IMG/VR virus record: IMGVR_UViG_3300037067_013225
Coordinates: 96,001-160,000 of that record
Strand: one strand, 5' to 3'
DNA: 64,000 nucleotides
Origin: a virus
Lineage: Duplodnaviria; Caudoviricetes
Each line of letters opens with the position of its first letter. The first letter of the stretch is position 1. Shown here piece after piece: positions 1 to 64,000 of this stretch. A model generated the notes under the pieces. It was not told where the DNA came from, did no database searches, and worked only from the letters and a program-made list of their open reading frames with translations. A program made the position numbers and the translations under genes.

Positions 1-13
1 CTGGCATTACAAG

Positions 14-3000
14 ATGCCCACGCTAACTTATGGCTTGTTAAACAAATTCAATGCCGTTGGTGACGGGACTGAGGCTTCTCCCGGTGATTGGAATATAGAG
101 ACTGATAAGGAAATTGTAAGTTTGGATAAACTGATTGATTTCCTAAAAGGTGCCAGCGTCTTTGTCCGGGTTTATCGTTATGATAAATGGAATACATCGG
201 ATGGTTGGCTTAAACCGGAACAAAATGAATGTTACGATGAGCGTTTTATCGGAATCATAGATAATGCGGAACCGATGCCTGTTGGCAATACCAGTTCGGC
301 AATTGCCAAGCAATTTAAGGCGTTGCGAGTTAAAACGTCAGATCTCGCCAGAATAGATGTTTTGCCTATTGAGAGTATGACTACTCCGTTTGCTTTGGCG
401 GATGATACGAAGAACTATCTTTTCCCGCCAGGTATGGGAGCTTATGACGGCTCTGCGGGTCGCGAGAATTGTATTGCTTGGGGACAGGGATCGGGTAACG
501 GGTGGACATTCCAATATCCCATGCATGGTATGCAGGTATTGATCGTAGATGAGAACAAAATTTACACATTTGTTCGCAGCGGTGTTGCGGGGCAACATAT
601 TTATAGCGATAACGGGAACACATCTCATTATACAGATCCGATGGGTTGTTGGACAACGGGTATTGTAGTTGATGATACATCAAATGACGCAGATTTAATT
701 AGTGATGTTCTTCTGACATTCAAAGAGGAAGCTAGCTCTATTTGGTCGCGCACCGAACCGCACACCAAAGATGGCAATATTGCATACGATATAATCAAAT
801 ATCATCTCCATGATTCTATGTACAGTGCGAATCAGAATCATTTGCGTGAATTAAACTGTTGGACGGAGACCACAGCCTCGGCTCTAAAAACTGATATTGT
901 CACAATTCCCCAGATAGCTACAACTGCCGGTTTGACAATAGACTATCCTGTATTTGGTATCAAGCATGCAACTAGCGGATTTGCATCATCGGGCTATAAG
1001 GCCGATGGTACATTGGTTAGTTTTGATTATGCTAAATCACTAGATACGTATGGAGATATTGCGTTACCTTGTACAGATTTATTTAGCAATTTTGTGCGTG
1101 AGCACGGAGTATTCAGACTAATTCGGAACTCGTTTGATCGCGCATTAGATTATGGTATTCGGACAAGTTCTACAACTGATGGAACGCCGAATGTATTGGG
1201 AAGTGGGAGTTTTCCACTAGCACCGCGTAATGCTGGATCTGTTCCATATTTCATTCCTACCAATATCGAAGACCGTGTGTATGATGAATCTGGTTTTGCT
1301 AATTATGGGCATTTGAGTCATCATTATATTTATGAACTTGTTTTCAGAAAGGCAAAAGATGACGTATATAATGTTATTAATATTCTGGAAGATCCTGCTC
1401 GTGCGGAATTAATTACGTCTACGCCAGCACCCAGAATTTATAGCGCTAATTTTGGTGCCGGGTATAATGTGGAACCATATGCTAATACGGCCTATCACTT
1501 TAGTTCTCACATTCCCTCATATAATAGAGCCAACGCCAGATTATTAGTCTTCTTCTATAAGAACCAAGATACGGTAAGTATCGAGAAGTATGCGATTCAG
1601 GCTAAGGGATTGGATGCATATTACAGTGCGACATTAACCAGTTTGGTGGGAGATATTTCCAAACATAATACTTATGAAATAATGTCCTCAGATAGCACAA
1701 ATAATCAAATTACGATCTTAGATACCACAGATATAGTTTGGGAAGACGTATCTCGTCAATCTACAGATGCATATAATGTTATATTCGTTCCATATGGAGC
1801 ATCTGCCGCTGAATGTCCGATTTATCCCGGACAAGCGATTGTAGATCAATATAGTCCGGATAAAAATATCTATGGCTATATTGATAGCATCGAATACTTC
1901 GGTTATACATACAATAGCTCTGAAAGTCCTGGTGTTGATGCTGGAAGATATTATAAATTGAACCTATCCAATGGAAAGCATCTGAATGCTGGTACTTATG
2001 ATGTAATATTTACAGATATTCCCTTAATAACAAAAGTTCCCGAAGACTACACCAGACATGTATTTTATACGTGCGATTATACAGCCGATACAGTTTGGAT
2101 GAACAATCTACAATTCAACTATTATACTCGCAAGGTACTTAAAAATAATAATTCGGTTCTGTATGAACGTGGGAATATTACTGTCACCAATGCGGTATCC
2201 AATACCTATAAAACTTTTGTAAATCGTCATGGTTATACCGTAAAAATTACTCGCGGATTACCGAATTTCTTTAAACCGATACGGATTGCGGATATCTCCA
2301 ATACGGTTATCGCTAGCCAAGTATTTACTGGGACTAATGGATCTTTTTATCAAATGTTCCAGCTTGTCAATAACCAGATGTTACCCGTCAACTCTCGTGC
2401 ATATCAATTGATTGGTTCATTGAATACGATGTTTTTGTGTGTAGATGACACTAAAGACAACAACATATATCAATTGTACAATCCGTCTACGAAATCTATT
2501 GGTGGAGGTATCCCCAATACAGAAATTATTACGGCAGCAAACGTTTCGGAATTTGCGCCCATAACGCAATACGCATATGAATTTGTCAATCCATCTACCT
2601 ACGTATTTAGTATGCTGGACAAGACTTATACCATTTATCCTCCAGATAATCAATTAGATGAATTAGATTTCAATAAGTTAGAACGTGTTTGGGCTGGGAA
2701 TATTGGTGATCGCAATTTCTATTTGGTTAGTCGCGGGACTAAGGGATTCGGTGCGATAGCTGGACATCAAAATGTTAGCGTTGCCGAGATTGAGAATCCG
2801 CAAGGAACATTTTCATATGAGGAAACTTATCCGCAAATTACATTACAGGGAGATGCGCTAGATAATTTCAAAACATACGTTTATGAAGCTCCATCTGGTA
2901 TTCACGTCATTGCATTGGGGTTATGGTACGGTGATTGGCTCGAATATAACAAGACGAATACTAGCAATTTCCTCACCATATACGACTCGTCAGATCAGTA

Positions 3001-6000
3001 TGAATTCGATTACAACCATCCTATTTTCTATAAATATGCTACGCCTATGCCACATTTGTATGAACCTTCTGTGGCAATTTTGAGTAGTAATACGTTGGGA
3101 TTGCCGCATTACAGATATGACGAAGTAACTAAAAATATTGTTCCACTATTCGCCACAACAGATAAGGATGTTGATAATAAACCAAATCAATTTGGCCGAA
3201 CTAATTTCTTCCCCATACCGGATGATTTTGAAAAGCACACACTATACTTATTCCTAAATGAAAAAGCAATTATTAATCACAATCTCTATACTTACGACAG
3301 TGTTACGGGATCTCGCGTGGGTGCGGAAACTCAAAATATTTGGGAGGTCGTTGGGAATCAACTAGATGTAGCATTGCAGGCATCTATAGATGCAGGCTCT
3401 ATAACGGAATTGGAAAAGGGGAATTATAAAGTTCTTGTATTTAATCACCTTATTTCAATGTTGAAAAGTAATCCAATTGCTACTTTTACGTCCAATATTA
3501 AATTCAATATCTCTGCTAGCACACAGATGAAACTAGCGACATTTAATCTGCCATTTAGTAGTAATATCTATTTCATAGCAGGTTTGAATAAGGGATTTAA
3601 TATCGATTTGTCACCATTTGTATCTGGTTATTTTTATAGCAATGAAGATATAAACAAGTGGAATCGTAATCAAACTTTCAGTAATCTTCCGGAGCCACCA
3701 CGTCGGGATGGGAAACCAACAGATTTAGAAATGGTGGAAAGCAGTTTATCTTATGGTATCGATAGAATGTCAAATGAAATTGGCATGCAGAGCGTATATA
3801 GGGGTGTGGCGGGTTATTACGCCAAGGCATTATATACTCAGAAAAATGCGGACTGGGAAACGGTTATAAACAATCTAGCCGGATTCCAACTAGGTCCAAG
3901 CAAGATATTGGGCATGACGGATGCCAACGTTGACGATTGGATTAAGCCAGAATATCTTGATCCTACCAAGTATATATTTAGAATTTCAATTATCACCAAA
4001 CAATATAACGGCAATATCACAAGAAGTTTTATCCCCTCAAATATTGCAGATTTTAACTATTTTGAGCAGACTACTCCAGCATCCGGCTCTAATATTGTTG
4101 TTAATGCGGCATTAAATTGTAACAGTGCATTATTCGATCTCAACCAGTATGAAAAGGTCAGGGTTAAACTTCTTATAGAGAACGGTTCTCAGGCAACACC
4201 CGTTACTCCATATATCACACCTGCTGCCGATTATCAGTGGGTATATCTGGATGACGTGATGCTTGAGGTGTTTGAAATTACCGATCCAGTTACGAATATT
4301 TATTCTAATGACAGAATTGTGGATCGATCTGTTGTGTTTAGCGCATTAGATTATAACAAACTTACTCGTGCATTCGATATCAGATTGGATGATGATCATT
4401 TGAGATTTGTTTCCAGTCATAATGAATTTGCCAGCACTACATCTCCGGGCGATTGGTTTGGAGGTCATATAGCATCTGCGGGTGTCAGTGATACCAATCT
4501 GTATTCTTTCGGGGATCTAGATGAATTCGATGATGATCCTAACGGAATTATTCTAAATGATGGCAATATACCAGCATCATATATTGAGGATAGGATTACT
4601 AACGAGGAACTAATTGATACCGGAGCACCCGTATATCAGTCAAAGATTAATTCCACTATCGGTGTCGGGCGACGAATTAATTATGATTTGTGGAGAACAT
4701 ATCCATATGCAGAGTATCCTTTAACTAGTGATCATAGAGTGTTTAGGGGTAATGGTTCGTCAATCATGCCCACAAGCACATATTTATATCCACTTTCTGA
4801 GACGAAAACATATTCTCTAACGCTCAAAGATACTTTGTCATTACCGGATAGCATAACATTGGATAAGGATTTCTACTATTATGGTGATACAATAACTCAG
4901 GAAGATCTGTTGTTCTATCAAACATTCCAATCCGGCTATTGTGGTATATATCACGGATTCAGACCGAATGCAATGATTGTCGGTCGTAATGCACAAAGCA
5001 ATATGGAAATTCGTCGCGGCTTATATTATTTCGCTATTCCAAATTTACCAGATTATATGAGGTTGCCAAAATGGTTATTAGATAATCCCGATGATATTTA
5101 CTTGGAATGTTGGACGAAGGATGGTTGGCAGCGTTGTCCGATAGAAAAAAGATATCGGGACATCAATATTAGAATGCCGCATTTGCGTCACACACCGATC
5201 ACCAAATCTCGTCCATTCCAGGATGTGATCTATACGGAGGTATTGCCTCTGATTCCTGACGATATTTTGCCCTGCGGACCGGGAACATCAAATCCGTTGC
5301 CATTTGATTTCGGATACACTTTGTCCAATACGGTTTATTATCCCGGTTCTAATATCTATGATATGACAAAGCCGGAAGGATATCGTTGGAGACTATATAA
5401 GCCCGCCTGGGGTACCGATGTTGCGGATTTCAGTGTCCGGCCTATTGGGGGATATTGGTTTAGATTCGTTACATCTATAGGTGGCAATTGTACACCGGAC
5501 GAATACTTTGACGGACAACCCGATACTAGTTTGGCGGAAGAAACCGTGTTATCTTATGCAGTAACGCCGCCATCCGATCCTCGTATCGGTGACAAATATC
5601 TGGTTAAAAGTTCCGCAACTGGATTGTGGAGTGGCTATGATGATGCCGTAATAGAATGGAATTATCTATATAGTAATAGTGATACGGCGGGTTGGATACC
5701 GTTATCCGGATATTCACCGAGTTCACCCGGATTGGGTTATTCGATGATTTATGTTTTGGATGAAATGGCGTTTTATTCATGGGAATCTCCTGGTGGATGG
5801 ACGCTATATACGCCTGAAACAACTGAAATGGTTCCTGTTGCGGGTAATATTGAGAGTAGTACGGGCAGAGATCTTATTTTTAGAGCCTTGCATACGACTC
5901 CACCACAGTTTATCAATATTGCACAATCTGATTGTTGGATTGACGATGTTAATATTGCTGTATTGGACGAATCCAATTATGAAATCAAAATCGTTGTAGC

Positions 6001-6073
6001 CGGATATAAGACTGAAAATAGTATTAAACGATTCAAAACTGAAACACACAGTGTGTTGTTGGGCAAACAATGA
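14..6073 (+). CDS. Very large virion structural protein (2019 aa) with a C-terminal DUF2793-like module
   Basis: Long ORF rich in Tyr/Asn/Thr. The segment TPPSDPRIGDKYLVKSSATGLWSGYDDAVIEW...GW...YVLDE resembles DUF2793 of tail-fibre and GTA proteins. It starts a run of overlapping structural ORFs. Confidence 0.55.
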   Translation: MPTLTYGLLNKFNAVGDGTEASPGDWNIETDKEIVSLDKLIDFLKGASVFVRVYRYDKWNTSDGWLKPEQNECYDERFIGIIDNAEPMPVGNTSSAIAKQFKALRVKTSDLARIDVLPIESMTTPFALADDTKNYLFPPGMGAYDGSAGRENCIAWGQGSGNGWTFQYPMHGMQVLIVDENKIYTFVRSGVAGQHIYSDNGNTSHYTDPMGCWTTGIVVDDTSNDADLISDVLLTFKEEASSIWSRTEPHTKDGNIAYDIIKYHLHDSMYSANQNHLRELNCWTETTASALKTDIVTIPQIATTAGLTIDYPVFGIKHATSGFASSGYKADGTLVSFDYAKSLDTYGDIALPCTDLFSNFVREHGVFRLIRNSFDRALDYGIRTSSTTDGTPNVLGSGSFPLAPRNAGSVPYFIPTNIEDRVYDESGFANYGHLSHHYIYELVFRKAKDDVYNVINILEDPARAELITSTPAPRIYSANFGAGYNVEPYANTAYHFSSHIPSYNRANARLLVFFYKNQDTVSIEKYAIQAKGLDAYYSATLTSLVGDISKHNTYEIMSSDSTNNQITILDTTDIVWEDVSRQSTDAYNVIFVPYGASAAECPIYPGQAIVDQYSPDKNIYGYIDSIEYFGYTYNSSESPGVDAGRYYKLNLSNGKHLNAGTYDVIFTDIPLITKVPEDYTRHVFYTCDYTADTVWMNNLQFNYYTRKVLKNNNSVLYERGNITVTNAVSNTYKTFVNRHGYTVKITRGLPNFFKPIRIADISNTVIASQVFTGTNGSFYQMFQLVNNQMLPVNSRAYQLIGSLNTMFLCVDDTKDNNIYQLYNPSTKSIGGGIPNTEIITAANVSEFAPITQYAYEFVNPSTYVFSMLDKTYTIYPPDNQLDELDFNKLERVWAGNIGDRNFYLVSRGTKGFGAIAGHQNVSVAEIENPQGTFSYEETYPQITLQGDALDNFKTYVYEAPSGIHVIALGLWYGDWLEYNKTNTSNFLTIYDSSDQYEFDYNHPIFYKYATPMPHLYEPSVAILSSNTLGLPHYRYDEVTKNIVPLFATTDKDVDNKPNQFGRTNFFPIPDDFEKHTLYLFLNEKAIINHNLYTYDSVTGSRVGAETQNIWEVVGNQLDVALQASIDAGSITELEKGNYKVLVFNHLISMLKSNPIATFTSNIKFNISASTQMKLATFNLPFSSNIYFIAGLNKGFNIDLSPFVSGYFYSNEDINKWNRNQTFSNLPEPPRRDGKPTDLEMVESSLSYGIDRMSNEIGMQSVYRGVAGYYAKALYTQKNADWETVINNLAGFQLGPSKILGMTDANVDDWIKPEYLDPTKYIFRISIITKQYNGNITRSFIPSNIADFNYFEQTTPASGSNIVVNAALNCNSALFDLNQYEKVRVKLLIENGSQATPVTPYITPAADYQWVYLDDVMLEVFEITDPVTNIYSNDRIVDRSVVFSALDYNKLTRAFDIRLDDDHLRFVSSHNEFASTTSPGDWFGGHIASAGVSDTNLYSFGDLDEFDDDPNGIILNDGNIPASYIEDRITNEELIDTGAPVYQSKINSTIGVGRRINYDLWRTYPYAEYPLTSDHRVFRGNGSSIMPTSTYLYPLSETKTYSLTLKDTLSLPDSITLDKDFYYYGDTITQEDLLFYQTFQSGYCGIYHGFRPNAMIVGRNAQSNMEIRRGLYYFAIPNLPDYMRLPKWLLDNPDDIYLECWTKDGWQRCPIEKRYRDINIRMPHLRHTPITKSRPFQDVIYTEVLPLIPDDILPCGPGTSNPLPFDFGYTLSNTVYYPGSNIYDMTKPEGYRWRLYKPAWGTDVADFSVRPIGGYWFRFVTSIGGNCTPDEYFDGQPDTSLAEETVLSYAVTPPSDPRIGDKYLVKSSATGLWSGYDDAVIEWNYLYSNSDTAGWIPLSGYSPSSPGLGYSMIYVLDEMAFYSWESPGGWTLYTPETTEMVPVAGNIESSTGRDLIFRALHTTPPQFINIAQSDCWIDDVNIAVLDESNYEIKIVVAGYKTENSIKRFKTETHSVLLGKQ

Positions 6074-7839
6074 GCGTTAAAAATCTAAAAATCACAAAGT
6101 ATATATCTACATTTACTCAGGAATATATGAGGAACGGAGGTAATAGCTGGTTGTCTGTGGATCAGGATCACTATATCGAATCTTGTGGTCCAAATCGTCA
6201 ACGACTGAAGAAAGTTCGCTCTCTTAATATCAATAGGGGAAGCCTTTATCCAAATTCTCTTAACGACTCGAATATTGTTTTGCAGAATTCCAACGATACA
6301 TATATTACAACCACAGTTCTCGAATCTTCCAGATTAACGAGCAATAATGTTATTATCTCTTTTAGTGCGAGTGCTTATGAGGTATTTAATATCAATGATT
6401 GGTCTAAGGCATGGCTTGATGCATCTTTGGATTATTTTTATACAGATCTACAGCAATACAATGGGGCTATTCCGCTATATGATAAGCCGAGGGATTTCGA
6501 GATCGTTCGAACGAGTCCATATGAAATTGAAGATGTTCTTGATACAGTATTGTTGGTATTTATAGGCTCTGGTTGTATTGAAATACTTACCAGGAAATCG
6601 GAAGATATATATGGTAATCTTGCCCTAGGAGAAGTTTTTCACAGATTTCTCTCAGAAGGATGGGAGTCTAAATATGGCGTAGAGGCTCTAAAACAATACT
6701 ACACGGATATCAATATAGGGGATAATGCGAGAGACTTTATTCAGAGCAACGAAAATAGAAACTCTGCATTGTCTGCTATAGCGCCGGTAGTTTTGGAGAA
6801 TAGCGGATTCGATGTCGGGAATATTTCCAATGCGATATTAGATAATATGAAATTTTACTATTATACTAAACCTTTACAATCGTCATCTCCATATGCATTT
6901 ACAACGATATATTCATTTGATGGTGTATCTGGATCAACATATAGCGAGACGCAATATCAAGAGATATGTACAAAGAATATTGCATCTATCATTAACGACA
7001 GGCAAAACGTTTCACCCACGTTATCTAATATTTTCTTTGAAGTACCTCAAGTTGACGATTTCGATTACCTGTATTTTAAATTTGATTTTTCTACACTTTT
7101 GAACCTCAAGGATTCTAGAAGATCCATTACATCATATATCAACAATAACTATACTGGTGAAAATTTTGACGAAGATATTGCTCTTACCAAGGTAGGTAAC
7201 GTGATATTCGATTCTATCGGTTTACTTGATTTGCGTTATTATGATCAGAAACTTAACAAATGGATGAGTACAAATATTGTAAACGATACATATTACGCAG
7301 ATCTATATACCGGCACTGGCGAATTATATGATCCATTATTAATTGTTCGTTCTTGTGTTGAGGCTGATGGATATACAAGCGCGACTATATCAACAGCACC
7401 GGATAATTACAATCCATTTTACGACTATGAAAATTCCCGACTAACCATTTATAGTAATACGGATGGGAGTTTAGATTACAAAAATGTTATTTTGAAACTA
7501 GCGGTTAAAGACGGATTTAAAACGCTTATCGTACATGATAATATCGCTTGTAATGAAAAAACACGTCTCAATTATGCTATTGTGGCGATAGATCAACAGT
7601 TTGAAATAGAGGATAAATCGGTTTTCATACCCGAAACTTACGGTAAAAAACTCCTATGGTTGGCAGTTCCGCCTATTGTCCAGCATGTTAATGCTAGTGG
7701 TGGTGTAAGTTTGGCGCAATTCAAGATTGTGGATGATGTTTTCGGTCCCTCTGAATTGACTTTGGCTTATGGCGCGCCACTTTACGGGAAGTTCCCCCTG
7801 GATATTTTTAGAACCCTGAAGTCTATGTGGATTGAATGA
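6070..7839 (+). CDS. Hypothetical virion protein (589 aa)
   Basis: ATGA overlap with the upstream gene; structural context; no motif recognised. Confidence 0.5.
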   Translation: MSVKNLKITKYISTFTQEYMRNGGNSWLSVDQDHYIESCGPNRQRLKKVRSLNINRGSLYPNSLNDSNIVLQNSNDTYITTTVLESSRLTSNNVIISFSASAYEVFNINDWSKAWLDASLDYFYTDLQQYNGAIPLYDKPRDFEIVRTSPYEIEDVLDTVLLVFIGSGCIEILTRKSEDIYGNLALGEVFHRFLSEGWESKYGVEALKQYYTDINIGDNARDFIQSNENRNSALSAIAPVVLENSGFDVGNISNAILDNMKFYYYTKPLQSSSPYAFTTIYSFDGVSGSTYSETQYQEICTKNIASIINDRQNVSPTLSNIFFEVPQVDDFDYLYFKFDFSTLLNLKDSRRSITSYINNNYTGENFDEDIALTKVGNVIFDSIGLLDLRYYDQKLNKWMSTNIVNDTYYADLYTGTGELYDPLLIVRSCVEADGYTSATISTAPDNYNPFYDYENSRLTIYSNTDGSLDYKNVILKLAVKDGFKTLIVHDNIACNEKTRLNYAIVAIDQQFEIEDKSVFIPETYGKKLLWLAVPPIVQHVNASGGVSLAQFKIVDDVFGPSELTLAYGAPLYGKFPLDIFRTLKSMWIE

Positions 7840-9253
7840 TATGTTTAAAGAATTTAAAGATATCGAAAGCGGAACAAGGTATGTTTTTACCGTAGACGAT
7901 TTTCAAGATTTACAAGATTATTATATCAAGAAGATTATTCGACACACACATACGAATATTCCCGCTAACTACGTTAAAATTGCCGATCAAACCGATTTAA
8001 CCAATCCAGTGGGATTAGATATCCCACTGGATGATGATGTTTTAACATTCCAGGATCACGTCACCATAGATCACAGTCTAAATATCCCATCTGGTAGATT
8101 GTTGGCTCGCGGCTGGACTGTTCCGACCAAAGTTCGGTGTGTCGTGACAACGCCCATACACGATACCACAAGTAATTTGCCATTTCCCACTTATAATATG
8201 TCACCATTTAGTATCGAAAAAGATATAAATGGTCTAAATGACCGTACTATTGTGCCTTCGAATAGGCATAATCCTGCCACATATTCAAATTATCGACATT
8301 ATTTGTGGATCATGCCAATGAATGGTGTTTCTTATATCCATCCGAGTCATAAAGCTATTGTGGAGAACCAAACTTCCGCTATTTTTGCCAAAACTCCACT
8401 ATTTATTCATCCATCTAATACAGATTTTTTGAAAAAGATTAATTCTGCAACGAATACTCCAAATTTTAGAGCCTTGTCGTACATTCCAGACTATGCCGAG
8501 GAGAAAGTTTGGTCACTAACTGAGGATTTCACGTGTTGGATGTCCGGATATAAGAGTATTCTAACAAACAATGATATTTCTTTGTTGTTTAACGATTATT
8601 ATAATGAATTCGCGCAAGTTTTATCAACAATTAACTATGAGGAGCTAAACAGAGAGTATTATTTCAGATTAGAAAAGGCCGCTGGTAATTTAATGCGTTT
8701 GGATTGCAATTATGTATCAGATATTACGCGATTAATGGAGGCCAAGGCTCTAGATACAATGGATATTAGTGCGGGCGGCGGGTTAGCTAGAGATTCTATA
8801 GAAAAGCGTATTTTTTCATGTTCCACAAAGGATTATTGTTACAATGTGGATAGAAAAACGCAACGTCTAAAATCCACGCTCTTGGATTCATGTATGGAGA
8901 AGAATGGAAATAATATCACATTTTTCACTAATGGTTTGGCTAATTTTGCAACTATAAACGATACAATTATTGAAAATGAGATTGCGATACCAAAATATTT
9001 TGATAATGGTTATCGTCAATGTCTAGTTATCAATGGTGAGTACGGCACTTCTAGAAAATCTTTCAAAAAACTACATCGTGGCAGAGTTATGTTGGTATAT
9101 CAGATTATTGATGGATTTATGTCGGTTCCTTACGAAATATACTCCTCCGATACAGTAATTTCCAATCGTTCAGCGTCCACTTCCCTTCAAGGCTCTACTA
9201 CTCAGAGGAATTACATTGATGTTCAGTTAATGGGTGATATCGGACTTGACTAA
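7832..9253 (+). CDS. Hypothetical virion/tail-associated protein (473 aa)
   Basis: Coupled ORF in the structural cluster. The start is probably the internal ATG (MFKEF). Confidence 0.5.
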   Translation: MNDMFKEFKDIESGTRYVFTVDDFQDLQDYYIKKIIRHTHTNIPANYVKIADQTDLTNPVGLDIPLDDDVLTFQDHVTIDHSLNIPSGRLLARGWTVPTKVRCVVTTPIHDTTSNLPFPTYNMSPFSIEKDINGLNDRTIVPSNRHNPATYSNYRHYLWIMPMNGVSYIHPSHKAIVENQTSAIFAKTPLFIHPSNTDFLKKINSATNTPNFRALSYIPDYAEEKVWSLTEDFTCWMSGYKSILTNNDISLLFNDYYNEFAQVLSTINYEELNREYYFRLEKAAGNLMRLDCNYVSDITRLMEAKALDTMDISAGGGLARDSIEKRIFSCSTKDYCYNVDRKTQRLKSTLLDSCMEKNGNNITFFTNGLANFATINDTIIENEIAIPKYFDNGYRQCLVINGEYGTSRKSFKKLHRGRVMLVYQIIDGFMSVPYEIYSSDTVISNRSASTSLQGSTTQRNYIDVQLMGDIGLD

Positions 9254-9626
9254 ATTCAAAACATCCCCATTAGGTCCACGCCCATGTGGGAAACCATGTG
9301 GCCGTGTTACGCCACCATTACTAGAGCCAAAACGTAGAGAATATTTCGATCCGGTATTTCAATTGGAGGAGGATGTTTTAACCGATTGTCCGCCGGAAGA
9401 AGAACTTATGGCTCCCACTAATGTACGTTTTAATGGAGTTAATTCTTTTTCTTGGAGTCCAGTAGATGGTGTTGTCGGTTATGAGATATTTAGAGACAAT
9501 CAGACCGAACCGATAATGTTGCTGGATAAATCTGTAACTAACTTTTCCGATATAGATACAACTACGCCGTACCAATATTGGATTAGATCCGTCTATTATT
9601 CGCGTGTATGGCCGCTGGAGGAATAA
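9234..9626 (+). CDS. Small fibronectin type III domain protein
   Basis: APTNV...SWSPVDGVVGYEIFRD...FSD...YQYWIRSV is an Fn3 pattern. Confidence 0.65.
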   Translation: MISDLTKFKTSPLGPRPCGKPCGRVTPPLLEPKRREYFDPVFQLEEDVLTDCPPEEELMAPTNVRFNGVNSFSWSPVDGVVGYEIFRDNQTEPIMLLDKSVTNFSDIDTTTPYQYWIRSVYYSRVWPLEE

Positions 9627-10378
9627 TGGATATTAAACAGGGCGATGATTATGCTGCAAGTTATGCTCAGACTACCGGTGATGCACTTAATGATCGTGAT
9701 ATGTCGTTTTCAAGGACATTGAATAAAAAAAAACGACAATTAAGTGATCCTGTATTAGATTTGGAGGATGCCGATTTATCACCGGAGATTCAGGGGAAGG
9801 TTTGTTGCGATGGAGACGTATTGTTTAGTCCATATCAGGTGCCTGGACTACGCAATCCTAATACACCGCCGATTGCCATACTGGAAGTTGGTAATACAAC
9901 ACCCGTTCAAGTAACTTTTGATCTGGATATGATTTATTATGTGGAATTGCCGTCCGCTCCCGGTTATCAGTGGGGATATTTTTCAGGTACTAATTTTATA
10001 GAATATCCAACAGGCACAATTGTGACCAAGGATGGAAATACCGATTATTTGATAGATTTGGGCATTATGGGCGGATTGCAACCAGTGTTAGTATTGAGCG
10101 CAGAACTAACAACATCTGATTATGGAATTGACAAGATATATTTCCGGTTAAAATATCCACCGCCCGGTGTTATTCCGATTGAAATTAATGGACAACAAAT
10201 GACCAATGTGTTTCAAGATTTCGGTATGCAAACACTATATATCAGATTGCCTCGCGCACTGGGTATAAATGATTATGTTTTTGAAATGCGAGCAGAAAGC
10301 ATGGGACAACTTAGTTCTGTAATCAGTACGGATATTATTAGATATGTTGTTGGTCCATGGAATGGGATTCCATATTAA
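9608..10378 (+). CDS. Hypothetical Ig-like virion protein (256 aa)
   Basis: Beta-rich ORF with a PKD-like start (NTPPIAIL...VTFD); structural context. Confidence 0.45.
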   Translation: MAAGGIMDIKQGDDYAASYAQTTGDALNDRDMSFSRTLNKKKRQLSDPVLDLEDADLSPEIQGKVCCDGDVLFSPYQVPGLRNPNTPPIAILEVGNTTPVQVTFDLDMIYYVELPSAPGYQWGYFSGTNFIEYPTGTIVTKDGNTDYLIDLGIMGGLQPVLVLSAELTTSDYGIDKIYFRLKYPPPGVIPIEINGQQMTNVFQDFGMQTLYIRLPRALGINDYVFEMRAESMGQLSSVISTDIIRYVVGPWNGIPY

Positions 10379-13300
10379 TGGCTACACCTAACACGATTAC
10401 GGTTAATCCGCAGCAAAGCGTTCTCTTTAACGGGGCCAAAAGTTACGACAATGATTACGGAGATCGTGTTGTAAAATACGAATATTTAGTCGGCTCTGTC
10501 GCTCAGGGATTATTTAATACACAATGGATAGATCTGATACCAGATCAATGGTATAATAATGGAAATGTTGCCACATGCGAAATTAAATTTATCGCATCTG
10601 GCACTTCATATGTTTCACTTCGCGTGACAGATTTTTATGGCGCAAAATCCATACCCGATACTATAACGGTAAATATATCTGGTGAACCCTGGGTTAATCA
10701 ATCGCCCGTAGCGAATCTAGTTTCGGATATTTATTCTGGATTCGCTCCCCTTATAGTACACTTGGATGCATCTGGTTCCACACCACCAACGGCAGATATT
10801 AGTTATGGCGATTCTATTGACAGATATGAATTCGATAGTGATATGGGCTTTTCATCTAGCGTTACAACATCGCCCACGGCAACCTTTTCATTCCCCGTGC
10901 ATGGTACTTTTCATCCGAGTGTCAAGGTTTATGATTCTTTTGGGTTGACTGATACGACCAGCATTACCATTGAAGTGTATGAGAACCACACACCGGTTGC
11001 GAATTTGGTAGTTTCTCCCAACAATGTGTCAGCGCCGCAAACGGTCACTTTAGACGCTTCAGGCTCTACTCCTCCCGCAATAGACATCCCTTATGGTGAT
11101 TATATTGCGAGGTATGAGTTTGATGTTGATGGATCGGGTTATGTTGATTATGGGATCACAAATATCATTACGCATTATTATGATATCTCAAACATTTATC
11201 ATCCGAAAGTTCGTGTTACAGATTCTATGGGCTTGACGGATGAATTTACCGCTACATTGAATTTATATCCCGCTAATATAGCTCCCAATGCGGTGATAAC
11301 AACCATACCAGCGCCACCAACAGGTACAAGTCCGTTAGAAATCGTATTCGATGCCTCCAGCAGTAATGATACTGATGGAACAATAGTTAAATATGAGATG
11401 GATTTTGACGATGGTGCGGGTTATAGGGATTTCGGCTCCAATGATGGTTCTGATGGTAGTATCCGTCATACTTATATAAATCCATCTGGGCCAATTTCTA
11501 TCACATATACGGCTGTTTTGCGTGTTACGGACAATGGCGGTTTAACTGATACTGCAAGCGTGATGATTGTTGTTGCGCCGGTAGTCAATACTCCCCCTTC
11601 GGCGATCTTGACATCCGATGTTTCATCCGGTTTGGTACCACTAACGGTAACATTTGATGGTTCAAAAAGTTATGATACTGACGGATATATTGTTTCATAT
11701 CAGTGGGATTATGAGAATACTGGTGTTTTCGGTTTACCTACTGATTCTATTACATCTTATACATATAATGCCGCAGGAACATACTTTGCATTGTTAAAGG
11801 TTACTGATGATGATGGAGCCACAAGCGTAGCTTTGCTTACAATTACTGTTAATACTGATACTAATTTGTCACCTGTGGCAGATTTGCATATTTCACCATC
11901 ACAATCCAGTGCAGTAGTTCCATTTGCTGCACAATTAGATGCGGGTTCTGGTCCTTGGGGTGTCGGCTCATATGATCCTGATGGTACGATAGCAAAATAT
12001 GAGTTTCAGACTGGTGATGAGGGGGATATATGGCATGATCAGGGTACAACACCCATTTATCCTTATACTTATTTAAATGCGGGTATTTTTACAGCCAAAG
12101 TGCGTGTCACGGATAATGATGGTGCTCAATCGATAGCCTCTGTAAGTGTTCAGGTTGGTATTAGAAGCGTTGCAGGTACTTTTTTGGCGACGAAAACAGA
12201 GCTTTCCGGGGCTGAATATCACTATGTAGTTAACCAGGATCTAGATATTTTACTCGGTCCCAATTCGGATTCGGGGAATCCAGTAAAATTTCACGAAATT
12301 ACCAGTTCTGGATATTGGAAAATTATAACGTTAAATAATATCGCATCCCTAAGATATACCTCAAATTTTAATAATTATCAAACGATTCCATTAAATTTTA
12401 TCAATAATGGTGCTCGATATACACCAAATTCTGGAATTATTATCGGCAGCGCCACTTATATGTTCGTTTTGCTATCTGTACCGGGATTTTCTGGTAAAAC
12501 TTTTATTACGATCCCTGGTGGCTGGTCTAAATCAATTTGGGAAGTTTTGAACGTTAACAAACAGTCCGGATACGAATTTATGTTCCCTCGTAAACATGGA
12601 AATAGAATATATCTGACATGCAAAATTAAGGCTGGGGATTTATCTAGCGGATTTAGTGGATCTGATACATACAAGATAGTTGCATTTTTGGATACAGGTT
12701 TATCCAATACCTCTGTTCCCATGACCATAGATTGCACTCTTAAATGGCCTTACAAAAGCCTGAGTCCGTTTTGGAAGATGCCTGTAGGTGGGCAGCGTGT
12801 TAGAGCGACAGATGCATTGGGTAATTTTTATACCAATAGCGATATAATGTATTCTGATTGGTCAGAATCTTATCATAATAGTAACATGACTATTTGTTAC
12901 GATACCGATGGTGCTTATAAGTGGCATTTTGATTTGGCACAATATTATTATGATTATTATGCAGCATTAGGTATACCGGATGGTGAAAATCCCATAAATC
13001 ACTACTACAATGGGGTTGCCGATGTATATAGCTTTAGAAAGGAAGATAGGCGCATACACGACAGAAATATCTCCAATATAAGAATCACTGCATCGGGAGA
13101 CATATTAGTTTATGGGATATCTTGGTGCAGTTCGTTTGATGTTAATGAGGTAAATTCTATTTATGGACCATACAAATTAGTAACTTATTGTTTGAATCCA
13201 GACGGTACCCTTAAGTGGATTTCTGAGCATGCATCATTCTACAGATATGATCCCAGTGCATATCCTGACGTTAATGCCTCAAAAAGAACCGGTGCATGGG

Positions 13301-13728
13301 GATTTATGACATCCATGGATATTAGTGGGACTGGAATATATAGTGAAGTTTTCATAATGGCCTATAGCGTTAGACCATACGCCAATAGTACGGAATATTA
13401 CAACTATGTCATCTGTATCGATCCTAGCAATGGAAATATCATATGGAATCGAGAATATACACGGAATAGAGGATATAGCAATTATTATTTTAGTGGTTTT
13501 AACCTATATTACAATAATGATATTCCATTTCTCCTAGACAATCAGAATATAACGGGATTTTTTAATTTAAGGTCCGAAGATGGAACTAATCAATACTTCA
13601 TAGGGTTAGATCCGAATAGTGGATTGGAAGGCAGTATCATTAATATTGGCGCAAACGATTTTCCTATTCCTTATTATGCACAATATTATAACACATCTCT
13701 TACGCCATTCGAAGATGGGTATTTATGA
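10357..13728 (+). CDS. PKD-repeat protein with a C-terminal beta-propeller-like region (putative adhesin or receptor-binding protein)
   Basis: Six PKD repeats (NxxPxA...V.FDASxSxDxDG.I..YE.D...VRVTDxxG), then PQQ-like motifs (CLNPDGTLKW, IDPSNGNIIW). Confidence 0.8.
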   Translation: MEWDSILMATPNTITVNPQQSVLFNGAKSYDNDYGDRVVKYEYLVGSVAQGLFNTQWIDLIPDQWYNNGNVATCEIKFIASGTSYVSLRVTDFYGAKSIPDTITVNISGEPWVNQSPVANLVSDIYSGFAPLIVHLDASGSTPPTADISYGDSIDRYEFDSDMGFSSSVTTSPTATFSFPVHGTFHPSVKVYDSFGLTDTTSITIEVYENHTPVANLVVSPNNVSAPQTVTLDASGSTPPAIDIPYGDYIARYEFDVDGSGYVDYGITNIITHYYDISNIYHPKVRVTDSMGLTDEFTATLNLYPANIAPNAVITTIPAPPTGTSPLEIVFDASSSNDTDGTIVKYEMDFDDGAGYRDFGSNDGSDGSIRHTYINPSGPISITYTAVLRVTDNGGLTDTASVMIVVAPVVNTPPSAILTSDVSSGLVPLTVTFDGSKSYDTDGYIVSYQWDYENTGVFGLPTDSITSYTYNAAGTYFALLKVTDDDGATSVALLTITVNTDTNLSPVADLHISPSQSSAVVPFAAQLDAGSGPWGVGSYDPDGTIAKYEFQTGDEGDIWHDQGTTPIYPYTYLNAGIFTAKVRVTDNDGAQSIASVSVQVGIRSVAGTFLATKTELSGAEYHYVVNQDLDILLGPNSDSGNPVKFHEITSSGYWKIITLNNIASLRYTSNFNNYQTIPLNFINNGARYTPNSGIIIGSATYMFVLLSVPGFSGKTFITIPGGWSKSIWEVLNVNKQSGYEFMFPRKHGNRIYLTCKIKAGDLSSGFSGSDTYKIVAFLDTGLSNTSVPMTIDCTLKWPYKSLSPFWKMPVGGQRVRATDALGNFYTNSDIMYSDWSESYHNSNMTICYDTDGAYKWHFDLAQYYYDYYAALGIPDGENPINHYYNGVADVYSFRKEDRRIHDRNISNIRITASGDILVYGISWCSSFDVNEVNSIYGPYKLVTYCLNPDGTLKWISEHASFYRYDPSAYPDVNASKRTGAWGFMTSMDISGTGIYSEVFIMAYSVRPYANSTEYYNYVICIDPSNGNIIWNREYTRNRGYSNYYFSGFNLYYNNDIPFLLDNQNITGFFNLRSEDGTNQYFIGLDPNSGLEGSIINIGANDFPIPYYAQYYNTSLTPFEDGYL
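10378..12155 (+). repeat. Six tandem PKD (Ig-like) domain repeats of about 95-100 aa; boundaries approximate
   Basis: Recurring NQSPVA/NHTPVA/NIAPNA/NTPPSA/NLSPVA starts and VTD(F/S/N/D)xG-type ends. Confidence 0.8.
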
Positions 13729-15146
13729 GCCAAGTTATAGTTCCGGAAAACTGTCCCTGCCCCAAACGAGTCAAGTTTAGTAATTTTGTTGCACCTAGTG
13801 GAGTTGTTAGTCCATGCGATGAAAAAATATATGTATGCGTGTATCATTATGTTAGGGACATCGATAATACGGCTAATTTTTATGCACAGGTCTTATACGC
13901 TATATGCGCAGATGGTAGTTTGGCGTGGAAGCGTATTTATACTTCGACAAATTGGCAAAACGACGATGGTTCAACCTATTACGTAGTAGAGCCTGACAGT
14001 ATGACTTCGTATAATGATGTGGGTATTTTTACGACCGGGAATAGTTCTCATATTTATTTGGCCGAAGATCATATTATCGGTGGTGAGGCGACGGTAAGTA
14101 ATGGCTATTTCAGATACCAACAAGCTCTACCTATGGGTAATTTTGGTTCATTGTTCTACAACAATACATTAGACATCAATAAACGATTAATTTGTATTGG
14201 CCCATACACGACTGACAATCAAGATAATATTATTATTGGAGCGACGGAAGGCGATGACAGAATACAGACCTTGTTGGGTTGTGAGTTGGGAGGAGTTTAT
14301 TCTTTTAGGAAAAATTTATCTATTAATTTTACGGCATTGCCCTTATCTTGGTGTGAATCATGGAGTTCCGGCCCTGTAACGGATAACACGCAAATATATA
14401 TCGGTTCTGATGGGATTTCAGTAATACCATCTGGCGTATTTACTTATGGTATTCTAAAAGGACGGCTTCTGGCATTCGGGCAAGGTGGTAATTTAATTTG
14501 GAGTAAAGATATTAATGATTGCGCGGAAACAGATGTGTATCCGGCAGTTAGAGGATTACGGACATATCCTGTTTGGTCTTCTCCAGTGATAGATGCAAAT
14601 AATAATATTTATATTGCTGGACGAAATAAATTATATGCATACACCCCAACAGGTAGTTTATTGTGGGATTATACCATCGGTGAAAATAGCTTATGGGCGG
14701 CTACAGATACAGCGTCAATTGATGATAACGGCATCATATATATCGGGGGCGCTACTACAAATGTCTATGCAGCATCGGATAGTTCTCTTTTATTTAACGA
14801 ATTCTCTCCTTCAAAATTCACAGCCCTCACCCCGCAAGGCTCTACTAAATGGGTCTATGACGCTCAATCCGGTATATTCGGTTCTGGTATAGGGTCTGAT
14901 GGTTCGATATATGTGCAGGAATTTGGTGGTGATTACAACAACCCAGCCAAACTACTTAAACTCAATCCTGATGATGGTAAAGTAATATGGGAATATGTAT
15001 TTGATGTATTTTTCCAGGATTATTCAGATATTTGGCAAAGCCTATACTTGCCTAGAGAAAAAAGCTCCATCATGAGTAATGCGGTGGCAATAGAGGGTGG
15101 TCAGTGGTATTTTACCAAGGATCATTGCAGAAGGACTAAACTATGA
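13725..15146 (+). CDS. PQQ-like beta-propeller repeat protein
   Basis: SSPVIDANNNIYIAG..KLYAYTPTGSLLW, IDDNGIIYIG, IGSDGSIYV, LNPDDGKVIW. Confidence 0.75.
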   Translation: MSQVIVPENCPCPKRVKFSNFVAPSGVVSPCDEKIYVCVYHYVRDIDNTANFYAQVLYAICADGSLAWKRIYTSTNWQNDDGSTYYVVEPDSMTSYNDVGIFTTGNSSHIYLAEDHIIGGEATVSNGYFRYQQALPMGNFGSLFYNNTLDINKRLICIGPYTTDNQDNIIIGATEGDDRIQTLLGCELGGVYSFRKNLSINFTALPLSWCESWSSGPVTDNTQIYIGSDGISVIPSGVFTYGILKGRLLAFGQGGNLIWSKDINDCAETDVYPAVRGLRTYPVWSSPVIDANNNIYIAGRNKLYAYTPTGSLLWDYTIGENSLWAATDTASIDDNGIIYIGGATTNVYAASDSSLLFNEFSPSKFTALTPQGSTKWVYDAQSGIFGSGIGSDGSIYVQEFGGDYNNPAKLLKLNPDDGKVIWEYVFDVFFQDYSDIWQSLYLPREKSSIMSNAVAIEGGQWYFTKDHCRRTKL

Positions 15147-16702
15147 GTATACCTAATAAGCAGATATTTGTAACTGGCGATTCGGTAACAAATACCAGCT
15201 TGAACACGTTTCAGGATAACTTTACATCGTGGATTGCGAATCATCATCACGTTAATTCTAAGATTCCCGTTCTGACCATCACATCAGATACTAGATTGGA
15301 TGAAATTATCTCTGATAATGATTTTTTATATAATTTCACAAATAGGATTATAAATAGCGCATTAGATATCGAGGATTATGATCCGGATTATATCGTTCTA
15401 AATCTGGTCAGTCTGAGTGAACTTTATAATAAATCTATTTTACTTGGTAAAGAAAATACTGTTATTAAGAATCTCATTTATAGCTATTCGTCATCGTATA
15501 AAATCGATACAGATGGGAATTATAACTTTATTTTCAAGAATCCCACATTATCTGCCGATGTATCAAATAATATTCTCATTACCGTTCCAGCTATTACTGG
15601 AACGGGTGGATTTACTTTTGAATCAGCATATTATTATCAGAAAGCTCAAACGATACAAATAAACAAAAATATTATCTCAGATTTCGCATACAATGCGACA
15701 ACTAAGGTTCTCACATTAGATATAGAATTGTTGGAGAATGTTTTTACAGGTATTCCATCGTTACCAATATCCGCGCACTCTATTGTCGATGCGGCAAATG
15801 TGAGTGCGGCAACACATATTGCGGATACATCAAAACATTACTCTACATTCGCTACCGAGGCGGGTTTGATGGAAACCGCCAAACAATATAAGTTCGCTTG
15901 TCCGAATTGGTCAATAGAGCATCCCCTGTATACTGACGGTAAATATTTAGTATCTTCCAACGATATGACATTGGCATTGAACATTATTAAAAACGAAACA
16001 AATAGCAATCTAGCTACACAGCGACGAACGGAAGATAACCCTCTAGATGCAATGTTCAGGGGCAATTCTCAGAAATTATCTTGGTTGAAAACTGAGTATT
16101 ATTCTACCGAAACTCGTCGCGATGCATCCATTTTGTCTGGCGAAATTGACGACGCATATAACTATGAATTAACTGCCAGTGAGACATTTCACGCGGCTCA
16201 ATCATTTAAAGTTACTGATTTAATACCGCGCAAACAGGTTACTGGATCTGCCTCAACATATTATAATAAATTTAGTTCTGAGGATCGTGTTAGTCGTGTT
16301 ATTAGAAACAGTAATACTACGGTTCAGGAAGGAAATTCTCTACATCAGTTGCCGGTAACGTTTAGATTGGCACCGAATACGCATGTCAAATCGTACTTTT
16401 ATACGTTTTATTACGGAAAATTGGCGCGCGATCTGGGCGAATCATACTTGGGCAATTATCGCGGCTCTAGTTTATATTATTCTCACCGTACAGCATTTGA
16501 ATACAATATTTCCAAAAATCTATATCTGGAAAAAATTATACTTTTGGGTTCACCATACGAACCATTTAATTATGGCGCAGAACACATTTATACGAAGAAA
16601 ATTAAAAAGGATTTTTCCAATCCAAATGCATCGTTTGAAGGTTACTATATTGATGAGGAGAATCTTGCGCAAATTAAACAATATGAGACGAGGTATGTTT
16701 GA
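15143..16702 (+). CDS. Hypothetical tail-associated protein (519 aa)
   Basis: N-terminal FVTGDSVTNTSLNTFQD resembles starts of phage tail proteins; coupled ORF. Confidence 0.45.
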   Translation: MSIPNKQIFVTGDSVTNTSLNTFQDNFTSWIANHHHVNSKIPVLTITSDTRLDEIISDNDFLYNFTNRIINSALDIEDYDPDYIVLNLVSLSELYNKSILLGKENTVIKNLIYSYSSSYKIDTDGNYNFIFKNPTLSADVSNNILITVPAITGTGGFTFESAYYYQKAQTIQINKNIISDFAYNATTKVLTLDIELLENVFTGIPSLPISAHSIVDAANVSAATHIADTSKHYSTFATEAGLMETAKQYKFACPNWSIEHPLYTDGKYLVSSNDMTLALNIIKNETNSNLATQRRTEDNPLDAMFRGNSQKLSWLKTEYYSTETRRDASILSGEIDDAYNYELTASETFHAAQSFKVTDLIPRKQVTGSASTYYNKFSSEDRVSRVIRNSNTTVQEGNSLHQLPVTFRLAPNTHVKSYFYTFYYGKLARDLGESYLGNYRGSSLYYSHRTAFEYNISKNLYLEKIILLGSPYEPFNYGAEHIYTKKIKKDFSNPNASFEGYYIDEENLAQIKQYETRYV

Positions 16703-17478
16703 TGCTTAAACTGGTTAGAGATCTGAATGGGCCAGACGCAGATATCACGGATGTAGCGCTAAAAGCAGCAGACGGCTCTACTAATATTACTGATTTTCGT
16801 GAAACAGGATTGTTACTAATAGATGAGACTATGTGCGATTTTTTTAGATTAGCATTTTCCGATCAAAAACGCCTAGAAGATCATATTCATATCGGAGAAC
16901 CACGAGTAAATTTTGATGTTCCATCCATCTATGTGCGTGTACCTACAGTTCAGTACCGATCTTTTATCGGTAATAAAATGGGGCATAATTTAAAGAAGGA
17001 TAATGCTCTAGTATTGACGGAGCAATATGATCGAGACGGTAACGTTATCGGGCGTACCAGTAATATTGCGCAAAAAGACGCACCAGTGCAATATTTGGGT
17101 CATTTGGCCGTGGCGAATGCGACAATCCAATGTTATTCGGATAATTTCGATGTAATGAGAAATCTGGGTCACACCGTTTATAGTTTATTGATGCACAATT
17201 GTGAATATTACTTAAATGCCAGATCATCCGACTATAATGATACAATTAAAGAGAATCAGAATCCCGAATTCGGTGGTTTTTATCTAACGGGGCATCGAGA
17301 AAATTTTCACGACCAGATAGCGGGTGTAAAAAATGTCTATTCGATCTCTTTTGGATGTGTTATAAACTATATCATTCGCGTTCCAAGGTATTTTACATAT
17401 ATTACAGGCATCGATGTGACTGAGACTGTAGAGACACAAGATGGTGAATTTATAAAAACGATCCAAACAACCATTTAA
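16699..17478 (+). CDS. Putative neck/tail-completion (terminator-like) protein
   Basis: Lies immediately before the sheath gene; the size and the VPSIYV motif fit. Confidence 0.45.
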   Translation: MMLKLVRDLNGPDADITDVALKAADGSTNITDFRETGLLLIDETMCDFFRLAFSDQKRLEDHIHIGEPRVNFDVPSIYVRVPTVQYRSFIGNKMGHNLKKDNALVLTEQYDRDGNVIGRTSNIAQKDAPVQYLGHLAVANATIQCYSDNFDVMRNLGHTVYSLLMHNCEYYLNARSSDYNDTIKENQNPEFGGFYLTGHRENFHDQIAGVKNVYSISFGCVINYIIRVPRYFTYITGIDVTETVETQDGEFIKTIQTTI

Positions 17479-17479
17479 C

Positions 17480-17492
17480 AGGGTAAGATAAT
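17480..17492 (+). promoter_or_regulatory. Candidate phage late-promoter element AGGGTAAGATAAT
   Basis: Intergenic, 25 nt before the sheath ATG; an identical 13-mer lies at 41295-41307. Confidence 0.5.
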
Positions 17493-17517
17493 TTTGATAA
17501 AATCATGAGGGTTTACA

Positions 17518-19641
17518 ATGGCTAATCAGGCGAATCGGAGTGTACCATCGGTTTATACACAGATTATAAGTAAGATTAATTACAATACTGCACCTCTAAG
17601 CGATGTGATTGGTATTGTTGGTCCAACGGCTAATGGCCCTCTAGAAACAGTAACTACCACAAGCAATCCCACCGATGCGCTCAATACCTTTGGCGCTTGT
17701 CGTTTGACGAATCAGGCATTTGCAGCTTGGGCGGGCGGCGCAGGGACTATTAAGATTGTTCGTATTGGTGGAACTGTTTGTTTTGATTCTGTCCTTTACG
17801 GTGATAACGATTCTCCAGACGCAACGCTCTATAATATTACCAATTTTATGTGCCGTCGAAACGATATGTCCTCGTTATATGATTTCTATGATACTGTAAG
17901 TGGACAATTTTCTCCTTCGATGGTGGATGCTTTTGGTTCCATTGTATCCGATCATGGCGATGTTATTTTTGCGATTTCTAACACCATGTTTGATACTCTT
18001 GATTTTGTATTTCCTACCGCAGTCCCATCTGGTACGATCATTCGTATAGCATATTATAACGCAGATACGCTACAAACTGCCAATCAATTTGCCGGATATA
18101 CTGCTATTCCTGGAATAACGTTAGATGATGTTGCTCAGTTAAACAATGCACTAAATATTTCCGGTTTGACATCCACTCATATTGAATGGGATGTGGCTGA
18201 TATGCCGGATTGGGAGCAGGCTACATTTACAGATTCCGATGGACAGACGCATTCCGGATATGCTGTGGCTATTTGGGCAGATACCACTTCCGCAGGAGAT
18301 GAATTCGATATTAGCCGGATTTGTCAGCGTATTGGTGCGGAGGGTTCATATCATGCATGGCATCAGGCAACATATGCCTCCAGTGGCATTGTTAATGGTG
18401 CAACCACCAATGAAGTATTTATGCTTACTAGCAAAAATGCATCTTCTGACGCTATTACTGTTGAGACACGTCTTGTTGGGCCGAAAATCTACCTTACTGT
18501 TACTCGTACAGATTCATTAGGTGTTGTAACCACTGAAGAATATACGGTATTGCCGGTATTTGATGCACTTACATCGACATATTCCTATACCACGGAAGAT
18601 CTAATCGACGAGATCAATGAAACATCCGTAATTGTAACGGCAACAGATCTCAGCACCACTTTCGCAATGTTTGGTTGGGCAACACCCACAACTGCGGTGA
18701 CAACCACATTGTTGGGTGCTAGTGCGTCACCCTCATCCATCACCTTGAAGGACTACGCTCGCGGATTGGCCCTGATAGCTCGTGAGGCTGATATTTATTG
18801 GGTTCTTCCTTGTATTGATGATAACTCTATTCAGAATGTTTCCGGTTATACTGATAATGCTAAATTCCTAGCCATCATGCAGTTGTTTTATACGCATGTT
18901 ATCAATATGTCTGTGGGGCTGAATCAGAAACCACGCGTATTGATGTCTTGGTTGAGTCCTGGGTATCAGAATGTAGGTACTATCGGTAACTCGAATCTAA
19001 ACATTAAATCTGGTAGTTCCAGGCGCATTGGTGCTAGTGAACGTAACGTATATTTCGTACAGAAACTTGGATTCTATGAACTTGAGGCAAGCGGGTCTCT
19101 GACATATCGGAGAGAATATTTGGCCTCATATACTGCCGGATTGCTGTCTGCATTGAATGCTGCCGATCCTGCTACTCGCGATTCTCTAGGTGTGGGTAGT
19201 GTTGATTATGCTTATGATGCGGATGAAATGGAGATCCTAATTCGCAATGGTGTATTTGCATATCAGGATGTTCCGGGTATTGGCGTGTGTGTTGGTAAAG
19301 CCATCACCTCAAAATTGAGTGATGCACGTTCCGCCGTAACTACGACTCGTGTAGCGGATCGAATTGCCATTGATATGACTGCGTTATTGGAACGACGTTA
19401 TATTGGTCGTGCGCGCGAAACCGGTGTTACTGAGGAAATTAAGCGTGATGTAGCTTCATATCTGACTTCCAAGATTGCTCCTGCCGCGATTGGCGGGCTA
19501 ATTGATGCTTATGATAGTATTATTTGTTACCCTGATAGTAACAATGCAAACAAAGTTATTTTGTCTTATAAGGTACAAGTCAAGGGCGATCTTGATTTTA
19601 TTGATCAGACGGTGTATCTGACAACTAGCGTTAGCAGCTAA
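17518..19641 (+). CDS. Contractile tail sheath protein
   Basis: N-terminus VPSVYTQI...IGIVGPTANGPLETVTT..NPTDALNTFG; C-terminus EMEILIRNGV...TTTRVADRI...RYIGR...DLDFIDQTV. Confidence 0.85.
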   Translation: MANQANRSVPSVYTQIISKINYNTAPLSDVIGIVGPTANGPLETVTTTSNPTDALNTFGACRLTNQAFAAWAGGAGTIKIVRIGGTVCFDSVLYGDNDSPDATLYNITNFMCRRNDMSSLYDFYDTVSGQFSPSMVDAFGSIVSDHGDVIFAISNTMFDTLDFVFPTAVPSGTIIRIAYYNADTLQTANQFAGYTAIPGITLDDVAQLNNALNISGLTSTHIEWDVADMPDWEQATFTDSDGQTHSGYAVAIWADTTSAGDEFDISRICQRIGAEGSYHAWHQATYASSGIVNGATTNEVFMLTSKNASSDAITVETRLVGPKIYLTVTRTDSLGVVTTEEYTVLPVFDALTSTYSYTTEDLIDEINETSVIVTATDLSTTFAMFGWATPTTAVTTTLLGASASPSSITLKDYARGLALIAREADIYWVLPCIDDNSIQNVSGYTDNAKFLAIMQLFYTHVINMSVGLNQKPRVLMSWLSPGYQNVGTIGNSNLNIKSGSSRRIGASERNVYFVQKLGFYELEASGSLTYRREYLASYTAGLLSALNAADPATRDSLGVGSVDYAYDADEMEILIRNGVFAYQDVPGIGVCVGKAITSKLSDARSAVTTTRVADRIAIDMTALLERRYIGRARETGVTEEIKRDVASYLTSKIAPAAIGGLIDAYDSIICYPDSNNANKVILSYKVQVKGDLDFIDQTVYLTTSVSS

Positions 19642-19652
19642 GAGGGAAAACA

Positions 19653-20084
19653 ATGGCTTTAACATCGTATCCGGTTTCTGGTAGTCAGGTAGAAATAACC
19701 TACGAGGGAAATATCGTTGCCTATGGACAGGGTTTGAAACTCGATCTAAAAATCGACTATCAGACCGTTAGGCGACTAGGTAGTATTTGGCCTGCTACAC
19801 TGATTGCGACTTTTGCTACTGTTAGTGGTGCATTTACCGTTCTAGATACCAAGAGTGATGGTTGGCTTCGGATCATGAAGGCTCAAATAGACGAATCACA
19901 ACTGAGTTCCGATCCTAGTCAATGGCCGCAAGTAACTTTGCGCGCTGTTGCAAATAACAACGATGCGCCAACTTACAGTGTTACTAGTGTTCGATTTATC
20001 GATCTAAGTCCGACAGTGGATATTAGCGGTAATGCTCTAGCTACCACGATAACGTTCTTGGGATTGGGTTTGGCTAGCGAGTAA
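19653..20084 (+). CDS. Tail tube protein
   Basis: 143-aa beta-rich protein directly after the sheath (VSGSQVEITYEGNIVAYGQGL...VRRLGS). Confidence 0.75.
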   Translation: MALTSYPVSGSQVEITYEGNIVAYGQGLKLDLKIDYQTVRRLGSIWPATLIATFATVSGAFTVLDTKSDGWLRIMKAQIDESQLSSDPSQWPQVTLRAVANNNDAPTYSVTSVRFIDLSPTVDISGNALATTITFLGLGLASE

Positions 20085-20087
20085 CAT

Positions 20088-20453
20088 ATGTCATTGCTGG
20101 AATATGATTCTGGTGTTAAAAAATATGAGATTTTGATCCGAGACGATGTTCTGACTGTTGGCGATCTAATTCGCATAGGTGTATACGCAGATCAAATCAT
20201 CGAATATGTTGGTGGAAATCCCGAAAAATCATCTTTGGGTGTAAGAGAATTCGTTAGAAAAATCGCTAAAGCATTTATCGTTGTTAAACGAGGGTTGTTT
20301 GTAGATTTATTGTCTAGCGATACAATGAACAAGGTAATAATCGAAAATCTTCTGCGATTACCATTAAGTTTGGTTGAACAAATCGTTAAAAATTATAATG
20401 AGAATGCCGAAAAACCTATCGTTTCTGATTCCGATGATGCTAAAAAAAAATAG
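20088..20453 (+). CDS. Tail assembly chaperone (lambda gpG-like)
   Basis: Follows the tube gene and ends in an A9 run (GCT AAA AAA AAA TAG). Confidence 0.7.
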   Translation: MSLLEYDSGVKKYEILIRDDVLTVGDLIRIGVYADQIIEYVGGNPEKSSLGVREFVRKIAKAFIVVKRGLFVDLLSSDTMNKVIIENLLRLPLSLVEQIVKNYNENAEKPIVSDSDDAKKK

Positions 20454-20662
20454 CTAAATATCCACTATTAAGATCGATATTGGATTTGGCTTATTATCGG
20501 AATCTTTTGCCATTCGAATGTTCTAGCTTGTATAATATGCGAGTGGATCATTATCGTTTATATGTGGCACATAACAATTATATGAATAATTATCTGGAAG
20601 AAAAGAGGAAGCAAGCCGCCATTGTCGCACAAAAAAGACAACAAATGGCCCCACATAGATAA
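20450..20662 (+). CDS. -1 frameshift extension of the tail chaperone (gpGT-like; fusion about 191 aa)
   Basis: The -1 frame is open from the A-run (ATA GCT AAA TAT CCA...) through track ORF 20480..20662, which has only a TTG start. Confidence 0.7.
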   Translation: MAKYPLLRSILDLAYYRNLLPFECSSLYNMRVDHYRLYVAHNNYMNNYLEEKRKQAAIVAQKRQQMAPHR

Positions 20663-22170
20663 TGTCAGATATCGGGACTAGCGTTCATATCAATATTTTT
20701 AGTGATTTGGGGAGCGTTTTCTCTCAAATTGAACTTGCCCACACACCCGACAAACAAGATTTTGAAAACATTTCAGATAAACCCGATATTGCAGAAATAA
20801 ATGCGGTTCCGACGATAGAAAAACCATCTTCTCCGGATAAAGAATTATTTATGCAGTTTTTGAATAATTATCAGCAAAAAGAGTTAACATTCTCCGATAT
20901 ATTACATTCTGGATTATTTCATGGTCCAGAAATCGCACAAATCAATCAAATTCAGCCACAATCATCGCTCTTTGAAACCGCCGCCATATCTTTGCCAGCC
21001 TTAGAATTCCCAATTCTGGATAATATGATTCTAAAATCAATAGAGCCACCCGATATAGAATTGGCTGTGTCGGCATCATCCGAACCAACAGATATAGCTT
21101 ACGATATTCCCAGTCCAAGTCCCAGAACCGATTTTGTTATCCCAGAAATGCAATTCCCCACATATGAATTCCAATTGCCGGAATTGCAAACCAAAGATAT
21201 CCAACTTTCCTTGCCAGATATCCCAGAACATAAAGATATATCATTCGAGGAATTTCATAGTCAGGAATTTTCATCCTTTGAATATGAAATACCGCAATAT
21301 GTTAGCCACGATATCAATTTAGATATCGTTAAATCCGATATCGGACAATCCTCAACTATAGATATTGCCGAGACGATATCTCATCAAACAATGGCGTTTG
21401 AATTGCCGGAAACGGGATTCCGACCATTAGAATGGGAAACATCCGATATAGGCAGGCAATCAGATCGTTTACCATTTGATCTACCGATATATAATGCCGA
21501 AAAACTATCATTTCCAGAAATATCATATCAGACACCCGAACTAGGGATATCTATACAGATTCCAGATATCCAATCGCGCGAATCCCTTGAATTACCGAAG
21601 GAAACTATTTCTAACGCAATACCCGATATATCTATCGGAACGCCCATAGAATATGCAGTGGAAAATTTGCCAAATATATCTGGCAACGAATCGTTAACGT
21701 TTAATTTACCGATAATAGAGCCAAGAACAGTTGTACCAGACCTGAATATTGCAGAACAACAAGCAAAGTTCGAAGCGACAATTCCGGAGACGCGTTCGGA
21801 AACGTATGCTTTTGATTTACCAGAATTCTCACAGCAAGCGGTCATTCCGGAGCTTTTACAGCAACCACCAGCCCAGGCTCTACAAATAGAAACACCAGCG
21901 GAACAAATATATGCCCAATTAGAGTTTGATATTCCTCGTGCAGAGTACCAGAGTAGTGAATTTGAATTACCGTTAGTCAGTTTTGAACCGATCATGTTCA
22001 ATACACGATATAATCCGGAATTTCCGTCTTTTAATCCCGATTTAGAAGTTGATCAAGGTGAGTTTAAACGTCCAGACGTATTCGATAGTGGATTGCATCT
22101 AGATATGCATGCGATATCCTATGATAACAATCCTTCGCTAAATAGTGGCGGATTGCAGGTGTGGTCGTGA
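20662..22170 (+). CDS. Acidic Pro/Glu/Ile-rich repeat protein in the tape-measure gene position
   Basis: Lies after the chaperone and before the hub; recurring hydrophobic-x-[LI]-P-[ED] units. Confidence 0.5.
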   Translation: MSDIGTSVHINIFSDLGSVFSQIELAHTPDKQDFENISDKPDIAEINAVPTIEKPSSPDKELFMQFLNNYQQKELTFSDILHSGLFHGPEIAQINQIQPQSSLFETAAISLPALEFPILDNMILKSIEPPDIELAVSASSEPTDIAYDIPSPSPRTDFVIPEMQFPTYEFQLPELQTKDIQLSLPDIPEHKDISFEEFHSQEFSSFEYEIPQYVSHDINLDIVKSDIGQSSTIDIAETISHQTMAFELPETGFRPLEWETSDIGRQSDRLPFDLPIYNAEKLSFPEISYQTPELGISIQIPDIQSRESLELPKETISNAIPDISIGTPIEYAVENLPNISGNESLTFNLPIIEPRTVVPDLNIAEQQAKFEATIPETRSETYAFDLPEFSQQAVIPELLQQPPAQALQIETPAEQIYAQLEFDIPRAEYQSSEFELPLVSFEPIMFNTRYNPEFPSFNPDLEVDQGEFKRPDVFDSGLHLDMHAISYDNNPSLNSGGLQVWS

Positions 22171-23939
22171 ACAGGGGTAGTTATTTTGTTATTATGGGGG
22201 CTATTATAGTTCCAACAGTTACCAATATCACTGTACTAAAGAATATGATGAACTTTTCGCCACGAAGCATTTTGAGCATTTCTTTGTCGGGCGAAGGTGG
22301 GCAGATGCCCATGGGATCATGCACCATTCACACTCGCACCAATGTGCAGGATTTTTTTAAGATTAATGATGTTTTGATGGTTATTAAGCGTGCTGGTTCT
22401 GCCGCAGAAATAGCGCAAGCCGTTGCAGCGTTATCTTATATGGGTGGTATCCGGTACAATGACTCTACCGCACAAGCCAAATTGCTTGCCATGGTGAGTG
22501 CTGGATATTTACCTGTGTTTATGGGTGCGACAGCAGGTTTTCACTCTGTGTGGGTCTCTAATGCGAACTACACGGGCTATGAGTACATCGTGAGTGCTTA
22601 TGATTTTACCGCCTATCTAAATAACACAGTAATGAACCTAACTATCAATGACGAACCAAAAGTTCGTTATAATGCAAGTATGATTGCGGAAAAATTGCGT
22701 AAATCCAATAGTGCATATATTGGCGAAAAAACAATAAATAATAAACATGTCGAAACATTAGTGGGCAGACAGGCATTTATAAATTCCGGCATAGATCTAT
22801 TTTTAAATCATGAAAAACAATACAAGGGATATAAAAACAATCTCAACCTAACACCACGCGATATTTTGCCGGGAGCGGAAGGAAATCAATTCGATGTGAG
22901 TCGTATGGCTGAAGCTGGGTTGATCAAACAATGTGCTACGTTTAAGGTACCTAGTTCTTTCGAGGCAAAACAGGAAGCCGTACCATATAAACTCCTAGAG
23001 TCTTTATTCCGGGTTGGTATGGTTACGGATAGTAACCGCATCGATAACTTAAATTGGATACATATTTTGGAAAATTTAGCTCCCGCGCCATTTTATGAAT
23101 CATTTGTTAGAGAGGACACGGGAGAATTCGTTTGTCGTCGTGCAGGCTGGATTAATAAGAAAATGGGCGCTGTGAGACAAAAATATCAAAACCCATCTCT
23201 ACCGATATATGCCCCATTAAATAATATGATTGATTATGAGAAATTATCCGGATTAAAGTATGGTTCGACACCTCTTGTTAACACTCCGGGTCAATATCAG
23301 TTCAATCCTAGCAAATTGGGATCTGTTTCTTTCGATTTGGGAGAGCAAAATCAGTTACGTTTTGGGAAAAGCAAAATATCGCAGGATTATTCCTTATTTA
23401 GATCTGTTCACACTATGTTTAGTAAGGGATCACCAAGCTTAGAAAATCGCGACAATGCTTTTGTTTTTAGTGATTTATTCTTTTCAGACAAACATTACAC
23501 TGATGATGTTTATCCGCTAAAAAGCAACTCAAATATATCATATGATGATGATGAATTGCGCACTAGAGCTGAGACAACTGCCGAGAAAATGATGTCTTGG
23601 TTCGCTAAATACTATTATGGGATGAATTATGCGCTTTGGGTCGGATTTAGCACCTATTTTGTAGCTCCATTAGGCGCGCCCATGCAATTAACTGTTCCGG
23701 CTACGCAAGCATCCGTATATGGTACGGCAGTGACAGGATTGGCCGCAATAGAGGTGGCGACAAGGAATAGTGGGATATTTTCTGGTTCTACTGACGCATT
23801 TACCTCATTTGAGGCGTTAAGTTCCTATCCCATACTGGGTAAGACACTATCTGTGGCCGTGAGAGAAGATGGATCATATCAAGAGGAATATCATTTGTTG
23901 TTGGGACATACCGCGCCGGGATTTAGGTTAGATCAATGA
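22161..23939 (+). CDS. Putative baseplate hub protein (gp27/gpD-like)
   Basis: Position before the spike gene; PFYESFVREDTGEFVCRR and YIVSAYDFTAYL resemble hub proteins. Confidence 0.5.
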   Translation: MVVNRGSYFVIMGAIIVPTVTNITVLKNMMNFSPRSILSISLSGEGGQMPMGSCTIHTRTNVQDFFKINDVLMVIKRAGSAAEIAQAVAALSYMGGIRYNDSTAQAKLLAMVSAGYLPVFMGATAGFHSVWVSNANYTGYEYIVSAYDFTAYLNNTVMNLTINDEPKVRYNASMIAEKLRKSNSAYIGEKTINNKHVETLVGRQAFINSGIDLFLNHEKQYKGYKNNLNLTPRDILPGAEGNQFDVSRMAEAGLIKQCATFKVPSSFEAKQEAVPYKLLESLFRVGMVTDSNRIDNLNWIHILENLAPAPFYESFVREDTGEFVCRRAGWINKKMGAVRQKYQNPSLPIYAPLNNMIDYEKLSGLKYGSTPLVNTPGQYQFNPSKLGSVSFDLGEQNQLRFGKSKISQDYSLFRSVHTMFSKGSPSLENRDNAFVFSDLFFSDKHYTDDVYPLKSNSNISYDDDELRTRAETTAEKMMSWFAKYYYGMNYALWVGFSTYFVAPLGAPMQLTVPATQASVYGTAVTGLAAIEVATRNSGIFSGSTDAFTSFEALSSYPILGKTLSVAVREDGSYQEEYHLLLGHTAPGFRLDQ

Positions 23940-26026
23940 GAATTCATCTACAGCGAGTAATTTCTTCGAATCCGGAAAAGCAAACCGTTGATTTGTTCGA
24001 TGAAAAATTTGCCGTATGGAATGCGCAGGAAACGTCAGATAACCCAACGATTATTCCTGACGTTCCGTATTTGTCGCCGTTAATTAACGACTATAACTTG
24101 TCTTATATCTGGGGACATTATGAATATTTAAAATCGCAAGGAAATCTTTTGCCAGGGTTCATAGATCCAGAACCGAATGGTGGGAAATCGCTACTAGATA
24201 TTTATGGTCCATCATTTCTATTTGGTCGTAATTTTAATCCGGCATACTTAAAGGATATCCATGAGAAATATTACAAGGGGAAGGGAACCAATCCGAAAGT
24301 CGTTTCTGGCGGCATGTCTTATCGTCCGCCGGAGGGATCTCTAGCTATATGTGTACATACTGAGTATGAAGGCTCTAATATTATTTTTGTTATAGGGTTT
24401 GTTAGTTTATCCGCCTTTTATGCGCTATATCAAGACATAGATGATTTCGAAGCGCCGAAAACGCAGGGATCTACGTTTAGTCCGGAATATCAAAGCGAAT
24501 TATATAATGAGACCGGAGATAATATTGGAGAAATCATTGGCGTTTCTCATGACAGTTTTGGTCACGGAAACATTCCCTATGATTATGGTGAGGAAGACGA
24601 AAACCCGATAGATCAGTTTAATAAAACGTCCCTAATAGGAAAACATTTTCCCGTTTCTGGTAGTCGTGTGGTGTGGCAAATAACAACACCCGCGCATGTA
24701 GAAAATCTCAATACGGAATTTATCCGTTTTAAGCAGAACGAGATTAAGCGTATAGGAGATATTTTTAACCTTGCGACATCGGGCGACCCCAACAAGGCTC
24801 TATTAAAAACTACAGCCGAGGATTCATCCACTGATACTAAATACAGACTATTTTCTAACTGGAAACAATACAACCCAGACAAAACAACGCTATCTATAAA
24901 TAATATGGCATTAGATGATGTCAATATTTTTGATAATTATGTCAAAGATAGCACAGAAACATCTGGATTTGCAAAGGAATTCGCTTACGAGGAACCCGTT
25001 CATATTGCGCCAGAATCAGGTATCAAGATGTGTCGCGATGGGAAATTGGTTTTTTATGCCGATGTTTATGATTCGTTTGCGGATTTTAATAAACCGACCA
25101 ACTATGATGAATATTTTAAGGAAACTAGCACTTTTTATAAAAAGACTTTTGCAAGCGGAAAGTCTGAATATATCAGTAATCTTGACAGTCAATACGCCAT
25201 ATTGAATGGCGCAAGCGCATCGGAGACATTTAAATACTATTTTAGACAGTATAAGATTGATAACCCACACGAAGAAGATAGTCGTTATATTGATGCGTTT
25301 AATGACCGTGGTGCATATATGGTTATTGATCCATCTTATGTGGAGTTGTCATCCGATTCTAAAAAGGGGGGGTATCTTTTAGAGAAATCATCAAGAAAAT
25401 ATAGTAGAGCCAGGGAGTATGAAAAAAAGGTGGTTTATTCGGAGCAATCCGTTTATCGCAGATTGTTGTTGGATCAAACTGTCACATTCGATCATGATCG
25501 AGCTTATGCGTGGGAACTTTATGGCGATGAGAATATTAGAGAGGGGACATATTCCGTAGACGCTCCTCTAACAATATATAAGAGTTTTAGAGAATATCAC
25601 AATGTATTGGAATCATCCGTTACTGAGGTTAAGGGATTAAAAAACGATATTTATGCTGGATTGTTTATGGGTCGTATGTCGGAGCAGGGTTCTGATACTG
25701 ATGATGGCGGCTGTATTATGCTACGTGCAGGGACAAATACCACGGTGGGTGGTTCTTTGGGCGCAGCCCAAACTAGACCGGAAGAGAATAAGGGTGGCCG
25801 CATTGTTCTGGATGCGCATGAGATTGTGCTTAACGCTAATCGCATTATGTTGGGGCAGATTAGAATAGATCAGCGAGACAAAATGGACGAATTAAATCTT
25901 GGCTCGATTCTCCTAGCTATTGTTCCAGATCCGGCAATAGAAAAAATTGCGCATTTGTTATTTACCAACAATCCCATAAATGTTCGCAAGGCTCTAGCCA
26001 ATTTTTCCAAGAAAGTAAATAAATGA
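23936..26026 (+). CDS. Putative baseplate central spike (gp5/gpV-like N-terminal OB fold)
   Basis: RVISSNPEKQTVDL...IPDVPYLSP...GGMSYRPPEGSLAICV...FVIGFV, with a beta-rich C-terminus. Confidence 0.55.
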   Translation: MRIHLQRVISSNPEKQTVDLFDEKFAVWNAQETSDNPTIIPDVPYLSPLINDYNLSYIWGHYEYLKSQGNLLPGFIDPEPNGGKSLLDIYGPSFLFGRNFNPAYLKDIHEKYYKGKGTNPKVVSGGMSYRPPEGSLAICVHTEYEGSNIIFVIGFVSLSAFYALYQDIDDFEAPKTQGSTFSPEYQSELYNETGDNIGEIIGVSHDSFGHGNIPYDYGEEDENPIDQFNKTSLIGKHFPVSGSRVVWQITTPAHVENLNTEFIRFKQNEIKRIGDIFNLATSGDPNKALLKTTAEDSSTDTKYRLFSNWKQYNPDKTTLSINNMALDDVNIFDNYVKDSTETSGFAKEFAYEEPVHIAPESGIKMCRDGKLVFYADVYDSFADFNKPTNYDEYFKETSTFYKKTFASGKSEYISNLDSQYAILNGASASETFKYYFRQYKIDNPHEEDSRYIDAFNDRGAYMVIDPSYVELSSDSKKGGYLLEKSSRKYSRAREYEKKVVYSEQSVYRRLLLDQTVTFDHDRAYAWELYGDENIREGTYSVDAPLTIYKSFREYHNVLESSVTEVKGLKNDIYAGLFMGRMSEQGSDTDDGGCIMLRAGTNTTVGGSLGAAQTRPEENKGGRIVLDAHEIVLNANRIMLGQIRIDQRDKMDELNLGSILLAIVPDPAIEKIAHLLFTNNPINVRKALANFSKKVNK

Positions 26027-26463
26027 TAATTGTGCAGAAAGTTGATCATAGCGAGGAACTTTATCTGGAATATGCTCAGGTAGCACAATTGGTCGGTAAA
26101 AATAAATATTTGGTTGCGGATGTCTCATCTCTCAAAATGCATCCACAGGGAGCGAAATTAGCCAATCTGGTGGTTGAGGGATACGTTTCTTTAGCGTCAG
26201 ATGGAACTTTTGATGGATTACAGTGGAAAAAGAAGATATATGACTTTTTTTCATCATCTGCAATGCCAATAGATCAGTTTTTAATCTTGTTTTCTCCAGC
26301 CCAAGGCTCTACAAAATTAATTGCAAGATCCGTAATAGACGAAATAACCCTAACCATGGATATTAGTCAACCAACCGTACTTAAATATCAGATCAAATTC
26401 TTAGCTAGTCCTTTTGCGAAAACAGCACAAGGTATAAATGATGCTTATTGGGTGTCGCGATGA
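26023..26463 (+). CDS. Hypothetical baseplate-region protein
   Basis: Coupled ORF; context only. Confidence 0.45.
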   Translation: MIIVQKVDHSEELYLEYAQVAQLVGKNKYLVADVSSLKMHPQGAKLANLVVEGYVSLASDGTFDGLQWKKKIYDFFSSSAMPIDQFLILFSPAQGSTKLIARSVIDEITLTMDISQPTVLKYQIKFLASPFAKTAQGINDAYWVSR

Positions 26464-26972
26464 CAGATTATATTCAGGTAGAGTTATCTTATGGCGGCAA
26501 AACATTTCTCTTTCCATATCCGCAGAAATTGATTGTTGCGCGTAAGTTTTTGTCATTCAGATCTGAAACCATAAGTACGCCAGTTGCCACCGCCTTTAGA
26601 CCATCATTCGATATTATATCTGTGGATTGTTTAGAGCCGTTAGACAATCCGAATCAAGATGTGTTGTGGGATATTTTCGATCAAATCGGTAAAAATTCCA
26701 AAGTGGAACAATATTCTGTTTTGGGTGATATCGCGGCGGGTGGGATACAATCTCAACCGTTCGCAACATTGCGCATCACATATAAGGATCAGGGAATGTT
26801 CTTTTATTATGTTATGCCGGAATCCTACAATATGAGCTATACCACTTCGGTACGAGGTGCGTTAAGCACATTTAATTTTGTTGGTTGTGATACTTTATCT
26901 GCATTAAACACATATACACTTATGGGTTCACGCGAAATGCCACCCATAACAAACGGAAAGTTCAATATCTAG
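26448..26972 (+). CDS. Putative tube-initiator/baseplate protein
   Basis: Beta-rich (FLFPYPQKL...SYNMSY) and in baseplate context. The real start is probably ATG 26460. Confidence 0.4.
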   Translation: MGVAMTDYIQVELSYGGKTFLFPYPQKLIVARKFLSFRSETISTPVATAFRPSFDIISVDCLEPLDNPNQDVLWDIFDQIGKNSKVEQYSVLGDIAAGGIQSQPFATLRITYKDQGMFFYYVMPESYNMSYTTSVRGALSTFNFVGCDTLSALNTYTLMGSREMPPITNGKFNI

Positions 26973-26986
26973 GGGTAAGTTAAAGC

Positions 26987-27391
26987 ATGAACACCCAACT
27001 AGAAAAAATCAAAACCATCTTTGATGAAAGTGTTGCGGCTGGTTCTACTGGTAGTGATGAATATTATACCATGATAGATCAGCAGGCATTTTATAAAGGC
27101 GATGTTGCGTTGTCTGGGGTTGTCATTGATGAGACTAGTCCGGATTATATTGATTATTTGGATTTAGTTGTCAAGTATGGGAAGGTGAAGGCTGCATTTA
27201 TCGATCAGCCTCCTAACAAGATCCCTGTGCGCATGATAGATTTTGCTTACACTAAGAATTCTCTCCAAATAGCTAGAGAGAATTGGGGAAGTGAGAATTT
27301 TATTGGCGAATTATACCAGATTAATGCCGTAAATAGCGATTTTGAAATGTTGAGTCGAGGTTTGATACTCTTAAATAACAATGGCAGTTAA
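26987..27391 (+). CDS. Baseplate protein with a LysM/gpX-like C-terminus
   Basis: SLQIARENWGSENFIGELYQINAV...LSRGLILL matches the tail-X/LysM pattern. Confidence 0.5.
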   Translation: MNTQLEKIKTIFDESVAAGSTGSDEYYTMIDQQAFYKGDVALSGVVIDETSPDYIDYLDLVVKYGKVKAAFIDQPPNKIPVRMIDFAYTKNSLQIARENWGSENFIGELYQINAVNSDFEMLSRGLILLNNNGS

Positions 27392-28040
27392 TTTAGCGGG
27401 AAAATTGGTATCCGATCTAAATATAGGACTCGCTTCCAAAGAATTAACTCAATTAATTTTTACCACGAACGTTTCAGATGCCGATCCAACATTGGGAACA
27501 CTTACGATTTCTATACCTGAAGCACTAAATGTGGTATTTCAGATTGGTAATGAACGTATGTTTGCCAAATATTATAAAAATAAGACGTTTTATAAAATAA
27601 CTCGTGGCTATTTATCCACGCCAATCGAAAAACATCTGTCTGGCGATTTGATTTTCTTAGTAGAACCCATCAATGTGAAAAAATATGATAGTTTTAGCAT
27701 TTATGACGTAGAGTTATCTGATGAGGGATTGGTTTTAGATGGAAACTACAATATTTCATTGATTCGCGGCATAGAGGCCATAACACAAGACGTAAGGTTA
27801 CTTTTTGAATCTGTTGGTAACTATATTCTTAACACTTATTCTCAACTTGAATCATTAGACAGTGAATCTCTAACAATTCAATACAATCAACATCTCTTTT
27901 CAAACAGATTTGTCCAGAATATCGAAATAACCAATATTACACGTATTGATGATCGTGCCACAGTGACCGCCAAGGCGACCATCCAGGGTAAATTGTATGA
28001 AAATATTACGTTTGCACTTCCATATGCTGCGAGACTCTAA
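27381..28040 (+). CDS. Baseplate wedge protein, gp25/gpW-like
   Basis: C-terminal LVLDGNYNISLIRGIEAITQDVRL...RFVQNIEI; immediately upstream of baseplate J. Confidence 0.55.
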   Translation: MAVNLAGKLVSDLNIGLASKELTQLIFTTNVSDADPTLGTLTISIPEALNVVFQIGNERMFAKYYKNKTFYKITRGYLSTPIEKHLSGDLIFLVEPINVKKYDSFSIYDVELSDEGLVLDGNYNISLIRGIEAITQDVRLLFESVGNYILNTYSQLESLDSESLTIQYNQHLFSNRFVQNIEITNITRIDDRATVTAKATIQGKLYENITFALPYAARL

Positions 28041-29374
28041 TGTTAACATTTTCTGAGCTTTTAAACTATTTCCGAGATGCATTGAGGGCCTTTTCTCGTT
28101 ATCCGCTCAATTATTCTGAAAACTCGTTATTTTATAGTTTGGGGCAATCTGTTGCATCACTAGCCGCCAAAAACGAAGCAGCTATCGAAAATATGATCAC
28201 TAGATTATCTCTCACTAGTGCTGTGGGGACCGATTTAGACAACTTAATGGGGAATTTTCAGATTTATCGCAAACCAGAGTCTCAATCCATTGGTTATGTG
28301 AATATTTATGCCACTACACTTCCCACCACGAATATTTTTCTGTCGGCGGGTACGGCATTTGTTGATGAAAATGGACAAAGCTTCGTTTTGACTCAAACTG
28401 CTATTATTCCCAGCAGCACATCATATTATCCTCTAGATATCGTTGGATATATGAATCCCAACTACTACGCTTTACCTTTGGCGAGTAATTTATCAGCTTT
28501 TACAATAGCTGGTCTTTCTGTCGAGGAAATTCGGCAACAATTACTCAGTACCACTAAAATTTCATCCAGATGTGATGTAGCTGGTTTGAGTGGGAATATC
28601 GGTGCAAGGCAGATTAATGCGACGAGAGCCGGAAATATCAAGATTACAAATCCAGAACAATTTAGTGGCGGGGCGAATGCGGAAAACGATGAATCTTTCA
28701 GATCCCGTGGTTTATCCATTATACGGGGTTCGCAGAGTAAATTTACCAGCGAAGCACTCAGGGGATATTTATTGACACAACAGGGGGTCATGGATGCAAA
28801 AATTATTGAAGATACTGGTTGTATTACTATAGCGCCACCACCGTCAGGTCATATATATGCGATAATAAATACCAAACTTATGCCGGAATACCAAACGTCA
28901 TATGCGTCATACCCAGCCTTGGCTCTAAACTCCGATCTATATCAATTAATACGCAATTCAATAGAGATTGACGGTTATAGACCTTGTGGTATCGGTATTA
29001 CTGTTAGAGAGGCAGATATTATTAATGCGGGATTTACAAGCGATGCTGGTGATTATTTGACAATTTATGTGGATAGTTCTATCGTACCGTCCATTGCAAA
29101 AGTAGAGTTGCAAAATATGATATTCGATTATTTTGTTAGTACCAAGATCGGTCAAAGCATATATCCTATAGATATTTATAATTTGATTAAAAGTTATTCG
29201 GGTGTTGTGACTATGGATAACTTTACATTTCTACAAACAACTGGTTTTGATTCTGTTGGTGCGGATATTACATCCGAGGTGAGCTTTCTGAATGCGGCTT
29301 GTAATCAGGTATTTAGGATCAGAGGCCCAGAATATGTCAATTTAGAGGTTGAATATGTCAGTACGACTAGCTAG
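28040..29374 (+). CDS. Baseplate J-like (gp47/gp6) wedge protein
   Basis: TSAVGTDLDNL...RKPESQSIGYV...AGT...GLSGNIGA...FSGGANAENDESFRSR...GVMDA. Confidence 0.85.
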   Translation: MLTFSELLNYFRDALRAFSRYPLNYSENSLFYSLGQSVASLAAKNEAAIENMITRLSLTSAVGTDLDNLMGNFQIYRKPESQSIGYVNIYATTLPTTNIFLSAGTAFVDENGQSFVLTQTAIIPSSTSYYPLDIVGYMNPNYYALPLASNLSAFTIAGLSVEEIRQQLLSTTKISSRCDVAGLSGNIGARQINATRAGNIKITNPEQFSGGANAENDESFRSRGLSIIRGSQSKFTSEALRGYLLTQQGVMDAKIIEDTGCITIAPPPSGHIYAIINTKLMPEYQTSYASYPALALNSDLYQLIRNSIEIDGYRPCGIGITVREADIINAGFTSDAGDYLTIYVDSSIVPSIAKVELQNMIFDYFVSTKIGQSIYPIDIYNLIKSYSGVVTMDNFTFLQTTGFDSVGADITSEVSFLNAACNQVFRIRGPEYVNLEVEYVSTTS

Positions 29375-30038
29375 AAATTTTGACACCATTACATACGAAC
29401 CGCTTGGTGAAGCGGCCATATATAGCCCTGATGCGAACAACAGTATTAGAAGTTTTGGTTTTATGGCAGAAGGCGGTACAATACGGCAGAGCTATTTCAT
29501 CAATTCTATTTCTGCCGCACCGTTTAATATCGAGCATATCCATTTATATCAGCCCGACATTAACTATTATTCAACAAATGTGCAGGTTTTTGGATCATTC
29601 AAACTTCCATTTGTAACACCTTTGGGTACGCCCAGAATGCGATTTTATTTGTGTTCGCCAAGTACATCCAGTAGGGTTGCCACGATTGAACAAGATGAAA
29701 ATGGCGACGATATTCTAGTGCAGCATCTAACTTTGGACGAATATATCAACGATACCTATAACGCTATAGATACGCTTCATGCTGACGGACCGGGCGTTAA
29801 TTATGGGACTCATAAATTGGATAATTTTTTGCAATCTTTTGATGTTATTTGTAATATCGGTACATATACTTTGGCCGGTAATCTAACATATTACAATCTT
29901 TATTATAACGATCCAAATAATGTTGCGCAAAGACATAAATATGATTTGCTAGCTTATGTTGAGCTGCCATATAACAATATTAACACCTCTACGTCCGATT
30001 ATACTATCGATGTAAGCGAGACGACTCTGCCACTGTAA
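29349..30038 (+). CDS. Hypothetical baseplate-region protein
   Basis: Coupled ORF; context only. Confidence 0.45.
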   Translation: MNMSVRLARNFDTITYEPLGEAAIYSPDANNSIRSFGFMAEGGTIRQSYFINSISAAPFNIEHIHLYQPDINYYSTNVQVFGSFKLPFVTPLGTPRMRFYLCSPSTSSRVATIEQDENGDDILVQHLTLDEYINDTYNAIDTLHADGPGVNYGTHKLDNFLQSFDVICNIGTYTLAGNLTYYNLYYNDPNNVAQRHKYDLLAYVELPYNNINTSTSDYTIDVSETTLPL

Positions 30039-32233
30039 TGTATGATTTAATCAACTACGATCAATATGTATATGATGCCGAAGGGCAGTCATTTGACTTT
30101 CGCATCGTGTGCCGGAATAAAACTACCGGTGGTGATCGTACTGTTCGTGGAGTAAATTATCTAGACTATAGGCGTAGCTATCAAACATATATCCATTCGC
30201 TTAACGATAACTCCGCTGGTGAATTGGCGCGAGATTCTACCAGATTATATGGATACGCGGTATCTGCGATAACAGATAGGGAAGAAACTAAAAACAAAAT
30301 AGATCTGCCGTCACAATATATCATATATGGTGTGACAGATTATGGTGATCGTATTCCGATAATGACTTTAACATTAACTTCATTCAATTATAATTTACGT
30401 GGACGGGCTACATTTAGTATCAGTGACTACTATGCTACGGGAGAAATCGTTTCGCAAACATTGGAAGATGAATACGATATAAGTCCCAGTTACCTGTATA
30501 GGCAGGTATTGCGATATACTTATTATGATCACAGCGGATATCATGAGATGGAATATGCCGGTACACCTAGGCAGATTATAAATTACCTAATTGGTGGATT
30601 ACCGTTTGCGACAGAGCTTTTAGTAGAGCCTGCATTTGTGGGAGACGCTTTAAATGCTATAGCTTACGATCAAGATACCATAGATAACGAAGGTAGTTTG
30701 TATTCTGATGATAGATTGCGTCCAGGGGTATATTTTACCTCTATATGGCAGGACTATTACGATAATTCTCAGTTTTCGACCATTGCTTTAGTTCCAACTG
30801 AAATTGAATTTGTAGACAGTAACAATGCACCAATATATGCGCTTATTAAGAGTGTTGTATCTACTGTGGATATTGTATCTCAGAGGATATTTAGGGCATT
30901 CGATAGCTTTTTTATTAAAACTATTAACTTATTGGATTATAAATATTGGACCACGGTATTGGATACCAAGATATTCAAATATTCGTATCAGGAAAATAAA
31001 ACAACTACAATTTCGGCGATTAATTATAATGTTTTGAATCAGCTTGAGTCTATTGAGGTTGCAGATGCCACTCGCTGGCCTGATTTCGCCATGGTGTTGA
31101 TCGATCAGGAGCTAGCACAATTTACCAGTCGGATTGGGAACATCCTGTATATTGATGAGGGGAATAGGCATATTGATGGTGTTCGTAATATGCCATTACG
31201 GGTTGGACAAACCGTGAAACTATATGGAGATGTGAGATTAACAGAGAATCAAGATGCATTCAGATCGCGATTGATGTCCTTTTTGGGCGAAAAAGAGACG
31301 CCCAAGGCTCTAAATAATGCCCTGCAAATTTTATTACAAAACTCTGAAGGTGCAACTGGTGAAGTATTTGATTTCCACAGTTATGACTACCTAACATCAG
31401 AAAATATCAGATGGGCATTTCCTAAACGCGAAATTGGTTGGTTTGCTGGTGGAAACGGGGATTATTCGTTAAAATCCGCCACCTGCTCATATGTGGCAGC
31501 TACAAAAACACTCACATTGAGCAATTTGTCGAACAGTCTAGGATATTTGACATCTGGAGACACCGTTTATGTAAAATATGGTGGAGATGACGAGATATCT
31601 ATCGGGTATGTTTATTCTATCGATGCGATTAATAATACGGTTGTTTTGATAGACGCATTGACTGATTCTGACGGCGTTTTGTTGGGGAATGTTACGGGAT
31701 CGGCATCATTTTATGCACTTGGTTCATCGCAAACAAGGATTAAGGAATCCGATATCGGTGACGCATTCGATTTTGAAGACGAGACGATTTTAAATCATTC
31801 GCTAGAGACATTGGGATATTTCCACAATACACAAGATATTAAGACCATCTATTACGAAACTATCACGAACCAAGGCTCTACTACTTTACCGATAGCGATT
31901 GCGTCTGAAGATACATCCCAATATGACGAAGCTATTTATAACATTGCTGGGATTACCGGCACAAATAACCAATACAACTATACGGGTAAAATTTTATCGT
32001 ACAGCTATGAGCCTTTTGTGGTAAACGCTTTATCGGGTAGATATCCGTTTATTGTTAGGGTGAATGATTGGAATTTTAATGATCAGATTATTGTAGAAAC
32101 TATCGAACAATTAAAAACTATCGGTACAACGCCAAATTATGTCATAAATAAAGATATTACATCATTTAGAACGACTATCGGATCTGATAAATCCCCATTC
32201 ATCGATTTTTGTATTATAGCCAAAACAAAGTAG
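30038..32233 (+). CDS. Baseplate wedge protein (gpI/gp7-like) with inserted domains
   Basis: LDYKYW...RLTENQDAFRSRL...ETPKAL and C-terminal IEQLKTIGT. Confidence 0.55.
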   Translation: MYDLINYDQYVYDAEGQSFDFRIVCRNKTTGGDRTVRGVNYLDYRRSYQTYIHSLNDNSAGELARDSTRLYGYAVSAITDREETKNKIDLPSQYIIYGVTDYGDRIPIMTLTLTSFNYNLRGRATFSISDYYATGEIVSQTLEDEYDISPSYLYRQVLRYTYYDHSGYHEMEYAGTPRQIINYLIGGLPFATELLVEPAFVGDALNAIAYDQDTIDNEGSLYSDDRLRPGVYFTSIWQDYYDNSQFSTIALVPTEIEFVDSNNAPIYALIKSVVSTVDIVSQRIFRAFDSFFIKTINLLDYKYWTTVLDTKIFKYSYQENKTTTISAINYNVLNQLESIEVADATRWPDFAMVLIDQELAQFTSRIGNILYIDEGNRHIDGVRNMPLRVGQTVKLYGDVRLTENQDAFRSRLMSFLGEKETPKALNNALQILLQNSEGATGEVFDFHSYDYLTSENIRWAFPKREIGWFAGGNGDYSLKSATCSYVAATKTLTLSNLSNSLGYLTSGDTVYVKYGGDDEISIGYVYSIDAINNTVVLIDALTDSDGVLLGNVTGSASFYALGSSQTRIKESDIGDAFDFEDETILNHSLETLGYFHNTQDIKTIYYETITNQGSTTLPIAIASEDTSQYDEAIYNIAGITGTNNQYNYTGKILSYSYEPFVVNALSGRYPFIVRVNDWNFNDQIIVETIEQLKTIGTTPNYVINKDITSFRTTIGSDKSPFIDFCIIAKTK

Positions 32234-32251
32234 CAAATCGGAGTAAAATAA

Positions 32252-33706
32252 ATGGTCTTGGTTCAAGATGATTTTTCTATTAATTGTCCTTTTAGGACGA
32301 TATCGGCAGGTTCGCCCGATGACTTATTTCTGGGCCAAATTGATATGCGGGCAGACGAAGGTATCGTTACAGATGCCACAGATGGCGCGACATTCCGCGC
32401 AACAATCCCGACAGAACTTGTAACTACGCAACTAGGTTCCGATAATTATGAGGTCTGGTCGGATAACGAAGGCACTGCCAGCCAAGTAGATTATCATAAT
32501 TTCGTAGACTATATTAAGCTATATGTTACGAATACTGGCGATGAAAACGCCATTGATCCACGACTATCAATAACGGGGGTTATGAAGCCCACAGATACCA
32601 ATGTCACAGATATCTATTCCTTGTATGCGGCATTGGGATTCGTTGATGATGCCGACTATATGGAGCGTTCAACGACTAGTGTTGCAAACGATTACGCAAA
32701 TGGGACACGTGAAGGATTCCCCTCATATGCCTTTAATTCATCCGATGTCACAGATCACTTATCCGGTATCAAAGTGGCGGAAGATATCGTTAACTGCGGC
32801 CTCGGCTCTAATGCATTATTCGGTGCTCATAAAGTAATCCGCAAAATAGATCAAGACTCAGATCTATATCAAGAGAACAAATCACTACGTGCATCTTGGA
32901 CAGGATCGCCCACGCCGTTTAAATTATATGCTATTGGAGAAACCAATAGAGCCATCGTGATAGGATTAGTGACCCCTGGAACCGATCCTGATGAAACATT
33001 ATTCATTGATGCGTTTTCACCATATGCGAATATTTATTTTCAGAAAATATATGGTATTGTAGCCATCAAGAGCACCGAAATCATCACATGCTGGAATGAT
33101 ATCACTAAAGATAAGCTATATACACCGAATGTCGATATAGATATTGAGTGGAAATTATCAACCAGTTCTACATGGGCGAATTGGATTACACTTACTACAT
33201 CAATGGCGTATTCTTTGACGTTCTTTGATGAGCGTATCATTTATTATGGTTCAAATCAGAATCTCATTGTTTCGTCTAATGCTTATGGATTACATCAGAC
33301 ACGTCTTCACACAACAACTAATTCTACTGTATTGATAAGTGAGCCTGGTGATTGGTCCGTGAATCCTAGCGATGATCAAATCGGTTATATTGATTTCTCG
33401 TCGCCGGGAGTTGATCTGACCGATATTAAATTGGGTGATAGAGCCTTGGGGGTGGACAGTGCTGGTGATGTGTATGATTTAGGGTGGATTGTAGATATTG
33501 GTGACACCCCATCTTATGGTACTCTTACAACCTCAATTTATCCTCAAGATAGTGCAGATTTAGCACCAACAAGTTTCGATTTAATTAAAATCATTGATGG
33601 GACACGTTCCAGGTTTGGATTTTGGTTCCGGCGTGAATGTGCATGTCAGGTAACTGCGCCTGCGGATTGTACTTATGATGCATATTTCCGAGTTACCTCT
33701 ACATAA
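32252..33706 (+). CDS. Hypothetical virion protein (484 aa)
   Basis: Asp/Thr-rich beta protein with a GGAG RBS, in the tail region. Confidence 0.5.
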   Translation: MVLVQDDFSINCPFRTISAGSPDDLFLGQIDMRADEGIVTDATDGATFRATIPTELVTTQLGSDNYEVWSDNEGTASQVDYHNFVDYIKLYVTNTGDENAIDPRLSITGVMKPTDTNVTDIYSLYAALGFVDDADYMERSTTSVANDYANGTREGFPSYAFNSSDVTDHLSGIKVAEDIVNCGLGSNALFGAHKVIRKIDQDSDLYQENKSLRASWTGSPTPFKLYAIGETNRAIVIGLVTPGTDPDETLFIDAFSPYANIYFQKIYGIVAIKSTEIITCWNDITKDKLYTPNVDIDIEWKLSTSSTWANWITLTTSMAYSLTFFDERIIYYGSNQNLIVSSNAYGLHQTRLHTTTNSTVLISEPGDWSVNPSDDQIGYIDFSSPGVDLTDIKLGDRALGVDSAGDVYDLGWIVDIGDTPSYGTLTTSIYPQDSADLAPTSFDLIKIIDGTRSRFGFWFRRECACQVTAPADCTYDAYFRVTST

Positions 33707-33717
33707 TAGGACAATAT

Positions 33718-33945
33718 ATGCAACCGTTGTTAACACGCTATAAGATAATTTTATTTTCTCTGTCTGTATTCGGGATCATTGCGCTTACTGTGGTTGGTAC
33801 AGATTCGTATCGATTAATTTCTGGGCAGGCAACCGAATATAGCTCTACGTCATTGATGATTATTACCGCATTGGTTGGATTCTTTAGCGGTGTGGTTTCC
33901 GGATATGTGGAGGCCAAGAGGCACGAAGATAGTCCAGGCGCATAA
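33718..33945 (+). CDS. Small two-TM membrane protein (holin-like)
   Basis: Two hydrophobic segments (IILFSLSVFGIIALTVVG; LMIITALVGFFSGVVSGYV) and a charged C-terminus. Confidence 0.45.
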   Translation: MQPLLTRYKIILFSLSVFGIIALTVVGTDSYRLISGQATEYSSTSLMIITALVGFFSGVVSGYVEAKRHEDSPGA

Positions 33946-36251
33946 TGGCTGAATTTTATTCCAACGATAACATTCCGAAGTCATTTTTAGATATCGAAAG
34001 CTCATTCGATATAGCATCTGGCGTATCGGATTTATTTGATACGGTTCAACCGAATGTTCATACGCGTCTTACTTCTGATATTTTGGCTACATCTACGGAT
34101 ATTCCTCTAGATGATATTACGGGATTTTTCCCGCCAGATATTGTTCCAGATATAAATAATCCCTTCGGTATACCTAGCGCTACTTCAGATTGGGGTAGGG
34201 TTATTTTGCATATAGATGGAGAGATAATCCTGATTGAAGGATTCACTCTAACGACTGGTACGGCTGGTTTGGCGCATGTGGCACTGCGTAGTCCGGATAA
34301 TGGTCGTGGTTTAGTGGGAACGACACCCGCAGCACACTATACGGGTGCAAGGGTTTATAGTTTTGTTAGCTCTGTTTCGCACACCAATATTACCGCCTCT
34401 ATTAAAGAAATAGAATCACAATTAATCGATATATTTAATTATTCTACCGGACATGATCATTCCACTACTGGTGCAGGCAAACCCATACCTAGCGCTGGTA
34501 TACAGGCGGGTGCGATAACTGAGACCAAGCTTGCCACAAATGCTGTTACTGTTCCGAAGGTATCTATTGTTGGAACACCGGTGACGGGGAATGTGGTCGG
34601 ATATTCTGGCGGGAATTTTGTTTGGACATCCGGAAGTACGGGTGGTTCCGGTTCATCTGGAGTGTCGGGATATTCGGGGTATTCGGGTGCAGGCACATCT
34701 GGTATATCCGGGTACAGCGGGAAAAGCGGGTATTCCGGTATATCCGGCTATTCTGGTAGCGGGATCAGTGGATACTCTGGGATTTCCGGTTATAGCGGAA
34801 GAAGTGGTTACTCTGGTTCTGGAATATCTGGGTATTCGGGAACTTCCGGATATTCTGGTTACAGTGGTATTTCAGGTTATTCCGGCATAAGCGGCTATTC
34901 GGGGATTTCTGGTTATTCTGGATCTGGGATCTCCGGTTATAGTGGGTCGGGTGTTTCGGGTTATTCCGGTATTTCCGGATATAGTGGTCAGGCCGCAGTC
35001 GGTGTTTATTTATTTTATCATAGCGAGGCAGACGAAACTAGTATCGCGGATTATTATGGTTGGAAACGTTCCACGCTAGATACCACAGATAATCATCTAA
35101 TCGCGTCTGGCGCTACGGGTACCGAATGGCAGATGAAATGGGACGGTACAGGTAATGCCGTATCACACATTACGGTGCCAAATATTCCAGGTGTATTATT
35201 GATTCCGGCTGGTAACTGGAATTTTAATATGTATGCGCATGTGGATAATGCTACTGGTTCTACATATTTAAAAGTATATGTTTTACGAAGAGACATTGCG
35301 GGGAATGAGTATCCTCTATTCGATACGACGAGTCCAGAGATAAATGACACTTCGGTTGCCGCACTAAATTGGTCATATTATACAAATCCGATTGCGTTGG
35401 GTGCTACTACCGACAGATTGGTTTGTAAAATGTTTATGGTTGCTTCGTCTACCAGAACATTGACTTTGACATGTGGCAGTCAAACATATTCTGCCCATGT
35501 GGAAACACCCATTACGGTTGGTGCGGAAGGTGCATCGGGTTTTTCGGGGATTTCAGGTTACTCTGGGATCAGCGGATATTCGGGAATTTCTGGTTATAGC
35601 GGGAAAAGTGGATATTCTGGAATCTCTGGTTATAGCGGAATATCAGGGTATTCTGGATCGGGTATATCGGGTTATAGTGGCAGCGGTATTTCCGGGTACT
35701 CTGGAACTTCCGGCTATAGTGGTATTTCCGGCTATTCAGGTACAAAACCTTCGGGACAAATATTCCTAAGTGCTGCTGGTATGTGGCCCTCACAAACAAG
35801 CGGTTGTGCTAGTGCTGCCCAACTAGAGATGGGTACGAATAAGGAAAGCTTTTACTATTTGGCCTTCGATGCATCTACCGCAGAATACGCCCAAGCAACA
35901 ATAATTATGCCTGCGGATTGGGATGCTGGAACGGTGACTGCTTCGATATATTGGACTCATCCTGCCGCTTTAACCAACTTCGACGTCGTGTGGGCCTGTG
36001 CTGGTAATGCATATGGAAACGATGACACATTGGATGCAGCGTTTTCTGCCGGTGTTGCGGTGACAGATACGGGTGGAACTACGTCAGATCTATACATTAC
36101 TGCCGCAACGGGTGCAATAACATTAGCCGGGACTCCTGCTGCTGGAGAATTGGTGCAATTCAGAGTATATCGAAATGCTGCCGATGGTGCAGATACACTA
36201 GGAACCGACGCATATTTATTGGGAGTGCTGATTAATTTCACTAGAACGTAA
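33945..36251 (+). CDS. Tail fibre protein with collagen-like Gly-X-Ser repeats
   Basis: GHDH and IQAGAITETKLATNAVT fibre motifs; two blocks of SGYSGISG repeats; globular domains between and after them. Confidence 0.75.
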   Translation: MAEFYSNDNIPKSFLDIESSFDIASGVSDLFDTVQPNVHTRLTSDILATSTDIPLDDITGFFPPDIVPDINNPFGIPSATSDWGRVILHIDGEIILIEGFTLTTGTAGLAHVALRSPDNGRGLVGTTPAAHYTGARVYSFVSSVSHTNITASIKEIESQLIDIFNYSTGHDHSTTGAGKPIPSAGIQAGAITETKLATNAVTVPKVSIVGTPVTGNVVGYSGGNFVWTSGSTGGSGSSGVSGYSGYSGAGTSGISGYSGKSGYSGISGYSGSGISGYSGISGYSGRSGYSGSGISGYSGTSGYSGYSGISGYSGISGYSGISGYSGSGISGYSGSGVSGYSGISGYSGQAAVGVYLFYHSEADETSIADYYGWKRSTLDTTDNHLIASGATGTEWQMKWDGTGNAVSHITVPNIPGVLLIPAGNWNFNMYAHVDNATGSTYLKVYVLRRDIAGNEYPLFDTTSPEINDTSVAALNWSYYTNPIALGATTDRLVCKMFMVASSTRTLTLTCGSQTYSAHVETPITVGAEGASGFSGISGYSGISGYSGISGYSGKSGYSGISGYSGISGYSGSGISGYSGSGISGYSGTSGYSGISGYSGTKPSGQIFLSAAGMWPSQTSGCASAAQLEMGTNKESFYYLAFDASTAEYAQATIIMPADWDAGTVTASIYWTHPAALTNFDVVWACAGNAYGNDDTLDAAFSAGVAVTDTGGTTSDLYITAATGAITLAGTPAAGELVQFRVYRNAADGADTLGTDAYLLGVLINFTRT
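34656..34988 (+). repeat. (SG[YIKT])n collagen-like repeat block 1
   Basis: Gly at every third residue, with occasional SGSG slips; codons are synonymously diversified. Confidence 0.9.
35535..35741 (+). repeat. (SG[YIKT])n collagen-like repeat block 2
   Basis: Same unit as block 1. Confidence 0.9.
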
Positions 36252-36811
36252 TGGCTACCGCGACTAAAGCAACAACTCATGCCGTAGATAGTTCTACCGT
36301 TGGTACAGTTGCCTGGGGTAGTCCAGGCAATGTAACAGCTAATGATGCAACATTTTCTACCGCTTTATATTCTGGAACTAAAACAGCTACGACGCATTAC
36401 CTATATTGTGATACTTTCGGTTTTGATATACCTTATGGTGCAATAATTAATGGAATCGTAGCGGGCATTCATTGCAAATCATCTGCAAGTAGTGTTGGAG
36501 ACTATTGTGTAGATGGTGTGGTTAAATTAATCAAGGCAGATTCAAGTCTGAGCGCTACCGATAATGCTTTGGCTAGCCATTGGGATACGGTAGAGACGGA
36601 CACTCCTCACGGAAGTTCAACCGATTTATGGGGCGAAACTTGGACTCCCGCCAATATCAACAGTTCTGCATTTGGTATGGTTTTGTCGGTCCTAATAGCC
36701 TCCACATCTTTTACGATGGCATCTGTAGATTACATATATATTACAGTATACTATACGCCTAGGATACCGAGAAATTCATCTGCCGTTTATCAAAATCCTT
36801 GCATAATTTAG
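36251..36811 (+). CDS. Virion/fibre-associated beta-sandwich protein
   Basis: FGFDIPYGAIINGI...GSSTDLWGETWTPANINSSAFG...VDYIYITVYYT; follows the fibre gene. Confidence 0.55.
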   Translation: MATATKATTHAVDSSTVGTVAWGSPGNVTANDATFSTALYSGTKTATTHYLYCDTFGFDIPYGAIINGIVAGIHCKSSASSVGDYCVDGVVKLIKADSSLSATDNALASHWDTVETDTPHGSSTDLWGETWTPANINSSAFGMVLSVLIASTSFTMASVDYIYITVYYTPRIPRNSSAVYQNPCII

Positions 36812-36827
36812 ATATCTGTGGTATAAT
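36799..36827 (+). promoter_or_regulatory. Sigma70-type promoter TTGCAT-N17-TATAAT with extended -10 (TGTGG)
   Basis: -35 at 36799-36804 and -10 at 36822-36827, just upstream of the glycosyltransferase ATG at 36843. Confidence 0.75.
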
Positions 36828-36842
36828 ATCGGTGAGAGAGAC

Positions 36843-39176
36843 ATGCCCAATATATCTGTGGTTATACCTGTTGGCCCTGGTTACGAGATCACAAAAAACT
36901 GTATCGAATCGCTTTTAAAGTATACAGATCTACACAATATCAATCTGATTGCTGTTATTAATGGCACAGAGCAAGAAACGTATGATTATCTTCACGACAT
37001 ACAACCCAAAGTCGAATTAATCACTTTAGTAGAGCCTTGGGGTTATACACGCGCAACTAACGCTGGCATTAAGCGAGCTTTAGAGAATGGGAGCGACTTC
37101 ATTATCTTATTAAATAATGATACGGTATTTTTAGAACAACAACCAAATACTTGGCTCGATCATCTTCTTAAACCGTTTAGCAATTCTGATGTCGGAATTA
37201 CAGGACCACTAATTAGACATGATGACGGATGCAATGAGGATTTTATCGTATTCTTCTGTGCTTGTATATCTGCCAAGTTATTCAGAGAAATCGGTGTTCT
37301 GGATGAGGTATTCAATCCGGGCGGTTTTGAAGATGTTGATTTCTGTATTAGAGCGCGGCAAGCCGGTTATAAAATAGTCCAGGTTCCCGATGATAGAATT
37401 TTTGAGAACTATGCCACCGGTGTATTCCCAATATTCCACATGGGAGAGCAAACCGTTTCTAAAATTCCCAACTGGAACGGCATCTTTGAAAGAAACCGTG
37501 TTGTGTTAAAAGAAAAATATACAATTAAACCAAATCATAATGATGGTCCGACTATCGGTACAAATGATCCGATTTCACATCGCGAATTTACTAGATATAA
37601 TTGGTGCAGAGAAAAAATCGAATCAACTTTCGGTAAAACGGCGGGATTACGTGTTTTAGATCTGGGTATGTCGTCTGGATACGGACAAAGGATATTACCT
37701 ACAGATATCGACTATGAGGGATGGGATATCAGTCAAGATATTATCGACTATGCTCGTCGTGAATTTCCACGGGGAAGATATCGGAAATTTGATCTGGAAA
37801 AGGATATTATCGATGGACAATGGGATGTGATTTTGGCCCTCGAAATCATTGAACACCTGGATAACGGATTGAGACTGGTCCAGGCTCTAAAGAATCATTG
37901 CAAATTATTATTGGTATCTGTACCAGAAAAAGATTCCGGTATATGGGGGGATTATCATAAATTACTCAACCTAACGGCAAAAGATTTTCCCGGATTCGAT
38001 ATCACAACTTATAGTCGGTTTAGTGGTGAAAGGATCATCAATACAATGTATGATGGATTTGAGAACCTATTTTTATCGTGGCCGCAAACCAAAAAGCATA
38101 TTCTGGTGGATGTTTGTACTAAAGATCGCTATTTCTCAACATTACCCATGACTTTAAGTTCCATAATTACACAAACCGTAACACCCGACAAAATTATTAT
38201 TGTGGATGATGGAGAGCAACGAGATTTGCGCCAGGTTCCTATTTATTCACATCTATTTCAGATGATGGCCGAAAAAGGTATAAATTGGTATATTGCATTC
38301 GGGCAAAAACGTGGGCAACATTATGGTCATCAAATGGTACAAGATATCGCAATAAATGAGGGGTATGATCTGGTTTGGCGGGTAGATGATGACACCGTTT
38401 CGGAACCGGATTGTCTAGAAAAACTTCTACACTCATGGAATCCGCATGTTGGTGCGGTGGGTGGAAGAATTTTAACACCCCCAACCAGGCTAGCACCGTC
38501 CAATCAACTGCAAGGCTCTATAAAAAATACCCAAGACAATCCCCAATGGTATAAGAATAATCCATGTTATACCGTTAATACGCAATCTATTGATAACGAT
38601 ATCGATGTAGATCATCTACATTGTTCATTTATATATCGTCCAGGTATAGCTGAGTATAATTTAGCGTTATCACCTGTAGCGCATACAGAGGAAACACAAT
38701 TCACTTACGAGATCAAACGTGCTGGCTATAGGGTGGTATTTCAACCGCAAGCGATAACATGGCATTTACGCAATCCCGAAGGCGGTATTAGATCACATTC
38801 AAATCAGGCATTTTATGATCACGATATCAAGATATTTAACAACAAACTCGCATCTTGGGGTATAGATGCGCCAACAACACCAGATATCAAGATTATCTGG
38901 TTGAAAACCGGTCTTGGCGATCATTTAGCTTTAAGCACATTAATACCGGAATTGGTTGCAAAATATGGCAAACTACATATCGTTTGTACATTGCCGGATG
39001 CGTTTTACGACATGAATGATATTTTTGTAGAGCCTTGGCCTGGGACAAAAGCTCTACAAATGGGATATACGCCACCTCCGGACGAAGAAATAAATATTTA
39101 TGTTTTTATGAAGAATAACAATTGGACAAATTCTCTCATTGATGCATATCGTGTATTTTATGGACTTGATAAATGA
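36843..39176 (+). CDS. Multidomain glycosyltransferase: GT2 + SAM-dependent methyltransferase + GT2 + GT9-like N-terminal fragment
   Basis: ISVVIP...LLNNDT...GGFEDVDFCIRA (GT2); VLDLGMSSGYG...DVILALEIIEHL (MTase); IIIVDDG...WRVDDD...EETQF (GT2); KTGLGDHL. Confidence 0.85.
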   Translation: MPNISVVIPVGPGYEITKNCIESLLKYTDLHNINLIAVINGTEQETYDYLHDIQPKVELITLVEPWGYTRATNAGIKRALENGSDFIILLNNDTVFLEQQPNTWLDHLLKPFSNSDVGITGPLIRHDDGCNEDFIVFFCACISAKLFREIGVLDEVFNPGGFEDVDFCIRARQAGYKIVQVPDDRIFENYATGVFPIFHMGEQTVSKIPNWNGIFERNRVVLKEKYTIKPNHNDGPTIGTNDPISHREFTRYNWCREKIESTFGKTAGLRVLDLGMSSGYGQRILPTDIDYEGWDISQDIIDYARREFPRGRYRKFDLEKDIIDGQWDVILALEIIEHLDNGLRLVQALKNHCKLLLVSVPEKDSGIWGDYHKLLNLTAKDFPGFDITTYSRFSGERIINTMYDGFENLFLSWPQTKKHILVDVCTKDRYFSTLPMTLSSIITQTVTPDKIIIVDDGEQRDLRQVPIYSHLFQMMAEKGINWYIAFGQKRGQHYGHQMVQDIAINEGYDLVWRVDDDTVSEPDCLEKLLHSWNPHVGAVGGRILTPPTRLAPSNQLQGSIKNTQDNPQWYKNNPCYTVNTQSIDNDIDVDHLHCSFIYRPGIAEYNLALSPVAHTEETQFTYEIKRAGYRVVFQPQAITWHLRNPEGGIRSHSNQAFYDHDIKIFNNKLASWGIDAPTTPDIKIIWLKTGLGDHLALSTLIPELVAKYGKLHIVCTLPDAFYDMNDIFVEPWPGTKALQMGYTPPPDEEINIYVFMKNNNWTNSLIDAYRVFYGLDK

Positions 39177-39877
39177 GAACCCTCGTGATCCCCGACATTC
39201 ATAATAAAGTTGGCAAAGCGGAAAAGATATTGCAATCGATTCCGCATGACAAGGCTATATTTTTGGGTGATTATTTTGACTCGTTTGAGGAAGAACCTGA
39301 TAATTTATCCACAATAAAAACTGCGCAATTCATCAATAGACATATTAATGATCCCAATACTATATTTGTGCAAGGCAATCATGATGCGCACTATATGTTT
39401 AATCGTGGATTTTTGCGTGGATCTGGATATACACCGGAAAAGGCGAAATTAATACAATCATTAGTTTCTCCACAAACATTCGGCAAAATGTCCCTATATA
39501 CGGTGGATCAGGGATTTAATTTATCCCATGCGGGATTTCATCCGAAACTATTCATGCATCCTGTTAAGGGTATGGATTATGACTATATTAATGGCATATT
39601 GAAACAAGCCGTTGAGGGCGGAATAAATAATGTTCCACATCCGGCATTGCAGCCCGGTCGTGCTCGTGGCGGTATAAATGAAGTACCAGGATTGACTTGG
39701 ACCGATTGGGATAATGAATTCGTACCGATATCTGGATTCAATCAGATAGTTGGTCACAGCAGTCATAGAGAACCGCAATTTAAAAACACATCGGATTCCA
39801 CGAATCTCGATCTGGATACGAATTTAGGTTACGTTGGTATGATTGATAATGGAAAATTGGATGTGCTAAAAGTATGA
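39173..39877 (+). CDS. Calcineurin-like metallophosphoesterase
   Basis: DIH, GDYFD, GNHD, SHAG and VGHS motifs. Confidence 0.9.
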   Translation: MRTLVIPDIHNKVGKAEKILQSIPHDKAIFLGDYFDSFEEEPDNLSTIKTAQFINRHINDPNTIFVQGNHDAHYMFNRGFLRGSGYTPEKAKLIQSLVSPQTFGKMSLYTVDQGFNLSHAGFHPKLFMHPVKGMDYDYINGILKQAVEGGINNVPHPALQPGRARGGINEVPGLTWTDWDNEFVPISGFNQIVGHSSHREPQFKNTSDSTNLDLDTNLGYVGMIDNGKLDVLKV

Positions 39878-41052
39878 AAATCGTCATCATAATGCCATCT
39901 TTAAATAGACCAGACTATCATTGTATTATCGAGAAATGTATTCAAGAACAAATATTTGATGGTGAAATTGAATTATTAATCGCTGAAGAAAAATGGTCTT
40001 TGGATGATCACGGCTCTAGAGTCAAAAATGCTAAATATATCGAGTTGAATTGTGACAATGATAGAATATTATCTTTGCATGAGAAATATAATGCGTTAAA
40101 TAAAGCTGCTATCGAGAGTGGTGCAGATTATATCATTCAGATGGATTCCGATAATTATTTTGGTCCAAACTATATCCGAAAAGCTATAAATATCTTGCAG
40201 CAATCGAAAAAAGATTTCCTCTGTCACGATAGTTATTATTTATACGACATGATTAATGATAATTGTGGATTTTGTAACACAGAAGTATTAAACTGGACGG
40301 GACATTTTTGTTACACACCATATATCGTGAATATTCTCATTAATGCACAAATAGATAATAAATCGCATCTAGATCGACACCTAAATTATGACAAAACAAT
40401 ATTCGGCCTGGTGCTGGAATTTGCCGGAATGAAACGTATGACATCCACGGACGATCTTAACAAAGATTGGCTCCAGATACGTCACGGTGCAAACGGAACA
40501 GTCCAACCATATATAACATGGGGTGTTGATGATATCGTTTTATCGGATATCGTTTGCGATAAAGATATTTTAGATTTTTATCATGCGCATAATCAGACTA
40601 AAATAACTAATCAGATTTTAATTGCGCCATGGTCCAATGCACTTCCCGATGGACGGACAAATGCAAAAAATTACCCGTATTGGAGGGAACTTGTTGCTCT
40701 ACTAAAGCCGCATTACCATGTCACTCAGATTGGTCGTATGGGTGAGAAGGAATTATGCTCAGATGTGAGATTTTACTACGATATAAGACAGATTGCTGAT
40801 TTGTTACGCCAAGCCGATACTTTTATTTCCGTGGATAGTTTTCTACCACATTTGGCGCACAAAATTGGTAAATCTGGGATTGTTTTGTTTGGTCAATCCG
40901 ATCCAAACATATTCGGCTATGATGAAAATATCAATCTGCTAAAGGATCGTAACTATTTACGTCCGAATCAGTTTGAAATATGGGATAATTGTGAATATAA
41001 TAGGGAAGCTTTTGTAGAGCCGGAAGCGGTTTTACGCGCTTTAGGAGTATAG
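39874..41052 (+). CDS. GT2-like domain fused to a GT9 (heptosyltransferase-like) C-terminal domain
   Basis: IIQMDSDNY (DxD); AKNYPYW...QIG...ADTFISVDSFLPHLAH...GIVLFGQSDP. Confidence 0.75.
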   Translation: MKIVIIMPSLNRPDYHCIIEKCIQEQIFDGEIELLIAEEKWSLDDHGSRVKNAKYIELNCDNDRILSLHEKYNALNKAAIESGADYIIQMDSDNYFGPNYIRKAINILQQSKKDFLCHDSYYLYDMINDNCGFCNTEVLNWTGHFCYTPYIVNILINAQIDNKSHLDRHLNYDKTIFGLVLEFAGMKRMTSTDDLNKDWLQIRHGANGTVQPYITWGVDDIVLSDIVCDKDILDFYHAHNQTKITNQILIAPWSNALPDGRTNAKNYPYWRELVALLKPHYHVTQIGRMGEKELCSDVRFYYDIRQIADLLRQADTFISVDSFLPHLAHKIGKSGIVLFGQSDPNIFGYDENINLLKDRNYLRPNQFEIWDNCEYNREAFVEPEAVLRALGV

Positions 41053-41053
41053 A

Positions 41054-41293
41054 ATGATACAAATGGACGACTATATTGTGGATTTAAAGACACGTATTGG
41101 TACCATGTTTGAGAAATTTCAAGAGGTAGCGGCTCTACTAGATGATACGAATCGCGAAATAAAAAGACTCACATCATATAGGACAGATATATCGCATGAA
41201 ATTGAGAAATTACGATCCGCCATCATGTCCAAAGCGGAAGAATATGAGGCTATAACTGGTGAAGAGTACCAATTTAATACCGAAAAAGAATAA
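41054..41293 (+). CDS. Small coiled-coil protein
   Basis: Heptad pattern; AGGAG RBS. Confidence 0.6.
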   Translation: MIQMDDYIVDLKTRIGTMFEKFQEVAALLDDTNREIKRLTSYRTDISHEIEKLRSAIMSKAEEYEAITGEEYQFNTEKE

Positions 41294-41294
41294 T

Positions 41295-41307
41295 AGGGTA
41301 AGATAAT
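41295..41307 (+). promoter_or_regulatory. Candidate phage late-promoter element AGGGTAAGATAAT
   Basis: Identical to 17480-17492; intergenic, 26 nt before ATG 41334. Confidence 0.5.
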
Positions 41308-41333
41308 AGTGATCTATTTTATAGAGGAATAAT

Positions 41334-42314
41334 ATGGCATATAGCAATGCGACAATTTCGAATGCCGATCTTTTCAACGGTGGCACTTCGTTAAATTCAT
41401 TATTGACTGCTGCGGGCTGGACATGTTCAAGTAGCGCTACATCCTTTACTGCAAGCAAGGGTTTGATTTATGCGCAATTTGTTAGAACTGCCGTAGATGT
41501 TCCGACATTTAAGGTATATTTGTCTGATAATGGTGGTACAAGTTATTCCGATTATCAGACATTACGATTTGCACCGGATGGTACATATACGGGGAATCTA
41601 GATGTGCATTTCTTTGCGGATACTTCACCGGAGACCATCAAGATTGTAATTGGTGGTGTGTCGGGTGGATTATACTACTATAACATTATTTATTTGGGTT
41701 ATATTGCTCGATTCGATAGCACGGACGTCAATGCCTACGGGCTATATGTGAGCGGTGCTCCCGAAGCGCGTGGTGTCAATTATCCCCATGAAGGGATATC
41801 TTTGAGCACATTGGAGACGATGTTATTGCGGTCTGTACAACCTATTACAGCCGTTACAGGTAACATGCCGTTTAAATTCATGGATATGGATACCGTTGTC
41901 GAAATGGTTAATAGCGACTATAATTCGCGTGGAACGAAGAACAACCTTCTTACCGGCAGTGTCGATTTTGACGGCAATAGTATGAGGGATCTCTGGGAAG
42001 AGTCTAAATATCTAGGTCGTCGTATGGGGCAAGTCGGCGTTTATAAAGAATACATCGGTAATAATGGACGCGGATTGCGCGGAACATTGCGCGGATTGTA
42101 TGCGGTACAACAGTTCTGGACGCTAGATAATGCGGGAAATAAAATCCCACACAAGATTGGCAAGCAGGCACTTGCTGCTACGGTTTTGACAAGCACTCGT
42201 GGCGAAAAACGTTTTGATGGCGAAACAGATTGGTTGGTTTTCCCCCTATATAATTCAGTAAAAGACTACTATATTTATAATGGATTGCACGTTATCGCAC
42301 TTCCCAAGGTATAA
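41334..42314 (+). CDS. Putative virion structural protein (326 aa)
   Basis: LTAAGWT start and GLRGTLRGLY near the end resemble phage virion proteins; GAGG RBS. Confidence 0.5.
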   Translation: MAYSNATISNADLFNGGTSLNSLLTAAGWTCSSSATSFTASKGLIYAQFVRTAVDVPTFKVYLSDNGGTSYSDYQTLRFAPDGTYTGNLDVHFFADTSPETIKIVIGGVSGGLYYYNIIYLGYIARFDSTDVNAYGLYVSGAPEARGVNYPHEGISLSTLETMLLRSVQPITAVTGNMPFKFMDMDTVVEMVNSDYNSRGTKNNLLTGSVDFDGNSMRDLWEESKYLGRRMGQVGVYKEYIGNNGRGLRGTLRGLYAVQQFWTLDNAGNKIPHKIGKQALAATVLTSTRGEKRFDGETDWLVFPLYNSVKDYYIYNGLHVIALPKV

Positions 42315-42323
42315 GGAACATAA

Positions 42324-43853
42324 ATGCTGACGAAAAAAGAACGCGAAAAGATGGATTTAGATAATTTTGCACAGAAATGCGCATCAAGTATCAAGAATGC
42401 CTCTCCGACAGCCCTAGTTCTTAATCCTCCCAACGAATGGAGCGAGAATCAACTTGAGGAAGCTTTTGTTAAATCGGTAGAAGCCGTAGCTTATCTTTGC
42501 GATCAGATAGACGATAACGATATCGAGAGATTTGTTAGAGCCGGGGACGGTTCTTTTAAGAAGGCCACTCAGGGTATTTTGCGAGACCACAGTTTTGATC
42601 CTAAACTTCGTAGGCAAAATTGCGCCGTTCTGTTACGCAAAAGTGTCTGTACGGGTGATCTGACAGCGCATGAAAAGCATCTTGTAGTTGCGCTAAACAA
42701 TCAGATTCAGGAAATTCTTTCGAATCAGGGTAATCGTGTTAGTACGCGGTTCGTAGATAAAATCGCTGATTACTTTTCTAAAGGTCAAGGCTCTACAAAA
42801 AATATTAAAACCGAAGTTAATAAAGAAATTATGTTCCAAGCTATGGAGAATCTCGTCCATTCTCCACAAGGCAAACTCCTAGACTATATCAAGGCACCAT
42901 TTCAATACAATCTAGATACAGATAAATGGGATTTCGAAGATGAAATGCCGGATGATCTAAGAACTGATGAATCGGATGAAATTACCACATCTGCACCGCC
43001 ATCAGTTTTGGCATCCACAGCGCCATCTCAGCGTGGGATGTCAGGCAATATTCCGAAACAGGGAAACGATATCGATTTAATTTTAAACGCATTAAATCCG
43101 CAAAAATCAGCTTACGGTGATAACACGCAGATTAGTTTAAATCGGCGTGTCATTGCGGGTGATGGTGATTCGGATGTTATGGGGATTCATGGCGGAGACG
43201 GATCTAATTTAGCGCAGATTGCGTTAGGATCTGTGGGAAAGTTTGTTGGTGTCCAAAGTCATCCGCAGCATTTTACGCATGTAGAAAATACCAGAAGTCC
43301 ACATAAGAATGTCGTAGAATCAAGCGATTTCTTCCGCACACGCGCCCATCAGGCTAACGAAATGAATAGTGCGACAGTTCCGGAAGGAATGACAAAATTC
43401 CATAGAGATGCAAATCCGTCTGGTCGTAGAAACTACTATCCTACGGAATCTTTGGCTGCTGGCGATGGTCGCAATGACATTGTTGGTGCTGATGGAAGTT
43501 CTCGCGCATCTGGAACCATCAATGGTGACGAAGTTACAAATGGCGTTCTGAAGGCGGTTGAAGGATTTTTGGGCAGATCTGCCGATTCGACGATGAATCA
43601 GATGGAATCAAACATTCCCTCGCCAATACAGTCCGGTGTGCAACAGTTGGCCGGTGCTGCTGATACAGCATCGTTAGCTTCTCCAATGGGTCGCGCTGGA
43701 CAAACCATTGGTGCAATGATTCCGCAACCCGCGATAGATGCCGCTACAAAACCACTAGCAGGCATTGCGGATAATTTGGCATCTCGCGCTCTAAAAACTA
43801 TAGGTAATTTGGGCGATCAAAGCACAAATTTTATCCAGCCCGGTCTGGAATAG
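42324..43853 (+). CDS. Hypothetical late protein (509 aa), possibly an internal head protein
   Basis: Helical N-terminus with a low-complexity middle; AAGGA RBS. Confidence 0.55.
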   Translation: MLTKKEREKMDLDNFAQKCASSIKNASPTALVLNPPNEWSENQLEEAFVKSVEAVAYLCDQIDDNDIERFVRAGDGSFKKATQGILRDHSFDPKLRRQNCAVLLRKSVCTGDLTAHEKHLVVALNNQIQEILSNQGNRVSTRFVDKIADYFSKGQGSTKNIKTEVNKEIMFQAMENLVHSPQGKLLDYIKAPFQYNLDTDKWDFEDEMPDDLRTDESDEITTSAPPSVLASTAPSQRGMSGNIPKQGNDIDLILNALNPQKSAYGDNTQISLNRRVIAGDGDSDVMGIHGGDGSNLAQIALGSVGKFVGVQSHPQHFTHVENTRSPHKNVVESSDFFRTRAHQANEMNSATVPEGMTKFHRDANPSGRRNYYPTESLAAGDGRNDIVGADGSSRASGTINGDEVTNGVLKAVEGFLGRSADSTMNQMESNIPSPIQSGVQQLAGAADTASLASPMGRAGQTIGAMIPQPAIDAATKPLAGIADNLASRALKTIGNLGDQSTNFIQPGLE

Positions 43854-44722
43854 CTAACCAGGCTGGGTTTAATAAAGCAAATATAAAACACCCTCTGGTT
43901 GGTGCCGTAACACAGTTTTTATCCGAACATTCCAGTGTCCCGGAAGGACAAAAACGTTTATGGGCGCATTATTTATCGAATCCACAACATAGGGTGGATT
44001 TTAAAACACAACCGCGAGAGATTAATAAAAATGATAAAGCGTTACTAGATTATATTTTATTGGGTGGAAAAGCGGTTCGAAGCGGAAATTTATCTTATGG
44101 GCAGGGTGTCGATCCTCACAAAGTGACATCATCTGCCGTGGGTGAGATATCTGCGGAAGACGTAGGATACGATCCTCACACTACGATACAAAAACGTCTA
44201 GGCAAAAAGCCGCTTCCAGCATCAGTGAATCCAGTTCTATTGGGTGCGTCTGCCGATACAGTAGCCAATAGAGGCCAAGGCGACTGGTACAGTGTGGAAG
44301 CTAGCCCTGAACGCGCTCATGGCTTTACGTTGGTGGTAGGGCCACAAACAGGTGATGAGCAGACAATGCGGTCTAGGTTACACTACACACCCACAGCTAG
44401 CGGAGAACGCCAGCTAAATTTGGGCCAACCTCCCGTACCGCATAAATGGCTTGAAGATCCCACATTACGATCCATCGCTGAGAAATTTATCTCTTTGTCT
44501 GGTAGTGGTGTCGGTGGAAAAGAATATAAATTATCCGGTACGCATCAAGGTAACGAATTTAAGCTATTCGATCCGCGTACAGGAATGTCTATCCGATATG
44601 ATAAACGTACCGGCGGTGTAAATAGTCGATTTAGTGGCGGTATTCCTACAGGTAAGCAAAATCCCCTATATGTGGATATGTCAACTCATGCGATACCAGT
44701 TCAGGATTTCATAAATAGCTAA
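43832..44722 (+). CDS. Probable -1 frameshift extension of 42324..43853 (includes track ORF 43994..44722)
   Basis: The frame is open from about 43808; in-frame A_AAT_TTT at 43826-43832 is followed by a hairpin. Confidence 0.55.
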   Translation, partial: YPARSGIANQAGFNKANIKHPLVGAVTQFLSEHSSVPEGQKRLWAHYLSNPQHRVDFKTQPREINKNDKALLDYILLGGKAVRSGNLSYGQGVDPHKVTSSAVGEISAEDVGYDPHTTIQKRLGKKPLPASVNPVLLGASADTVANRGQGDWYSVEASPERAHGFTLVVGPQTGDEQTMRSRLHYTPTASGERQLNLGQPPVPHKWLEDPTLRSIAEKFISLSGSGVGGKEYKLSGTHQGNEFKLFDPRTGMSIRYDKRTGGVNSRFSGGIPTGKQNPLYVDMSTHAIPVQDFINS

Positions 44723-44740
44723 TTCCACATCCTCTCTCCG

Positions 44741-44767
44741 ATGGCGGCGAAAGCCGCCATTTTATTT
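44741..44767 (+). terminator. Intrinsic terminator at the convergence of the late and early regions
   Basis: ATGGCGGC-GAAA-GCCGCCAT followed by TTTATTT. Confidence 0.85.
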
Positions 44768-45718
44768 AACTATAAATCCCTTTTTCATTTTGATATCGTT
44801 GCAGAAGAAATCCCATACATGTCTGACACGATCCATATTGGTGAAATCGATATTTGCTAGCTGCCTATTTATACATAAATCATATAATAGAGCCGAAGCA
44901 TTTTGTTTACTGAAACGAAGGTTGGAAAATGTTTTGTCGGTAATTTTATCTTGTTCGATTGTCACATTCTTCCCGCTAAAAACACCGCGACCCAGGCTTA
45001 TGATGGGTGTTGAATGAGCCAAGGCTTCAAAAATATATGAGCTATTTATAGACACCAAGGCTCTACTAGATTTTAATAATTGATGGTTCAACTGCCAATT
45101 ATCCATATCATTCTCTATACGATCAATGTAATGTATTCTGTTATGCTGATATAACCGATGCCCATGATGAGATTTAGGGTGTTGTTTTACCACCAAGGTA
45201 TAATCTGAGGGCATATATTGTACCAGATCTCTCAAAATACGTTCAAAATTCTGCGCATAGGCCGGTGCATCATATTTGATTACTGAATCAGCTAGATGTT
45301 GAATCGGAAATAGAATGAATGGCCCAGATACGGGTAATTGAGTAGGTGTTTCTTTATTCCAGTAATGTTGATCTAAATACTCGTCAAGTTGTTGTTTTTG
45401 CTCGTTCGTAATGGGGGTTGAGGTGGTTTGTGCGGCACTGGAAGATGCGCCGTGACCCAGGCTATCTAGTTGAGTGGAACTGTAATGGGGTAAAAATCCG
45501 CATTCTAGATAAGCTAAGTTGGGAAAAGTCGGATGAGCGTTATGGTATATTTTTCGATATGGCCCAGCCCAGATTAGAAACAAATTATCTGGTTGTTGTT
45601 CTATGCGTCGCGGGAAGGTTAAAAGAGACTCTTGAGTTAATTTTGTCTGATAACCCAGTGCGTTTAGAAAAACTGCCACATTCGCGGCAGCTTTATTACG
45701 ACTATAGATTACGATCAT
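44762..45718 (-). CDS. KpsS/LipB-like capsule biosynthesis glycosyltransferase
   Basis: YLECGFLP, FILFPIQHLADSVI, LVVKQHP, ALVSINSSYIFEALAHSTPIISLG. Confidence 0.75.
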   Translation of the reverse strand: MIVIYSRNKAAANVAVFLNALGYQTKLTQESLLTFPRRIEQQPDNLFLIWAGPYRKIYHNAHPTFPNLAYLECGFLPHYSSTQLDSLGHGASSSAAQTTSTPITNEQKQQLDEYLDQHYWNKETPTQLPVSGPFILFPIQHLADSVIKYDAPAYAQNFERILRDLVQYMPSDYTLVVKQHPKSHHGHRLYQHNRIHYIDRIENDMDNWQLNHQLLKSSRALVSINSSYIFEALAHSTPIISLGRGVFSGKNVTIEQDKITDKTFSNLRFSKQNASALLYDLCINRQLANIDFTNMDRVRHVWDFFCNDIKMKKGFIVK

Positions 45719-46082
45719 TATTTAGCCTTATGATCATATTTTTGATTTCTTCTAGTGTGGGATTTTCGACAAGTTTTTCATCTTTCACTTCTTGTCCTAC
45801 CCAATGACTATAGCGCATATAAGAGTAATCAGGTGCAAGATGGACAATTATTGCGTTTTCATCACATTTCCATCCTTGCCATGTGGGCGGTTTGTTTAGA
45901 ACCTTGATATAAAACCTAATGGTGATGTGTTGGTCTATTTCCCACGTACAAGAGTAATTTGGCAATGGGATTAGAGATTCTAGCTGGCATAAAAAATTAA
46001 TCGTTTGCATAGCAGTAGCATCGCTTATTGGTGGTGCTGATGGATCACTGATTTCCCAGCGTATTTTGTCAAGGTCTTTCAT
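45702..46082 (-). CDS. Hypothetical protein
   Basis: Coupled ORF with a GGAG RBS. Confidence 0.55.
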   Translation of the reverse strand: MKDLDKIRWEISDPSAPPISDATAMQTINFLCQLESLIPLPNYSCTWEIDQHITIRFYIKVLNKPPTWQGWKCDENAIIVHLAPDYSYMRYSHWVGQEVKDEKLVENPTLEEIKNMIIRLNNDRNL

Positions 46083-46384
46083 ACCGTGATTCTCTCCATA
46101 AGTTTGTCTCGTAATTCTTGAGCATCTTGAGATAGCGGGGATTTGCTCAAAACATACGCAGAATATAAGTAGAGTAATTGTTCATCGATTGCTTGAAGAA
46201 GCTCATCTCTTGAATACGTATATACGCAGAAATTGAAATCTTCATAATCCGCAATCCATAAATCGTGTTCATTCGGAACGATTGATGGGATGATCGATGG
46301 TTGCAGAAACAGGGGAGGATCGATATGTAGAGTCAGATCCTCCCCAATCACATCCGTAACAACTATTGGTGATAAATCGTTCAT
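46079..46384 (-). CDS. Hypothetical protein
   Basis: ATGA-coupled ORF. Confidence 0.55.
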   Translation of the reverse strand: MNDLSPIVVTDVIGEDLTLHIDPPLFLQPSIIPSIVPNEHDLWIADYEDFNFCVYTYSRDELLQAIDEQLLYLYSAYVLSKSPLSQDAQELRDKLMERITV

Positions 46385-46881
46385 TGCATTCTATCCTGTA
46401 ATTCGGCTTTCATGAGGGATTGTGTAACGGAGGACGCTTTAGAAACGATAAAGAATAAGTTGCGTAGATAATTCTTTATAGAGCGAAGATGTGCAGTTTT
46501 AGCTTCCGTGTCGATTTCTGCACGTTTTGTTTCTCCATGCTTGATGGAAATCGGATAGGCTTGGGCATAAAGACGAGAATATTCTGCCGAAAAATACACA
46601 TATAGTGAATTTAGCGCCTGCATGTACGAAATTAGCACTCGCGCCTTCTCTTCGGCACCGCCAGCAACCAAAATCTGCATCTTGTCAAGCTCGTCAATCG
46701 TTGCTAAGACGACCTCTGGGCATTCATAGCCTCCGGCCTTAAATATGCACTGAGCAGCCCGTGTAGAGACCTCACCGGCACCTCCACTCGCCAGTTCAGA
46801 CCAAACGGAACCGAATTCGTCTGGTTGAATGTTTCCCTCTTCTAGAACTTCCTCAAATACTTCGCTTTCACTGATTGGCAT
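46381..46881 (-). CDS. Hypothetical helical protein
   Basis: GGAG RBS; acidic N-terminus and coiled-coil C-terminus. Confidence 0.6.
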   Translation of the reverse strand: MPISESEVFEEVLEEGNIQPDEFGSVWSELASGGAGEVSTRAAQCIFKAGGYECPEVVLATIDELDKMQILVAGGAEEKARVLISYMQALNSLYVYFSAEYSRLYAQAYPISIKHGETKRAEIDTEAKTAHLRSIKNYLRNLFFIVSKASSVTQSLMKAELQDRMQ

Positions 46882-46923
46882 TTTTATTTCTCCAAATTAT
46901 TACATTGATTTGCTTGAGTTTTG

Positions 46924-47079
46924 TCATAGTTTATTCACGCAATGGATATCTTTAAAATAATCCTGACAAACGTGATCCGTTTCATTTATCGTTTCCGCCA
47001 ACTCTCTCGCGCCGCATTCGATATCTTGATCTGTTAGAGTATCGATTCTGGTATCTACTTTGGCCCAATCTATATTCAT
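46924..47079 (-). CDS. Small ORF not in the track (51 aa, MNIDWAKVDTRIDTLTDQDIECGARELAETINETDHVCQDYFKDIHCVNKL)
   Basis: Translated by hand; GGAGAG RBS; fills the gap between genes. Confidence 0.6.
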   Translation of the reverse strand: MNIDWAKVDTRIDTLTDQDIECGARELAETINETDHVCQDYFKDIHCVNKL

Positions 47080-47097
47080 ATTCTCTCCATAAAAATA

Positions 47098-47125
47098 GGG
47101 CAGTTTTGCGACATTACCCAGGTCG
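47098..47125 (-). promoter_or_regulatory. Compact H-type RNA pseudoknot upstream of an RBS
   Basis: Minus strand CGAC-CUGGGUAAU-GUCG-CAAAAC-UGCCC: stems CGAC/GUCG and GGGUA/UGCCC. Confidence 0.5.
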
Positions 47126-47140
47126 GACCAGCAGCCAAAA

Positions 47141-47539
47141 CTATTCTACCCCTTTTACGGCCCAATCACGCACATAGTCTTGAATATCTTCTAGCTCCTT
47201 TTGCGCTTCTGGGGTGGTTGTGAAACAATAAAATCCTCCGACGAATTGGATGGAGTGACAATTCGCAATGAGTCCAGCCATAGATTTATTAAATGCATTA
47301 ATCAAATCTTCATTACCAGACCAACCACCAGTTGCAAACACATATATGCCTGGACGTGGATGCAAGGCCCAATCATCCATGCGCCATGCTTCCTGAATTA
47401 ACGCTAGCATTCCTTCTACATCCCTTCCATCGTAATTTTCGATGGATTGTAGAAATTCCTCGCTAGGATATCCCTCCTTATCAAAACTTGGCTCAGGTAG
47501 ATTCATTTTCGATCCTTGTATTTTCTGTATACCTTCCAT
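47141..47539 (-). CDS. Hypothetical phage protein
   Basis: DKEGYP...ATGGWSGNEDLI; the real start is probably the internal MNLPE. Confidence 0.6.
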   Translation of the reverse strand: MEGIQKIQGSKMNLPEPSFDKEGYPSEEFLQSIENYDGRDVEGMLALIQEAWRMDDWALHPRPGIYVFATGGWSGNEDLINAFNKSMAGLIANCHSIQFVGGFYCFTTTPEAQKELEDIQDYVRDWAVKGVE

Positions 47540-47991
47540 GCTGTACTACGTACTGTCCAGGGAGAGATAGCCATGTATAGAGATTTCCCCTTTTTCAGCG
47601 ATCCCTCAACCATAATTTTTGCCCAACGAATCTGATCTGCTGGATCATCCCAATCTAATCCGGAATCGATCATGGGTTGTTTATGACATCGTTTCATAAG
47701 CTGCATCAATCCATAACAACCTGTCTTTTTATTCACCGCACCGATATCGTATTTGCCGCCTGTTTCAAATCCCGCTATAGCGGCAAACAGTTCAGATAAT
47801 TCCGATCCATTTTCATCTGCTGCTAAAAATATTGTTTCCAAATTATTCAATTCAGTTTCACTAAATCCGCTACCGCCTTTTTGCTTGTTTATATCCGTGA
47901 TAATATTTTTTATATCGTTTGCGTGAGCTTGGGCGATTATAATCGCCCAACATAACGGGATTGTAATGATAGCTTTGATGATCGATTTCAT
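47503..47991 (-). CDS. Lytic transglycosylase (SLT/lysozyme-like) with an N-terminal signal peptide
   Basis: AAIAGFETGG (catalytic Glu) and GCYGLMQL; N-terminus MKSIIKAIITIPLCWAIIIAQAHA ends in an AxA-like cleavage site. Confidence 0.75.
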   Translation of the reverse strand: MKSIIKAIITIPLCWAIIIAQAHANDIKNIITDINKQKGGSGFSETELNNLETIFLAADENGSELSELFAAIAGFETGGKYDIGAVNKKTGCYGLMQLMKRCHKQPMIDSGLDWDDPADQIRWAKIMVEGSLKKGKSLYMAISPWTVRSTAWKVYRKYKDRK

Positions 47992-47996
47992 TTATT

Positions 47997-48275
47997 TTAT
48001 CCCTTGTCCGTATTTACACTATACACCGAAATATCTTCCGTGCCATTACGAGCCACAAGTTTATCAACCATATTGGTGGCGCTTTCCATATCATTAAAAA
48101 ACAAAGCGCCTTCCATTATATAAGACCACAACCTGCATTTCTTTCCGGTAAAATAATATATACTTCGTCCGGGTGAAGAAGTTGATGATGGATCGTATAT
48201 GATGATGTAGTATCGGTCTATCGGTTCTTGGGTAAATGCAGCTACATCCAGTGTTTTCATAACTTTATATTCCAT
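47997..48275 (-). CDS. Hypothetical protein
   Basis: GGAG RBS; fits the operon. Confidence 0.55.
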   Translation of the reverse strand: MEYKVMKTLDVAAFTQEPIDRYYIIIYDPSSTSSPGRSIYYFTGKKCRLWSYIMEGALFFNDMESATNMVDKLVARNGTEDISVYSVNTDKG

Positions 48276-48284
48276 TTGTTTCTC

Positions 48285-48614
48285 CTAGTCTACAATACGG
48301 AAACTGTTTATGAATTCGGCATTAAAATTTGTTAGAGCCTTGCCTGCGGCATCCGTGACATAATATTTGAAGATGATCCCACTTTCGGAATCAATCGGTT
48401 TCAAAAAGAAATAATACAGATTATCATCGGGAATGTTGGAAATATTTTTGCCGAATTTAACAAGATTCATATACAATGCAGAGAGGCTTTTTAATGCATC
48501 ACCTGTCATGCAAAACTTATAAGTATCGTAGGTGTCCACACCTGGCTCTACTACTTCATCATTCAAGCAGTGGAAGTTTAATCCTCTAATATCAGTGACT
48601 ATCAACGATATCAT
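48285..48614 (-). CDS. Hypothetical protein
   Basis: Coupled ORF. Confidence 0.55.
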   Translation of the reverse strand: MISLIVTDIRGLNFHCLNDEVVEPGVDTYDTYKFCMTGDALKSLSALYMNLVKFGKNISNIPDDNLYYFFLKPIDSESGIIFKYYVTDAAGKALTNFNAEFINSFRIVD

Positions 48615-48865
48615 TTGTTGTTCCCTTCTCCGTAAAATATTTCGGCTTCCTCCGGCATCATATTGCTGAAGGTTAAATAACGATGATCTCTTTTGAGAAC
48701 CAGACCGCTATATTTTTCTCGTACCACAACACGGCAACCATCAATCCAATTGGCTGTGGCAACCGGTTGGATAAGCAAGATTTCCCATTTTCTCAATCCC
48801 CACATCCATGCCCAAAAATATAATAACCATTGCATCATTCGCCACCACGCCCCTTTGTTTTCCAA
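48611..48865 (-). CDS. Trp-rich hypothetical protein
   Basis: Coupled ORF; the start is probably the internal ATG. Confidence 0.45.
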   Translation of the reverse strand: MENKGAWWRMMQWLLYFWAWMWGLRKWEILLIQPVATANWIDGCRVVVREKYSGLVLKRDHRYLTFSNMMPEEAEIFYGEGNNK

Positions 48866-49017
48866 ATTATTTCTGCGGAATCAAAAATTTCCTTGATCTT
48901 TTTAGAGCGGCAACGTGGACATTTCGCTTTGTCCTTGTCCTCATAGGGACAATCGATTTCGAACACTATATCGCATTTTTCGCAAACGAATTCGTAAGTA
49001 GGAATTGTATTCTCCAT
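48835..49017 (-). CDS. FmdB-family zinc-ribbon protein
   Basis: PTYEFVCEKC...FE...CPRCRS. Confidence 0.75.
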   Translation of the reverse strand: MENTIPTYEFVCEKCDIVFEIDCPYEDKDKAKCPRCRSKKIKEIFDSAEIIWKTKGRGGE

Positions 49018-49026
49018 ATATTTATT

Positions 49027-49425
49027 TTAAAAATCTATCTCTTGGAAATCCCTTTCCATAAGACTGACAAAATATTTTTCCACGATTTTAATCATATCTT
49101 GTGCGTCGATAATTGTTTTATTTCCGATTGATACTGCGTTGATGGCCTCTTTCATCTCGCGCCACGTTATGGTCCATAGAATATCTGCCTGTCGCTCACC
49201 ATTCGGTGTATATTCGTGCGTCAATGCAGGTGGGCAGTGCTCTAATACTTGTATAAAAAACTCATAATATGGAAAATTATTATTTAACGAGTTTATTATT
49301 TCGCCGAAAAAGAGATCAACGAATTCCCTTTTCGCTATGTCGGCGCGAATAAGGACATTATCATCCGTAATATCTGTTAAATTAATGGTGAGTGATCTGC
49401 ACAGACTGCAATCATCTGCTAGCAT
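49027..49425 (-). CDS. Hypothetical protein with a C-terminal FQEIDF tag
   Basis: Coupled ORF with a GGAG RBS. Confidence 0.6.
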   Translation of the reverse strand: MLADDCSLCRSLTINLTDITDDNVLIRADIAKREFVDLFFGEIINSLNNNFPYYEFFIQVLEHCPPALTHEYTPNGERQADILWTITWREMKEAINAVSIGNKTIIDAQDMIKIVEKYFVSLMERDFQEIDF

Positions 49426-49979
49426 TTACTCCACCCACAATTAATACAATATTTACAACCAGCCTCATATACTAGGGACATTTCTGCACATGTAGGACAT
49501 TTCTCTATTTTTTTATTCTTAATATAGAGACTTAATCGTTTCGCTATATGATATGTGATGTTAGAAACGTTATGATCTAGAGAATTTAGCACATCTACCA
49601 CTCGCTCTACTGGAACTTCGTGCCGCAATAATAATGACACGGCTCTACTAAGTTTACCAGTATTCGGTTCGTTTTTTCCCTTAATCTTTTGCTCAGTTAA
49701 AAAGATATCCTCGATACCGAATAGCTTTCCTAGCTCATTCAATCTGTCTATAGCGTCAGATATATTTGCGGATGAATCTCGCGAATTCGTTTTAATGAAT
49801 ACTTCGTAAGGTTTTCCGTTGTGTATATTGATCGTTAAGTACCATTTCTTCCCCTCGGCTCTAATATCGTATGTTTTACCATCCAATACCGAGGGTCGTT
49901 TTTCAACGACACGTTCCATTTGAGCTAAATCACGGTTCACCTGAGAGATATCTGGATCTTCATTTGTCATTGTGCTCAA
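49419..49979 (-). CDS. NrdJb/TSCPD-like C-terminal subunit of class II ribonucleotide reductase
   Basis: KRPSVLDGKTY...YLTIN...KPYEVFI...LSRAVSLLLRH...CPTC...EAGCKYCINCGWSKC. Confidence 0.8.
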   Translation of the reverse strand: MSTMTNEDPDISQVNRDLAQMERVVEKRPSVLDGKTYDIRAEGKKWYLTINIHNGKPYEVFIKTNSRDSSANISDAIDRLNELGKLFGIEDIFLTEQKIKGKNEPNTGKLSRAVSLLLRHEVPVERVVDVLNSLDHNVSNITYHIAKRLSLYIKNKKIEKCPTCAEMSLVYEAGCKYCINCGWSKC

Positions 49980-50292
49980 TTTTCACATCCAATATTTGGG
50001 CTAGTTTTTCAAACCACAATAATGCTGTTTCGATATCATTGCTACTACCTAGACAGTGTTGGCGATTATCCTCAAAATGTATCCATAATTTAGCCACATC
50101 ACCTTCTTCGAACCGTAACCCAGAGACTAATTCGTGAGGGCAAAAACCCACCGGGATATTGCCTTCTCCGAATCCCTCATCAAAGAACAATAATTTTGTT
50201 TTTTTAGAGCACACAAAACTGTGTGGCTCTGACAGATTTGTACTAAGGGCCAAAACGCTCTCATTGTCGCAAAAATTATCAATCTTTTTCAT
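49960..50292 (-). CDS. Hypothetical protein
   Basis: Coupled ORF. Confidence 0.5.
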   Translation of the reverse strand: MKKIDNFCDNESVLALSTNLSEPHSFVCSKKTKLLFFDEGFGEGNIPVGFCPHELVSGLRFEEGDVAKLWIHFEDNRQHCLGSSNDIETALLWFEKLAQILDVKIEHNDK

Positions 50293-50815
50293 TCATGATA
50301 TCTCGGATTCTTTTAATTTTACTGGGATTGGTTATATTCCATTTATGCGTATGATCCTCTGAAATAATCAACGGTGTTAGTTCATTCTCGGAAATCTCCA
50401 AAAAGGTCATCCATTCTGGTAGCGCTTTGCGTTGCGATGATACATCCATGTTACGGAATATTTCGTTAAGATCTGCGAATACATGGATATTGCAGTCTTT
50501 CGGTGGTTTTACATTTCGGAAAAACATTTCTACAAAAAGATCCCATACTTCAGTATCAGACATTAGTATATTGTCTGAAATTACATCTTGTACATCGCAT
50601 ATCTCTATGTGTTTGAAAGCGATTTTCAATTGTGCGACGATATGTTTATGTATCTTTGTTACAACTTTACATTGTGTATTCTCGATCCAACTATACATAT
50701 CTGAAAAATCTTTCGGAAATGTAGATGATTTAATCACAGATGTAACGATATTGTCATAGATATCAGGATCTATGTCAATGAATAGGCTTCCAATTGAATA
50801 TGCTAGCGGTTTCAT
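50279..50815 (-). CDS. Hypothetical protein
   Basis: Coupled ORF with a GGAG RBS. Confidence 0.55.
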   Translation of the reverse strand: MKPLAYSIGSLFIDIDPDIYDNIVTSVIKSSTFPKDFSDMYSWIENTQCKVVTKIHKHIVAQLKIAFKHIEICDVQDVISDNILMSDTEVWDLFVEMFFRNVKPPKDCNIHVFADLNEIFRNMDVSSQRKALPEWMTFLEISENELTPLIISEDHTHKWNITNPSKIKRIRDIMNEKD

Positions 50816-51156
50816 TATTTACTCCGATTCCATAAAAACATCCACATATATAATATGCACAATCCGTGTTCTCCGATACTCAACAAGGCACGGCCCTTAT
50901 GATCCGCATCATTTGTCCATCTATTCAGATAGAATGAACCAATAGCCAATCCTCTACCTTTAGATCCTCCCCATACACAGTGAATTAACGCGCCAATACC
51001 GATACCGTATATGCAGAGTAATCCAATAGTGAGATCATAATTTTCAAGCAATCCTACCAAAAACGATATCCATGTCGGTGTATCGATATATAGAAAGAAA
51101 CGTAAGGTTTTGGTTTTCTTATAGTAACCTATTATATTAATCATAGAGCGTCCCAT
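50815..51156 (-). CDS. Hydrophobic, probably membrane, protein
   Basis: Several hydrophobic stretches; coupled ORF. Confidence 0.45.
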   Translation of the reverse strand: MGRSMINIIGYYKKTKTLRFFLYIDTPTWISFLVGLLENYDLTIGLLCIYGIGIGALIHCVWGGSKGRGLAIGSFYLNRWTNDADHKGRALLSIGEHGLCILYMWMFLWNRSK

Positions 51157-51416
51157 TCATCTTCGCTGAGAGTTACGAACTGATACGTGACGGTTTCACC
51201 ATCGGTCACGGCAGTAACGGCTTGTTGCATATAGTGAACGATATCGGCACAACTAACCAGATCTCGTCCGATGATTGCATCTTCTGGGCATTCGCATAGC
51301 GGTCCTACATATTGGACTTCCTTGCCATTGATGTATAGTTTTTGCCGGTCATAAAAATCGTCATCCGTGTATGAGTAAACTACAAGCTCCATGGTTTTTC
51401 TCTCCTGATGTGACAT
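51141..51416 (-). CDS. Hypothetical phage protein
   Basis: LCECPEDAIIGRDL segment; AGGAG RBS before the internal MELVV. Confidence 0.6.
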   Translation of the reverse strand: MSHQERKTMELVVYSYTDDDFYDRQKLYINGKEVQYVGPLCECPEDAIIGRDLVSCADIVHYMQQAVTAVTDGETVTYQFVTLSEDEWDAL

Positions 51417-51973
51417 TGTTTTTCCAAAATAGATATCGCGCGATGATATTTCGCTTGCTTCCGCTGATATCGGTTCAGATCTTCTCCCGATACTGATGTG
51501 AACAATTTTTCCACTCGTTCAGAATCGGTATTATGTCTAAGATCGGCCAACTTAACATATCCCGCAATCAGATTTTCGCTTGCGGCAATATTATCTATAT
51601 AAGTATCATATTCACAAAAATTATCATGCGTCAAGATATCGATTGTTTCCGCAATCGTGTCTCCAAACAATCCCTTGATAATTTTATATGTATTGGGGAT
51701 TTCTTTACTGCAAGGCTCTACAAATGGGCCATCCTCCCAAGCATCATGCAAATATGCCACTATTGTACAGTCATAATACAATGGATGAATAGTGAATGGC
51801 TTTGCGCTTGACTCCAATATATCTGATACGTGATTAACCACAGCATTGATATGATGCATATATGGCTTTCCCACAAGATCGTGCTGTCCGTAATGATATA
51901 GTTCCGCCATCGACCGAGCCATATCAACCTGGCGTTGTCTGTAACAGTAATCTGTTTCTGAATATTCTGGCAT
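51380..51973 (-). CDS. HD-domain hydrolase, RelA/SpoT-type small alarmone hydrolase-like
   Basis: HYGQHD..GKPYMHH...VAYLHDAWED...LTH...VKLADLRHN. Confidence 0.8.
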   Translation of the reverse strand: MPEYSETDYCYRQRQVDMARSMAELYHYGQHDLVGKPYMHHINAVVNHVSDILESSAKPFTIHPLYYDCTIVAYLHDAWEDGPFVEPCSKEIPNTYKIIKGLFGDTIAETIDILTHDNFCEYDTYIDNIAASENLIAGYVKLADLRHNTDSERVEKLFTSVSGEDLNRYQRKQAKYHRAISILEKQCHIRREKPWSL

Positions 51974-51979
51974 GGTCTA

Positions 51980-52008
51980 AGTATACCACGAAATCGCGTT
52001 AAAGTCAA
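51980..52008 (-). promoter_or_regulatory. Sigma70 promoter TTGACT-N17-TATACT (extended -10) giving a leaderless mRNA
   Basis: -35 at 52008-52003 and -10 at 51985-51980. The ATG at 51973 is the 7th base after the -10, and there is no SD. Confidence 0.8.
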
Positions 52009-52010
52009 GT

Positions 52011-52035
52011 AAAAAGGGCCGGTTTCCCGACCCTT
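52011..52035 (-). terminator. Intrinsic terminator
   Basis: Minus strand AAGGGUCGG-GAAA-CCGGCCCUUUUU. Confidence 0.85.
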
Positions 52036-52205
52036 CGACTTTCTCGCCTATCTTGCGAAGTAACCCCTTGGGTACTTTTCAGCGGAAAAGAACCTTCTGG
52101 CACTCATACTGGGTTTCTGCAACGTTGGTGCCGCGTTCGCAGGTTCCCAAATCCGTTCTACGGCCAATGATCGGTTGGTTGGAATATCCCACGGATTCCT
52201 CGTAT
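52011..52205 (-). ncRNA. Unidentified structured RNA of about 195 nt
   Basis: Bounded by a consensus promoter and a terminator; GC-richer than its surroundings; several helices and a GGCAC/GUGCC pseudoknot. Confidence 0.65.
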
Positions 52206-52211
52206 GCTCAG

Positions 52212-52240
52212 ATTATACCACAATTAGACGCCAATGTCAA
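52212..52240 (-). promoter_or_regulatory. Perfect-consensus sigma70 promoter TTGACA-N17-TATAAT with extended -10
   Basis: Minus strand TTGACA TTGGCGTCTAATTGTGG TATAAT. Confidence 0.9.
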
Positions 52241-52252
52241 GCGTTACAGGCA

Positions 52253-52411
52253 TCATTCTGTCTCATCCCCAGAATCAGCGTCATGTACGACAAGATTTTC
52301 CCATTGCCCACTGTGACAGAATTCACACTCTATATATAGTTGGGTTTGTGGTACATGTCTAACGTTATTAAGTTGCAAAAACAAAATATTATGTCCGCAT
52401 GGCGATAGCAT
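52253..52411 (-). CDS. Small ORF not in the track (52 aa, MLSPCGHN...IECEFCHSG...ETE), possible Zn ribbon
   Basis: Translated by hand; starts 1 nt after the nrdJ stop. Confidence 0.5.
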   Translation of the reverse strand: MLSPCGHNILFLQLNNVRHVPQTQLYIECEFCHSGQWENLVVHDADSGDETE

Positions 52412-52412
52412 T

Positions 52413-54410
52413 TCATTGTGCATATGGATGTCCGTATTTATTGATATATTCTGCGCTAAAATTATACTGATATTCTGGATCTAAATCTGTTGGATATTTA
52501 TCGAACAAAATAATTCCTACACGGCCCTCATTTCGTTGAACATAGATAGAGCAGCCCTTTAAGTTATGTTCATATGCGGCAATATATATTTTCTCTATTT
52601 CTGCCGGTGATGCATTATTCTCGTTAAGATTATATGTTACAGACACAGATGCATCGATCCATTTCTGAATACCTTCCATGAGGGATATTTTTTTGCGCCA
52701 ATTAATTTCATGTGCAACTTTGCATTCTTTTTTTGTGATTGCGGAATCCATTAATGCGATTTTTTCTTGGTCGGTAGATAATAGTTCCGGATCTATTCCG
52801 GTGCGTTCTAGGACAATTTGCCGTGCCACAGGATGTAAAATCAGTTGCCAGCGCCATTCATAGGGATAATTTTTCGGCACCACTCTAGTTCTGCGATAGT
52901 ACCAAGTATCCATGATTGGCTCTACTCCTGATGACGACTTCAATATGATTGATCCCGTACCAACAGGAGGTATTGTCAAACAACATACATTTCTCATTCC
53001 GTATTCGAAATCGCTATATTGGAACGTACCAGAATCGATTAAATGTTTCATAAATCCGGATTTAAATATCGGATGCTGAGAAATGACGTGCTTGGCTCTA
53101 TCAACTTTCCACAAACACCACGGTTTTCCATGAGATGATATAGTAGAATCATCCCATGCCGGATATGGTTCACGTTCTTTAGCCAACTTAATACTCTGTT
53201 TATACGCACCGATACACATTGCGCGAGTTAATTGTTCCGCGATATCGCATGCGCGATCTGAATCGTAAGCTATTCCACAGCGCAATAGATAGTCGGCTAG
53301 CCCGGTATATCCTACGCCAACACGACGCAATGCTTCTAAATCCTTGCGCTGTATAACTGTGGGACAGCGATCATCTCTAAGCTGGCAGGATACCGTGTTA
53401 TCTAGGAAATGTAATATTTCTCCCGCACGTGATTCTACCAACACCAAGGCTTTATCAAGATCGATTGGAAGATCGGCTAGATTAATATTGGATAACACAC
53501 ATGACGATCCATTTGATAGGATTTCCTCCGAGCAGCCATTAACCGATGCTATAGGATATCCTATGGCATCACTGTTGGACATGCGTTGTGATGTAGACCA
53601 ATATAATAACCCAGGTTCAGCATGTTCGTATGCATTCTGGGCGATTAGCTTCATTAATTTGCGTGCTTTAATAGTTTTGTATATTTTGTTGTCGAAGGTT
53701 AGATCCCATGTTGCGTTCTTTTTATACGCTTCGAAAAATGCATTGCTTATTTTTATGGAAATGTTAGCGGATTGAATTTTAGTATAGTCGCTTTTAACCG
53801 TAATAAATTCTTCTATATCGGGATGATTATCGTCAATGCATAATAGAAGCGCGCCGCGCCTATTGTGCGCGGCGATCAATCCGGTTGTTTGACTAAATAG
53901 TTGCATCCATGAAACCGCACCGGTGGAGGTTTTTGCCGCATTGTGTGTGGGTGATCCAGCGGGACGTAGAGCGGTCATGTCATAGCCAAGCCCTTCTCCG
54001 CGAGAACTGACTTTGGCGGTAATATATGCGGCTTCAAATATCCCTTCTAATGAATCTGCCTCTATGGGATCTCCGTTTCTATCTACGCCCAATGCGAATC
54101 CGGTGCAATTAATTAGAGATGTTTTGTCGGTATTTCCTGCACCATATATGATGCGTCCACCCGGAATAAATTCGCGATTGAACATCATTGAAAACCATTT
54201 TAGAGCCTTGGCCTGTTGTGAAGCTTTGTCTGGCTCTACTGATGCTATATATGTAGCTATACGCCAAAATACTTCGCCGGGAGTTTCTTTTGTTCCATCG
54301 GGCTTATCTAGGGCATATTTGCGATTAAATACATCTATTGCAAATTGATCGTGATTGAAATATTCTTCCGTTGTGATTGCTATTTCTGTCGGTTGCGATT
54401 GCTGTGTCAA
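52413..54410 (-). CDS. nrdJ: Class II (adenosylcobalamin-dependent) ribonucleotide reductase, catalytic subunit
   Basis: FIPGGRI, SLINC, GAVSWM, RRGA, HPDIEEFITVK, ANISI, AEPGL, NGCSE, SCVLSNINL, RRVGVGYTGLAD, QKWIDASVSVTYN, LKGCSIY. An NrdJb-like gene is nearby and no nrdB is in the window. Confidence 0.85.
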   Translation of the reverse strand: MTQQSQPTEIAITTEEYFNHDQFAIDVFNRKYALDKPDGTKETPGEVFWRIATYIASVEPDKASQQAKALKWFSMMFNREFIPGGRIIYGAGNTDKTSLINCTGFALGVDRNGDPIEADSLEGIFEAAYITAKVSSRGEGLGYDMTALRPAGSPTHNAAKTSTGAVSWMQLFSQTTGLIAAHNRRGALLLCIDDNHPDIEEFITVKSDYTKIQSANISIKISNAFFEAYKKNATWDLTFDNKIYKTIKARKLMKLIAQNAYEHAEPGLLYWSTSQRMSNSDAIGYPIASVNGCSEEILSNGSSCVLSNINLADLPIDLDKALVLVESRAGEILHFLDNTVSCQLRDDRCPTVIQRKDLEALRRVGVGYTGLADYLLRCGIAYDSDRACDIAEQLTRAMCIGAYKQSIKLAKEREPYPAWDDSTISSHGKPWCLWKVDRAKHVISQHPIFKSGFMKHLIDSGTFQYSDFEYGMRNVCCLTIPPVGTGSIILKSSSGVEPIMDTWYYRRTRVVPKNYPYEWRWQLILHPVARQIVLERTGIDPELLSTDQEKIALMDSAITKKECKVAHEINWRKKISLMEGIQKWIDASVSVTYNLNENNASPAEIEKIYIAAYEHNLKGCSIYVQRNEGRVGIILFDKYPTDLDPEYQYNFSAEYINKYGHPYAQ

Positions 54411-54413
54411 GTG

Positions 54414-54713
54414 TTATTCCTCGAAAAATTTACCATATAGCGCATTCATTATTTCGCTCGATTGTATAGCTTGCAATCCGCGCTTCTTCCATTCCCAATT
54501 AACCTGAAAGTCATGGCACCATATTTGGATGGGCATTTTACCGCAAGGGCAATGCAATCCCTCATTGGTAGCGATTAATCTGCCATGATTTAGTTGTTCC
54601 ATTCTATTGCAATCATCGTAAGAACAGCAAGTGAACGGATGAAACATGCCGCATTTTTGATATTCATTAAATGAAGCTACTTCGTCATCTGTAAATGGTG
54701 CTTCTTTTTTCAT
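54414..54713 (-). CDS. Cys-rich hypothetical phage protein
   Basis: HPFTC...LIAT..GLHCPC...QIWCH. Confidence 0.6.
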   Translation of the reverse strand: MKKEAPFTDDEVASFNEYQKCGMFHPFTCCSYDDCNRMEQLNHGRLIATNEGLHCPCGKMPIQIWCHDFQVNWEWKKRGLQAIQSSEIMNALYGKFFEE

Positions 54714-55486
54714 TTAAGTTTTTCCTTAACTTCCGCAAGGAAATCGTCTACGATATCCGATAGTGCGGAACTCCATTGTTTGCTATTTGATAGACGTTGT
54801 TCCAGTTTATCGATATATTCGGTTAGACATCCTACATGCGTTTGTGCATATCTTCCCGTTCCAAATAATCCGCGTGGTACATAGATTGACGGCCAACGAG
54901 ACGGCTTGCCAGACCATGGTTCACACGGTTCGCCACACAAACAACACGGATCTGTTGCATGTACATCTGTTTGGCTGGACAAAATCGTTTCCAGTTCAGA
55001 TATGCGTTTTTGATATTCCTCAATCATATCCGTTTGTATTTCTAATTCTACGCATTTCTGACATTGTGTTGTCCCCTCCCATAGCTCGTCAGAATATCCA
55101 CCATAGCGGGGGAACATGGCTCCACAGGTTGAACAGATATGAACATCAGATAGACTGTTGTTCTGCACTTTCAAATTCGCAACCAATGCATTGAGGGCAT
55201 CCACTTCTATGCACTTAGAACATCGCGTTACTCCATCCCACGCGGCATCCGGCAACCCGCGTCGATCAAACATTGCACCACATGTAGAGCAGGTGAATAG
55301 ATCGGATAGATTATTGATGCGTGTATTTTTTGCATCAAGTTGACGTACCACTGATTCAGGCAACTCAATCATTTCGTTATAATCTTCTCCGCAACCTAGA
55401 TTGCACCACCAAAGACGATTTTGCGGGTGATAACCGCACACTTTACATGCATAATGTTTATCCATCTTCAACCTCGCATTCATCAT
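54710..55486 (-). CDS. Multi-zinc-finger/coiled-coil protein with an internal duplication
   Basis: Two copies of LSDxxxCSTCGAMFxR...WxGxTxCxKC plus two further Cys/His clusters. Confidence 0.6.
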   Translation of the reverse strand: MMNARLKMDKHYACKVCGYHPQNRLWWCNLGCGEDYNEMIELPESVVRQLDAKNTRINNLSDLFTCSTCGAMFDRRGLPDAAWDGVTRCSKCIEVDALNALVANLKVQNNSLSDVHICSTCGAMFPRYGGYSDELWEGTTQCQKCVELEIQTDMIEEYQKRISELETILSSQTDVHATDPCCLCGEPCEPWSGKPSRWPSIYVPRGLFGTGRYAQTHVGCLTEYIDKLEQRLSNSKQWSSALSDIVDDFLAEVKEKLK

Positions 55487-55709
55487 CTGATGATGCCCAA
55501 GCGATCATATCCGGAGTCAAACTAATCGTGCATTCACCTCGCCCGCACTTGGCGAGAACGCACATTTTGGCAAATCTTGGACGTGGTGTGTTACATTTGG
55601 GGCATACCAATAATCCATCTGCATATATTTGTTCGCAGTTGATATTTATGGTAAAATCTACTCGTTCGTAGCAATCCTTCCCCATACAACCGTAATTATG
55701 TTCACTCAT
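55458..55709 (-). CDS. Small Cys-rich protein
   Basis: CxxxxC and CPKC; AAGGA RBS. Confidence 0.55.
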   Translation of the reverse strand: MSEHNYGCMGKDCYERVDFTININCEQIYADGLLVCPKCNTPRPRFAKMCVLAKCGRGECTISLTPDMIAWASSDDECEVEDG

Positions 55710-55889
55710 TTATCCTTTCCTTGAAAGATCCCTAGATTGTTCTCTTACTTTTGATGCGAAATCCCCACCCAGCGGCTCTAATAAATCTTCACTTTGCGTT
55801 TCATAAATATATAATTCCTCCATACAATTGGGACATATGCCATCATACATACGGCATCCGCAATCTTCGCAATAACTATATGTGGACAT
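55710..55889 (-). CDS. Small zinc-ribbon ORF not in the track (59 aa, MSTYSYCEDCGCRMYDGICPNCMEE...)
   Basis: Translated by hand; AGGAGAG RBS; abuts the next gene. Confidence 0.65.
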   Translation of the reverse strand: MSTYSYCEDCGCRMYDGICPNCMEELYIYETQSEDLLEPLGGDFASKVREQSRDLSRKG

Positions 55890-56613
55890 GTTCTCTCCTT
55901 AGAAATAGCTTTTCTGTAGCCTTTTTAGAGGCAATATCTTTCGTTAATGACGAACAAACATTCTGAGACCACAAACATACCCAATCTGGCGGTGCGTTAT
56001 ATTCGGAGACAAAAACCGGATTAGTTTGCGATTGGATATTGCACCACTCCCAAAATTCATCATGCGAAAAAGGTATTTCATACTGTGTGCTATTTTGATA
56101 TGGCGGATCGCAATACACTAGGGTATTTTTGGGTATGAATAGATCTTTGTAATTCATAGATATAAATTTTACGGTTTGAATATGTGGTAATTGTTTTAAT
56201 ACGTTATTTTTGCTTTCTAGACAGTGATTTCTTGGATCGCCATTCTTATTCTTACTTCGTGCATATCCACCAAACCACTTTCCCGCATAAGAACATCCCA
56301 CACCGATAAAACCAATATTAGCGGCAATGTCACGTTCTTTGGCGAATGATTCGCGACTTAGCAATCTATAGAAATTGTAAGTTTTTTCATCCAAGTCATC
56401 GGGTGGTATCCATCCGTTTTGTAGAGCCTGGAACATTTTTATTACGTAGATATTGATATCATTGCCGATGCGATTGAAAGTGGGAGGCACTTTTTCGATT
56501 AGATTAGCACCTCCCACGAAGGGTTCTAGCCAATTGGCGCGATTTGGCGCATATTTGAGCATTACCTGGATAAGCTCAGCCGCATATTTGGATTTCGAAC
56601 CCATGTACTTCAT
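55876..56613 (-). CDS. D12-class (Dam-like) N6-adenine DNA methyltransferase
   Basis: MKYMGSK, EPFVGGAN, VYCDPPY, VFVSEY. Confidence 0.9.
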   Translation of the reverse strand: MKYMGSKSKYAAELIQVMLKYAPNRANWLEPFVGGANLIEKVPPTFNRIGNDINIYVIKMFQALQNGWIPPDDLDEKTYNFYRLLSRESFAKERDIAANIGFIGVGCSYAGKWFGGYARSKNKNGDPRNHCLESKNNVLKQLPHIQTVKFISMNYKDLFIPKNTLVYCDPPYQNSTQYEIPFSHDEFWEWCNIQSQTNPVFVSEYNAPPDWVCLWSQNVCSSLTKDIASKKATEKLFLRREHVHI

Positions 56614-56928
56614 TTATTCGCCGCCCAATTTCTTCAGCAGATTATTCCAAATTGCTTCAAGCTCCTCCTTATCAAAATTCGCAATCATCTTCTTGAACCA
56701 CGCCGTAAGCTTTGCAAACTTGCGTTCGCCCAGCTTATATAGCTTGATCAATCCGATATGTACGGCAAAATCGGTAATCTTATCGTCTAGCTTGGATAAA
56801 TCCAACACATCCAAATCGCCAAATTTCTTTTCCAACTTGGCCTTTAGTGTGTCGATAAGTGCGGGATCAATTTGCAATCCCTTACCCTTCACCAGCTCTA
56901 CGAAATTTAAAAACTGACGCTTGTTCAT
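56614..56928 (-). CDS. Lys-rich helical hypothetical protein
   Basis: AGGAG RBS after an AT-rich spacer. Confidence 0.6.
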   Translation of the reverse strand: MNKRQFLNFVELVKGKGLQIDPALIDTLKAKLEKKFGDLDVLDLSKLDDKITDFAVHIGLIKLYKLGERKFAKLTAWFKKMIANFDKEELEAIWNNLLKKLGGE

Positions 56929-56972
56929 ACGTACTCCTAAAAAATATTACCTATTTATGATATTAATATTTA

Positions 56973-57602
56973 TCAAAAATCAATTTCTTGAAATTCTTTT
57001 AATTCAGAGTTCAGGGCGGCAATGGCGATATCAGCAAAGTTTATGTTTGGATTAGCTTGTGCGGCACAAAGAGCAGCATGAGCAGCATAAGCGGCAGTAT
57101 GAGCACCACTAGTACCAGCGGCATAAGCAACATAATAAGCAACATTAGTGATACTAGCAGCAGCATAAGTAGCATGAACGGCAGCGTAATAAGCGGCAGC
57201 GGTATTAGCAGCAGCACGAGGATGAGTTTTAGCCCGAAGCTTCCCTGATACAGTTTTGGCAGTCTCGGAGCTTCGATCCGTTCCATCAATCCAGGCATTC
57301 GCCCACGAAACGAACACAGGATCGTTGTACACGGCTAGCGCGCATTGGATCGCAAACCACTGACGCTGAACAAGAGTGAATTCCGGCACATAGGTCTCTC
57401 GCAGAAGTGTGAATTCGCCGTCAAAGCGCAGAAGATTATTTTTCTTGCCAGATGCTTCAAAAATCCTAAGATGTCCGAATCTCTCGAATATGGGGGTCGA
57501 AAGTACAGCTAATTCCGGGTTGGCGTAAGCAAAACCGAAGCGTTTTATGCCGATTTCCCACAAACCATCATTGTTCATGTTTTCGTCTGTGATCACATAC
57601 AT
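56973..57602 (-). CDS. Paralog family member A (Ala-rich C-terminus, FQEIDF tag)
   Basis: Near-identical core to 58420..59001 and 62296..62901. Confidence 0.75.
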   Translation of the reverse strand: MYVITDENMNNDGLWEIGIKRFGFAYANPELAVLSTPIFERFGHLRIFEASGKKNNLLRFDGEFTLLRETYVPEFTLVQRQWFAIQCALAVYNDPVFVSWANAWIDGTDRSSETAKTVSGKLRAKTHPRAAANTAAAYYAAVHATYAAASITNVAYYVAYAAGTSGAHTAAYAAHAALCAAQANPNINFADIAIAALNSELKEFQEIDF

Positions 57603-57607
57603 ATTTA

Positions 57608-57754
57608 TCAGAAATCGATCATGGTCAATGGTTTGTCATCCGGAGTATCTGGTGTATCATCGCCAAGGCGCGGCATTCCCATTCCCCATGAGGCGAATGC
57701 CTTAGCCCATAATTTGGGCCAGATATAGTTATCGACGCAATCTTCCGTATTCAT
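57608..57754 (-). CDS. Small ORF not in the track (48 aa, MNTEDCVDNYIWPKLWAKAFASWGMGMPRLGDDTPDTPDDKPLTMIDF)
   Basis: Translated by hand; GAGGAG RBS; ends in the shared IDF tag. Confidence 0.7.
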   Translation of the reverse strand: MNTEDCVDNYIWPKLWAKAFASWGMGMPRLGDDTPDTPDDKPLTMIDF

Positions 57755-57759
57755 CTAAA

Positions 57760-58095
57760 TCACTCCTCTCCGCAATTTTCACATTTCACCATAGCGGGAT
57801 TTATTAGCGAGGTTTGTATTGCGTTAATAAATCCGCATTTTCTGCATCTAAAAAATTTCCAATATATCACCGCTGGAAAGATCGGTATCAGCATCAAGGC
57901 TCTACAAAAAGCTACTAAACCAATCACTCCGCCATTATATAGGGCCAAATACCAAAATCCATATCGGCTCAAAACAACCATACCCCATCCGTATGCGGTT
58001 ATGGTTACTACCATTATACCATAAGCTAGTGCAAAAAGCAAGGCTATTTGGAGGCAATATTGTAGAGCGCTGGCTGCGCCAGATGTAAGTTTCAT
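57760..58095 (-). CDS. Membrane protein with a C-terminal zinc ribbon
   Basis: Hydrophobic helices followed by CRKC...CENC. Confidence 0.6.
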   Translation of the reverse strand: MKLTSGAASALQYCLQIALLFALAYGIMVVTITAYGWGMVVLSRYGFWYLALYNGGVIGLVAFCRALMLIPIFPAVIYWKFFRCRKCGFINAIQTSLINPAMVKCENCGEE

Positions 58096-58102
58096 AGTTT
58101 CC

Positions 58103-58420
58103 TCAGAAATCGATCATTGTTAGTTCTTTATATTTTAGAGATTCGGGTATTAGTGCTTCCAATTTATCTATGCAATCTTGCTTACTTCCTTGATGAAGTA
58201 CACCACCACCACACTCCATCAACATGATAATGTCATTGCGACAAGTATATGCTTTGTAATTACCATCGACTGGTACTATATTCCCATATAAACGGTTGTT
58301 TATATCTACACAGAACAGACAAGAGTCTCTATATTCTGTATACCATGATCTCTCTGTATACCATGATCTCGATCCTTTTTCGCGCATTTCTTGAGGCAAT
58401 TCGTCCCATGATACCATCAT
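58103..58420 (-). CDS. Hypothetical protein with a C-terminal LTMIDF tag
   Basis: Coupled ORF. Confidence 0.6.
   Translation of the reverse strand: MMVSWDELPQEMREKGSRSWYTERSWYTEYRDSCLFCVDINNRLYGNIVPVDGNYKAYTCRNDIIMLMECGGGVLHQGSKQDCIDKLEALIPESLKYKELTMIDF
58335..58370. repeat. Perfect 18-bp tandem duplication (RSWYTE x2)
   Basis: tctgtataccatgatctc twice in succession. Confidence 0.95.
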
Positions 58421-59001
58421 TAGAAGTCAATCTCCCAAAATTCTTTTTCAAACCATATCGCTTGCCGTGCAAGATCGGCATAATCTATGCCTGGGATGCC
58501 ATCCGTGGCAGAAACGTAGCTATCAAAATGGAGAGCGCTAGCATAAATGATAGATTTAACGGCCCAAGCGGGGCTAGTATAGAGGAGGGAGTCAAATTTT
58601 CTAATCTCATCGAGAACAGTTTTGGCAGTCTCAACGCTTCGATCCGTTCCATTGATCCAGGCATTCGCCCACGAGACGAACACAGGATCATTGCAGACTT
58701 TTAATGCGCATTGAATTGCAAACCACTGACGCTGAACAAGAGTGAATTCTGGCACATGGGTCTCTCGCAAAAGTGTGAACTTACCGCTAGAGCGCAGAGG
58801 ATGGTTCATTTCTCCCGATGCTTCAAAAATCCTAGGGTGGTCGAATTTCACATATGCGGGTTGTACAAGCACCGCTAGCTCCGGACTGGTATAGGCACGA
58901 CCACAATATATTTCACCGATTTCAACCGGAGTACCATTGGGGATATTCCCAGCTATAACCACATATGAAATTTTCTCACACATATTTAATACGCGCTCCA
59001 T
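58420..59001 (-). CDS. Paralog family member B (FWEIDF tag)
   Basis: Shares the PELAVL...RIFEASG...FTLLRET.VPEFTLVQRQWFAIQCAL...WANAWI.GTDRS core. Confidence 0.75.
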   Translation of the reverse strand: MERVLNMCEKISYVVIAGNIPNGTPVEIGEIYCGRAYTSPELAVLVQPAYVKFDHPRIFEASGEMNHPLRSSGKFTLLRETHVPEFTLVQRQWFAIQCALKVCNDPVFVSWANAWINGTDRSVETAKTVLDEIRKFDSLLYTSPAWAVKSIIYASALHFDSYVSATDGIPGIDYADLARQAIWFEKEFWEIDF

Positions 59002-62000
59002 AAACCTCTCTCAGCCAATGTAGTGTTGGTTCGTCAATATAGCCGGTTGTTTTTACCTCTCGTCTCGTTCTCCCCACAACAGAATAAATCACGATATCGC
59101 AATCTCCGGTTGGTAAATCCTCCAGCAGTGGCTCTACAAATTCATCTGCAACACGTATCATTAATGTAGAACCTTGGGGTTCCCATAAGTTTAGTTGTGA
59201 TGGGTCTTGTATTTTTACTCTACATGATGGCAAATATATATCGCCATCTTCACCGCATTCTGTGCTCAATTGTCCAGATATCGTTATAGGTAGACGTTCT
59301 TTTTTCGCCCGTGTTAAAATATCTATTTTCTCTTCCACAACCTTACTGAATCCAATAGCTTTTAAATTTTGCAATCCATCCGTTATTATAATATTCACAT
59401 ATGGAGATTTATTCTTTTTCGTTGCTTCGATGCTAAAATCTTCCACAAATCCGATAACACTAATATGTGGTGCAATATTGTTCAAAACGTCCGATGGTTT
59501 GATATACGATAGTTGCTTAAAGCATGCGTGTGCCATATACGGATTATATGTGAAGAAATCGCCCAAAACATCATATTCGGCATAAGCTTGATCATCTTGA
59601 GTCGTAACGATAGTTGTACCGGTTAATAACGATAATGCATCATCACGACCGCACAAAGTATCAAAAGCACCCGCATTAATTAATGCCTCAACAACGCGCT
59701 TGTTGCATTGGCGTTTGGGTACGCGAGTTATGAAATCGTCCACAGATGAAAAGGGACGCAGTTCTAGAAGTATTTTTAGAGCCGCAGGTCCAACACCTTT
59801 GATTCCCCCCAAACCAATACGTATAGCTGGATCAGGATCATATTCCACCGTATAGGATTGTCCGGAAGTATTGATGTTGGGCAAAAGTAAGCGATATCCG
59901 CCTTGACGAATATTATTTACAACACCCTTAATTTCTTCCGATTTGCCAATATATGAGTTTAATACAGCGCAATAGAACTCTGTTGGAAAATAATGTTTCA
60001 ACCAAAGCGTCTTATATGCTAGGGCCGCATAAGACATTGCGTGGCCCATGTTGAATGCATATAGCGCAGCATCTTTGATTTGTTTTACGATGTACTCGAT
60101 TTGATTGTGCGTATAGCCATTTTTGATAGCGCCTTGTTCGAAATCGTCCAACAGCAAGGCCATCTTTTCGGGAATTTTTTTCCCGCAAGCACTTCGGAGA
60201 TCGTCTGCTTTTGCTGGTGTAAAACCGGCTATTTTTTTGGCAATTTCCATAATTTGTTCCTGATATACCATAATGCCGCGAGAGCTTTTTAATAGCTGAT
60301 TTAGAGCGGATATTTTGTGTTTAAATCCACCCTTGACATATTGATCTGCCCAACCAGACATAGATACACCAGGGCGGATGATTGAGATTACATCTGCCAA
60401 TTCCAACTCATTTTTTGGATTTGTCGCTCGATAGTATTTTTGAGCCAAAGCGGAGCTTAATTGGAAGATATTATCTAAGCCATGTTCCGCCGCTAAAACA
60501 CTCGTATCGGAAAAGTCCGAATATTCCGGTATGATTTGCTCAGCGTGGCGCTGTTTGATGAAGTGTTCTGCTTCTTCGATTACGGTAACATTGCGTAGTC
60601 CGAGGAAATCAAACTTGATTTGTTTAGTAAATTTCTCTACCGATTCCATATCGAATTCAATCACCGGGAAAGCATCCTCATCACCTCGTCGCACAGGTAC
60701 AATATGATCGATATTGGTGCGACTCATAACGATACCAGATGCATGAATGCCGCGCGCGGAATATCCACCCTCAAGAGGTTTGGCGAGTTGAACAACTTTC
60801 TGTAGATTGTTTCTTGTAATGAAATCGGCCACTTGTTTTTGTTTAATATTCCAATCCAGACTTACTAAATTCCGTGTTCCCGGTTCGCTTTCCGTTAATA
60901 GTTCTGTGAATTCGTTCATGGTGGTAGCAGATACGCCCAATGCTGTCCCTACCGCCTTGACGGCGGTTTTAACAGTATAGCGCAGGTGCGTCCCCAAGTG
61001 GTAAACATGCCCGTAAGTTTCACTTAGATGCTCTAAGAATCTATCTCTACCAGTCCTAGATATATCACAATCGATATCTATCATGGATGTGTATGTACGT
61101 TTGCCATTTTCTATTTTGATACGGCCTTCGTTTAGAAATCGCGCAAAATCTAAATTATAATGAACCGGATCGAATGCCGTGATACCGCATAAATAATTAA
61201 CCAACGAGCTTGCACTGCTACCTCTCGATGGACCTGTAGCGATATGATTATTCCGGCACCAATCTAGTTCATCTGCGACGATTAACAGATAATTAGAGAA
61301 GCCGAAATCTGCGATGATTTTAAGCTCTTCTTTTAGACGTTCATTATATTGGGGGATGTTGAGAGATTTTTTTTCTAGAGCCAAGGCGCATTTTGCTGCC
61401 AAAATGGTAGATGCCGTTTCTTCATCTAGTACGGTATCGTTTAATTTAAATTGGGGCAGATTGTAATCTTCTACCGATGGATTAAATATCTCTATGCGAT
61501 CTGCTATTTCTCCACTTTGATGGACATATTTATCATCAAATTGATCGAGCATTTCTTGCTCGCTCTTGAAATAAAACGATTCGTCATAGACATATACGAA
61601 ATTTTTATCGCCAAGCTTTTTAGATTGTTTTTTGGATAGGAGGATTTTATGAGTATCTAGATGCGACGGTTCGACAAAATGAACGTCGTTTGTGGCGACT
61701 ACAGGTAGGCTATATTTTCCAGCTAAAGCGATTATTTGCGCATTAAGTGGTTCTTGGATATCTACGGATGGATGTTTTTGCACTTCTAAATAAAAGCGGT
61801 CTTTGAAAATATCATTCCACCGTTGTAAGCGTTCCTCAGCCTCCAAGGCTCTATCATCTTTCAATAATTTGCATATCAGTCCTCCCACACATGCACTTAA
61901 GCTTATTATCCCCTCATTATGTTGTTCTATTTCATTCCACGATATTCTCGGTCTGTAATAAAATCCCTCAGTATTAGCTATGGAGGAGAGTTTTACCAGA

Positions 62001-62296
62001 TTATGATACCCTGAGAGATTCTCTGCAAGTAATACTACGTGAGAATATTCTTTGGATTTTTGTTCTTTTTGCTGATTTAATGCTATGTCGGAGAAATAGA
62101 ATTCCGCTCCGAATATGGGTTTGATGTTATGTTTCGATGCCGATTTGTATAATTCTGCAAACGGTGACACAGTTCCATGTTCAGTTAAGGCTACCGCTGG
62201 CATATTTAGTGCGGCGGCTTTGGCGCAAATAGCATCTACACTGCCGAGAGCATCGTTCAAGCTATGTGTAGAATGATGGTGCAACGATATATACAT
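58976..62296 (-). CDS. dnaE: DNA polymerase III alpha subunit (family C)
   Basis: PHP domain (LHHHSTHSLND, ALTEHG, KPIFGAE, VVATNDVHF), GPSRGS, FARFLN, DIDCD, GIHASG, KFDFLGL, YQEQIM, YAFNMGHA, GLGGIKGVG. Confidence 0.95.
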   Translation of the reverse strand: MYISLHHHSTHSLNDALGSVDAICAKAAALNMPAVALTEHGTVSPFAELYKSASKHNIKPIFGAEFYFSDIALNQQKEQKSKEYSHVVLLAENLSGYHNLVKLSSIANTEGFYYRPRISWNEIEQHNEGIISLSACVGGLICKLLKDDRALEAEERLQRWNDIFKDRFYLEVQKHPSVDIQEPLNAQIIALAGKYSLPVVATNDVHFVEPSHLDTHKILLSKKQSKKLGDKNFVYVYDESFYFKSEQEMLDQFDDKYVHQSGEIADRIEIFNPSVEDYNLPQFKLNDTVLDEETASTILAAKCALALEKKSLNIPQYNERLKEELKIIADFGFSNYLLIVADELDWCRNNHIATGPSRGSSASSLVNYLCGITAFDPVHYNLDFARFLNEGRIKIENGKRTYTSMIDIDCDISRTGRDRFLEHLSETYGHVYHLGTHLRYTVKTAVKAVGTALGVSATTMNEFTELLTESEPGTRNLVSLDWNIKQKQVADFITRNNLQKVVQLAKPLEGGYSARGIHASGIVMSRTNIDHIVPVRRGDEDAFPVIEFDMESVEKFTKQIKFDFLGLRNVTVIEEAEHFIKQRHAEQIIPEYSDFSDTSVLAAEHGLDNIFQLSSALAQKYYRATNPKNELELADVISIIRPGVSMSGWADQYVKGGFKHKISALNQLLKSSRGIMVYQEQIMEIAKKIAGFTPAKADDLRSACGKKIPEKMALLLDDFEQGAIKNGYTHNQIEYIVKQIKDAALYAFNMGHAMSYAALAYKTLWLKHYFPTEFYCAVLNSYIGKSEEIKGVVNNIRQGGYRLLLPNINTSGQSYTVEYDPDPAIRIGLGGIKGVGPAALKILLELRPFSSVDDFITRVPKRQCNKRVVEALINAGAFDTLCGRDDALSLLTGTTIVTTQDDQAYAEYDVLGDFFTYNPYMAHACFKQLSYIKPSDVLNNIAPHISVIGFVEDFSIEATKKNKSPYVNIIITDGLQNLKAIGFSKVVEEKIDILTRAKKERLPITISGQLSTECGEDGDIYLPSCRVKIQDPSQLNLWEPQGSTLMIRVADEFVEPLLEDLPTGDCDIVIYSVVGRTRREVKTTGYIDEPTLHWLREVYGARIKYV

Positions 62297-62901
62297 TAAA
62301 AATCGATCTCCTGGAATTCTTTTAAGTCAAAGTTTAGAGCGTTGGCGGCGATATCAGTGAAGTTTATGCTTGGATTAACTTCCGCTGCATAATAAGCAGC
62401 ATCAGCAGCAAGAATAGTAGCGTTAGCAGCATAAGCAGCATCAGAAATATCAACAGCACAAGCAGCAGCATTAGCGGCGGCATCAGCAACAGCAACGTGA
62501 GTAGCACGAGTAGCATGATCGGCCCAAAACTTCCCTGATACAATTTGAGCAGTTTTGGAGCTTCGATCCGTTCCATTGATCCAGGCATTCGCCCACGACA
62601 CGAACACAGGATCATCACACACGGCTAGCGCGCATTGAATCGCAAACCACTGACGCTGAACAAGAGTGAATTCCGGCACATAGGTCTCTCGCAAAAGTGT
62701 GAATTCGCCATCAGAGCGCATAGGATCGTTCATCTCTCCCGATGCTTCAAAAATCCTAGGGTGGTCGAACGTCTCGTATATGGGGTTTATAAGTACGGCT
62801 AGTTCCGGGCTGGCGTAAGCAAAACCGGAACGTTTTATGCCGATTTCCCACAAACCATCACTGTACATATCTTCATTTATAATCACGTACATGTTCATCA
62901 A
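62296..62901 (-). CDS. Paralog family member C (Ala-rich C-terminus, FQEIDF tag)
   Basis: Colinear with 56973..57602. Confidence 0.75.
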   Translation of the reverse strand: MMNMYVIINEDMYSDGLWEIGIKRSGFAYASPELAVLINPIYETFDHPRIFEASGEMNDPMRSDGEFTLLRETYVPEFTLVQRQWFAIQCALAVCDDPVFVSWANAWINGTDRSSKTAQIVSGKFWADHATRATHVAVADAAANAAACAVDISDAAYAANATILAADAAYYAAEVNPSINFTDIAANALNFDLKEFQEIDF

Positions 62902-63224
62902 AAATCAATCTCCACGAATTGAATATCTAATGGTGAACTTATACTATTAAGCAGACTGAAGAATTGATCTACATTGATAATGGGAATTTGCCTTCCTTGA
63001 CGATGATTCCACTCGTCGAGCAATTCTTTTTTGGTGCTGTTTTTACAACCTCCCAAAACCAAATAGTCAACATTATAATAATCATACATTCTGTGTATTG
63101 TGGCTTTATGGCGGAAATATTCAGATCCCATTTCTTTATTCTTATCTTTTATGGCATCAATGAGTGTCTGACGCGAATAAATCGTTCTACCGGTAAAGAC
63201 AAACCTCATCAACATTCGTCCCAT
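62898..63224 (-). CDS. Stand-alone BRCT-like domain protein with an FVEIDF tag
   Basis: FVFTG...SR..L...VDYLVLG....STK....IPIINVDQFFSLL resembles the BRCT domain of NAD-dependent ligase. Confidence 0.6.
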   Translation of the reverse strand: MGRMLMRFVFTGRTIYSRQTLIDAIKDKNKEMGSEYFRHKATIHRMYDYYNVDYLVLGGCKNSTKKELLDEWNHRQGRQIPIINVDQFFSLLNSISSPLDIQFVEIDF

Positions 63225-64000
63225 TGCCCATTCGGGTGGATTTTGTATGTTTTGTAAACAGCTTCAGGAAACTGGTCGAAATAGGTTGTGGTCATATAAT
63301 CCTTCATATAAACGACTATGATTTTGGTATTTTTCACATCCAAATTTGTCCAAAACGATCCGTTAAAACATCCATCCGTAAATACATACGCGATACGGCC
63401 ATAGTCGCGATTATAATTGCCCTGATTTGTTAGATGTTCCATCCAACAATCATTTGTTCCACCGGATGTTTGAAATTTGTTATTCGCGATATCGGATTCG
63501 CTGCATTTATAAACGAATGTCGAAAAAGCATATACTTCATCGAAATAATCGATATTATATCGGATAGAATCAAAAAATATCTTATGATATGCATCAGTAG
63601 AGCCGGATACATCAAAATAAGCTGTTACGTAAAGATTCATATCCGGTAATGGACATTTAAAAAATGGTTGATGTACACGCATGGCACCATAAAGAGCTAG
63701 TTTACGATCTTTATGATGGGGGAATACGCGCCTGGTGGAACGATCTCCTCTGATTTTTAGAAAATCCTTTTCTAGTGTTTGCTTTAACCCAACCGGTGTT
63801 GAAACAATTGGAATATCTTGTGTTGGATCGTGATGATATTCGGAGAAAAATTCATCAACTATCTCCTCATACAAAGTCGTGGCTGTTGGATCGCAACCTT
63901 GAGATCCCTTTTTAGCTTTTCTGGTTCCAGGTTTTTGTCCCGACTCAGAAAGTTCCTTCAACGCTTCTGCAATGGCGGATTGTATTTCCGGATCGATAAT
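63209..64000 (-). CDS. VWA-like (MIDAS) domain protein, DUF2201-type; 5' end lies outside the window
   Basis: FDVSGS, SGGT and VFTDG motifs; the reading frame stays open from 63961 to the window edge. Confidence 0.75.
   Translation of the reverse strand: MIDPEIQSAIAEALKELSESGQKPGTRKAKKGSQGCDPTATTLYEEIVDEFFSEYHHDPTQDIPIVSTPVGLKQTLEKDFLKIRGDRSTRRVFPHHKDRKLALYGAMRVHQPFFKCPLPDMNLYVTAYFDVSGSTDAYHKIFFDSIRYNIDYFDEVYAFSTFVYKCSESDIANNKFQTSGGTNDCWMEHLTNQGNYNRDYGRIAYVFTDGCFNGSFWTNLDVKNTKIIVVYMKDYMTTTYFDQFPEAVYKTYKIHPNGQWDEC

Follow-up and report, generated by a model that had tools for sequence, protein, structure and literature searches.

An asymmetric seven-nucleotide word on both strands of an uncultured jumbo phage genome spaces itself out by orientation

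Words that are iterated throughout a genome, such as Chi, the uptake sequences and HIP1, are few, and each of them is informative on how cells handle DNA. In phages, the accumulation of Chi is, to our knowledge, the only documented case of such a genome-wide word. Here, we address the question why an uncultured phage of 203 kb, known from groundwater and landfill metagenomes, keeps the asymmetric word GGCTCTA on both strands of its DNA at kilobase intervals and at a certain cost for the encoded proteins, and what kind of enzyme might read it. The phage record comprises 202,677 bp and was judged 91% complete; the window, i.e. the whole stretch of DNA on which the original prediction was based, covers 64,000 nucleotides of it (genome positions 96001-160000).

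In the window, which has a G+C content of 39.9% (about 39% had been estimated by eye), GGCTCTA or its complement TAGAGCC occurs 59 times, 36 times on the + strand and 23 times on the - strand. The original prediction had given 58 copies (35 and 23) as a lower bound, and all 21 copies of the full 10-mer CAAGGCTCTA (14 + and 7 -) were found at exactly the coordinates it had listed (Table 1). Dinucleotide shuffles of the window yielded 3.9 ± 2.2 copies of the 7-mer, with a maximum of 13, and 0.03 copies of the 10-mer. The whole record contains 186 copies of GGCTCTA (109 + and 77 -), or about one per kb, compared to 12 predicted from composition alone, which corresponds to an approximately 15-fold enrichment. 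This enrichment survived a whole-genome codon shuffle that keeps the proteins and the codon usage, a comparison that had been proposed together with the prediction: the shuffle gave 44 ± 4 copies of the 7-mer, placing the observed number 35 SD above this null, and 7 ± 1 copies of the 10-mer compared to 47 observed. Nor was any other word equally enriched, as GGCTCTA heads the over-represented 7-mers by a wide margin, with a z of about 50, followed among the unrelated 7-mers by CGATATC with about 25.

The consensus around the copies reads C-A-A-(not G)-GGCTCTA-n-W-A-A-A, with GCTCTA as the looser core. On the 3' side, position +1 is rarely G, position +2 is A or T in 75% and position +3 is A in 74% of the copies, in agreement with the predicted nWA flank, and A is also found at +4 (58%) and +5 (52%), G being disfavoured. 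With regard to genes, 90 copies lie in sense, 77 in antisense and 19 in intergenic DNA. As the original prediction had it, the copies occur in both early and late regions and no single peptide explains them, four reading frames and both orientations being used. Because copies are found in four frames, sense and antisense, the signal is a selected one at the level of DNA and not an artefact of RNA, peptides or codons. The protein codons under the motif are less conserved than those elsewhere, with 37.7% compared to 44.6% identity to the orthologues of the complete relative G001.

Table 1 Copies of the word in the window and genes considered in the text. Core, GGCTCTA; 10-mer, CAAGGCTCTA. Positions are those of the window unless marked as genome positions.
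Feature	Position	Strand	Remark
core	880-886	+	
core	1525-1531	-	
core	3395-3401	+	
core	4085-4091	+	
10-mer	5881-5890	-	
core	6684-6690	+	
10-mer	8467-8476	-	
10-mer	8743-8752	+	
10-mer	9188-9197	+	
core	9322-9328	-	
core	11062-11068	+	
core	13987-13993	-	
10-mer	14835-14844	+	
core	16463-16469	+	
core	16774-16780	+	left edge of longest gap (4,267 bp)
core	21041-21047	-	right edge of longest gap
core	21716-21722	-	
core	21876-21882	+	
core	24371-24377	+	
10-mer	24793-24802	+	
core	25405-25411	-	
10-mer	25987-25996	+	
10-mer	26302-26311	+	
core	26632-26638	-	
core	28921-28927	+	
core	30624-30630	-	
10-mer	31303-31312	+	
10-mer	31871-31880	+	
core	32804-32810	+	
core	32947-32953	-	
10-mer	33439-33448	-	
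10-mer	37030-37039	-	
core	37883-37889	+	
10-mer	38511-38520	+	
10-mer	39028-39037	-	left arm of inverted pair with GCTCTA 39051-39056 (genome 135028-135056)
core	40012-40018	+	
core	41015-41021	-	
core	41131-41137	+	
core	42536-42542	-	
10-mer	42786-42795	+	
core	44888-44894	-	
10-mer	45056-45065	+	
10-mer	48333-48342	-	
core	48544-48550	+	
core	49641-49647	+	
core	49857-49863	+	
10-mer	51711-51720	+	
core	52918-52924	+	next + copy at 176 bp, closest same-strand pair of the genome
core	53094-53100	+	
10-mer	54201-54210	-	tail-to-tail with + copy 31 bp off
core	54232-54238	+	partner of the copy at 54201
core	55774-55780	+	
core	56422-56428	-	
10-mer	57895-57904	+	
core	59130-59136	+	
core	59777-59783	-	
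core	61376-61382	-	
10-mer	61844-61853	+	
core	63598-63604	-	
D12-class adenine methylase	55876-56613		
DnaE-type (Pol III alpha) DNA polymerase gene	58976-62296	-	replisome part, inside window
AEP Prim-Pol (PF22548)	genome 163420-164337		candidate reader, outside window
DnaB-like helicase (DnaB_C)	genome 170407-171624		candidate reader, outside window

Divided into 10-kb bins, the genome shows an even representation of the two strands throughout and no polarity switch, so that the predicted lack of strand polarity holds at genome scale, although a small residual preference for the + strand may exist. In genes on the + and on the - strand alike, about 59% of the copies are +, and TAG/TAA stops, by barring some of the frames, may account for much of this mild excess. 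The longest gaps in the window, 16774-21041 and 33439-37030, are those that had been announced at 16.8-21.0 and 33.4-37.0 kb.

The distances between the copies depend on their relative orientation. Pairs of GGCTCTA in the same orientation are absent within 100 bp (8.8 expected), depleted about five-fold within 300 bp (5 vs 26) and still rare within 1 kb (46 vs 86.5, p<0.001), whereas pairs in opposite orientation amount to 4 vs 8.4, 24 vs 25 and 84 vs 83 expected at the same three distances. The shortest same-strand gaps are 176 bp on the + strand and 301 bp on the - strand, and the coefficients of variation (CV) of the per-strand gaps, 0.65 and 0.73, lie under the 1st percentile of simulations (about 0.8); with the strands pooled, the gaps are likewise more even than chance (CV 0.80). 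On average, copies on one strand follow each other at 1.9 and 2.6 kb in the case of GGCTCTA and at 1.3 and 1.5 kb in that of GCTCTA. The rule was replicated with GCTCTA in this phage and with GCTCTT in G001, and three control words did not show any orientation-specific spacing. Thus, copies of one orientation keep their distance from each other up to about 1 kb, regardless of where those of the other lie, and this self-avoidance of a word in the same orientation, with opposite-orientation pairs at chance, is new here. Since copies of the same orientation avoid each other and copies of opposite orientation do not, GGCTCTA is probably read directionally, by a strand-specific or DNA-tracking enzyme, and one copy would serve roughly a kilobase.

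The relatives of the phage carry words of their own. G001, with 45% identity in the sheath protein, follows this spacing rule too, but its word is GCTCTT(YATC): GCTCTT was found 281 times (137 ± 10 expected) and CTCTTYAT 219 times (78 ± 5 expected), whereas GCTCTA is at background in this genome (75 copies, null 73.5). The sites of the two words are non-homologous, with 2 coincidences compared to 1.7 expected, and a conserved sugar-gene cluster common to both phages holds the own word in each. Other relatives have further variants or none: in phage B, 9 copies of CCGCTCTA were counted vs 0.5 expected, and the words of L155 are AGGCTCTA, AGACTCTA and AGGTTCTA. The dialects have a CTCT core in common. 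One scan of genome contigs gave no usable host lineage.

We tentatively propose, on the basis of gene content and spacing, that the GGCTCTA copies may be preferred lagging-strand initiation sites for the phage's own replisome of AEP Prim-Pol, DnaB-like helicase and DnaE-type polymerase. The predicted AEP protein corresponds to the Prim-Pol domain of Marinitoga CAPP (7nqd, E 6e-20; 7p9j), including a primer-initiation complex, and Foldseek supports the assignment as well. The AEP gene is kept in relatives with 68, 45 and 44% identity. The record seems to contain no other recognisable primase, and no DnaG-type partner for the DnaB-like helicase, as neither a DnaG zinc ribbon nor Toprim_4 was found in a six-frame search of the record, which is 91% complete, so that a DnaG-type primase could sit in the remainder. 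The structure model of the AEP protein is poor (mean pLDDT 59), and three confident C-terminal helices in it suggest a helix-bundle reading domain. On the template, the pyrimidine-rich core 5'-GCTCT-3' would give rise to a primer that begins with a purine, 5'-AGAGC-3', the base after the core, A here and T in the relative, being left uncopied. The genome would thus be written such that each template strand offers a priming site every 1.3-2.6 kb, a spacing that roughly matches the length of Okazaki fragments, and the related phages would have drifted to dialects keeping the CTCT core. A primase needing so long a word would prime phage DNA far more often than DNA without the word. It is conceivable, if doubtful, that a private priming code operates in this clade of uncultured jumbo phages, in which lagging-strand synthesis would start only at a word of 6-10 nt (GCTCTA here, GCTCTT in the relative); the word would be written in both strands every 1-2 kb, phage DNA would be primed preferentially, and word and reader would drift together as dialects.

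Reading of template words via a helix-bundle domain is described for AEP primases, i.e. GTG for pRN1 ORF904, and for the Prim-Pol of phage NrS-1 both GTG and the 8-nt word TTTGGTTA, the latter being suggested for origin use and not for Okazaki priming (PMC8718748). The sites of the T7 gp4 primase are described as GTC-based pentamers (PMC2910064). It speaks against priming that the spacing, the strand independence and the dialects are predicted equally well by a Chi-like signal. Moreover, the primase sites given in the cited papers measure 3-4 nt and those of other systems are not known to exceed 5 nt, and we know of no precedent for a requirement of 7-10 nt in routine lagging-strand priming.

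The Chi-like signal is the main rival of priming, albeit an unlikely one, and holds that, on meeting GGCTCTA, a DNA-end-processing helicase-nuclease stops degrading and turns to recombination or protection; this enzyme could be the RecBCD or AddAB of the host, or one of the phage that escaped recognition. GGCTCTA is, like Chi, short, asymmetric and strongly over-represented, and its orientation-specific spacing is what such a reader predicts, since it tracks one way along one strand, so that each orientation guards one entry side and a close second copy adds little. The known Chi sequences are G-rich, however, and GGCTCTA does not resemble them. Its A-rich 3' flank (+3 to +5) recalls the flank of E. 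coli Chi, in which A or G is preferred at nucleotides 4-7 (PMC5041463), and is similar in kind, but the register differs and G is disfavoured. Phages stocking the Chi of their host are documented, namely LLS, MD8 and relatives with about one site per 1.9 kb (PMC12315714), and the dialects could mirror different hosts. In these Chi-rich phages, however, one orientation accounts for nearly every site (20:3, 32:0), the sites are clustered toward one DNA end, and there is no recombination module (PMC12315714), whereas GGCTCTA is split 109:77, uniformly and without polarity switch, and this phage encodes a Rad52-like annealing protein, a PD-(D/E)XK/Cas4-like nuclease and an SbcCD/Mre11-Rad50-like pair (Metallophos and SMC_N). 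In addition, no UvrD/RecB-type helicase is encoded in the phage record, and a complete scan of IMG/VR with the 16-mer version of the word did not reveal any other phage enriched in it.

The remaining readings fit worse than priming or a Chi-like signal. It is improbable that the word is an orientation-blind mark on double-stranded DNA, i.e. a host-shared uptake-type word (DUS/USS) or the site of an architectural, packaging or protective protein, which would have built up via selection or recombination-linked drive. The density of about one per kb in both orientations, the core with an AT-rich flank and the even pooled spacing would fit such a mark, as would the less conserved protein positions, the dialects and an excess of tail-to-tail inverted pairs (9 vs 3.9 expected), some of them at gene ends; USS/DUS also show even spacing, less constrained positions, dialects and occasional inverted pairs at gene ends. 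To an orientation-blind reader, however, any near copy should be redundant, and it is only in the same orientation that close copies are depleted, those in opposite orientation showing no avoidance at any distance. Because the spacing is orientation-specific, genome organisation, packaging or ejection architecture and an uptake-type receptor are disfavoured; of the self-marking site in the original prediction, the selected DNA-level mark is retained, while the spacing argues against its use in organisation, packaging or ejection. Furthermore, it is hard to see how uptake could make a word accumulate in a lytic jumbo phage, and no other accessible phage contig shares the enrichment. Still less probable is methylation or nicking of GGCTCTA on one strand by an enzyme of the phage, with mismatch-repair-like strand choice, late-transcription clamp loading or T5-type nicks as proposed uses. 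An asymmetric site whose two orientations act independently would suit this enzyme, the phage encodes a D12-class adenine methylase and three HNH nucleases, and restriction pressure on it is extreme, 17 palindromic hexamers being absent from the genome, but restriction-linked sites are normally depleted in phages and not enriched. The methylation-linked site that had been offered as an alternative is unsupported, as the only methylase found, of class D12, lacks a counterpart in G001, a phage that obeys the spacing rule, and a search of the phage for the N6_N4 methylase family gave none. Opposite-strand copies 14-100 bp apart, at which simultaneous nicks would break the genome, are not avoided (four within 100 bp). 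T5-type nicks lie on one strand only, and nick sites of this type are disfavoured since both strands carry GGCTCTA and close opposite pairs are not avoided. Finally, it is scarcely credible that the word has no function and simply follows from codon usage, amino-acid content, palindrome avoidance or a mutation/repair bias, a reading that is largely refuted by the codon shuffle, the spacing rule and the null result in G001. The genome is indeed heavily sculpted by word avoidance, and the codon shuffle alone lifts the expectation from 12 to 44, but the observed number lies far above this value, in four frames and both orientations. A conversion bias would need a strongly depleted single-mismatch neighbour, and none of the single-mismatch neighbours of GGCTCTA is strongly depleted; neither does a passive bias predict same-orientation self-avoidance, and G001 enriches a different word.

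If the primase or another replication or recombination enzyme of the phage reads the word, GGCTCTA would act as a code marking viral DNA as self, and such a code would also account for similar unexplained words in uncultured phages. Counting pairs in same and opposite orientation is a cheap test that may separate directional from orientation-blind readers in any genome, and the spacing rule may be used to test directional reading of unexplained hyper-abundant words in other phages.

Among the known systems, HIP1 (GCGATCGC) of cyanobacteria and cyanophages is hyper-abundant, carried by phages and without known function, but palindromic, unlike GGCTCTA. A HIP1-type palindrome was rejected, since GGCTCTA is not self-complementary and the HIP1 core CGATCG has zero copies in the phage genome; three distant contigs with relatives of the DnaE gene contain 24-61 copies of CGATCGC per 22 kb. 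The phage words TCCAGAA, AGCGCCAG and AGTACT (unchecked) differ from GGCTCTA in sequence and in phage group. DUS of Neisseriaceae and USS of Pasteurellaceae resemble it in their density of about one per kb, presence in both orientations, core with AT-rich flank and dialects. Uptake sequences are found in competent bacteria, however, and function in double-stranded DNA whatever the orientation, whereas GGCTCTA sits in a lytic-type jumbo phage and follows an orientation-specific spacing rule. The Chi-rich phages (E. coli LLS and relatives, P. aeruginosa MD8; PMC12315714) have in common with this phage that a short asymmetric word ranks first among the oligomers, with a copy every 1-2 kb or so and in coding sequence; their word is directionally read and identical to the Chi of the host. 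The primase sites of T7 gp4, pRN1 ORF904 and NrS-1 are template-strand words as well, in one orientation and at about kilobase intervals per strand, with a pyrimidine-containing core giving a purine-started primer as 5'-GCTCT-3' would, but routine primase sites in these systems are 3-5 nt long and need no enrichment across the genome, whereas GGCTCTA spans 7-10 nt and is enriched about 15-fold.

GGCTCTA and its reverse complement TAGAGCC occur 59 times in the window (36 copies on the + strand and 23 on the - strand), compared to 3.9±2.2 copies expected from dinucleotide shuffles, and the full 10-mer CAAGGCTCTA occurs 21 times, compared to 0.03 expected. The original prediction had placed all 21 of these 10-mers correctly and, with 58 copies of the core (35 on +, 23 on -) offered as a lower bound, was short of one + copy; its chance level of about 5 cores and about 0.1 10-mers lies, like the shuffled values, far below the observed counts. 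Genome-wide, we counted 186 copies (109 on +, 77 on -), which are present in every 10-kb bin. In a codon shuffle, where synonymous codons are permuted inside each gene such that the proteins and the per-gene codon usage are unchanged, GGCTCTA was obtained 44±4 times, with a maximum of 54, and the 10-mer 7±1 times, compared to 47 observed copies of the latter in the genome. In addition, GGCTCTA is top among all 7-mers with a z of about 50, the next unrelated word, CGATATC, reaching about 25. The enrichment thus persists under a codon-preserving shuffle and is matched by no other word, which were the two checks proposed along with the prediction.

The base preceding GGCTCTA is a G in 0 of the 186 copies, with a preference for C at -3 and A at -1, and on the 3' side G is seldom found at +1, an A or T occupies +2 and A predominates at +3 to +5 (74%, 58% and 52%), which agrees with the nWA flank noticed by eye. 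The softest core position is the first G; the looser core GCTCTA is found 291 times compared to 55 expected, preceded by G in 186, C in 51, T in 33 and A in 21 cases. The copies of GGCTCTA are located in sense (90) or antisense (77) within genes or in intergenic regions (19) and use four frames, encoding the peptides GS[TIN], xAL, [VLI]EP and xRA, the unused frames being those in which the word makes a stop; as predicted, no single peptide explains them. Word orientation and gene direction are unrelated (74:53 in + genes, 24:16 in - genes) and no polarity switch was detected along the whole genome, in line with the claim that the word is not strand-polarised. Since the orientation ignores gene direction, an RNA-level or transcription signal was ruled out. 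Compared with the orthologues of a relative, the residues encoded by the word show 37.7% identity and a mean BLOSUM score of 1.5, compared to 44.6% and 2.3 elsewhere. GGCTCTA is therefore a DNA-level signal that is kept at some protein cost.

The gaps between all copies vary less than expected by chance (CV of 0.80, compared to 0.85 at the 1st percentile of simulations), and those per strand vary less still (CV of 0.65 and 0.73), with minimum same-strand distances of 176 bp for + and 301 bp for - copies and 109 alternations of orientation compared to 90±7 by chance. Pairs in the same orientation numbered 0, 5 and 46 within 100 bp, 300 bp and 1 kb, respectively, compared to 8.8, 26 and 86.5 expected (p<0.001 for the deficit), and pairs in opposite orientation numbered 4, 24 and 84, compared to 8.4, 25 and 83. 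Each orientation thus forms a set of its own, independent of the other and self-spaced to about a kilobase. The looser core GCTCTA obeys the same rule, which is absent for the controls CGATAT, ACCAGA and CTTGAC and for the enriched palindrome GATATC. Such a pattern is expected of a reader that tells the orientations apart and for which a single copy suffices over about a kilobase, and is not expected of an orientation-blind binder of double-stranded DNA. Tail-to-tail inverted pairs of the form TAGAGC-N(9-40)-GCTCTA were found 9 times compared to about 4 expected, several of them directly past the end of a gene or separating convergent genes, positions at which hairpins might arise. CCAAGG, which flanks the word on its 5' side, is self-complementary.

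A small clade of uncultured phages was recognised by means of sheath, portal and AEP homologues, the closest relatives being JGI contigs (134 kb and 17.8 kb) in which identity reaches 58% for the sheath and 68% for the AEP protein. The one complete relative compared, G001 (220,861 bp, 31.7% G+C, 45% sheath identity), has 79 reciprocal-best genes in common with this phage. GGCTCTA is not enriched in G001 (10 copies) and GCTCTA is at the codon-shuffle null (75 vs 73.5); the enriched word of G001 is GCTCTT with 281 copies compared to 137±10 in the codon shuffle, with the extension CTCTTYAT(C) at 219 compared to 78±5. The G001 copies use both strands and several frames, with 35 vs 55 same-orientation pairs within 300 bp (p=0.005), 146 vs 183 within 1 kb and 55 vs 52 opposite-orientation pairs, and the spacing rule is common to both phages. 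The word sites of the two phages show no positional homology in orthologous genes (2 coincide, 1.7 expected), and their most conserved shared module carries the own word in each phage. Further variants are CCGCTCTA and CCCTCTAAA in phage B and AGGCTCTA, AGACTCTA and AGGTTCTA in L155, both partial genomes, and no variant was found within ten kb from a relative with 48% G+C; common to the dialects is a CTCT(A/T) core. G001 also contains 33 copies of GGGTATAATA, for the most part intergenic and on one strand, and this word looks like the promoter -10 of G001. The 16-mer CAAGGCTCTACAAAAA yielded 38 single matches and no enriched or related phage in a complete scan of IMG/VR, the matches listed for a 14-base pattern in viral contigs were single copies only, and no mention of GGCTCTA was found in a literature search. 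In phage records, megablast of 20 kb gave no match, tblastn of the sheath gave a sole match of 26% to a Lactobacillus phage and the DnaE matches, with about 30% identity throughout, were not informative on the host; no cultured relative was found there with these three queries.

The window comprises bases 96001-160000 of a single virus record, and its source is a tailed jumbo phage. The record of 202,677 bp is linear and 91% complete according to CheckV, such that up to about 9% of the genome may be missing, and the G+C content of 39.9% is close to the ~39% estimated visually. The same DNA is present in groundwater and landfill metagenomes, with identical copies, seen as contigs only, in two landfill runs. 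Encoded are structural proteins (tail sheath, baseplate, fibres, HK97-type capsid, portal and large terminase), a replication and recombination module (DnaE-type polymerase, AEP Prim-Pol, DnaB-like helicase, Rad52-like annealing protein, PD-(D/E)XK nuclease and SbcCD-like pair, listed with a sigma-70-like factor), a ribonucleotide reductase, a D12 adenine methylase, three HNH nucleases, a LAGLIDADG nuclease and a large sugar-modification cluster. The latter comprises a DegT aminotransferase, several glycosyl- and methyltransferases, a DUF4910/M28 peptidase-like protein and a capsule-synthesis protein, is the block best conserved in G001 (55-70% identity, above most structural genes) and could have a role in virion or DNA glycosylation. 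The capsule-synthesis gene matched viral clusters only in a protein atlas, and the DegT aminotransferase matched only an archaeal MAG (39%) and a Nitrospirota MAG (28% identity) among genome contigs. The intergenic promoters are canonical (TTGACA/TATAAT) and Shine-Dalgarno signals are present, a type that we take to be unlike Bacteroidota promoters; these signals argue against a Bacteroidota host and against no other host group. In two paralogous intergenic regions, an extended -10 element (TGCTATAAT) is preceded by GGCTCTATGAA at a distance of about 21 nt, and a separate early-promoter family has the form CTTGACATTCGCGC...GCTATAAT. The collagen-like repeat region of a fibre gene shows many alternative joints, skips and back-steps in contigs of both landfill runs, which suggests repeat-number variants or assembly collapse. 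Among the 279 predicted proteins (greedy longest-ORF calls), 45, mostly small and early, end with [E/M]-[I/V]-D-F before the stop. Since the codons vary (GAA/GAG, ATT/ATC/ATA, GAT/GAC, TTT/TTC), this is a C-terminal tag at the protein level rather than a DNA word; GAAATCGATTTC, a palindromic 12-mer, represents just one of the codon choices for EIDF.

Positions of features in the virus record and in the window.
Feature	Genome	Window	Strand
Sugar-modification set	70972-82945 (outside window)	36843-39176, 44762-45718	
Arginyl-tRNA-synthetase-like cargo gene	2381-3811 (outside window)		
Ro60/TROVE-vWA cargo gene	32577-34109 (outside window)		
Patatin-like phospholipase cargo gene	40973-41914 (outside window)		
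tRNA-Lys(UUU), single	200486-200558		
AEP Prim-Pol gene	163420-164337 (outside window)		
DnaB-like helicase gene	170407-171624 (outside window)		
Fibre gene with collagen repeats		33945-36251	
Collagen-like repeat region		34680-35700	
D12-class adenine methylase		55876-56613	-
[E/M]-[I/V]-D-F proteins, examples (gene ends)		49027, 56973, 58103, 58420, 62296, 62898	-
GGCTCTATGAA with extended -10 element	7932, 19104 (outside window)		
Tail-to-tail inverted pairs	6758, 11778, 15893, 26200, 29564, 135028, 150201, 175369, 196590	39028-39056, 54201-54238	

Seventeen palindromic hexamers, each expected in 19-58 copies, are absent from the 203-kb genome (AGGCCT, AGTACT, CAGCTG, CCCGGG, CCGCGG, CGATCG, CGGCCG, CGTACG, CTCGAG, CTGCAG, GAGCTC, GCCGGC, GGCGCC, GGGCCC, GTCGAC, GTGCAC and TGGCCA), and GGATCC is present once compared to about 45 expected copies. 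Nearly the same set is missing from all sizeable relative loci (L151-L155 and G001), G001 being without several additional hexamers, and about 10 kb of the 48% G+C relative contain 3 copies from the set; this absence is a clade-wide, unusually broad avoidance of restriction sites. GATATC, with 319 sites, exceeds the composition-based expectation of about 104 roughly 3-fold (codon shuffle, about 173) and is not evenly spaced (CV of 1.07), and GCTAGC and TCTAGA are enriched 2.3-2.6-fold. The D12 methylase has no match in G001, and GATATC is not enriched there. In three IMG/VR contigs with distant DnaE homologues (L010, L005 and L030), the cyanobacterial HIP1 core CGATCGC is abundant, with 24-61 copies per 22 kb compared to 1-2 expected; these contigs are therefore probably cyanophages loaded with the iterated palindrome of their hosts, in contrast to the phage studied here, from which CGATCG is absent.

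It is firmly supported that GGCTCTA is a selected, lineage-specific word that is read in an orientation-specific manner. An origin as passive by-product is largely ruled out by the codon-shuffle excess, the same-orientation avoidance and the null count of GCTCTA in G001, and conversion bias was rejected since none of the one-mismatch neighbours is clearly depleted. Among the possible functions, we tentatively rank putative priming sites first, because the only recognisable primase is the AEP Prim-Pol and because copies on one strand are spaced at 1.3-2.6 kb, roughly as long as an Okazaki fragment. The AEP Prim-Pol is homologous to the CAPP Prim-Pol domain (of its structure model, which is of low confidence with a pLDDT of 59, we used the match of the Prim-Pol core alone), and neither a DnaG zinc ribbon nor a Toprim domain was found in a six-frame search of the record. 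The ranking is also based on the template words read by AEP primases, which are up to 8 nt long in phage NrS-1 (PMC8718748), and on a core and primer common to both phages. In each of them, the template core GCTCT, with the A or T after it left uncopied, would specify the purine-started primer AGAGC. On the other hand, we know of no routine priming sites as long as GGCTCTA, which counts against priming.

Of the self-marking site originally proposed, the selected DNA-level word was confirmed, whereas its use in genome organisation or packaging does not agree with the orientation-specific spacing. An uptake-type or architectural mark, with which density, flanks and dialects would all be compatible, is at odds with the same spacing and fits less well, as does a methylation site, the alternative put forward at the time, for which no cognate enzyme common to G001 was found. 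Nick sites are a poor fit, since opposite-strand copies lying near each other are not avoided. A Chi-like signal, which we rank second and regard as somewhat less likely than priming, would lead to the same spacing rule, and a phage precedent is documented in Chi-rich phages (PMC12315714), but the precedent is unlike this phage in the three respects tested, namely orientation, end clustering and recombination module. The sites of the Chi-rich phages are almost all in one orientation and cluster at an end of genomes without a recombination module (PMC12315714), whereas here 109 + and 77 - copies occupy every 10-kb bin of a genome with Rad52-like, PD-(D/E)XK and SbcCD-like genes.

What the first reader, a model, noticed from the sequence alone, without database searches (positions are those of the whole stretch)
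49027..63224. Seven early proteins share the C-terminal tag [FL]-x-[EM]-I-D-F-stop
SEEN: 49027..49425 ends RDFQEIDF; 56973..57602 KEFQEIDF; 57608..57754 KPLTMIDF; 58103..58420 KELTMIDF; 58420..59001 KEFWEIDF; 62296..62901 KEFQEIDF; 62898..63224 (BRCT-like) IQFVEIDF. These fall into five apparently unrelated sequence families. Codons vary (ATA/ATT/ATC, GAT/GAC, TTT/TTC, TAA/TGA), so selection acts on the peptide. None of the late proteins carries it, and six of the seven cluster around dnaE. KNOWN: acidic-aromatic C-termini act as docking motifs, for example SSB-Ct DDDIPF, the T4 clamp-binding LDFL tails of gp43/gp33/gp55, and C-terminal degrons. INFERENCE: a modular addressing system that recruits diverse proteins to one hub, such as a clamp or replisome, SSB-binding pockets of host enzymes, an AAA+/VWA chaperone (a VWA gene is adjacent), a protease or a packaging route. 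The 48-aa member is little more than a helix, an acidic linker and the tag, like a competitive inhibitor.
Basis: partly seen in the sequence, partly recalled or inferred. Interest (0 to 1): 0.85.

Follow-up and report, generated by a model that had tools for sequence, protein, structure and literature searches.

The report
Shared C-terminal address tail on phage proteins
About one gene in seven of this uncultured 203-kb phage, almost all small early cytoplasmic proteins of unrelated kinds, ends in the same short tail (…E-I-D-F-stop); related phages carry their own versions of it on matching proteins, so it behaves like an address label read by one co-evolving partner that is still unidentified.

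Summary
All seven ORFs end as stated. Genome-wide, 46 of ~319 ORFs (about 36 BLAST-distinct groups) end in Φ-x-[E/M]-[I/V]-D-F-COOH, against ~0.13 expected.

- Selection acts on the peptide: codons are mixed and DNA conservation stops at the stop codon.
- The motif is enriched only at the free C-terminus.
- It is a disordered ~10-residue add-on behind folded domains. Homologs elsewhere, and two paralogs in this phage, lack it.
- Carriers are soluble, acidic proteins behind near-consensus σ70 promoters. None lies in the virion blocks.
- One carrier is a Tad3 (anti-Thoeris) homolog and one is a radical-SAM enzyme.

New here: two relatives use other dialects of the same acidic-aliphatic-acidic-hydrophobic-COOH tail (D-L-E-I; D-[LI]-E-[IL]). 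Two orthologous or syntenic proteins carry each phage's own dialect. That implies a co-evolving reader.

No clamp, SSB or PDZ domain is encoded. The HslV-like peptidase and Ro60 are not shared with the relative. My leading candidate, still unproven, is the conserved MoxR AAA+ / zincin-VWA (MIDAS) pair beside dnaE.

The scan has noted analogous tails before, on this genome and in other large phages. I found no publication describing them.

The parts
49027..49425 (-). Tagged ORF, 132 aa, ends ...MERDFQEIDF; BLAST singleton
56973..57602 (-). Tagged ORF, 209 aa, ends ...ELKEFQEIDF. Member of the 9-paralog family distantly related to DUF7666 proteins. The tail is a ~10-aa extension beyond the family's natural end.
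57608..57754 (-). Tagged ORF, 48 aa, ends ...PDTPDDKPLTMIDF: a Pro/Asp-rich linker followed by the tail
57760..58095 (-). Untagged zinc-ribbon ORF (111 aa) inside the tagged array. Conserved in relative G001, where it is also untagged.
58103..58420 (-). Tagged ORF, 105 aa, ends ...KYKELTMIDF; singleton
58420..59001 (-). Tagged ORF, 193 aa, ends ...FEKEFWEIDF; divergent member of the 9-paralog family
58976..62296 (-). dnaE (Pol III alpha: PHP, polymerase core, fingers, HhH), untagged. Context gene; 44% identical in G001.
62296..62901 (-). Tagged ORF, 200-201 aa, ends ...DLKEFQEIDF; reference member of the 9-paralog family. AF2 model has pLDDT 91, and the last 12 residues are coil with pLDDT ~61.
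62898..63224 (-). Tagged ORF, 108 aa, ends ...IQFVEIDF. Its ortholog in G001 (114 aa, 32% identical) ends ...PENVDLEI. Possibly BRCT-like.
63209..64000 (-). 3' part of a 549-aa zincin metallopeptidase + VWA (MIDAS) gene that runs on beyond the window. Its MoxR AAA+ partner lies just outside. Candidate reader.

Best explanation
The tail is a portable short linear docking motif that needs a free C-terminus. Its form is D-[DE]-[KR]-E-Φ-[QVT]-[EM]-[IV]-D-F-COOH.

Shown:
- The tail is appended as a flexible extension behind unrelated folded domains.
- It sits on ~46 soluble, acidic proteins transcribed from early-type promoters.
- It is kept by selection on the peptide.
- Related phages replace it with their own dialect of one chemical pattern, acidic-aliphatic-acidic-hydrophobic-COOH.

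Inferred:
- One reader protein binds all tails, probably by beta-strand addition or a carboxylate-binding pocket, as class II PDZ ligands such as connexin-43 DLEI-COOH are bound. It then handles the tagged proteins as a group.

The VWA/MIDAS site would capture the acidic C-terminal peptide. MoxR would then remodel the client, and the zincin domain might clip it.

The confidence given below is for the general statement: an address tail read by one common, co-evolving reader.
For: Scale and chance: 46 of 319 ORFs end in [IV]DF against 0.13 expected. The pattern E-I-D-F-stop occurs 32 times and its reversed control 0 times.

Peptide-level selection: codons are mixed at every position. Information sits in codon positions 1-2 and falls to background right after the stop codon.

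C-terminus required: [EM][IV]DF occurs internally 3 times (2.1 expected) and terminally 45 times.

Unrelated carriers: about 36 BLAST groups. They include a Tad3 homolog (E 1.8e-27) and a radical-SAM enzyme.

Add-on nature: homologs of the 200-aa family elsewhere, and two paralogs in this phage, end about 10 residues earlier. In the AF2 model the tail is coil with pLDDT ~61, behind a fold with pLDDT 91.

Carrier class: 0 of 46 have TM- or signal-like segments against 31 of 273 (P 0.012). Net charge is -5 per 100 aa. Near-consensus sigma70 promoters sit directly upstream. None lies in the head or virion blocks.

Dialects:
- Relative G001 (portal 52% identical) has 14 ORFs ending D-[LI]-[ED]-[IVLF], with 0.03 expected for DL[ED][IV], and no IDF tails.
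- A third relative has four adjacent genes ending YLDLEI, FIDIEI, TLEIDL and FWDIEL.
- The 108-aa ortholog pair and the primase-adjacent syntenic pair each carry their own phage's dialect.

Controls: seven other large phages show at most 2-4 shared C-terminal tripeptides.

Reader candidate: the MoxR + zincin-VWA pair is conserved and syntenic in both phages. HExxH and the MIDAS DxSxS motif are intact in both. Published proposals have vWA domains capturing substrate peptides for MoxR, and describe zincin peptidases paired with small diverging proteins that share a conserved C-terminal peptide (PMC7159879).
Against: No reader was identified by any test.

The MoxR/VWA link rests only on conservation, synteny and analogy. 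G000 and G001 are relatives, so their co-occurrence is one evolutionary observation, not two.

The viral cobST-type pair is widespread, and the cobST cyanophage P-SSM2 shows no shared tail. I took its cobST status from the literature and did not verify it; it has no PF13203 hit. So such a pair is at least not sufficient.

The differing dialects could also track different hosts (GC 40% versus 32%) rather than a phage-encoded reader.

Gene calls are crude longest-ORF calls, so the counts may shift by a few.
Confidence: 0.65

Rival explanations
1. Degron. The tail marks early proteins for timed destruction by a self-compartmentalising protease. Candidates are the phage's early-expressed ClpP-family peptidase, its HslV/proteasome-like peptidase, or a host AAA+ protease. 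The Φ-x-Φ-COOH end would dock like Clp-ATPase [LIV]-G-[FL] loops or proteasome HbYX tails.
For: The phage encodes a ClpP-family protein with an intact Ser/His/Asp context. It sits behind an early-type promoter between a tagged Tad3 gene and recA, it is shared with G001, and it belongs to a distinct subfamily. An HslV-like Ntn-peptidase gene directly follows a tagged gene. The tails are disordered and C-terminal.
Against: In G001, which also has a tail system, the ClpP ortholog has lost the catalytic His and Asp. The HslV-like gene is absent from G001. From general knowledge, acidic residues at -2 and -4 are unlike known bacterial C-degrons (ssrA LAA; the DD variant resists ClpXP). Phage proteasome homologs occur in many phages with no such tail reported (PMC8665760).
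Confidence: 0.13
2. Replisome-type hub. The tail would be an acidic-aromatic docking peptide for a clamp, polymerase, helicase or SSB-partner pocket, like SSB-Ct, the T7 gp2.5/gp4 tails or the RB69 gp43 clamp tail.
For: The two tagged proteins conserved between phages lie in the replication module: one beside dnaE/VWA and one directly after the AEP primase. Many tagged genes flank dnaE in the window. By recollection, the tail resembles ...DF-COOH replisome tails and the RB69 gp43 tail; this was not verified with tools.
Against: No beta-clamp (PF00712) or SSB (PF00436) is encoded. The identifiable tagged proteins are a ThsB-binding anti-defence protein and a radical-SAM enzyme. Forty-six clients is far more than any known replisome hub serves. 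Genome-wide, the tagged genes are spread through accessory islands.
Confidence: 0.1
3. Capsid-targeting signal. The tail would load proteins into the procapsid for co-injection, like the T4 capsid targeting sequence, the P1 DarB signal, or (from memory) the C-terminal cargo-loading peptides of encapsulins with HK97-fold shells.
For: Precedents exist for short portable packaging signals (PMC9024508). An anti-defence protein would profit from co-injection. In two phages, tagged clusters lie next to the capsid gene.
Against: Tagged genes sit behind near-consensus sigma70 (early-type) promoters and outside the virion modules. An Fe-S radical-SAM enzyme is an unlikely ejected cargo. Forty-six species is a very large cargo list.
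Confidence: 0.07
4. Host-hub mimicry. The tail copies the natural C-terminal ligand of a host cytoplasmic protein, for example a PDZ-like or other carboxylate-binding module. The dialects would differ because the hosts differ.
For: The three phages differ in GC content (40, 32 and 38%), which suggests different hosts. DLEI-COOH is a bona fide class II PDZ ligand in animals (PMC8393261). No reader domain is recognisable in the phages.
Against: From general knowledge, bacterial PDZ proteins are mostly extracytoplasmic, while the tagged proteins lack export signals. No other viral or metagenomic contig scanned carries multiple E-F-x-E-I-D-F tails, which would be expected if a common host hub were exploited. 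The host is unknown.
Confidence: 0.05

Closest known systems
Zincin metallopeptidase / small-protein 'peptide-processing' modules attached to vWA-MoxR systems (FxSxx-COOH, RxD and acidic types; Kaur et al. 2020, PMC7159879)
   Same: Small, rapidly diverging proteins whose only conserved part is a short C-terminal peptide. They occur together with a zincin peptidase, a vWA protein and a MoxR AAA+ ATPase. A radical-SAM enzyme occurs in some. All of these parts are present in this phage.
   Different: Here the zincin is fused to the vWA protein. The clients are 46 folded proteins of 48-474 aa spread over a phage genome, not one precursor next to its peptidase. The motif is different. The third component of the bacterial ternary systems was not looked for. 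Cleavage is untested.
Class II PDZ-binding motifs (Φ-x-Φ-COOH), e.g. connexin-43 ...DDLEI binding ZO-1 PDZ2 (PMC8393261)
   Same: Obligate free C-terminus, hydrophobic residues at positions 0 and -2, acidic residues at -1 and -3. The G001 dialect D-L-E-I is literally the connexin-43 motif.
   Different: No PDZ domain is detectable in either phage. This is a resemblance in ligand chemistry only.
Viral cobST-type gene pair (CobS/MoxR AAA+ with CobT vWA/MIDAS; PMC8651126)
   Same: An AAA+ MoxR-class ATPase next to a vWA/MIDAS protein that tends to be annotated as a peptidase. The pair is conserved in tailed viruses and its function is unresolved.
   Different: The published proposal is cobalt chelation with host CobN, not peptide capture. 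The cobST cyanophage P-SSM2 shows no shared tail.
Portable capsid-targeting sequences (T4 IPIII CTS, P1 DarB N-terminal signal; PMC9024508)
   Same: A short transferable peptide that addresses unrelated proteins, including anti-restriction proteins, to one destination.
   Different: Those signals are N-terminal, serve a handful of late-assembled virion proteins, and in T4 are cleaved off. Here the tail is C-terminal and sits on 46 early-class proteins.
Acidic/aromatic C-terminal replisome tails (SSB-Ct DDDIPF, T7 gp2.5/gp4 ...DF, RB69 gp43 clamp tail; from memory, not verified with tools)
   Same: An acidic stretch, then hydrophobic residues and a terminal aromatic with a free carboxylate, used as a docking peptide.
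   Different: Those tails sit on one to a few replisome proteins. No clamp or SSB gene was found here. The relatives' dialects end in I, V or L, not an aromatic.

Membership tests
Short linear C-terminal docking/address motif (general class) | The same short peptide occurs on proteins with no other similarity | tested here: met
   46 carriers fall into about 36 BLAST groups after trimming the tail. Pfam and PHROGs find only Tad3 and radical SAM.
Short linear C-terminal docking/address motif (general class) | Position-dependent: works only at the free C-terminus | tested here: met
   Internal 3 (2.1 expected) against terminal 45 (about 0.01 expected) for [EM][IV]DF. This is a statistical inference only.
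Short linear C-terminal docking/address motif (general class) | Lies in a disordered segment outside the folded domain | tested here: met
   In the AF2 model of the 200-aa member, the last helix ends at residue 188 and residues 189-200 are coil with pLDDT ~61. Homologs end before the tail.
Short linear C-terminal docking/address motif (general class) | A defined reader protein binds it | tested here: inconclusive
   No reader was found. Clamp, SSB and PDZ are absent. Binding cannot be measured with these tools.
Class II PDZ ligand | Φ-x-Φ-COOH, with a PDZ domain as reader | tested here: not met
   The motif shape is met. But PF00595, PF13180 and PF17820 are absent from both phages, and the host is unknown.
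SSB C-terminal tip (SSB-Ct) | D-D-D-[IL]-P-F at the end of an OB-fold SSB | tested here: not met
   No PF00436 anywhere in the genome. The tails have D, not P, at -1, and they sit on non-SSB proteins.
Sliding-clamp-binding tail | A clamp gene plus a clamp-binding consensus on replication proteins | tested here: not met
   No beta-clamp PF00712. The T4 gp45 family was not tested. The carriers are mostly non-replication proteins.
vWA-MoxR-associated peptide-processing module (Kaur et al. 2020) | MoxR AAA+ together with a vWA protein that has a MIDAS site | tested here: met
   AAA_3/AAA_5/bpMoxR hits for the 516-aa protein. D-V-S-G-S-T in the 549-aa protein, conserved in G001.
vWA-MoxR-associated peptide-processing module (Kaur et al. 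2020) | Zincin metallopeptidase (HExxH) | tested here: met
   HEVMHSALGH in G000 and HEIMHYALGH in G001. Weak PF13203 hit, E 2.3e-4. Atlas feature hits to DUF2201_N clusters.
vWA-MoxR-associated peptide-processing module (Kaur et al. 2020) | The peptidase cleaves the small protein to release the conserved C-terminal peptide | not testable with these tools
   Needs biochemistry or proteomics.
vWA-MoxR-associated peptide-processing module (Kaur et al. 2020) | Third ternary component (VMAP, iSTAND or FtsH) and effector domains | not tested
   Not searched for. None was evident among the annotated neighbours.
Tad3 (PF25185), for the tagged protein at genome 187115-187513 | Profile match above the curated cut-off | tested here: met
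   95.9 bits against a cut-off of 27; profile positions 1-102 of 119, then the tail.
ClpP (MEROPS S14 / PF00574), for the candidate reader at genome 187811-188431 | Profile match and Ser-His-Asp triad | tested here: met
   PF00574 E 4.3e-22. The triad context aligns with solved ClpPs. The G001 ortholog lacks the His and Asp.

The most novel reading that the evidence does not exclude
The tail is the handle of a phage-encoded 'adaptor' system. Each tagged protein would be a binder for a different host target, as the Tad3 homolog is for the Thoeris sensor ThsB. The common tail would deliver binder and bound target to one phage machine, the MoxR AAA+ / VWA-zincin complex, for remodelling or cleavage. 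That would be a bacterial-virus counterpart of viral adaptors that hijack one degradation machine for many targets. The tail-reader code would drift between phage lineages.
Probability: 0.12. Interest if true: 0.92.

Novelty: new variant of a known kind. Interest (0 to 1): 0.8.

Why it matters
One seventh of this phage's genes share a label whose reader is unknown. Whatever reads it governs the fate of most of the phage's early accessory arsenal, including at least one anti-defence protein.

The tail is a ready-made handle for three things:
- finding that machine by pull-down with free versus blocked C-termini;
- recognising functionally linked 'dark-matter' genes in large phages;
- possibly addressing foreign proteins in phage engineering.

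The lineage-specific dialects give a built-in specificity control, cognate against non-cognate tail.

Tried and rejected
1. Complex prediction. I folded three copies of the phage ClpP-family protein (100-row alignment) with the 48-aa tagged protein. The verdict was 'no answer', score 0.02 against a mark of 0.32.

2. Reader domains in the phage. SSB PF00436, beta-clamp PF00712, PDZ_2, PDZ_6 and PDZ were all absent.

3. HslV/proteasome-like peptidase (genome 69693-70220) and Ro60 vWA as readers. Both were set aside because neither has a homolog in the tail-using relative G001.

4. DNA-level explanations, such as a repeat cassette or a coupling signal. These were rejected: conservation is confined to codon positions 1-2 and ends at the stop codon.

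5. Other users of the same tail. Viral contigs gave 6 single hits and metagenome contigs 113 or more single hits. None had two or more tails. Distant DnaE phage loci had none.

6. More relatives.
- Scans of IMG/VR with the capsid, ClpP and VWA alignments returned only G001.
- The contig with the 76%-identical capsid had no retrievable DNA.
- The closest ClpP homologs are not on record.
- Two short capsid contigs were uninformative.
- The rest of the 71.6-kb Logan contig was unreachable.

7. tblastn of the VWA-zincin and MoxR proteins against deposited phages gave no match.

8. I tested a scan note about a cultured Vibrio phage on KVP40. It has neither a PExx[LI] tail nor PF13203, so it is evidently not the phage meant.

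9. Fold search of the 200-aa family found no solved relative.

Full report
**Observation**

The window is bases 96001-160000 of a 202,677-bp virus record: linear, CheckV 91% complete, 39.9% GC.

A crude longest-ORF call gives 319 ORFs. Forty end in IDF and six in VDF. The next commonest C-terminal tripeptide occurs twice. Residue composition predicts 0.13 such ends, so Poisson P is about 2e-99. At DNA level, E-I-D-F-stop occurs 32 times and the reversed control pattern 0 times.

**What the tail is**

- Codons are mixed at every position. Nucleotide information lies in codon positions 1 and 2 and drops to background immediately after the stop codon. Selection therefore acts on the peptide and not on a DNA cassette.
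- [EM][IV]DF occurs internally 3 times (2.1 expected) but terminally 45 times. A free C-terminus is part of the signal.
- With the last eight residues trimmed, the 46 carriers form one nine-member family, two pairs and 33 singletons by BLAST.
- Only two carriers match known families. One is a Tad3 homolog (PF25185, E 1.8e-27). By the literature, Tad3 is a dimeric inhibitor that binds the Thoeris sensor ThsB directly. The other is a 474-aa radical-SAM enzyme.

**The tail is an appendage**

Homologs of the 200-aa family on other contigs (some scoring as DUF7666) end at ...LAKEALxW/Y-K-E-like termini. So do two untagged paralogs in this same genome. The nine tagged paralogs continue for about ten more residues...DLKEFQEIDF.

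An AlphaFold2 model of one member is confident (pLDDT 91, pTM 0.88). Its last helix ends at residue 188. Residues 189-200 are coil with pLDDT about 61. The Tad3 profile ends before the tail.

**Who carries it**

- None of the 46 has a signal-peptide-like or transmembrane-like segment, against 31 of 273 other ORFs (Fisher P 0.012).
- They are acidic: net charge -5 per 100 residues, against -0.3 for the rest.
- None lies among the 14 head-module or the 39 virion-block ORFs.
- Near-consensus sigma70 promoters (TTGACA-17-TATAAT) stand directly before several tagged clusters. They often end only 6-7 nt before the ATG, which suggests leaderless early transcripts.

The carriers are therefore soluble cytoplasmic proteins of the early, host-RNA-polymerase class.

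**Relatives speak other dialects (the main new result)**

No other viral or metagenomic contig scanned holds two or more E-F-x-E-I-D-F-stop tails. Distant DnaE phages have none.

The nearest relative I could find is G001: 220,861 bp, complete, 31.7% GC, portal 52% and capsid 62% identical. It has IDF-stop only at control level. Instead, fourteen of its ORFs end in D-[LI]-[ED]-[IVLF]: DLEI five times, DLEV twice, DLDV twice, and others. The expected number for DL[ED][IV] is 0.03 (Poisson P about 3e-22). The motif is not enriched internally, and the codons are again mixed.

A third relative (capsid 53% identical) has four adjacent small genes ending YLDLEI, FIDIEI, TLEIDL and FWDIEL.

All dialects share one plan: acidic, aliphatic, acidic, hydrophobic, COOH.

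Two proteins carry each phage's own dialect:
- The window's 108-aa protein (...IQFVEIDF) and its 32%-identical G001 ortholog (...PENVDLEI).
- The proteins encoded directly after the AEP primase (...EMQMIDF versus ...DFELEI). These are linked by synteny and a shared FWCDF block.

Seven control phages show at most 2-4 ORFs sharing any C-terminal tripeptide, the same as at an internal control position. The controls were five complete DnaE phages of 94-219 kb, cyanophage P-SSM2, and 140 kb of KVP40.

A tail that is swapped as a unit between related phages, on orthologous and non-orthologous proteins alike, is what a co-evolving tail-reader pair predicts.

I could not identify it.

- The phage encodes no recognisable SSB, beta-clamp or PDZ domain.
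- An HslV/proteasome-like Ntn-peptidase directly follows one tagged gene. Phage proteasome homologs are known but uncharacterised. This gene has no homolog in G001, and neither does the Ro60 vWA protein.
- A ClpP-family protein is shared by both phages, sits behind an early-type promoter, and belongs to a distinct subfamily. Its docking pockets normally take Φ-x-Φ loops. However, the G001 ortholog has lost the catalytic His and Asp.

The remaining conserved candidate is the gene pair beside dnaE. It consists of a MoxR-class AAA+ ATPase and a 549-aa protein with an intact zincin motif (HEVMHSALGH) and an intact VWA MIDAS motif (DVSGST). Both motifs are conserved in G001.

Published analyses bear on this candidate:
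- vWA domains are proposed to capture a peptide of the client for MoxR to remodel.
- Zincin peptidases have been described paired with small, rapidly diverging proteins whose conserved part is a short C-terminal peptide, sometimes with a radical-SAM enzyme (PMC7159879).
- The pair is of the widespread viral cobST type, whose function is unresolved (PMC8651126).

This is my leading candidate, at about 0.3. It rests on conservation, synteny and analogy only. P-SSM2, a cobST phage by the literature, has no shared tail, so the pair is not sufficient.

**Comparison with known systems**

In chemistry the tail is closest to class II PDZ ligands. D-L-E-I-COOH is literally the connexin-43 motif that binds ZO-1 PDZ2. 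No PDZ reader is present here, so this is 'works like', not membership.

It resembles replisome tails (SSB-Ct, T7 gp2.5/gp4, RB69 gp43; recalled, not verified) in being acidic-hydrophobic with a free carboxylate. The client list and the missing clamp and SSB genes argue against that reading.

It resembles capsid-targeting signals in portability. The early promoters and the location outside the virion modules argue against that one.

**Prior work in this scan and in print**

Earlier notes of this scan report the same tail on other windows of this genome. They also report analogous but different tails in several other large phages. Some note a link to a MoxR/VWA-metallopeptidase pair.

Of those leads, I tested the following here:
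- the tail itself;
- the zincin and MIDAS motifs of the gene pair, and its conservation in G001;
- the base rate of shared tails in control phages;
- the cited papers.

The cross-lineage association remains untested by me.

Full-text searches found no paper describing such a tail.

**Verdict**

It is a proteome-scale, lineage-specific C-terminal address tail with co-evolving dialects. The addressing idea is supported. The hub is open.

Noticed in passing
genome-wide; in the window e.g. 52183-52212 (-): Forty near-perfect sigma70 promoters (at most 1 mismatch to TTGACA-16..18-TATAAT), several sharing a 29-nt version (TTGACATTCGCGCTTAAATGCGCTATAAT). Many end only 3-7 nt before the ATG, which implies leaderless mRNAs. 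The phage also encodes its own sigma70-family factor (genome 166030-166947).
   Followed up: partly
genome 69693-70220 (outside the window; L012:18693-19217): A 175-aa HslV/proteasome-beta-like Ntn-peptidase (MTCIVAIK..GGDS..K..AIGSGEEYALG), directly after a tagged gene and downstream of a weak M64-peptidase-like ORF. It is absent from relative G001.
   Followed up: partly
genome 187811-188431 (L019:17811-18428); G001 52426-53052: An early-promoter ClpP-family protein of a distinct subfamily (signature EIMSxGGC). It lacks the N-terminal axial-loop region of cellular ClpP. The G001 ortholog has lost the catalytic His and Asp.
   Followed up: partly
genome 187115-187513 (-): A Tad3 (type I Thoeris inhibitor) homolog that carries the tail, transcribed divergently from the ClpP-family gene.
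   Followed up: yes
genome 10098-10685 and 197646-198353: Two untagged paralogs of the nine-member tagged family sit next to tagged genes. They are natural 'minus-tail' controls within one genome.
   Followed up: partly
genome 70972-82945; G001 5701-18461: A sugar/glycan biosynthesis block (GT17-like glycosyltransferase, DegT aminotransferase and others) is 54-70% identical between the two phages. That is as high as, or higher than, the capsid protein.
   Followed up: no
genome 63274-64341 and 64322-65173: A LAGLIDADG homing endonuclease and a Mom-like protein lie between the capsid gene and a tagged cluster. In a relative the Mom domain is fused to HNH.
   Followed up: no
genome 5185-5493: A cREC_REC (cyclic-phosphate processing receiver) domain protein, 50% identical in G001.
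   Followed up: no
genome start: An ENA contig (59 kb, 100% identical) extends about 699 bp beyond the start of this record, so the record's left end is not the physical end.
   Followed up: no
window 1-6073 (+), genome 90893-102073: A giant 3,726-aa ORF at the head of the virion block; its counterparts are 4,550 aa in G001 and 3,560 aa in the third relative.
   Followed up: no

Follow-up and report, generated by a model that had tools for sequence, protein, structure and literature searches.

A promoter-terminator unit of about 195 nt beside nrdJ in a large uncultivated phage: a candidate orphan small RNA

Background

What does a phage make from a stretch of some 195 nt that begins at a perfect promoter, ends at a strong terminator and lies between two ORFs? 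The question is raised by a 230-bp segment of a phage record of 202,677 bp (39.9% GC). The window, which is the whole 64-kb stretch of DNA that was analysed, covers bases 96001-160000 of the IMG/VR record. Positions given here are those of the window unless they are called genome coordinates. The minus strand carries all the genes that surround the unit (Table 1). It lies between a 56-aa ORF, which overlaps the stop of the class II ribonucleotide reductase gene nrdJ, and a gene for an HD-type phosphohydrolase. An earlier sequence-only reading had taken it for a stand-alone, pseudoknotted RNA. That proposal has several parts, and they do not stand or fall together. There is the transcription unit itself, its fold, its coding potential, and what its product would do.

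Table 1. Features at and around the 195-nt unit, in window positions unless genome coordinates are named
Feature	Position	Strand	Remark
Class II ribonucleotide reductase core nrdJ, 665 aa	52413..54410	-	
56-aa ORF	52253..52423	-	overlaps nrdJ stop; upstream of the RNA promoter
230-bp segment, promoter to terminator	52011..52240	-	between the 56-aa ORF and the HD gene
Sigma70 promoter TTGACA-17-TATAAT with TG (extended -10)	52212..52240	-	12/12 consensus match
Predicted 195-nt transcript	52011..52205	-	ends placed by consensus spacing
Candidate 37-codon GTG ORF	52079..52192	-	GAGG 5 nt upstream (GAGG-AATCC-GTG)
Hairpin nt 57-96 (UGGG/CCCA, CUGC/GCAG, AACG/CGUU)	52110..52149	-	sole robust internal helix by thermodynamics
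Intrinsic terminator, GGGUCGG/CCGGCCC stem with AA/UU extension, GAAA loop, U5 tail	52011..52035	-	
HD-gene promoter TTGACT-17-TATACT with TG	51980..52008	-	10/12; overlaps the terminator tail
HD_4 / SpoT-like metal-dependent phosphohydrolase, 197 aa	51380..51973	-	leaderless start; downstream of the RNA unit
TSCPD-domain partner of nrdJ, 183 aa	49422..49970	-	
Leaderless promoters, examples	29949, 37981, 65156, 66852, 163089, 190702 (genome coordinates)	+	
Leaderless promoters, examples	187547, 186416, 148008, 88298, 29436, 28126, 24275 (genome coordinates)	-	

Results and discussion

A self-contained transcription unit

The sequence-only reading had described a perfect sigma70 promoter with a start near 52205 and a GAAA-capped terminator that ends at 52011. 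Both are there. The -35 box lies at 52240-52235 and the -10 box at 52217-52212, and the whole element (52240-52212) agrees with the consensus at every one of its 12 positions and has the TG of an extended -10. Such perfect promoters are found 9 times in the genome when about 0.1 are expected from its composition, and relaxed sigma70 sites 42 times when 21 are expected. The transcript start was placed 7 nt past the -10 and the end was placed in the U-tract of the terminator, both by consensus spacing. The terminator (GGGTCGG-GAAA-CCGGCCC and then T5, the T-run being 52015-52011) is worth -13.2 kcal/mol. It is predicted to form at a probability of 0.94-1.0 in the ensemble of the full transcript. 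It belongs to a GNRA-capped class that is common to at least 8 further terminators and is found at many gene ends of the genome. The unit is also GC-richer than the genome, as had been claimed (51.8% vs 39.9%), which puts it at the 99th percentile among 195-nt windows.

The next gene was said to have a promoter of its own, and this is borne out by a TTGACT-17-TATACT element at 52008-51980. From its -10 it is 6 nt to the ATG of the HD gene, and no Shine-Dalgarno (SD) sequence precedes this start. The same arrangement recurs elsewhere in the genome. A count of promoters with an ORF of 40 codons or more that starts 5-7 nt past the -10 gave 13 of the sigma70 type, each with an ATG at that distance, and their ORFs have 59-296 codons. 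Leaderless mRNAs that start at host-type promoters are therefore systematic in this phage. Since the HD gene has its own promoter, is leaderless and has no SD, reading through the terminator would not express it.

Because the promoter and the terminator belong to phage-wide classes and the HD gene is served by a promoter of its own, we argue that 52205-52011 is a self-contained unit of about 195 nt. This part of the earlier proposal holds at the sequence level and is well supported by these signals. On the upstream side there is no terminator between nrdJ with its 56-aa ORF and the RNA promoter, so the terminator of the unit would also end the nrdJ operon.

The HD protein matches phrog_990 (E 1e-24), and its relatives carry PF13328. 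The nearest of them, from Lachnospiraceae MAGs and various phages, share only 31-35% identity with it; there is no relative above 35% identity among 5.8 billion clusters or in IMG/VR. The product is a free-standing HD_4 hydrolase of the SpoT/RelA kind and of the small alarmone hydrolase type. Its substrate during infection may be (p)ppGpp or a related nucleotide signal.

A cassette specific to this phage

The HD gene is followed by a tightly coupled run of small genes, the last of which is the TSCPD-domain partner of nrdJ. The nrdJ core and this partner are separate ORFs in this phage clade, and in all the relatives they are nearly adjacent. The nrdJ relatives are 44-56% identical and include a complete phage of 220,861 bp. 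None of them carries what is found here, a cassette of about 2.4 kb that splits nrdJ from TSCPD and consists of the 56-aa ORF, the RNA, the HD gene and four small genes. Since nrdJ is followed almost directly by TSCPD in the relatives, we take the cassette to be an insertion peculiar to this phage. In 5.8 billion clusters there is no relative of the 56-aa ORF. Several of the related nrdJ genes have intein or LAGLIDADG domains (PF14528, PF14890), which the copy in the window does not have.

The unit resembles a moron, an insert in a phage genome that comes with a promoter and a terminator of its own. The unit has both of these, it lies in an insertion between genes that are adjacent in relatives, and its GC content is unlike that of the genome. 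It differs from phage morons in what it carries, which seems to be an RNA or a peptide no longer than 37 aa and not a normal protein gene, and in that it sits inside the larger 2.4-kb phage-specific cassette.

The locus is present in two further assemblies (Logan contigs) that are both 100% identical to it, and three independent assemblies agree. The sequence-only reading had proposed that homologues be collected, but the collections searched hold none besides these identical copies. A blastn search with 551 nt against 50,697 phage records found no homologue of the RNA, and BLAST of the RNA against the related 220,861-bp phage was empty. Exact and partly degenerate patterns were scanned against viral, metagenome and genome contigs (one pattern in the last). 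Only two matches came out, each a single 21-mer. They were rejected as homologues since their flanks are unrelated, and they are put down to chance. A covariance model made from the RNA sequence alone matched only the RNA itself in the phage, and it matched nothing in the 220,861-bp relative or in four other loci.

Known RNA families

The sequence-only reading had been unable to match the RNA to the 6S, tmRNA, SRP, glmS, SAM-I or cobalamin consensus. A cmscan-type check against Rfam came back empty. Rfam 15, which includes 6S, tmRNA, SRP, RNase P, Y RNA/YrlA, riboswitches, ribozymes, HEARO/omega RNA and T-box, gave 0 matches at the gathering score across the whole window. When the limit was relaxed to E<=10 on the locus, the best hits reached 11-16 bits (E 5-9), where the thresholds are 34-70, and they fall mostly on the terminator. 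The RNA had been said not to be a tRNA, and ARAGORN agrees, since it found neither tRNA nor tmRNA in the window. The one tRNA of the whole genome is a tRNA-Lys that lies outside the window. The phage genome holds no paralogue of the RNA.

One can imagine the unit as the RNA half of a type III toxin-antitoxin pair. The layout is similar to ToxI systems in that a promoter, a non-coding RNA and a terminator are followed by a protein gene. However, a repeat scan found no tandem repeat scoring at least 30 in the unit, and ToxI has tandem direct repeats that the cognate toxin processes. The protein encoded downstream is here an HD hydrolase whose gene has a separate promoter, not an endoribonuclease of the ToxN/AbiQ type. 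A sponge of the CsrA type was considered too, and it was rejected because the 5 GGA motifs in 195 nt are unremarkable when about 4 are expected from composition.

The predicted fold

The sequence-only reading had listed a set of pairings, including a pseudoknot, as evidence for a defined architecture. All of them are present at the positions given for them, but they are not above chance when dinucleotide shuffles are used for comparison. A perfect 7-mer complement is present in 38% of the shuffles. There are 15 complementary 5-mers in the RNA vs 11.4 expected (P=0.23), and complementary 5- to 8-mers as a whole occur at chance frequency. The proposed nested structure has an energy of -48.1 kcal/mol vs -62.3 for the minimum free energy structure, which makes it 14 kcal/mol worse. 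The proposed 5-bp pseudoknot would contribute about -6.9 kcal/mol, so that the gap stays open. Three of the proposed helices (AUAC/GUAU, the 7-bp AAUCCGU/ACGGAUU and UCGC/GCGA) have ensemble probabilities of 0.01-0.05.

The fold that dominates instead has a closing helix in which nt 4-13 pair with nt 140-150, at a probability of about 0.8. Inside it the hairpin of nt 57-96 stands out (z = -2.3 when nt 55-100 are scored), with pair probabilities of 0.76-0.92 in the two outer helices and 0.34-0.77 in the inner helix. The RNA as a whole has a folding z of -1.64, but this is due entirely to the terminator, since the core (nt 1-167, terminator removed) has a z of 0.0. The ensemble of the core is also more diffuse than that of the shuffles (mean base-pair distance 56 vs 35, z = +1.9). 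The fold is thus neither stabler nor better defined than that of shuffled sequence, which is what one would look for in a structured ncRNA in general.

A core z of 0.0, a diffuse ensemble and complements at chance level leave a defined tertiary architecture an unsupported hypothesis, to which the thermodynamic modelling of a single sequence lends nothing. We argue that the pseudoknotted architecture should not be reused as evidence. What is left is a clean promoter-terminator unit with no coding signal.

Does the unit encode a protein?

The sequence-only reading had pointed out a 37-codon GTG ORF behind a GAGG, and the ORF is present at 52192-52079. Its frame is open from the start of the transcript to nt 124, with the stop at 52079-52081. 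One can imagine a scenario where the unit is a one-gene moron that encodes a 37-aa protein from the GTG at 52192. In GAGG-AATCC-GTG an SD and a start do stand at the spacing that is proper for a small protein, and the arrangement resembles genuine phage starts such as GGAGGAACACATG. Of the four further short promoter-terminator units that the genome holds, three encode proteins of 56-77 aa. This makes the 37-aa gene a serious rival to a non-coding RNA.

The coding statistics speak against it, however. They were obtained with a three-periodic second-order Markov model trained on 142 long ORFs of the phage. In this model real genes have a mean of +0.12 bits/codon and spurious ORFs nested in real genes have a mean of -0.20. 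The GTG ORF scores -0.165 bits/codon, and the ORFs of the other two frames are much alike with -0.13 and -0.14. The likelihood ratio of coding to spurious is about 0.12 and the score lies in the bottom 3% of real-gene chunks, to be read with the low power of 37 codons and with the skew in codon usage that a foreign or recent origin would bring. A simpler codon test agrees with the Markov model on this ORF. In the same model, small genes in the other short units come out positive. The GC3 of the ORF is 0.58 vs 0.32-0.37 in the two neighbouring genes.

The layout of the ORF counts against it as well. Its start codon is GTG. It would leave a 13-nt leader and a 3' UTR of 68 nt, when the 3' UTRs of the coding units are 0-25 nt. 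The dominant predicted fold hides the SD and the GTG in the closing helix of about 10 bp described above. The peptide has 0 homologues in 1.84 billion representative proteins, and a protein language model recognised it no better than shuffled sequence. Neither frame-specific coding statistics nor conserved homologues of the peptide therefore mark it as a gene, and we consider a 37-aa gene unlikely, although it is the alternative that survives best. An 87-aa ORF on the plus strand (52053-52316) was also rejected, as it is antisense to all the neighbouring genes and has a low codon score.

Going by its sequence, the unit is more likely non-coding than coding. We prefer this view because its promoter and terminator are typical of the phage, because the downstream promoter is independent and leaderless, and because none of its frames shows a coding signal.

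A by-product of transcriptional control?

A short RNA can also be what is left over when transcription is controlled. In lambdoid phages the PR'-tR' region has a constitutive promoter, a short non-coding stretch and an intrinsic terminator ahead of genes on the same strand, and it yields the lambda '6S' RNA and StxS (PMC7547250). In Stx phages the short RNA StxS has gained trans-acting sRNA functions (PMC7547250). The 195-nt unit has the same layout, in that a strong constitutive promoter is followed within about 200 nt by a strong intrinsic terminator with genes on the same strand beyond it. There is even a -10-like TGGGATATT at about +15 to +23, as read from the sequence. Other versions of the idea are that the RNA is an attenuator or riboswitch leader, or that the terminator is simply that of the nrdJ operon and insulates the HD operon. 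The lack of a terminator between nrdJ or the 56-aa ORF and the unit fits the last of these.

The difficulty is that the HD gene does not depend on read-through, as it has its own promoter and is leaderless and SD-less. In the lambdoid scheme the genes beyond tR' need read-through. No Q-type antiterminator was detected either: families PF06530 and PF03589 gave no match in searches whose controls worked, and PF06323 gave none in a search without a working positive control; an antiterminator of an unrelated family may still be encoded. There is no sequence or Rfam similarity to the lambdoid RNAs, and the genome is that of a 203-kb uncultivated virus that is not lambdoid. For a terminating riboswitch or leader one would expect a conserved aptamer, with a terminator and an antiterminator that exclude each other, beside the ORF that it regulates, but no riboswitch or leader family matched even at E<=10, and the ORF downstream is leaderless. 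If the 3' arm of the terminator is left out, a pairing of -10.6 kcal/mol between the 5' arm and nt 32-42 becomes possible, which is how an attenuator might switch. However, this pairing is long-range (about 130 nt) and of a kind that any sequence offers, and the terminator forms at a probability of nearly 1. We argue that an RNA made only in the course of such control is improbable.

A proposed orphan small RNA

The explanation that we favour, at about even odds, is an orphan early phage sRNA. The segment would be a stand-alone, moron-like unit that makes a non-coding RNA of about 195 nt. The non-coding reading is favoured by the high GC content of the segment and by the unit at genome coordinates 18038-18355 of this phage, which is also without an ORF. 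It is weakened because the core folds like shuffled sequence, because there is no homologue, and because three of the four other short units code for proteins.

If this is the right explanation, the host sigma70 RNA polymerase would read the unit early, from the consensus extended -10 promoter. A consensus promoter and a strong intrinsic terminator would give a discrete and probably abundant RNA, provided that it is transcribed and stable. The RNA would be insulated from the HD operon, which would restart at its own promoter as a leaderless mRNA. Transcription that runs in from nrdJ and the 56-aa ORF would stop at this terminator as well, and the unit would then be the 3' end of that mRNA too. 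Most likely the RNA would be a trans-acting sRNA, a regulator or a sponge, with a host RNA or protein as its target. Its acting parts may be the stable hairpin of nt 57-96 and the open, purine-rich nt 151-166 beside the terminator. A rigid pseudoknotted fold is probably not its mode of action. Like an sRNA of the Hfq type it has a terminator with a U5 tail, but its complementarity to the phage genome is limited to chance 10-12-mers.

A kind of object to which such an RNA could belong exists. Studies of virulent Pseudomonas phages by dRNA-seq and ONT-cappable-seq have reportedly found short phage-encoded transcripts of no known family. The RNA described here would be the same kind of object, early and made from a host-type promoter. 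The Pseudomonas transcripts rest on transcript mapping, whereas the 195-nt unit is defined by sequence signals. The unit would then be a new orphan example of a phage-encoded small transcript, a kind already known. If the predicted transcription takes place, the little-explored set of RNAs of large uncultivated phages grows by one orphan sRNA.

One can also imagine that the unit is a non-functional relic, a promoter and a terminator carried in by the cassette with decayed sequence between them. The whole nrdJ-to-TSCPD cassette is unique to this phage, and no conservation, fold signal or coding signal was found for the unit, which is what decay would leave behind. Yet mutation would easily have destroyed the 12/12 promoter and the strong terminator and here both are intact and perfect, about 94% of the genome is covered by ORFs (by a crude greedy ORF map), and three independent assemblies are identical across the locus, so we regard a relic as quite improbable. 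It is a long shot that the RNA founds a new functional class of phage RNA, for example one that is made at high dose from the consensus promoter and titrates, as a decoy or a sponge, an RNA-binding or defence protein of the host. It would then belong to an accessory cassette together with the SpoT-like HD hydrolase, and it would have a fold that nearest-neighbour thermodynamics misses.

Other short units in this phage

Two of the other short promoter-terminator units, at genome coordinates 12270-12625 and 17515-17845, are single-gene units for proteins of 73 aa and 77 aa, and each has a consensus promoter and a GNRA-capped terminator. In the first of them the next promoter begins on the T-tract of the terminator, the same layout as at 52011/52008. 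The unit at genome coordinates 18038-18355, which lies outside the window, is a promoter-terminator unit of about 270 nt with no ORF of more than 26 codons. Its sequence is unrelated to that of the 195-nt unit, and it can be regarded as a second candidate ncRNA. It adjoins a near-duplicate promoter at 18369 that drives a Cys-rich protein of 56 aa.
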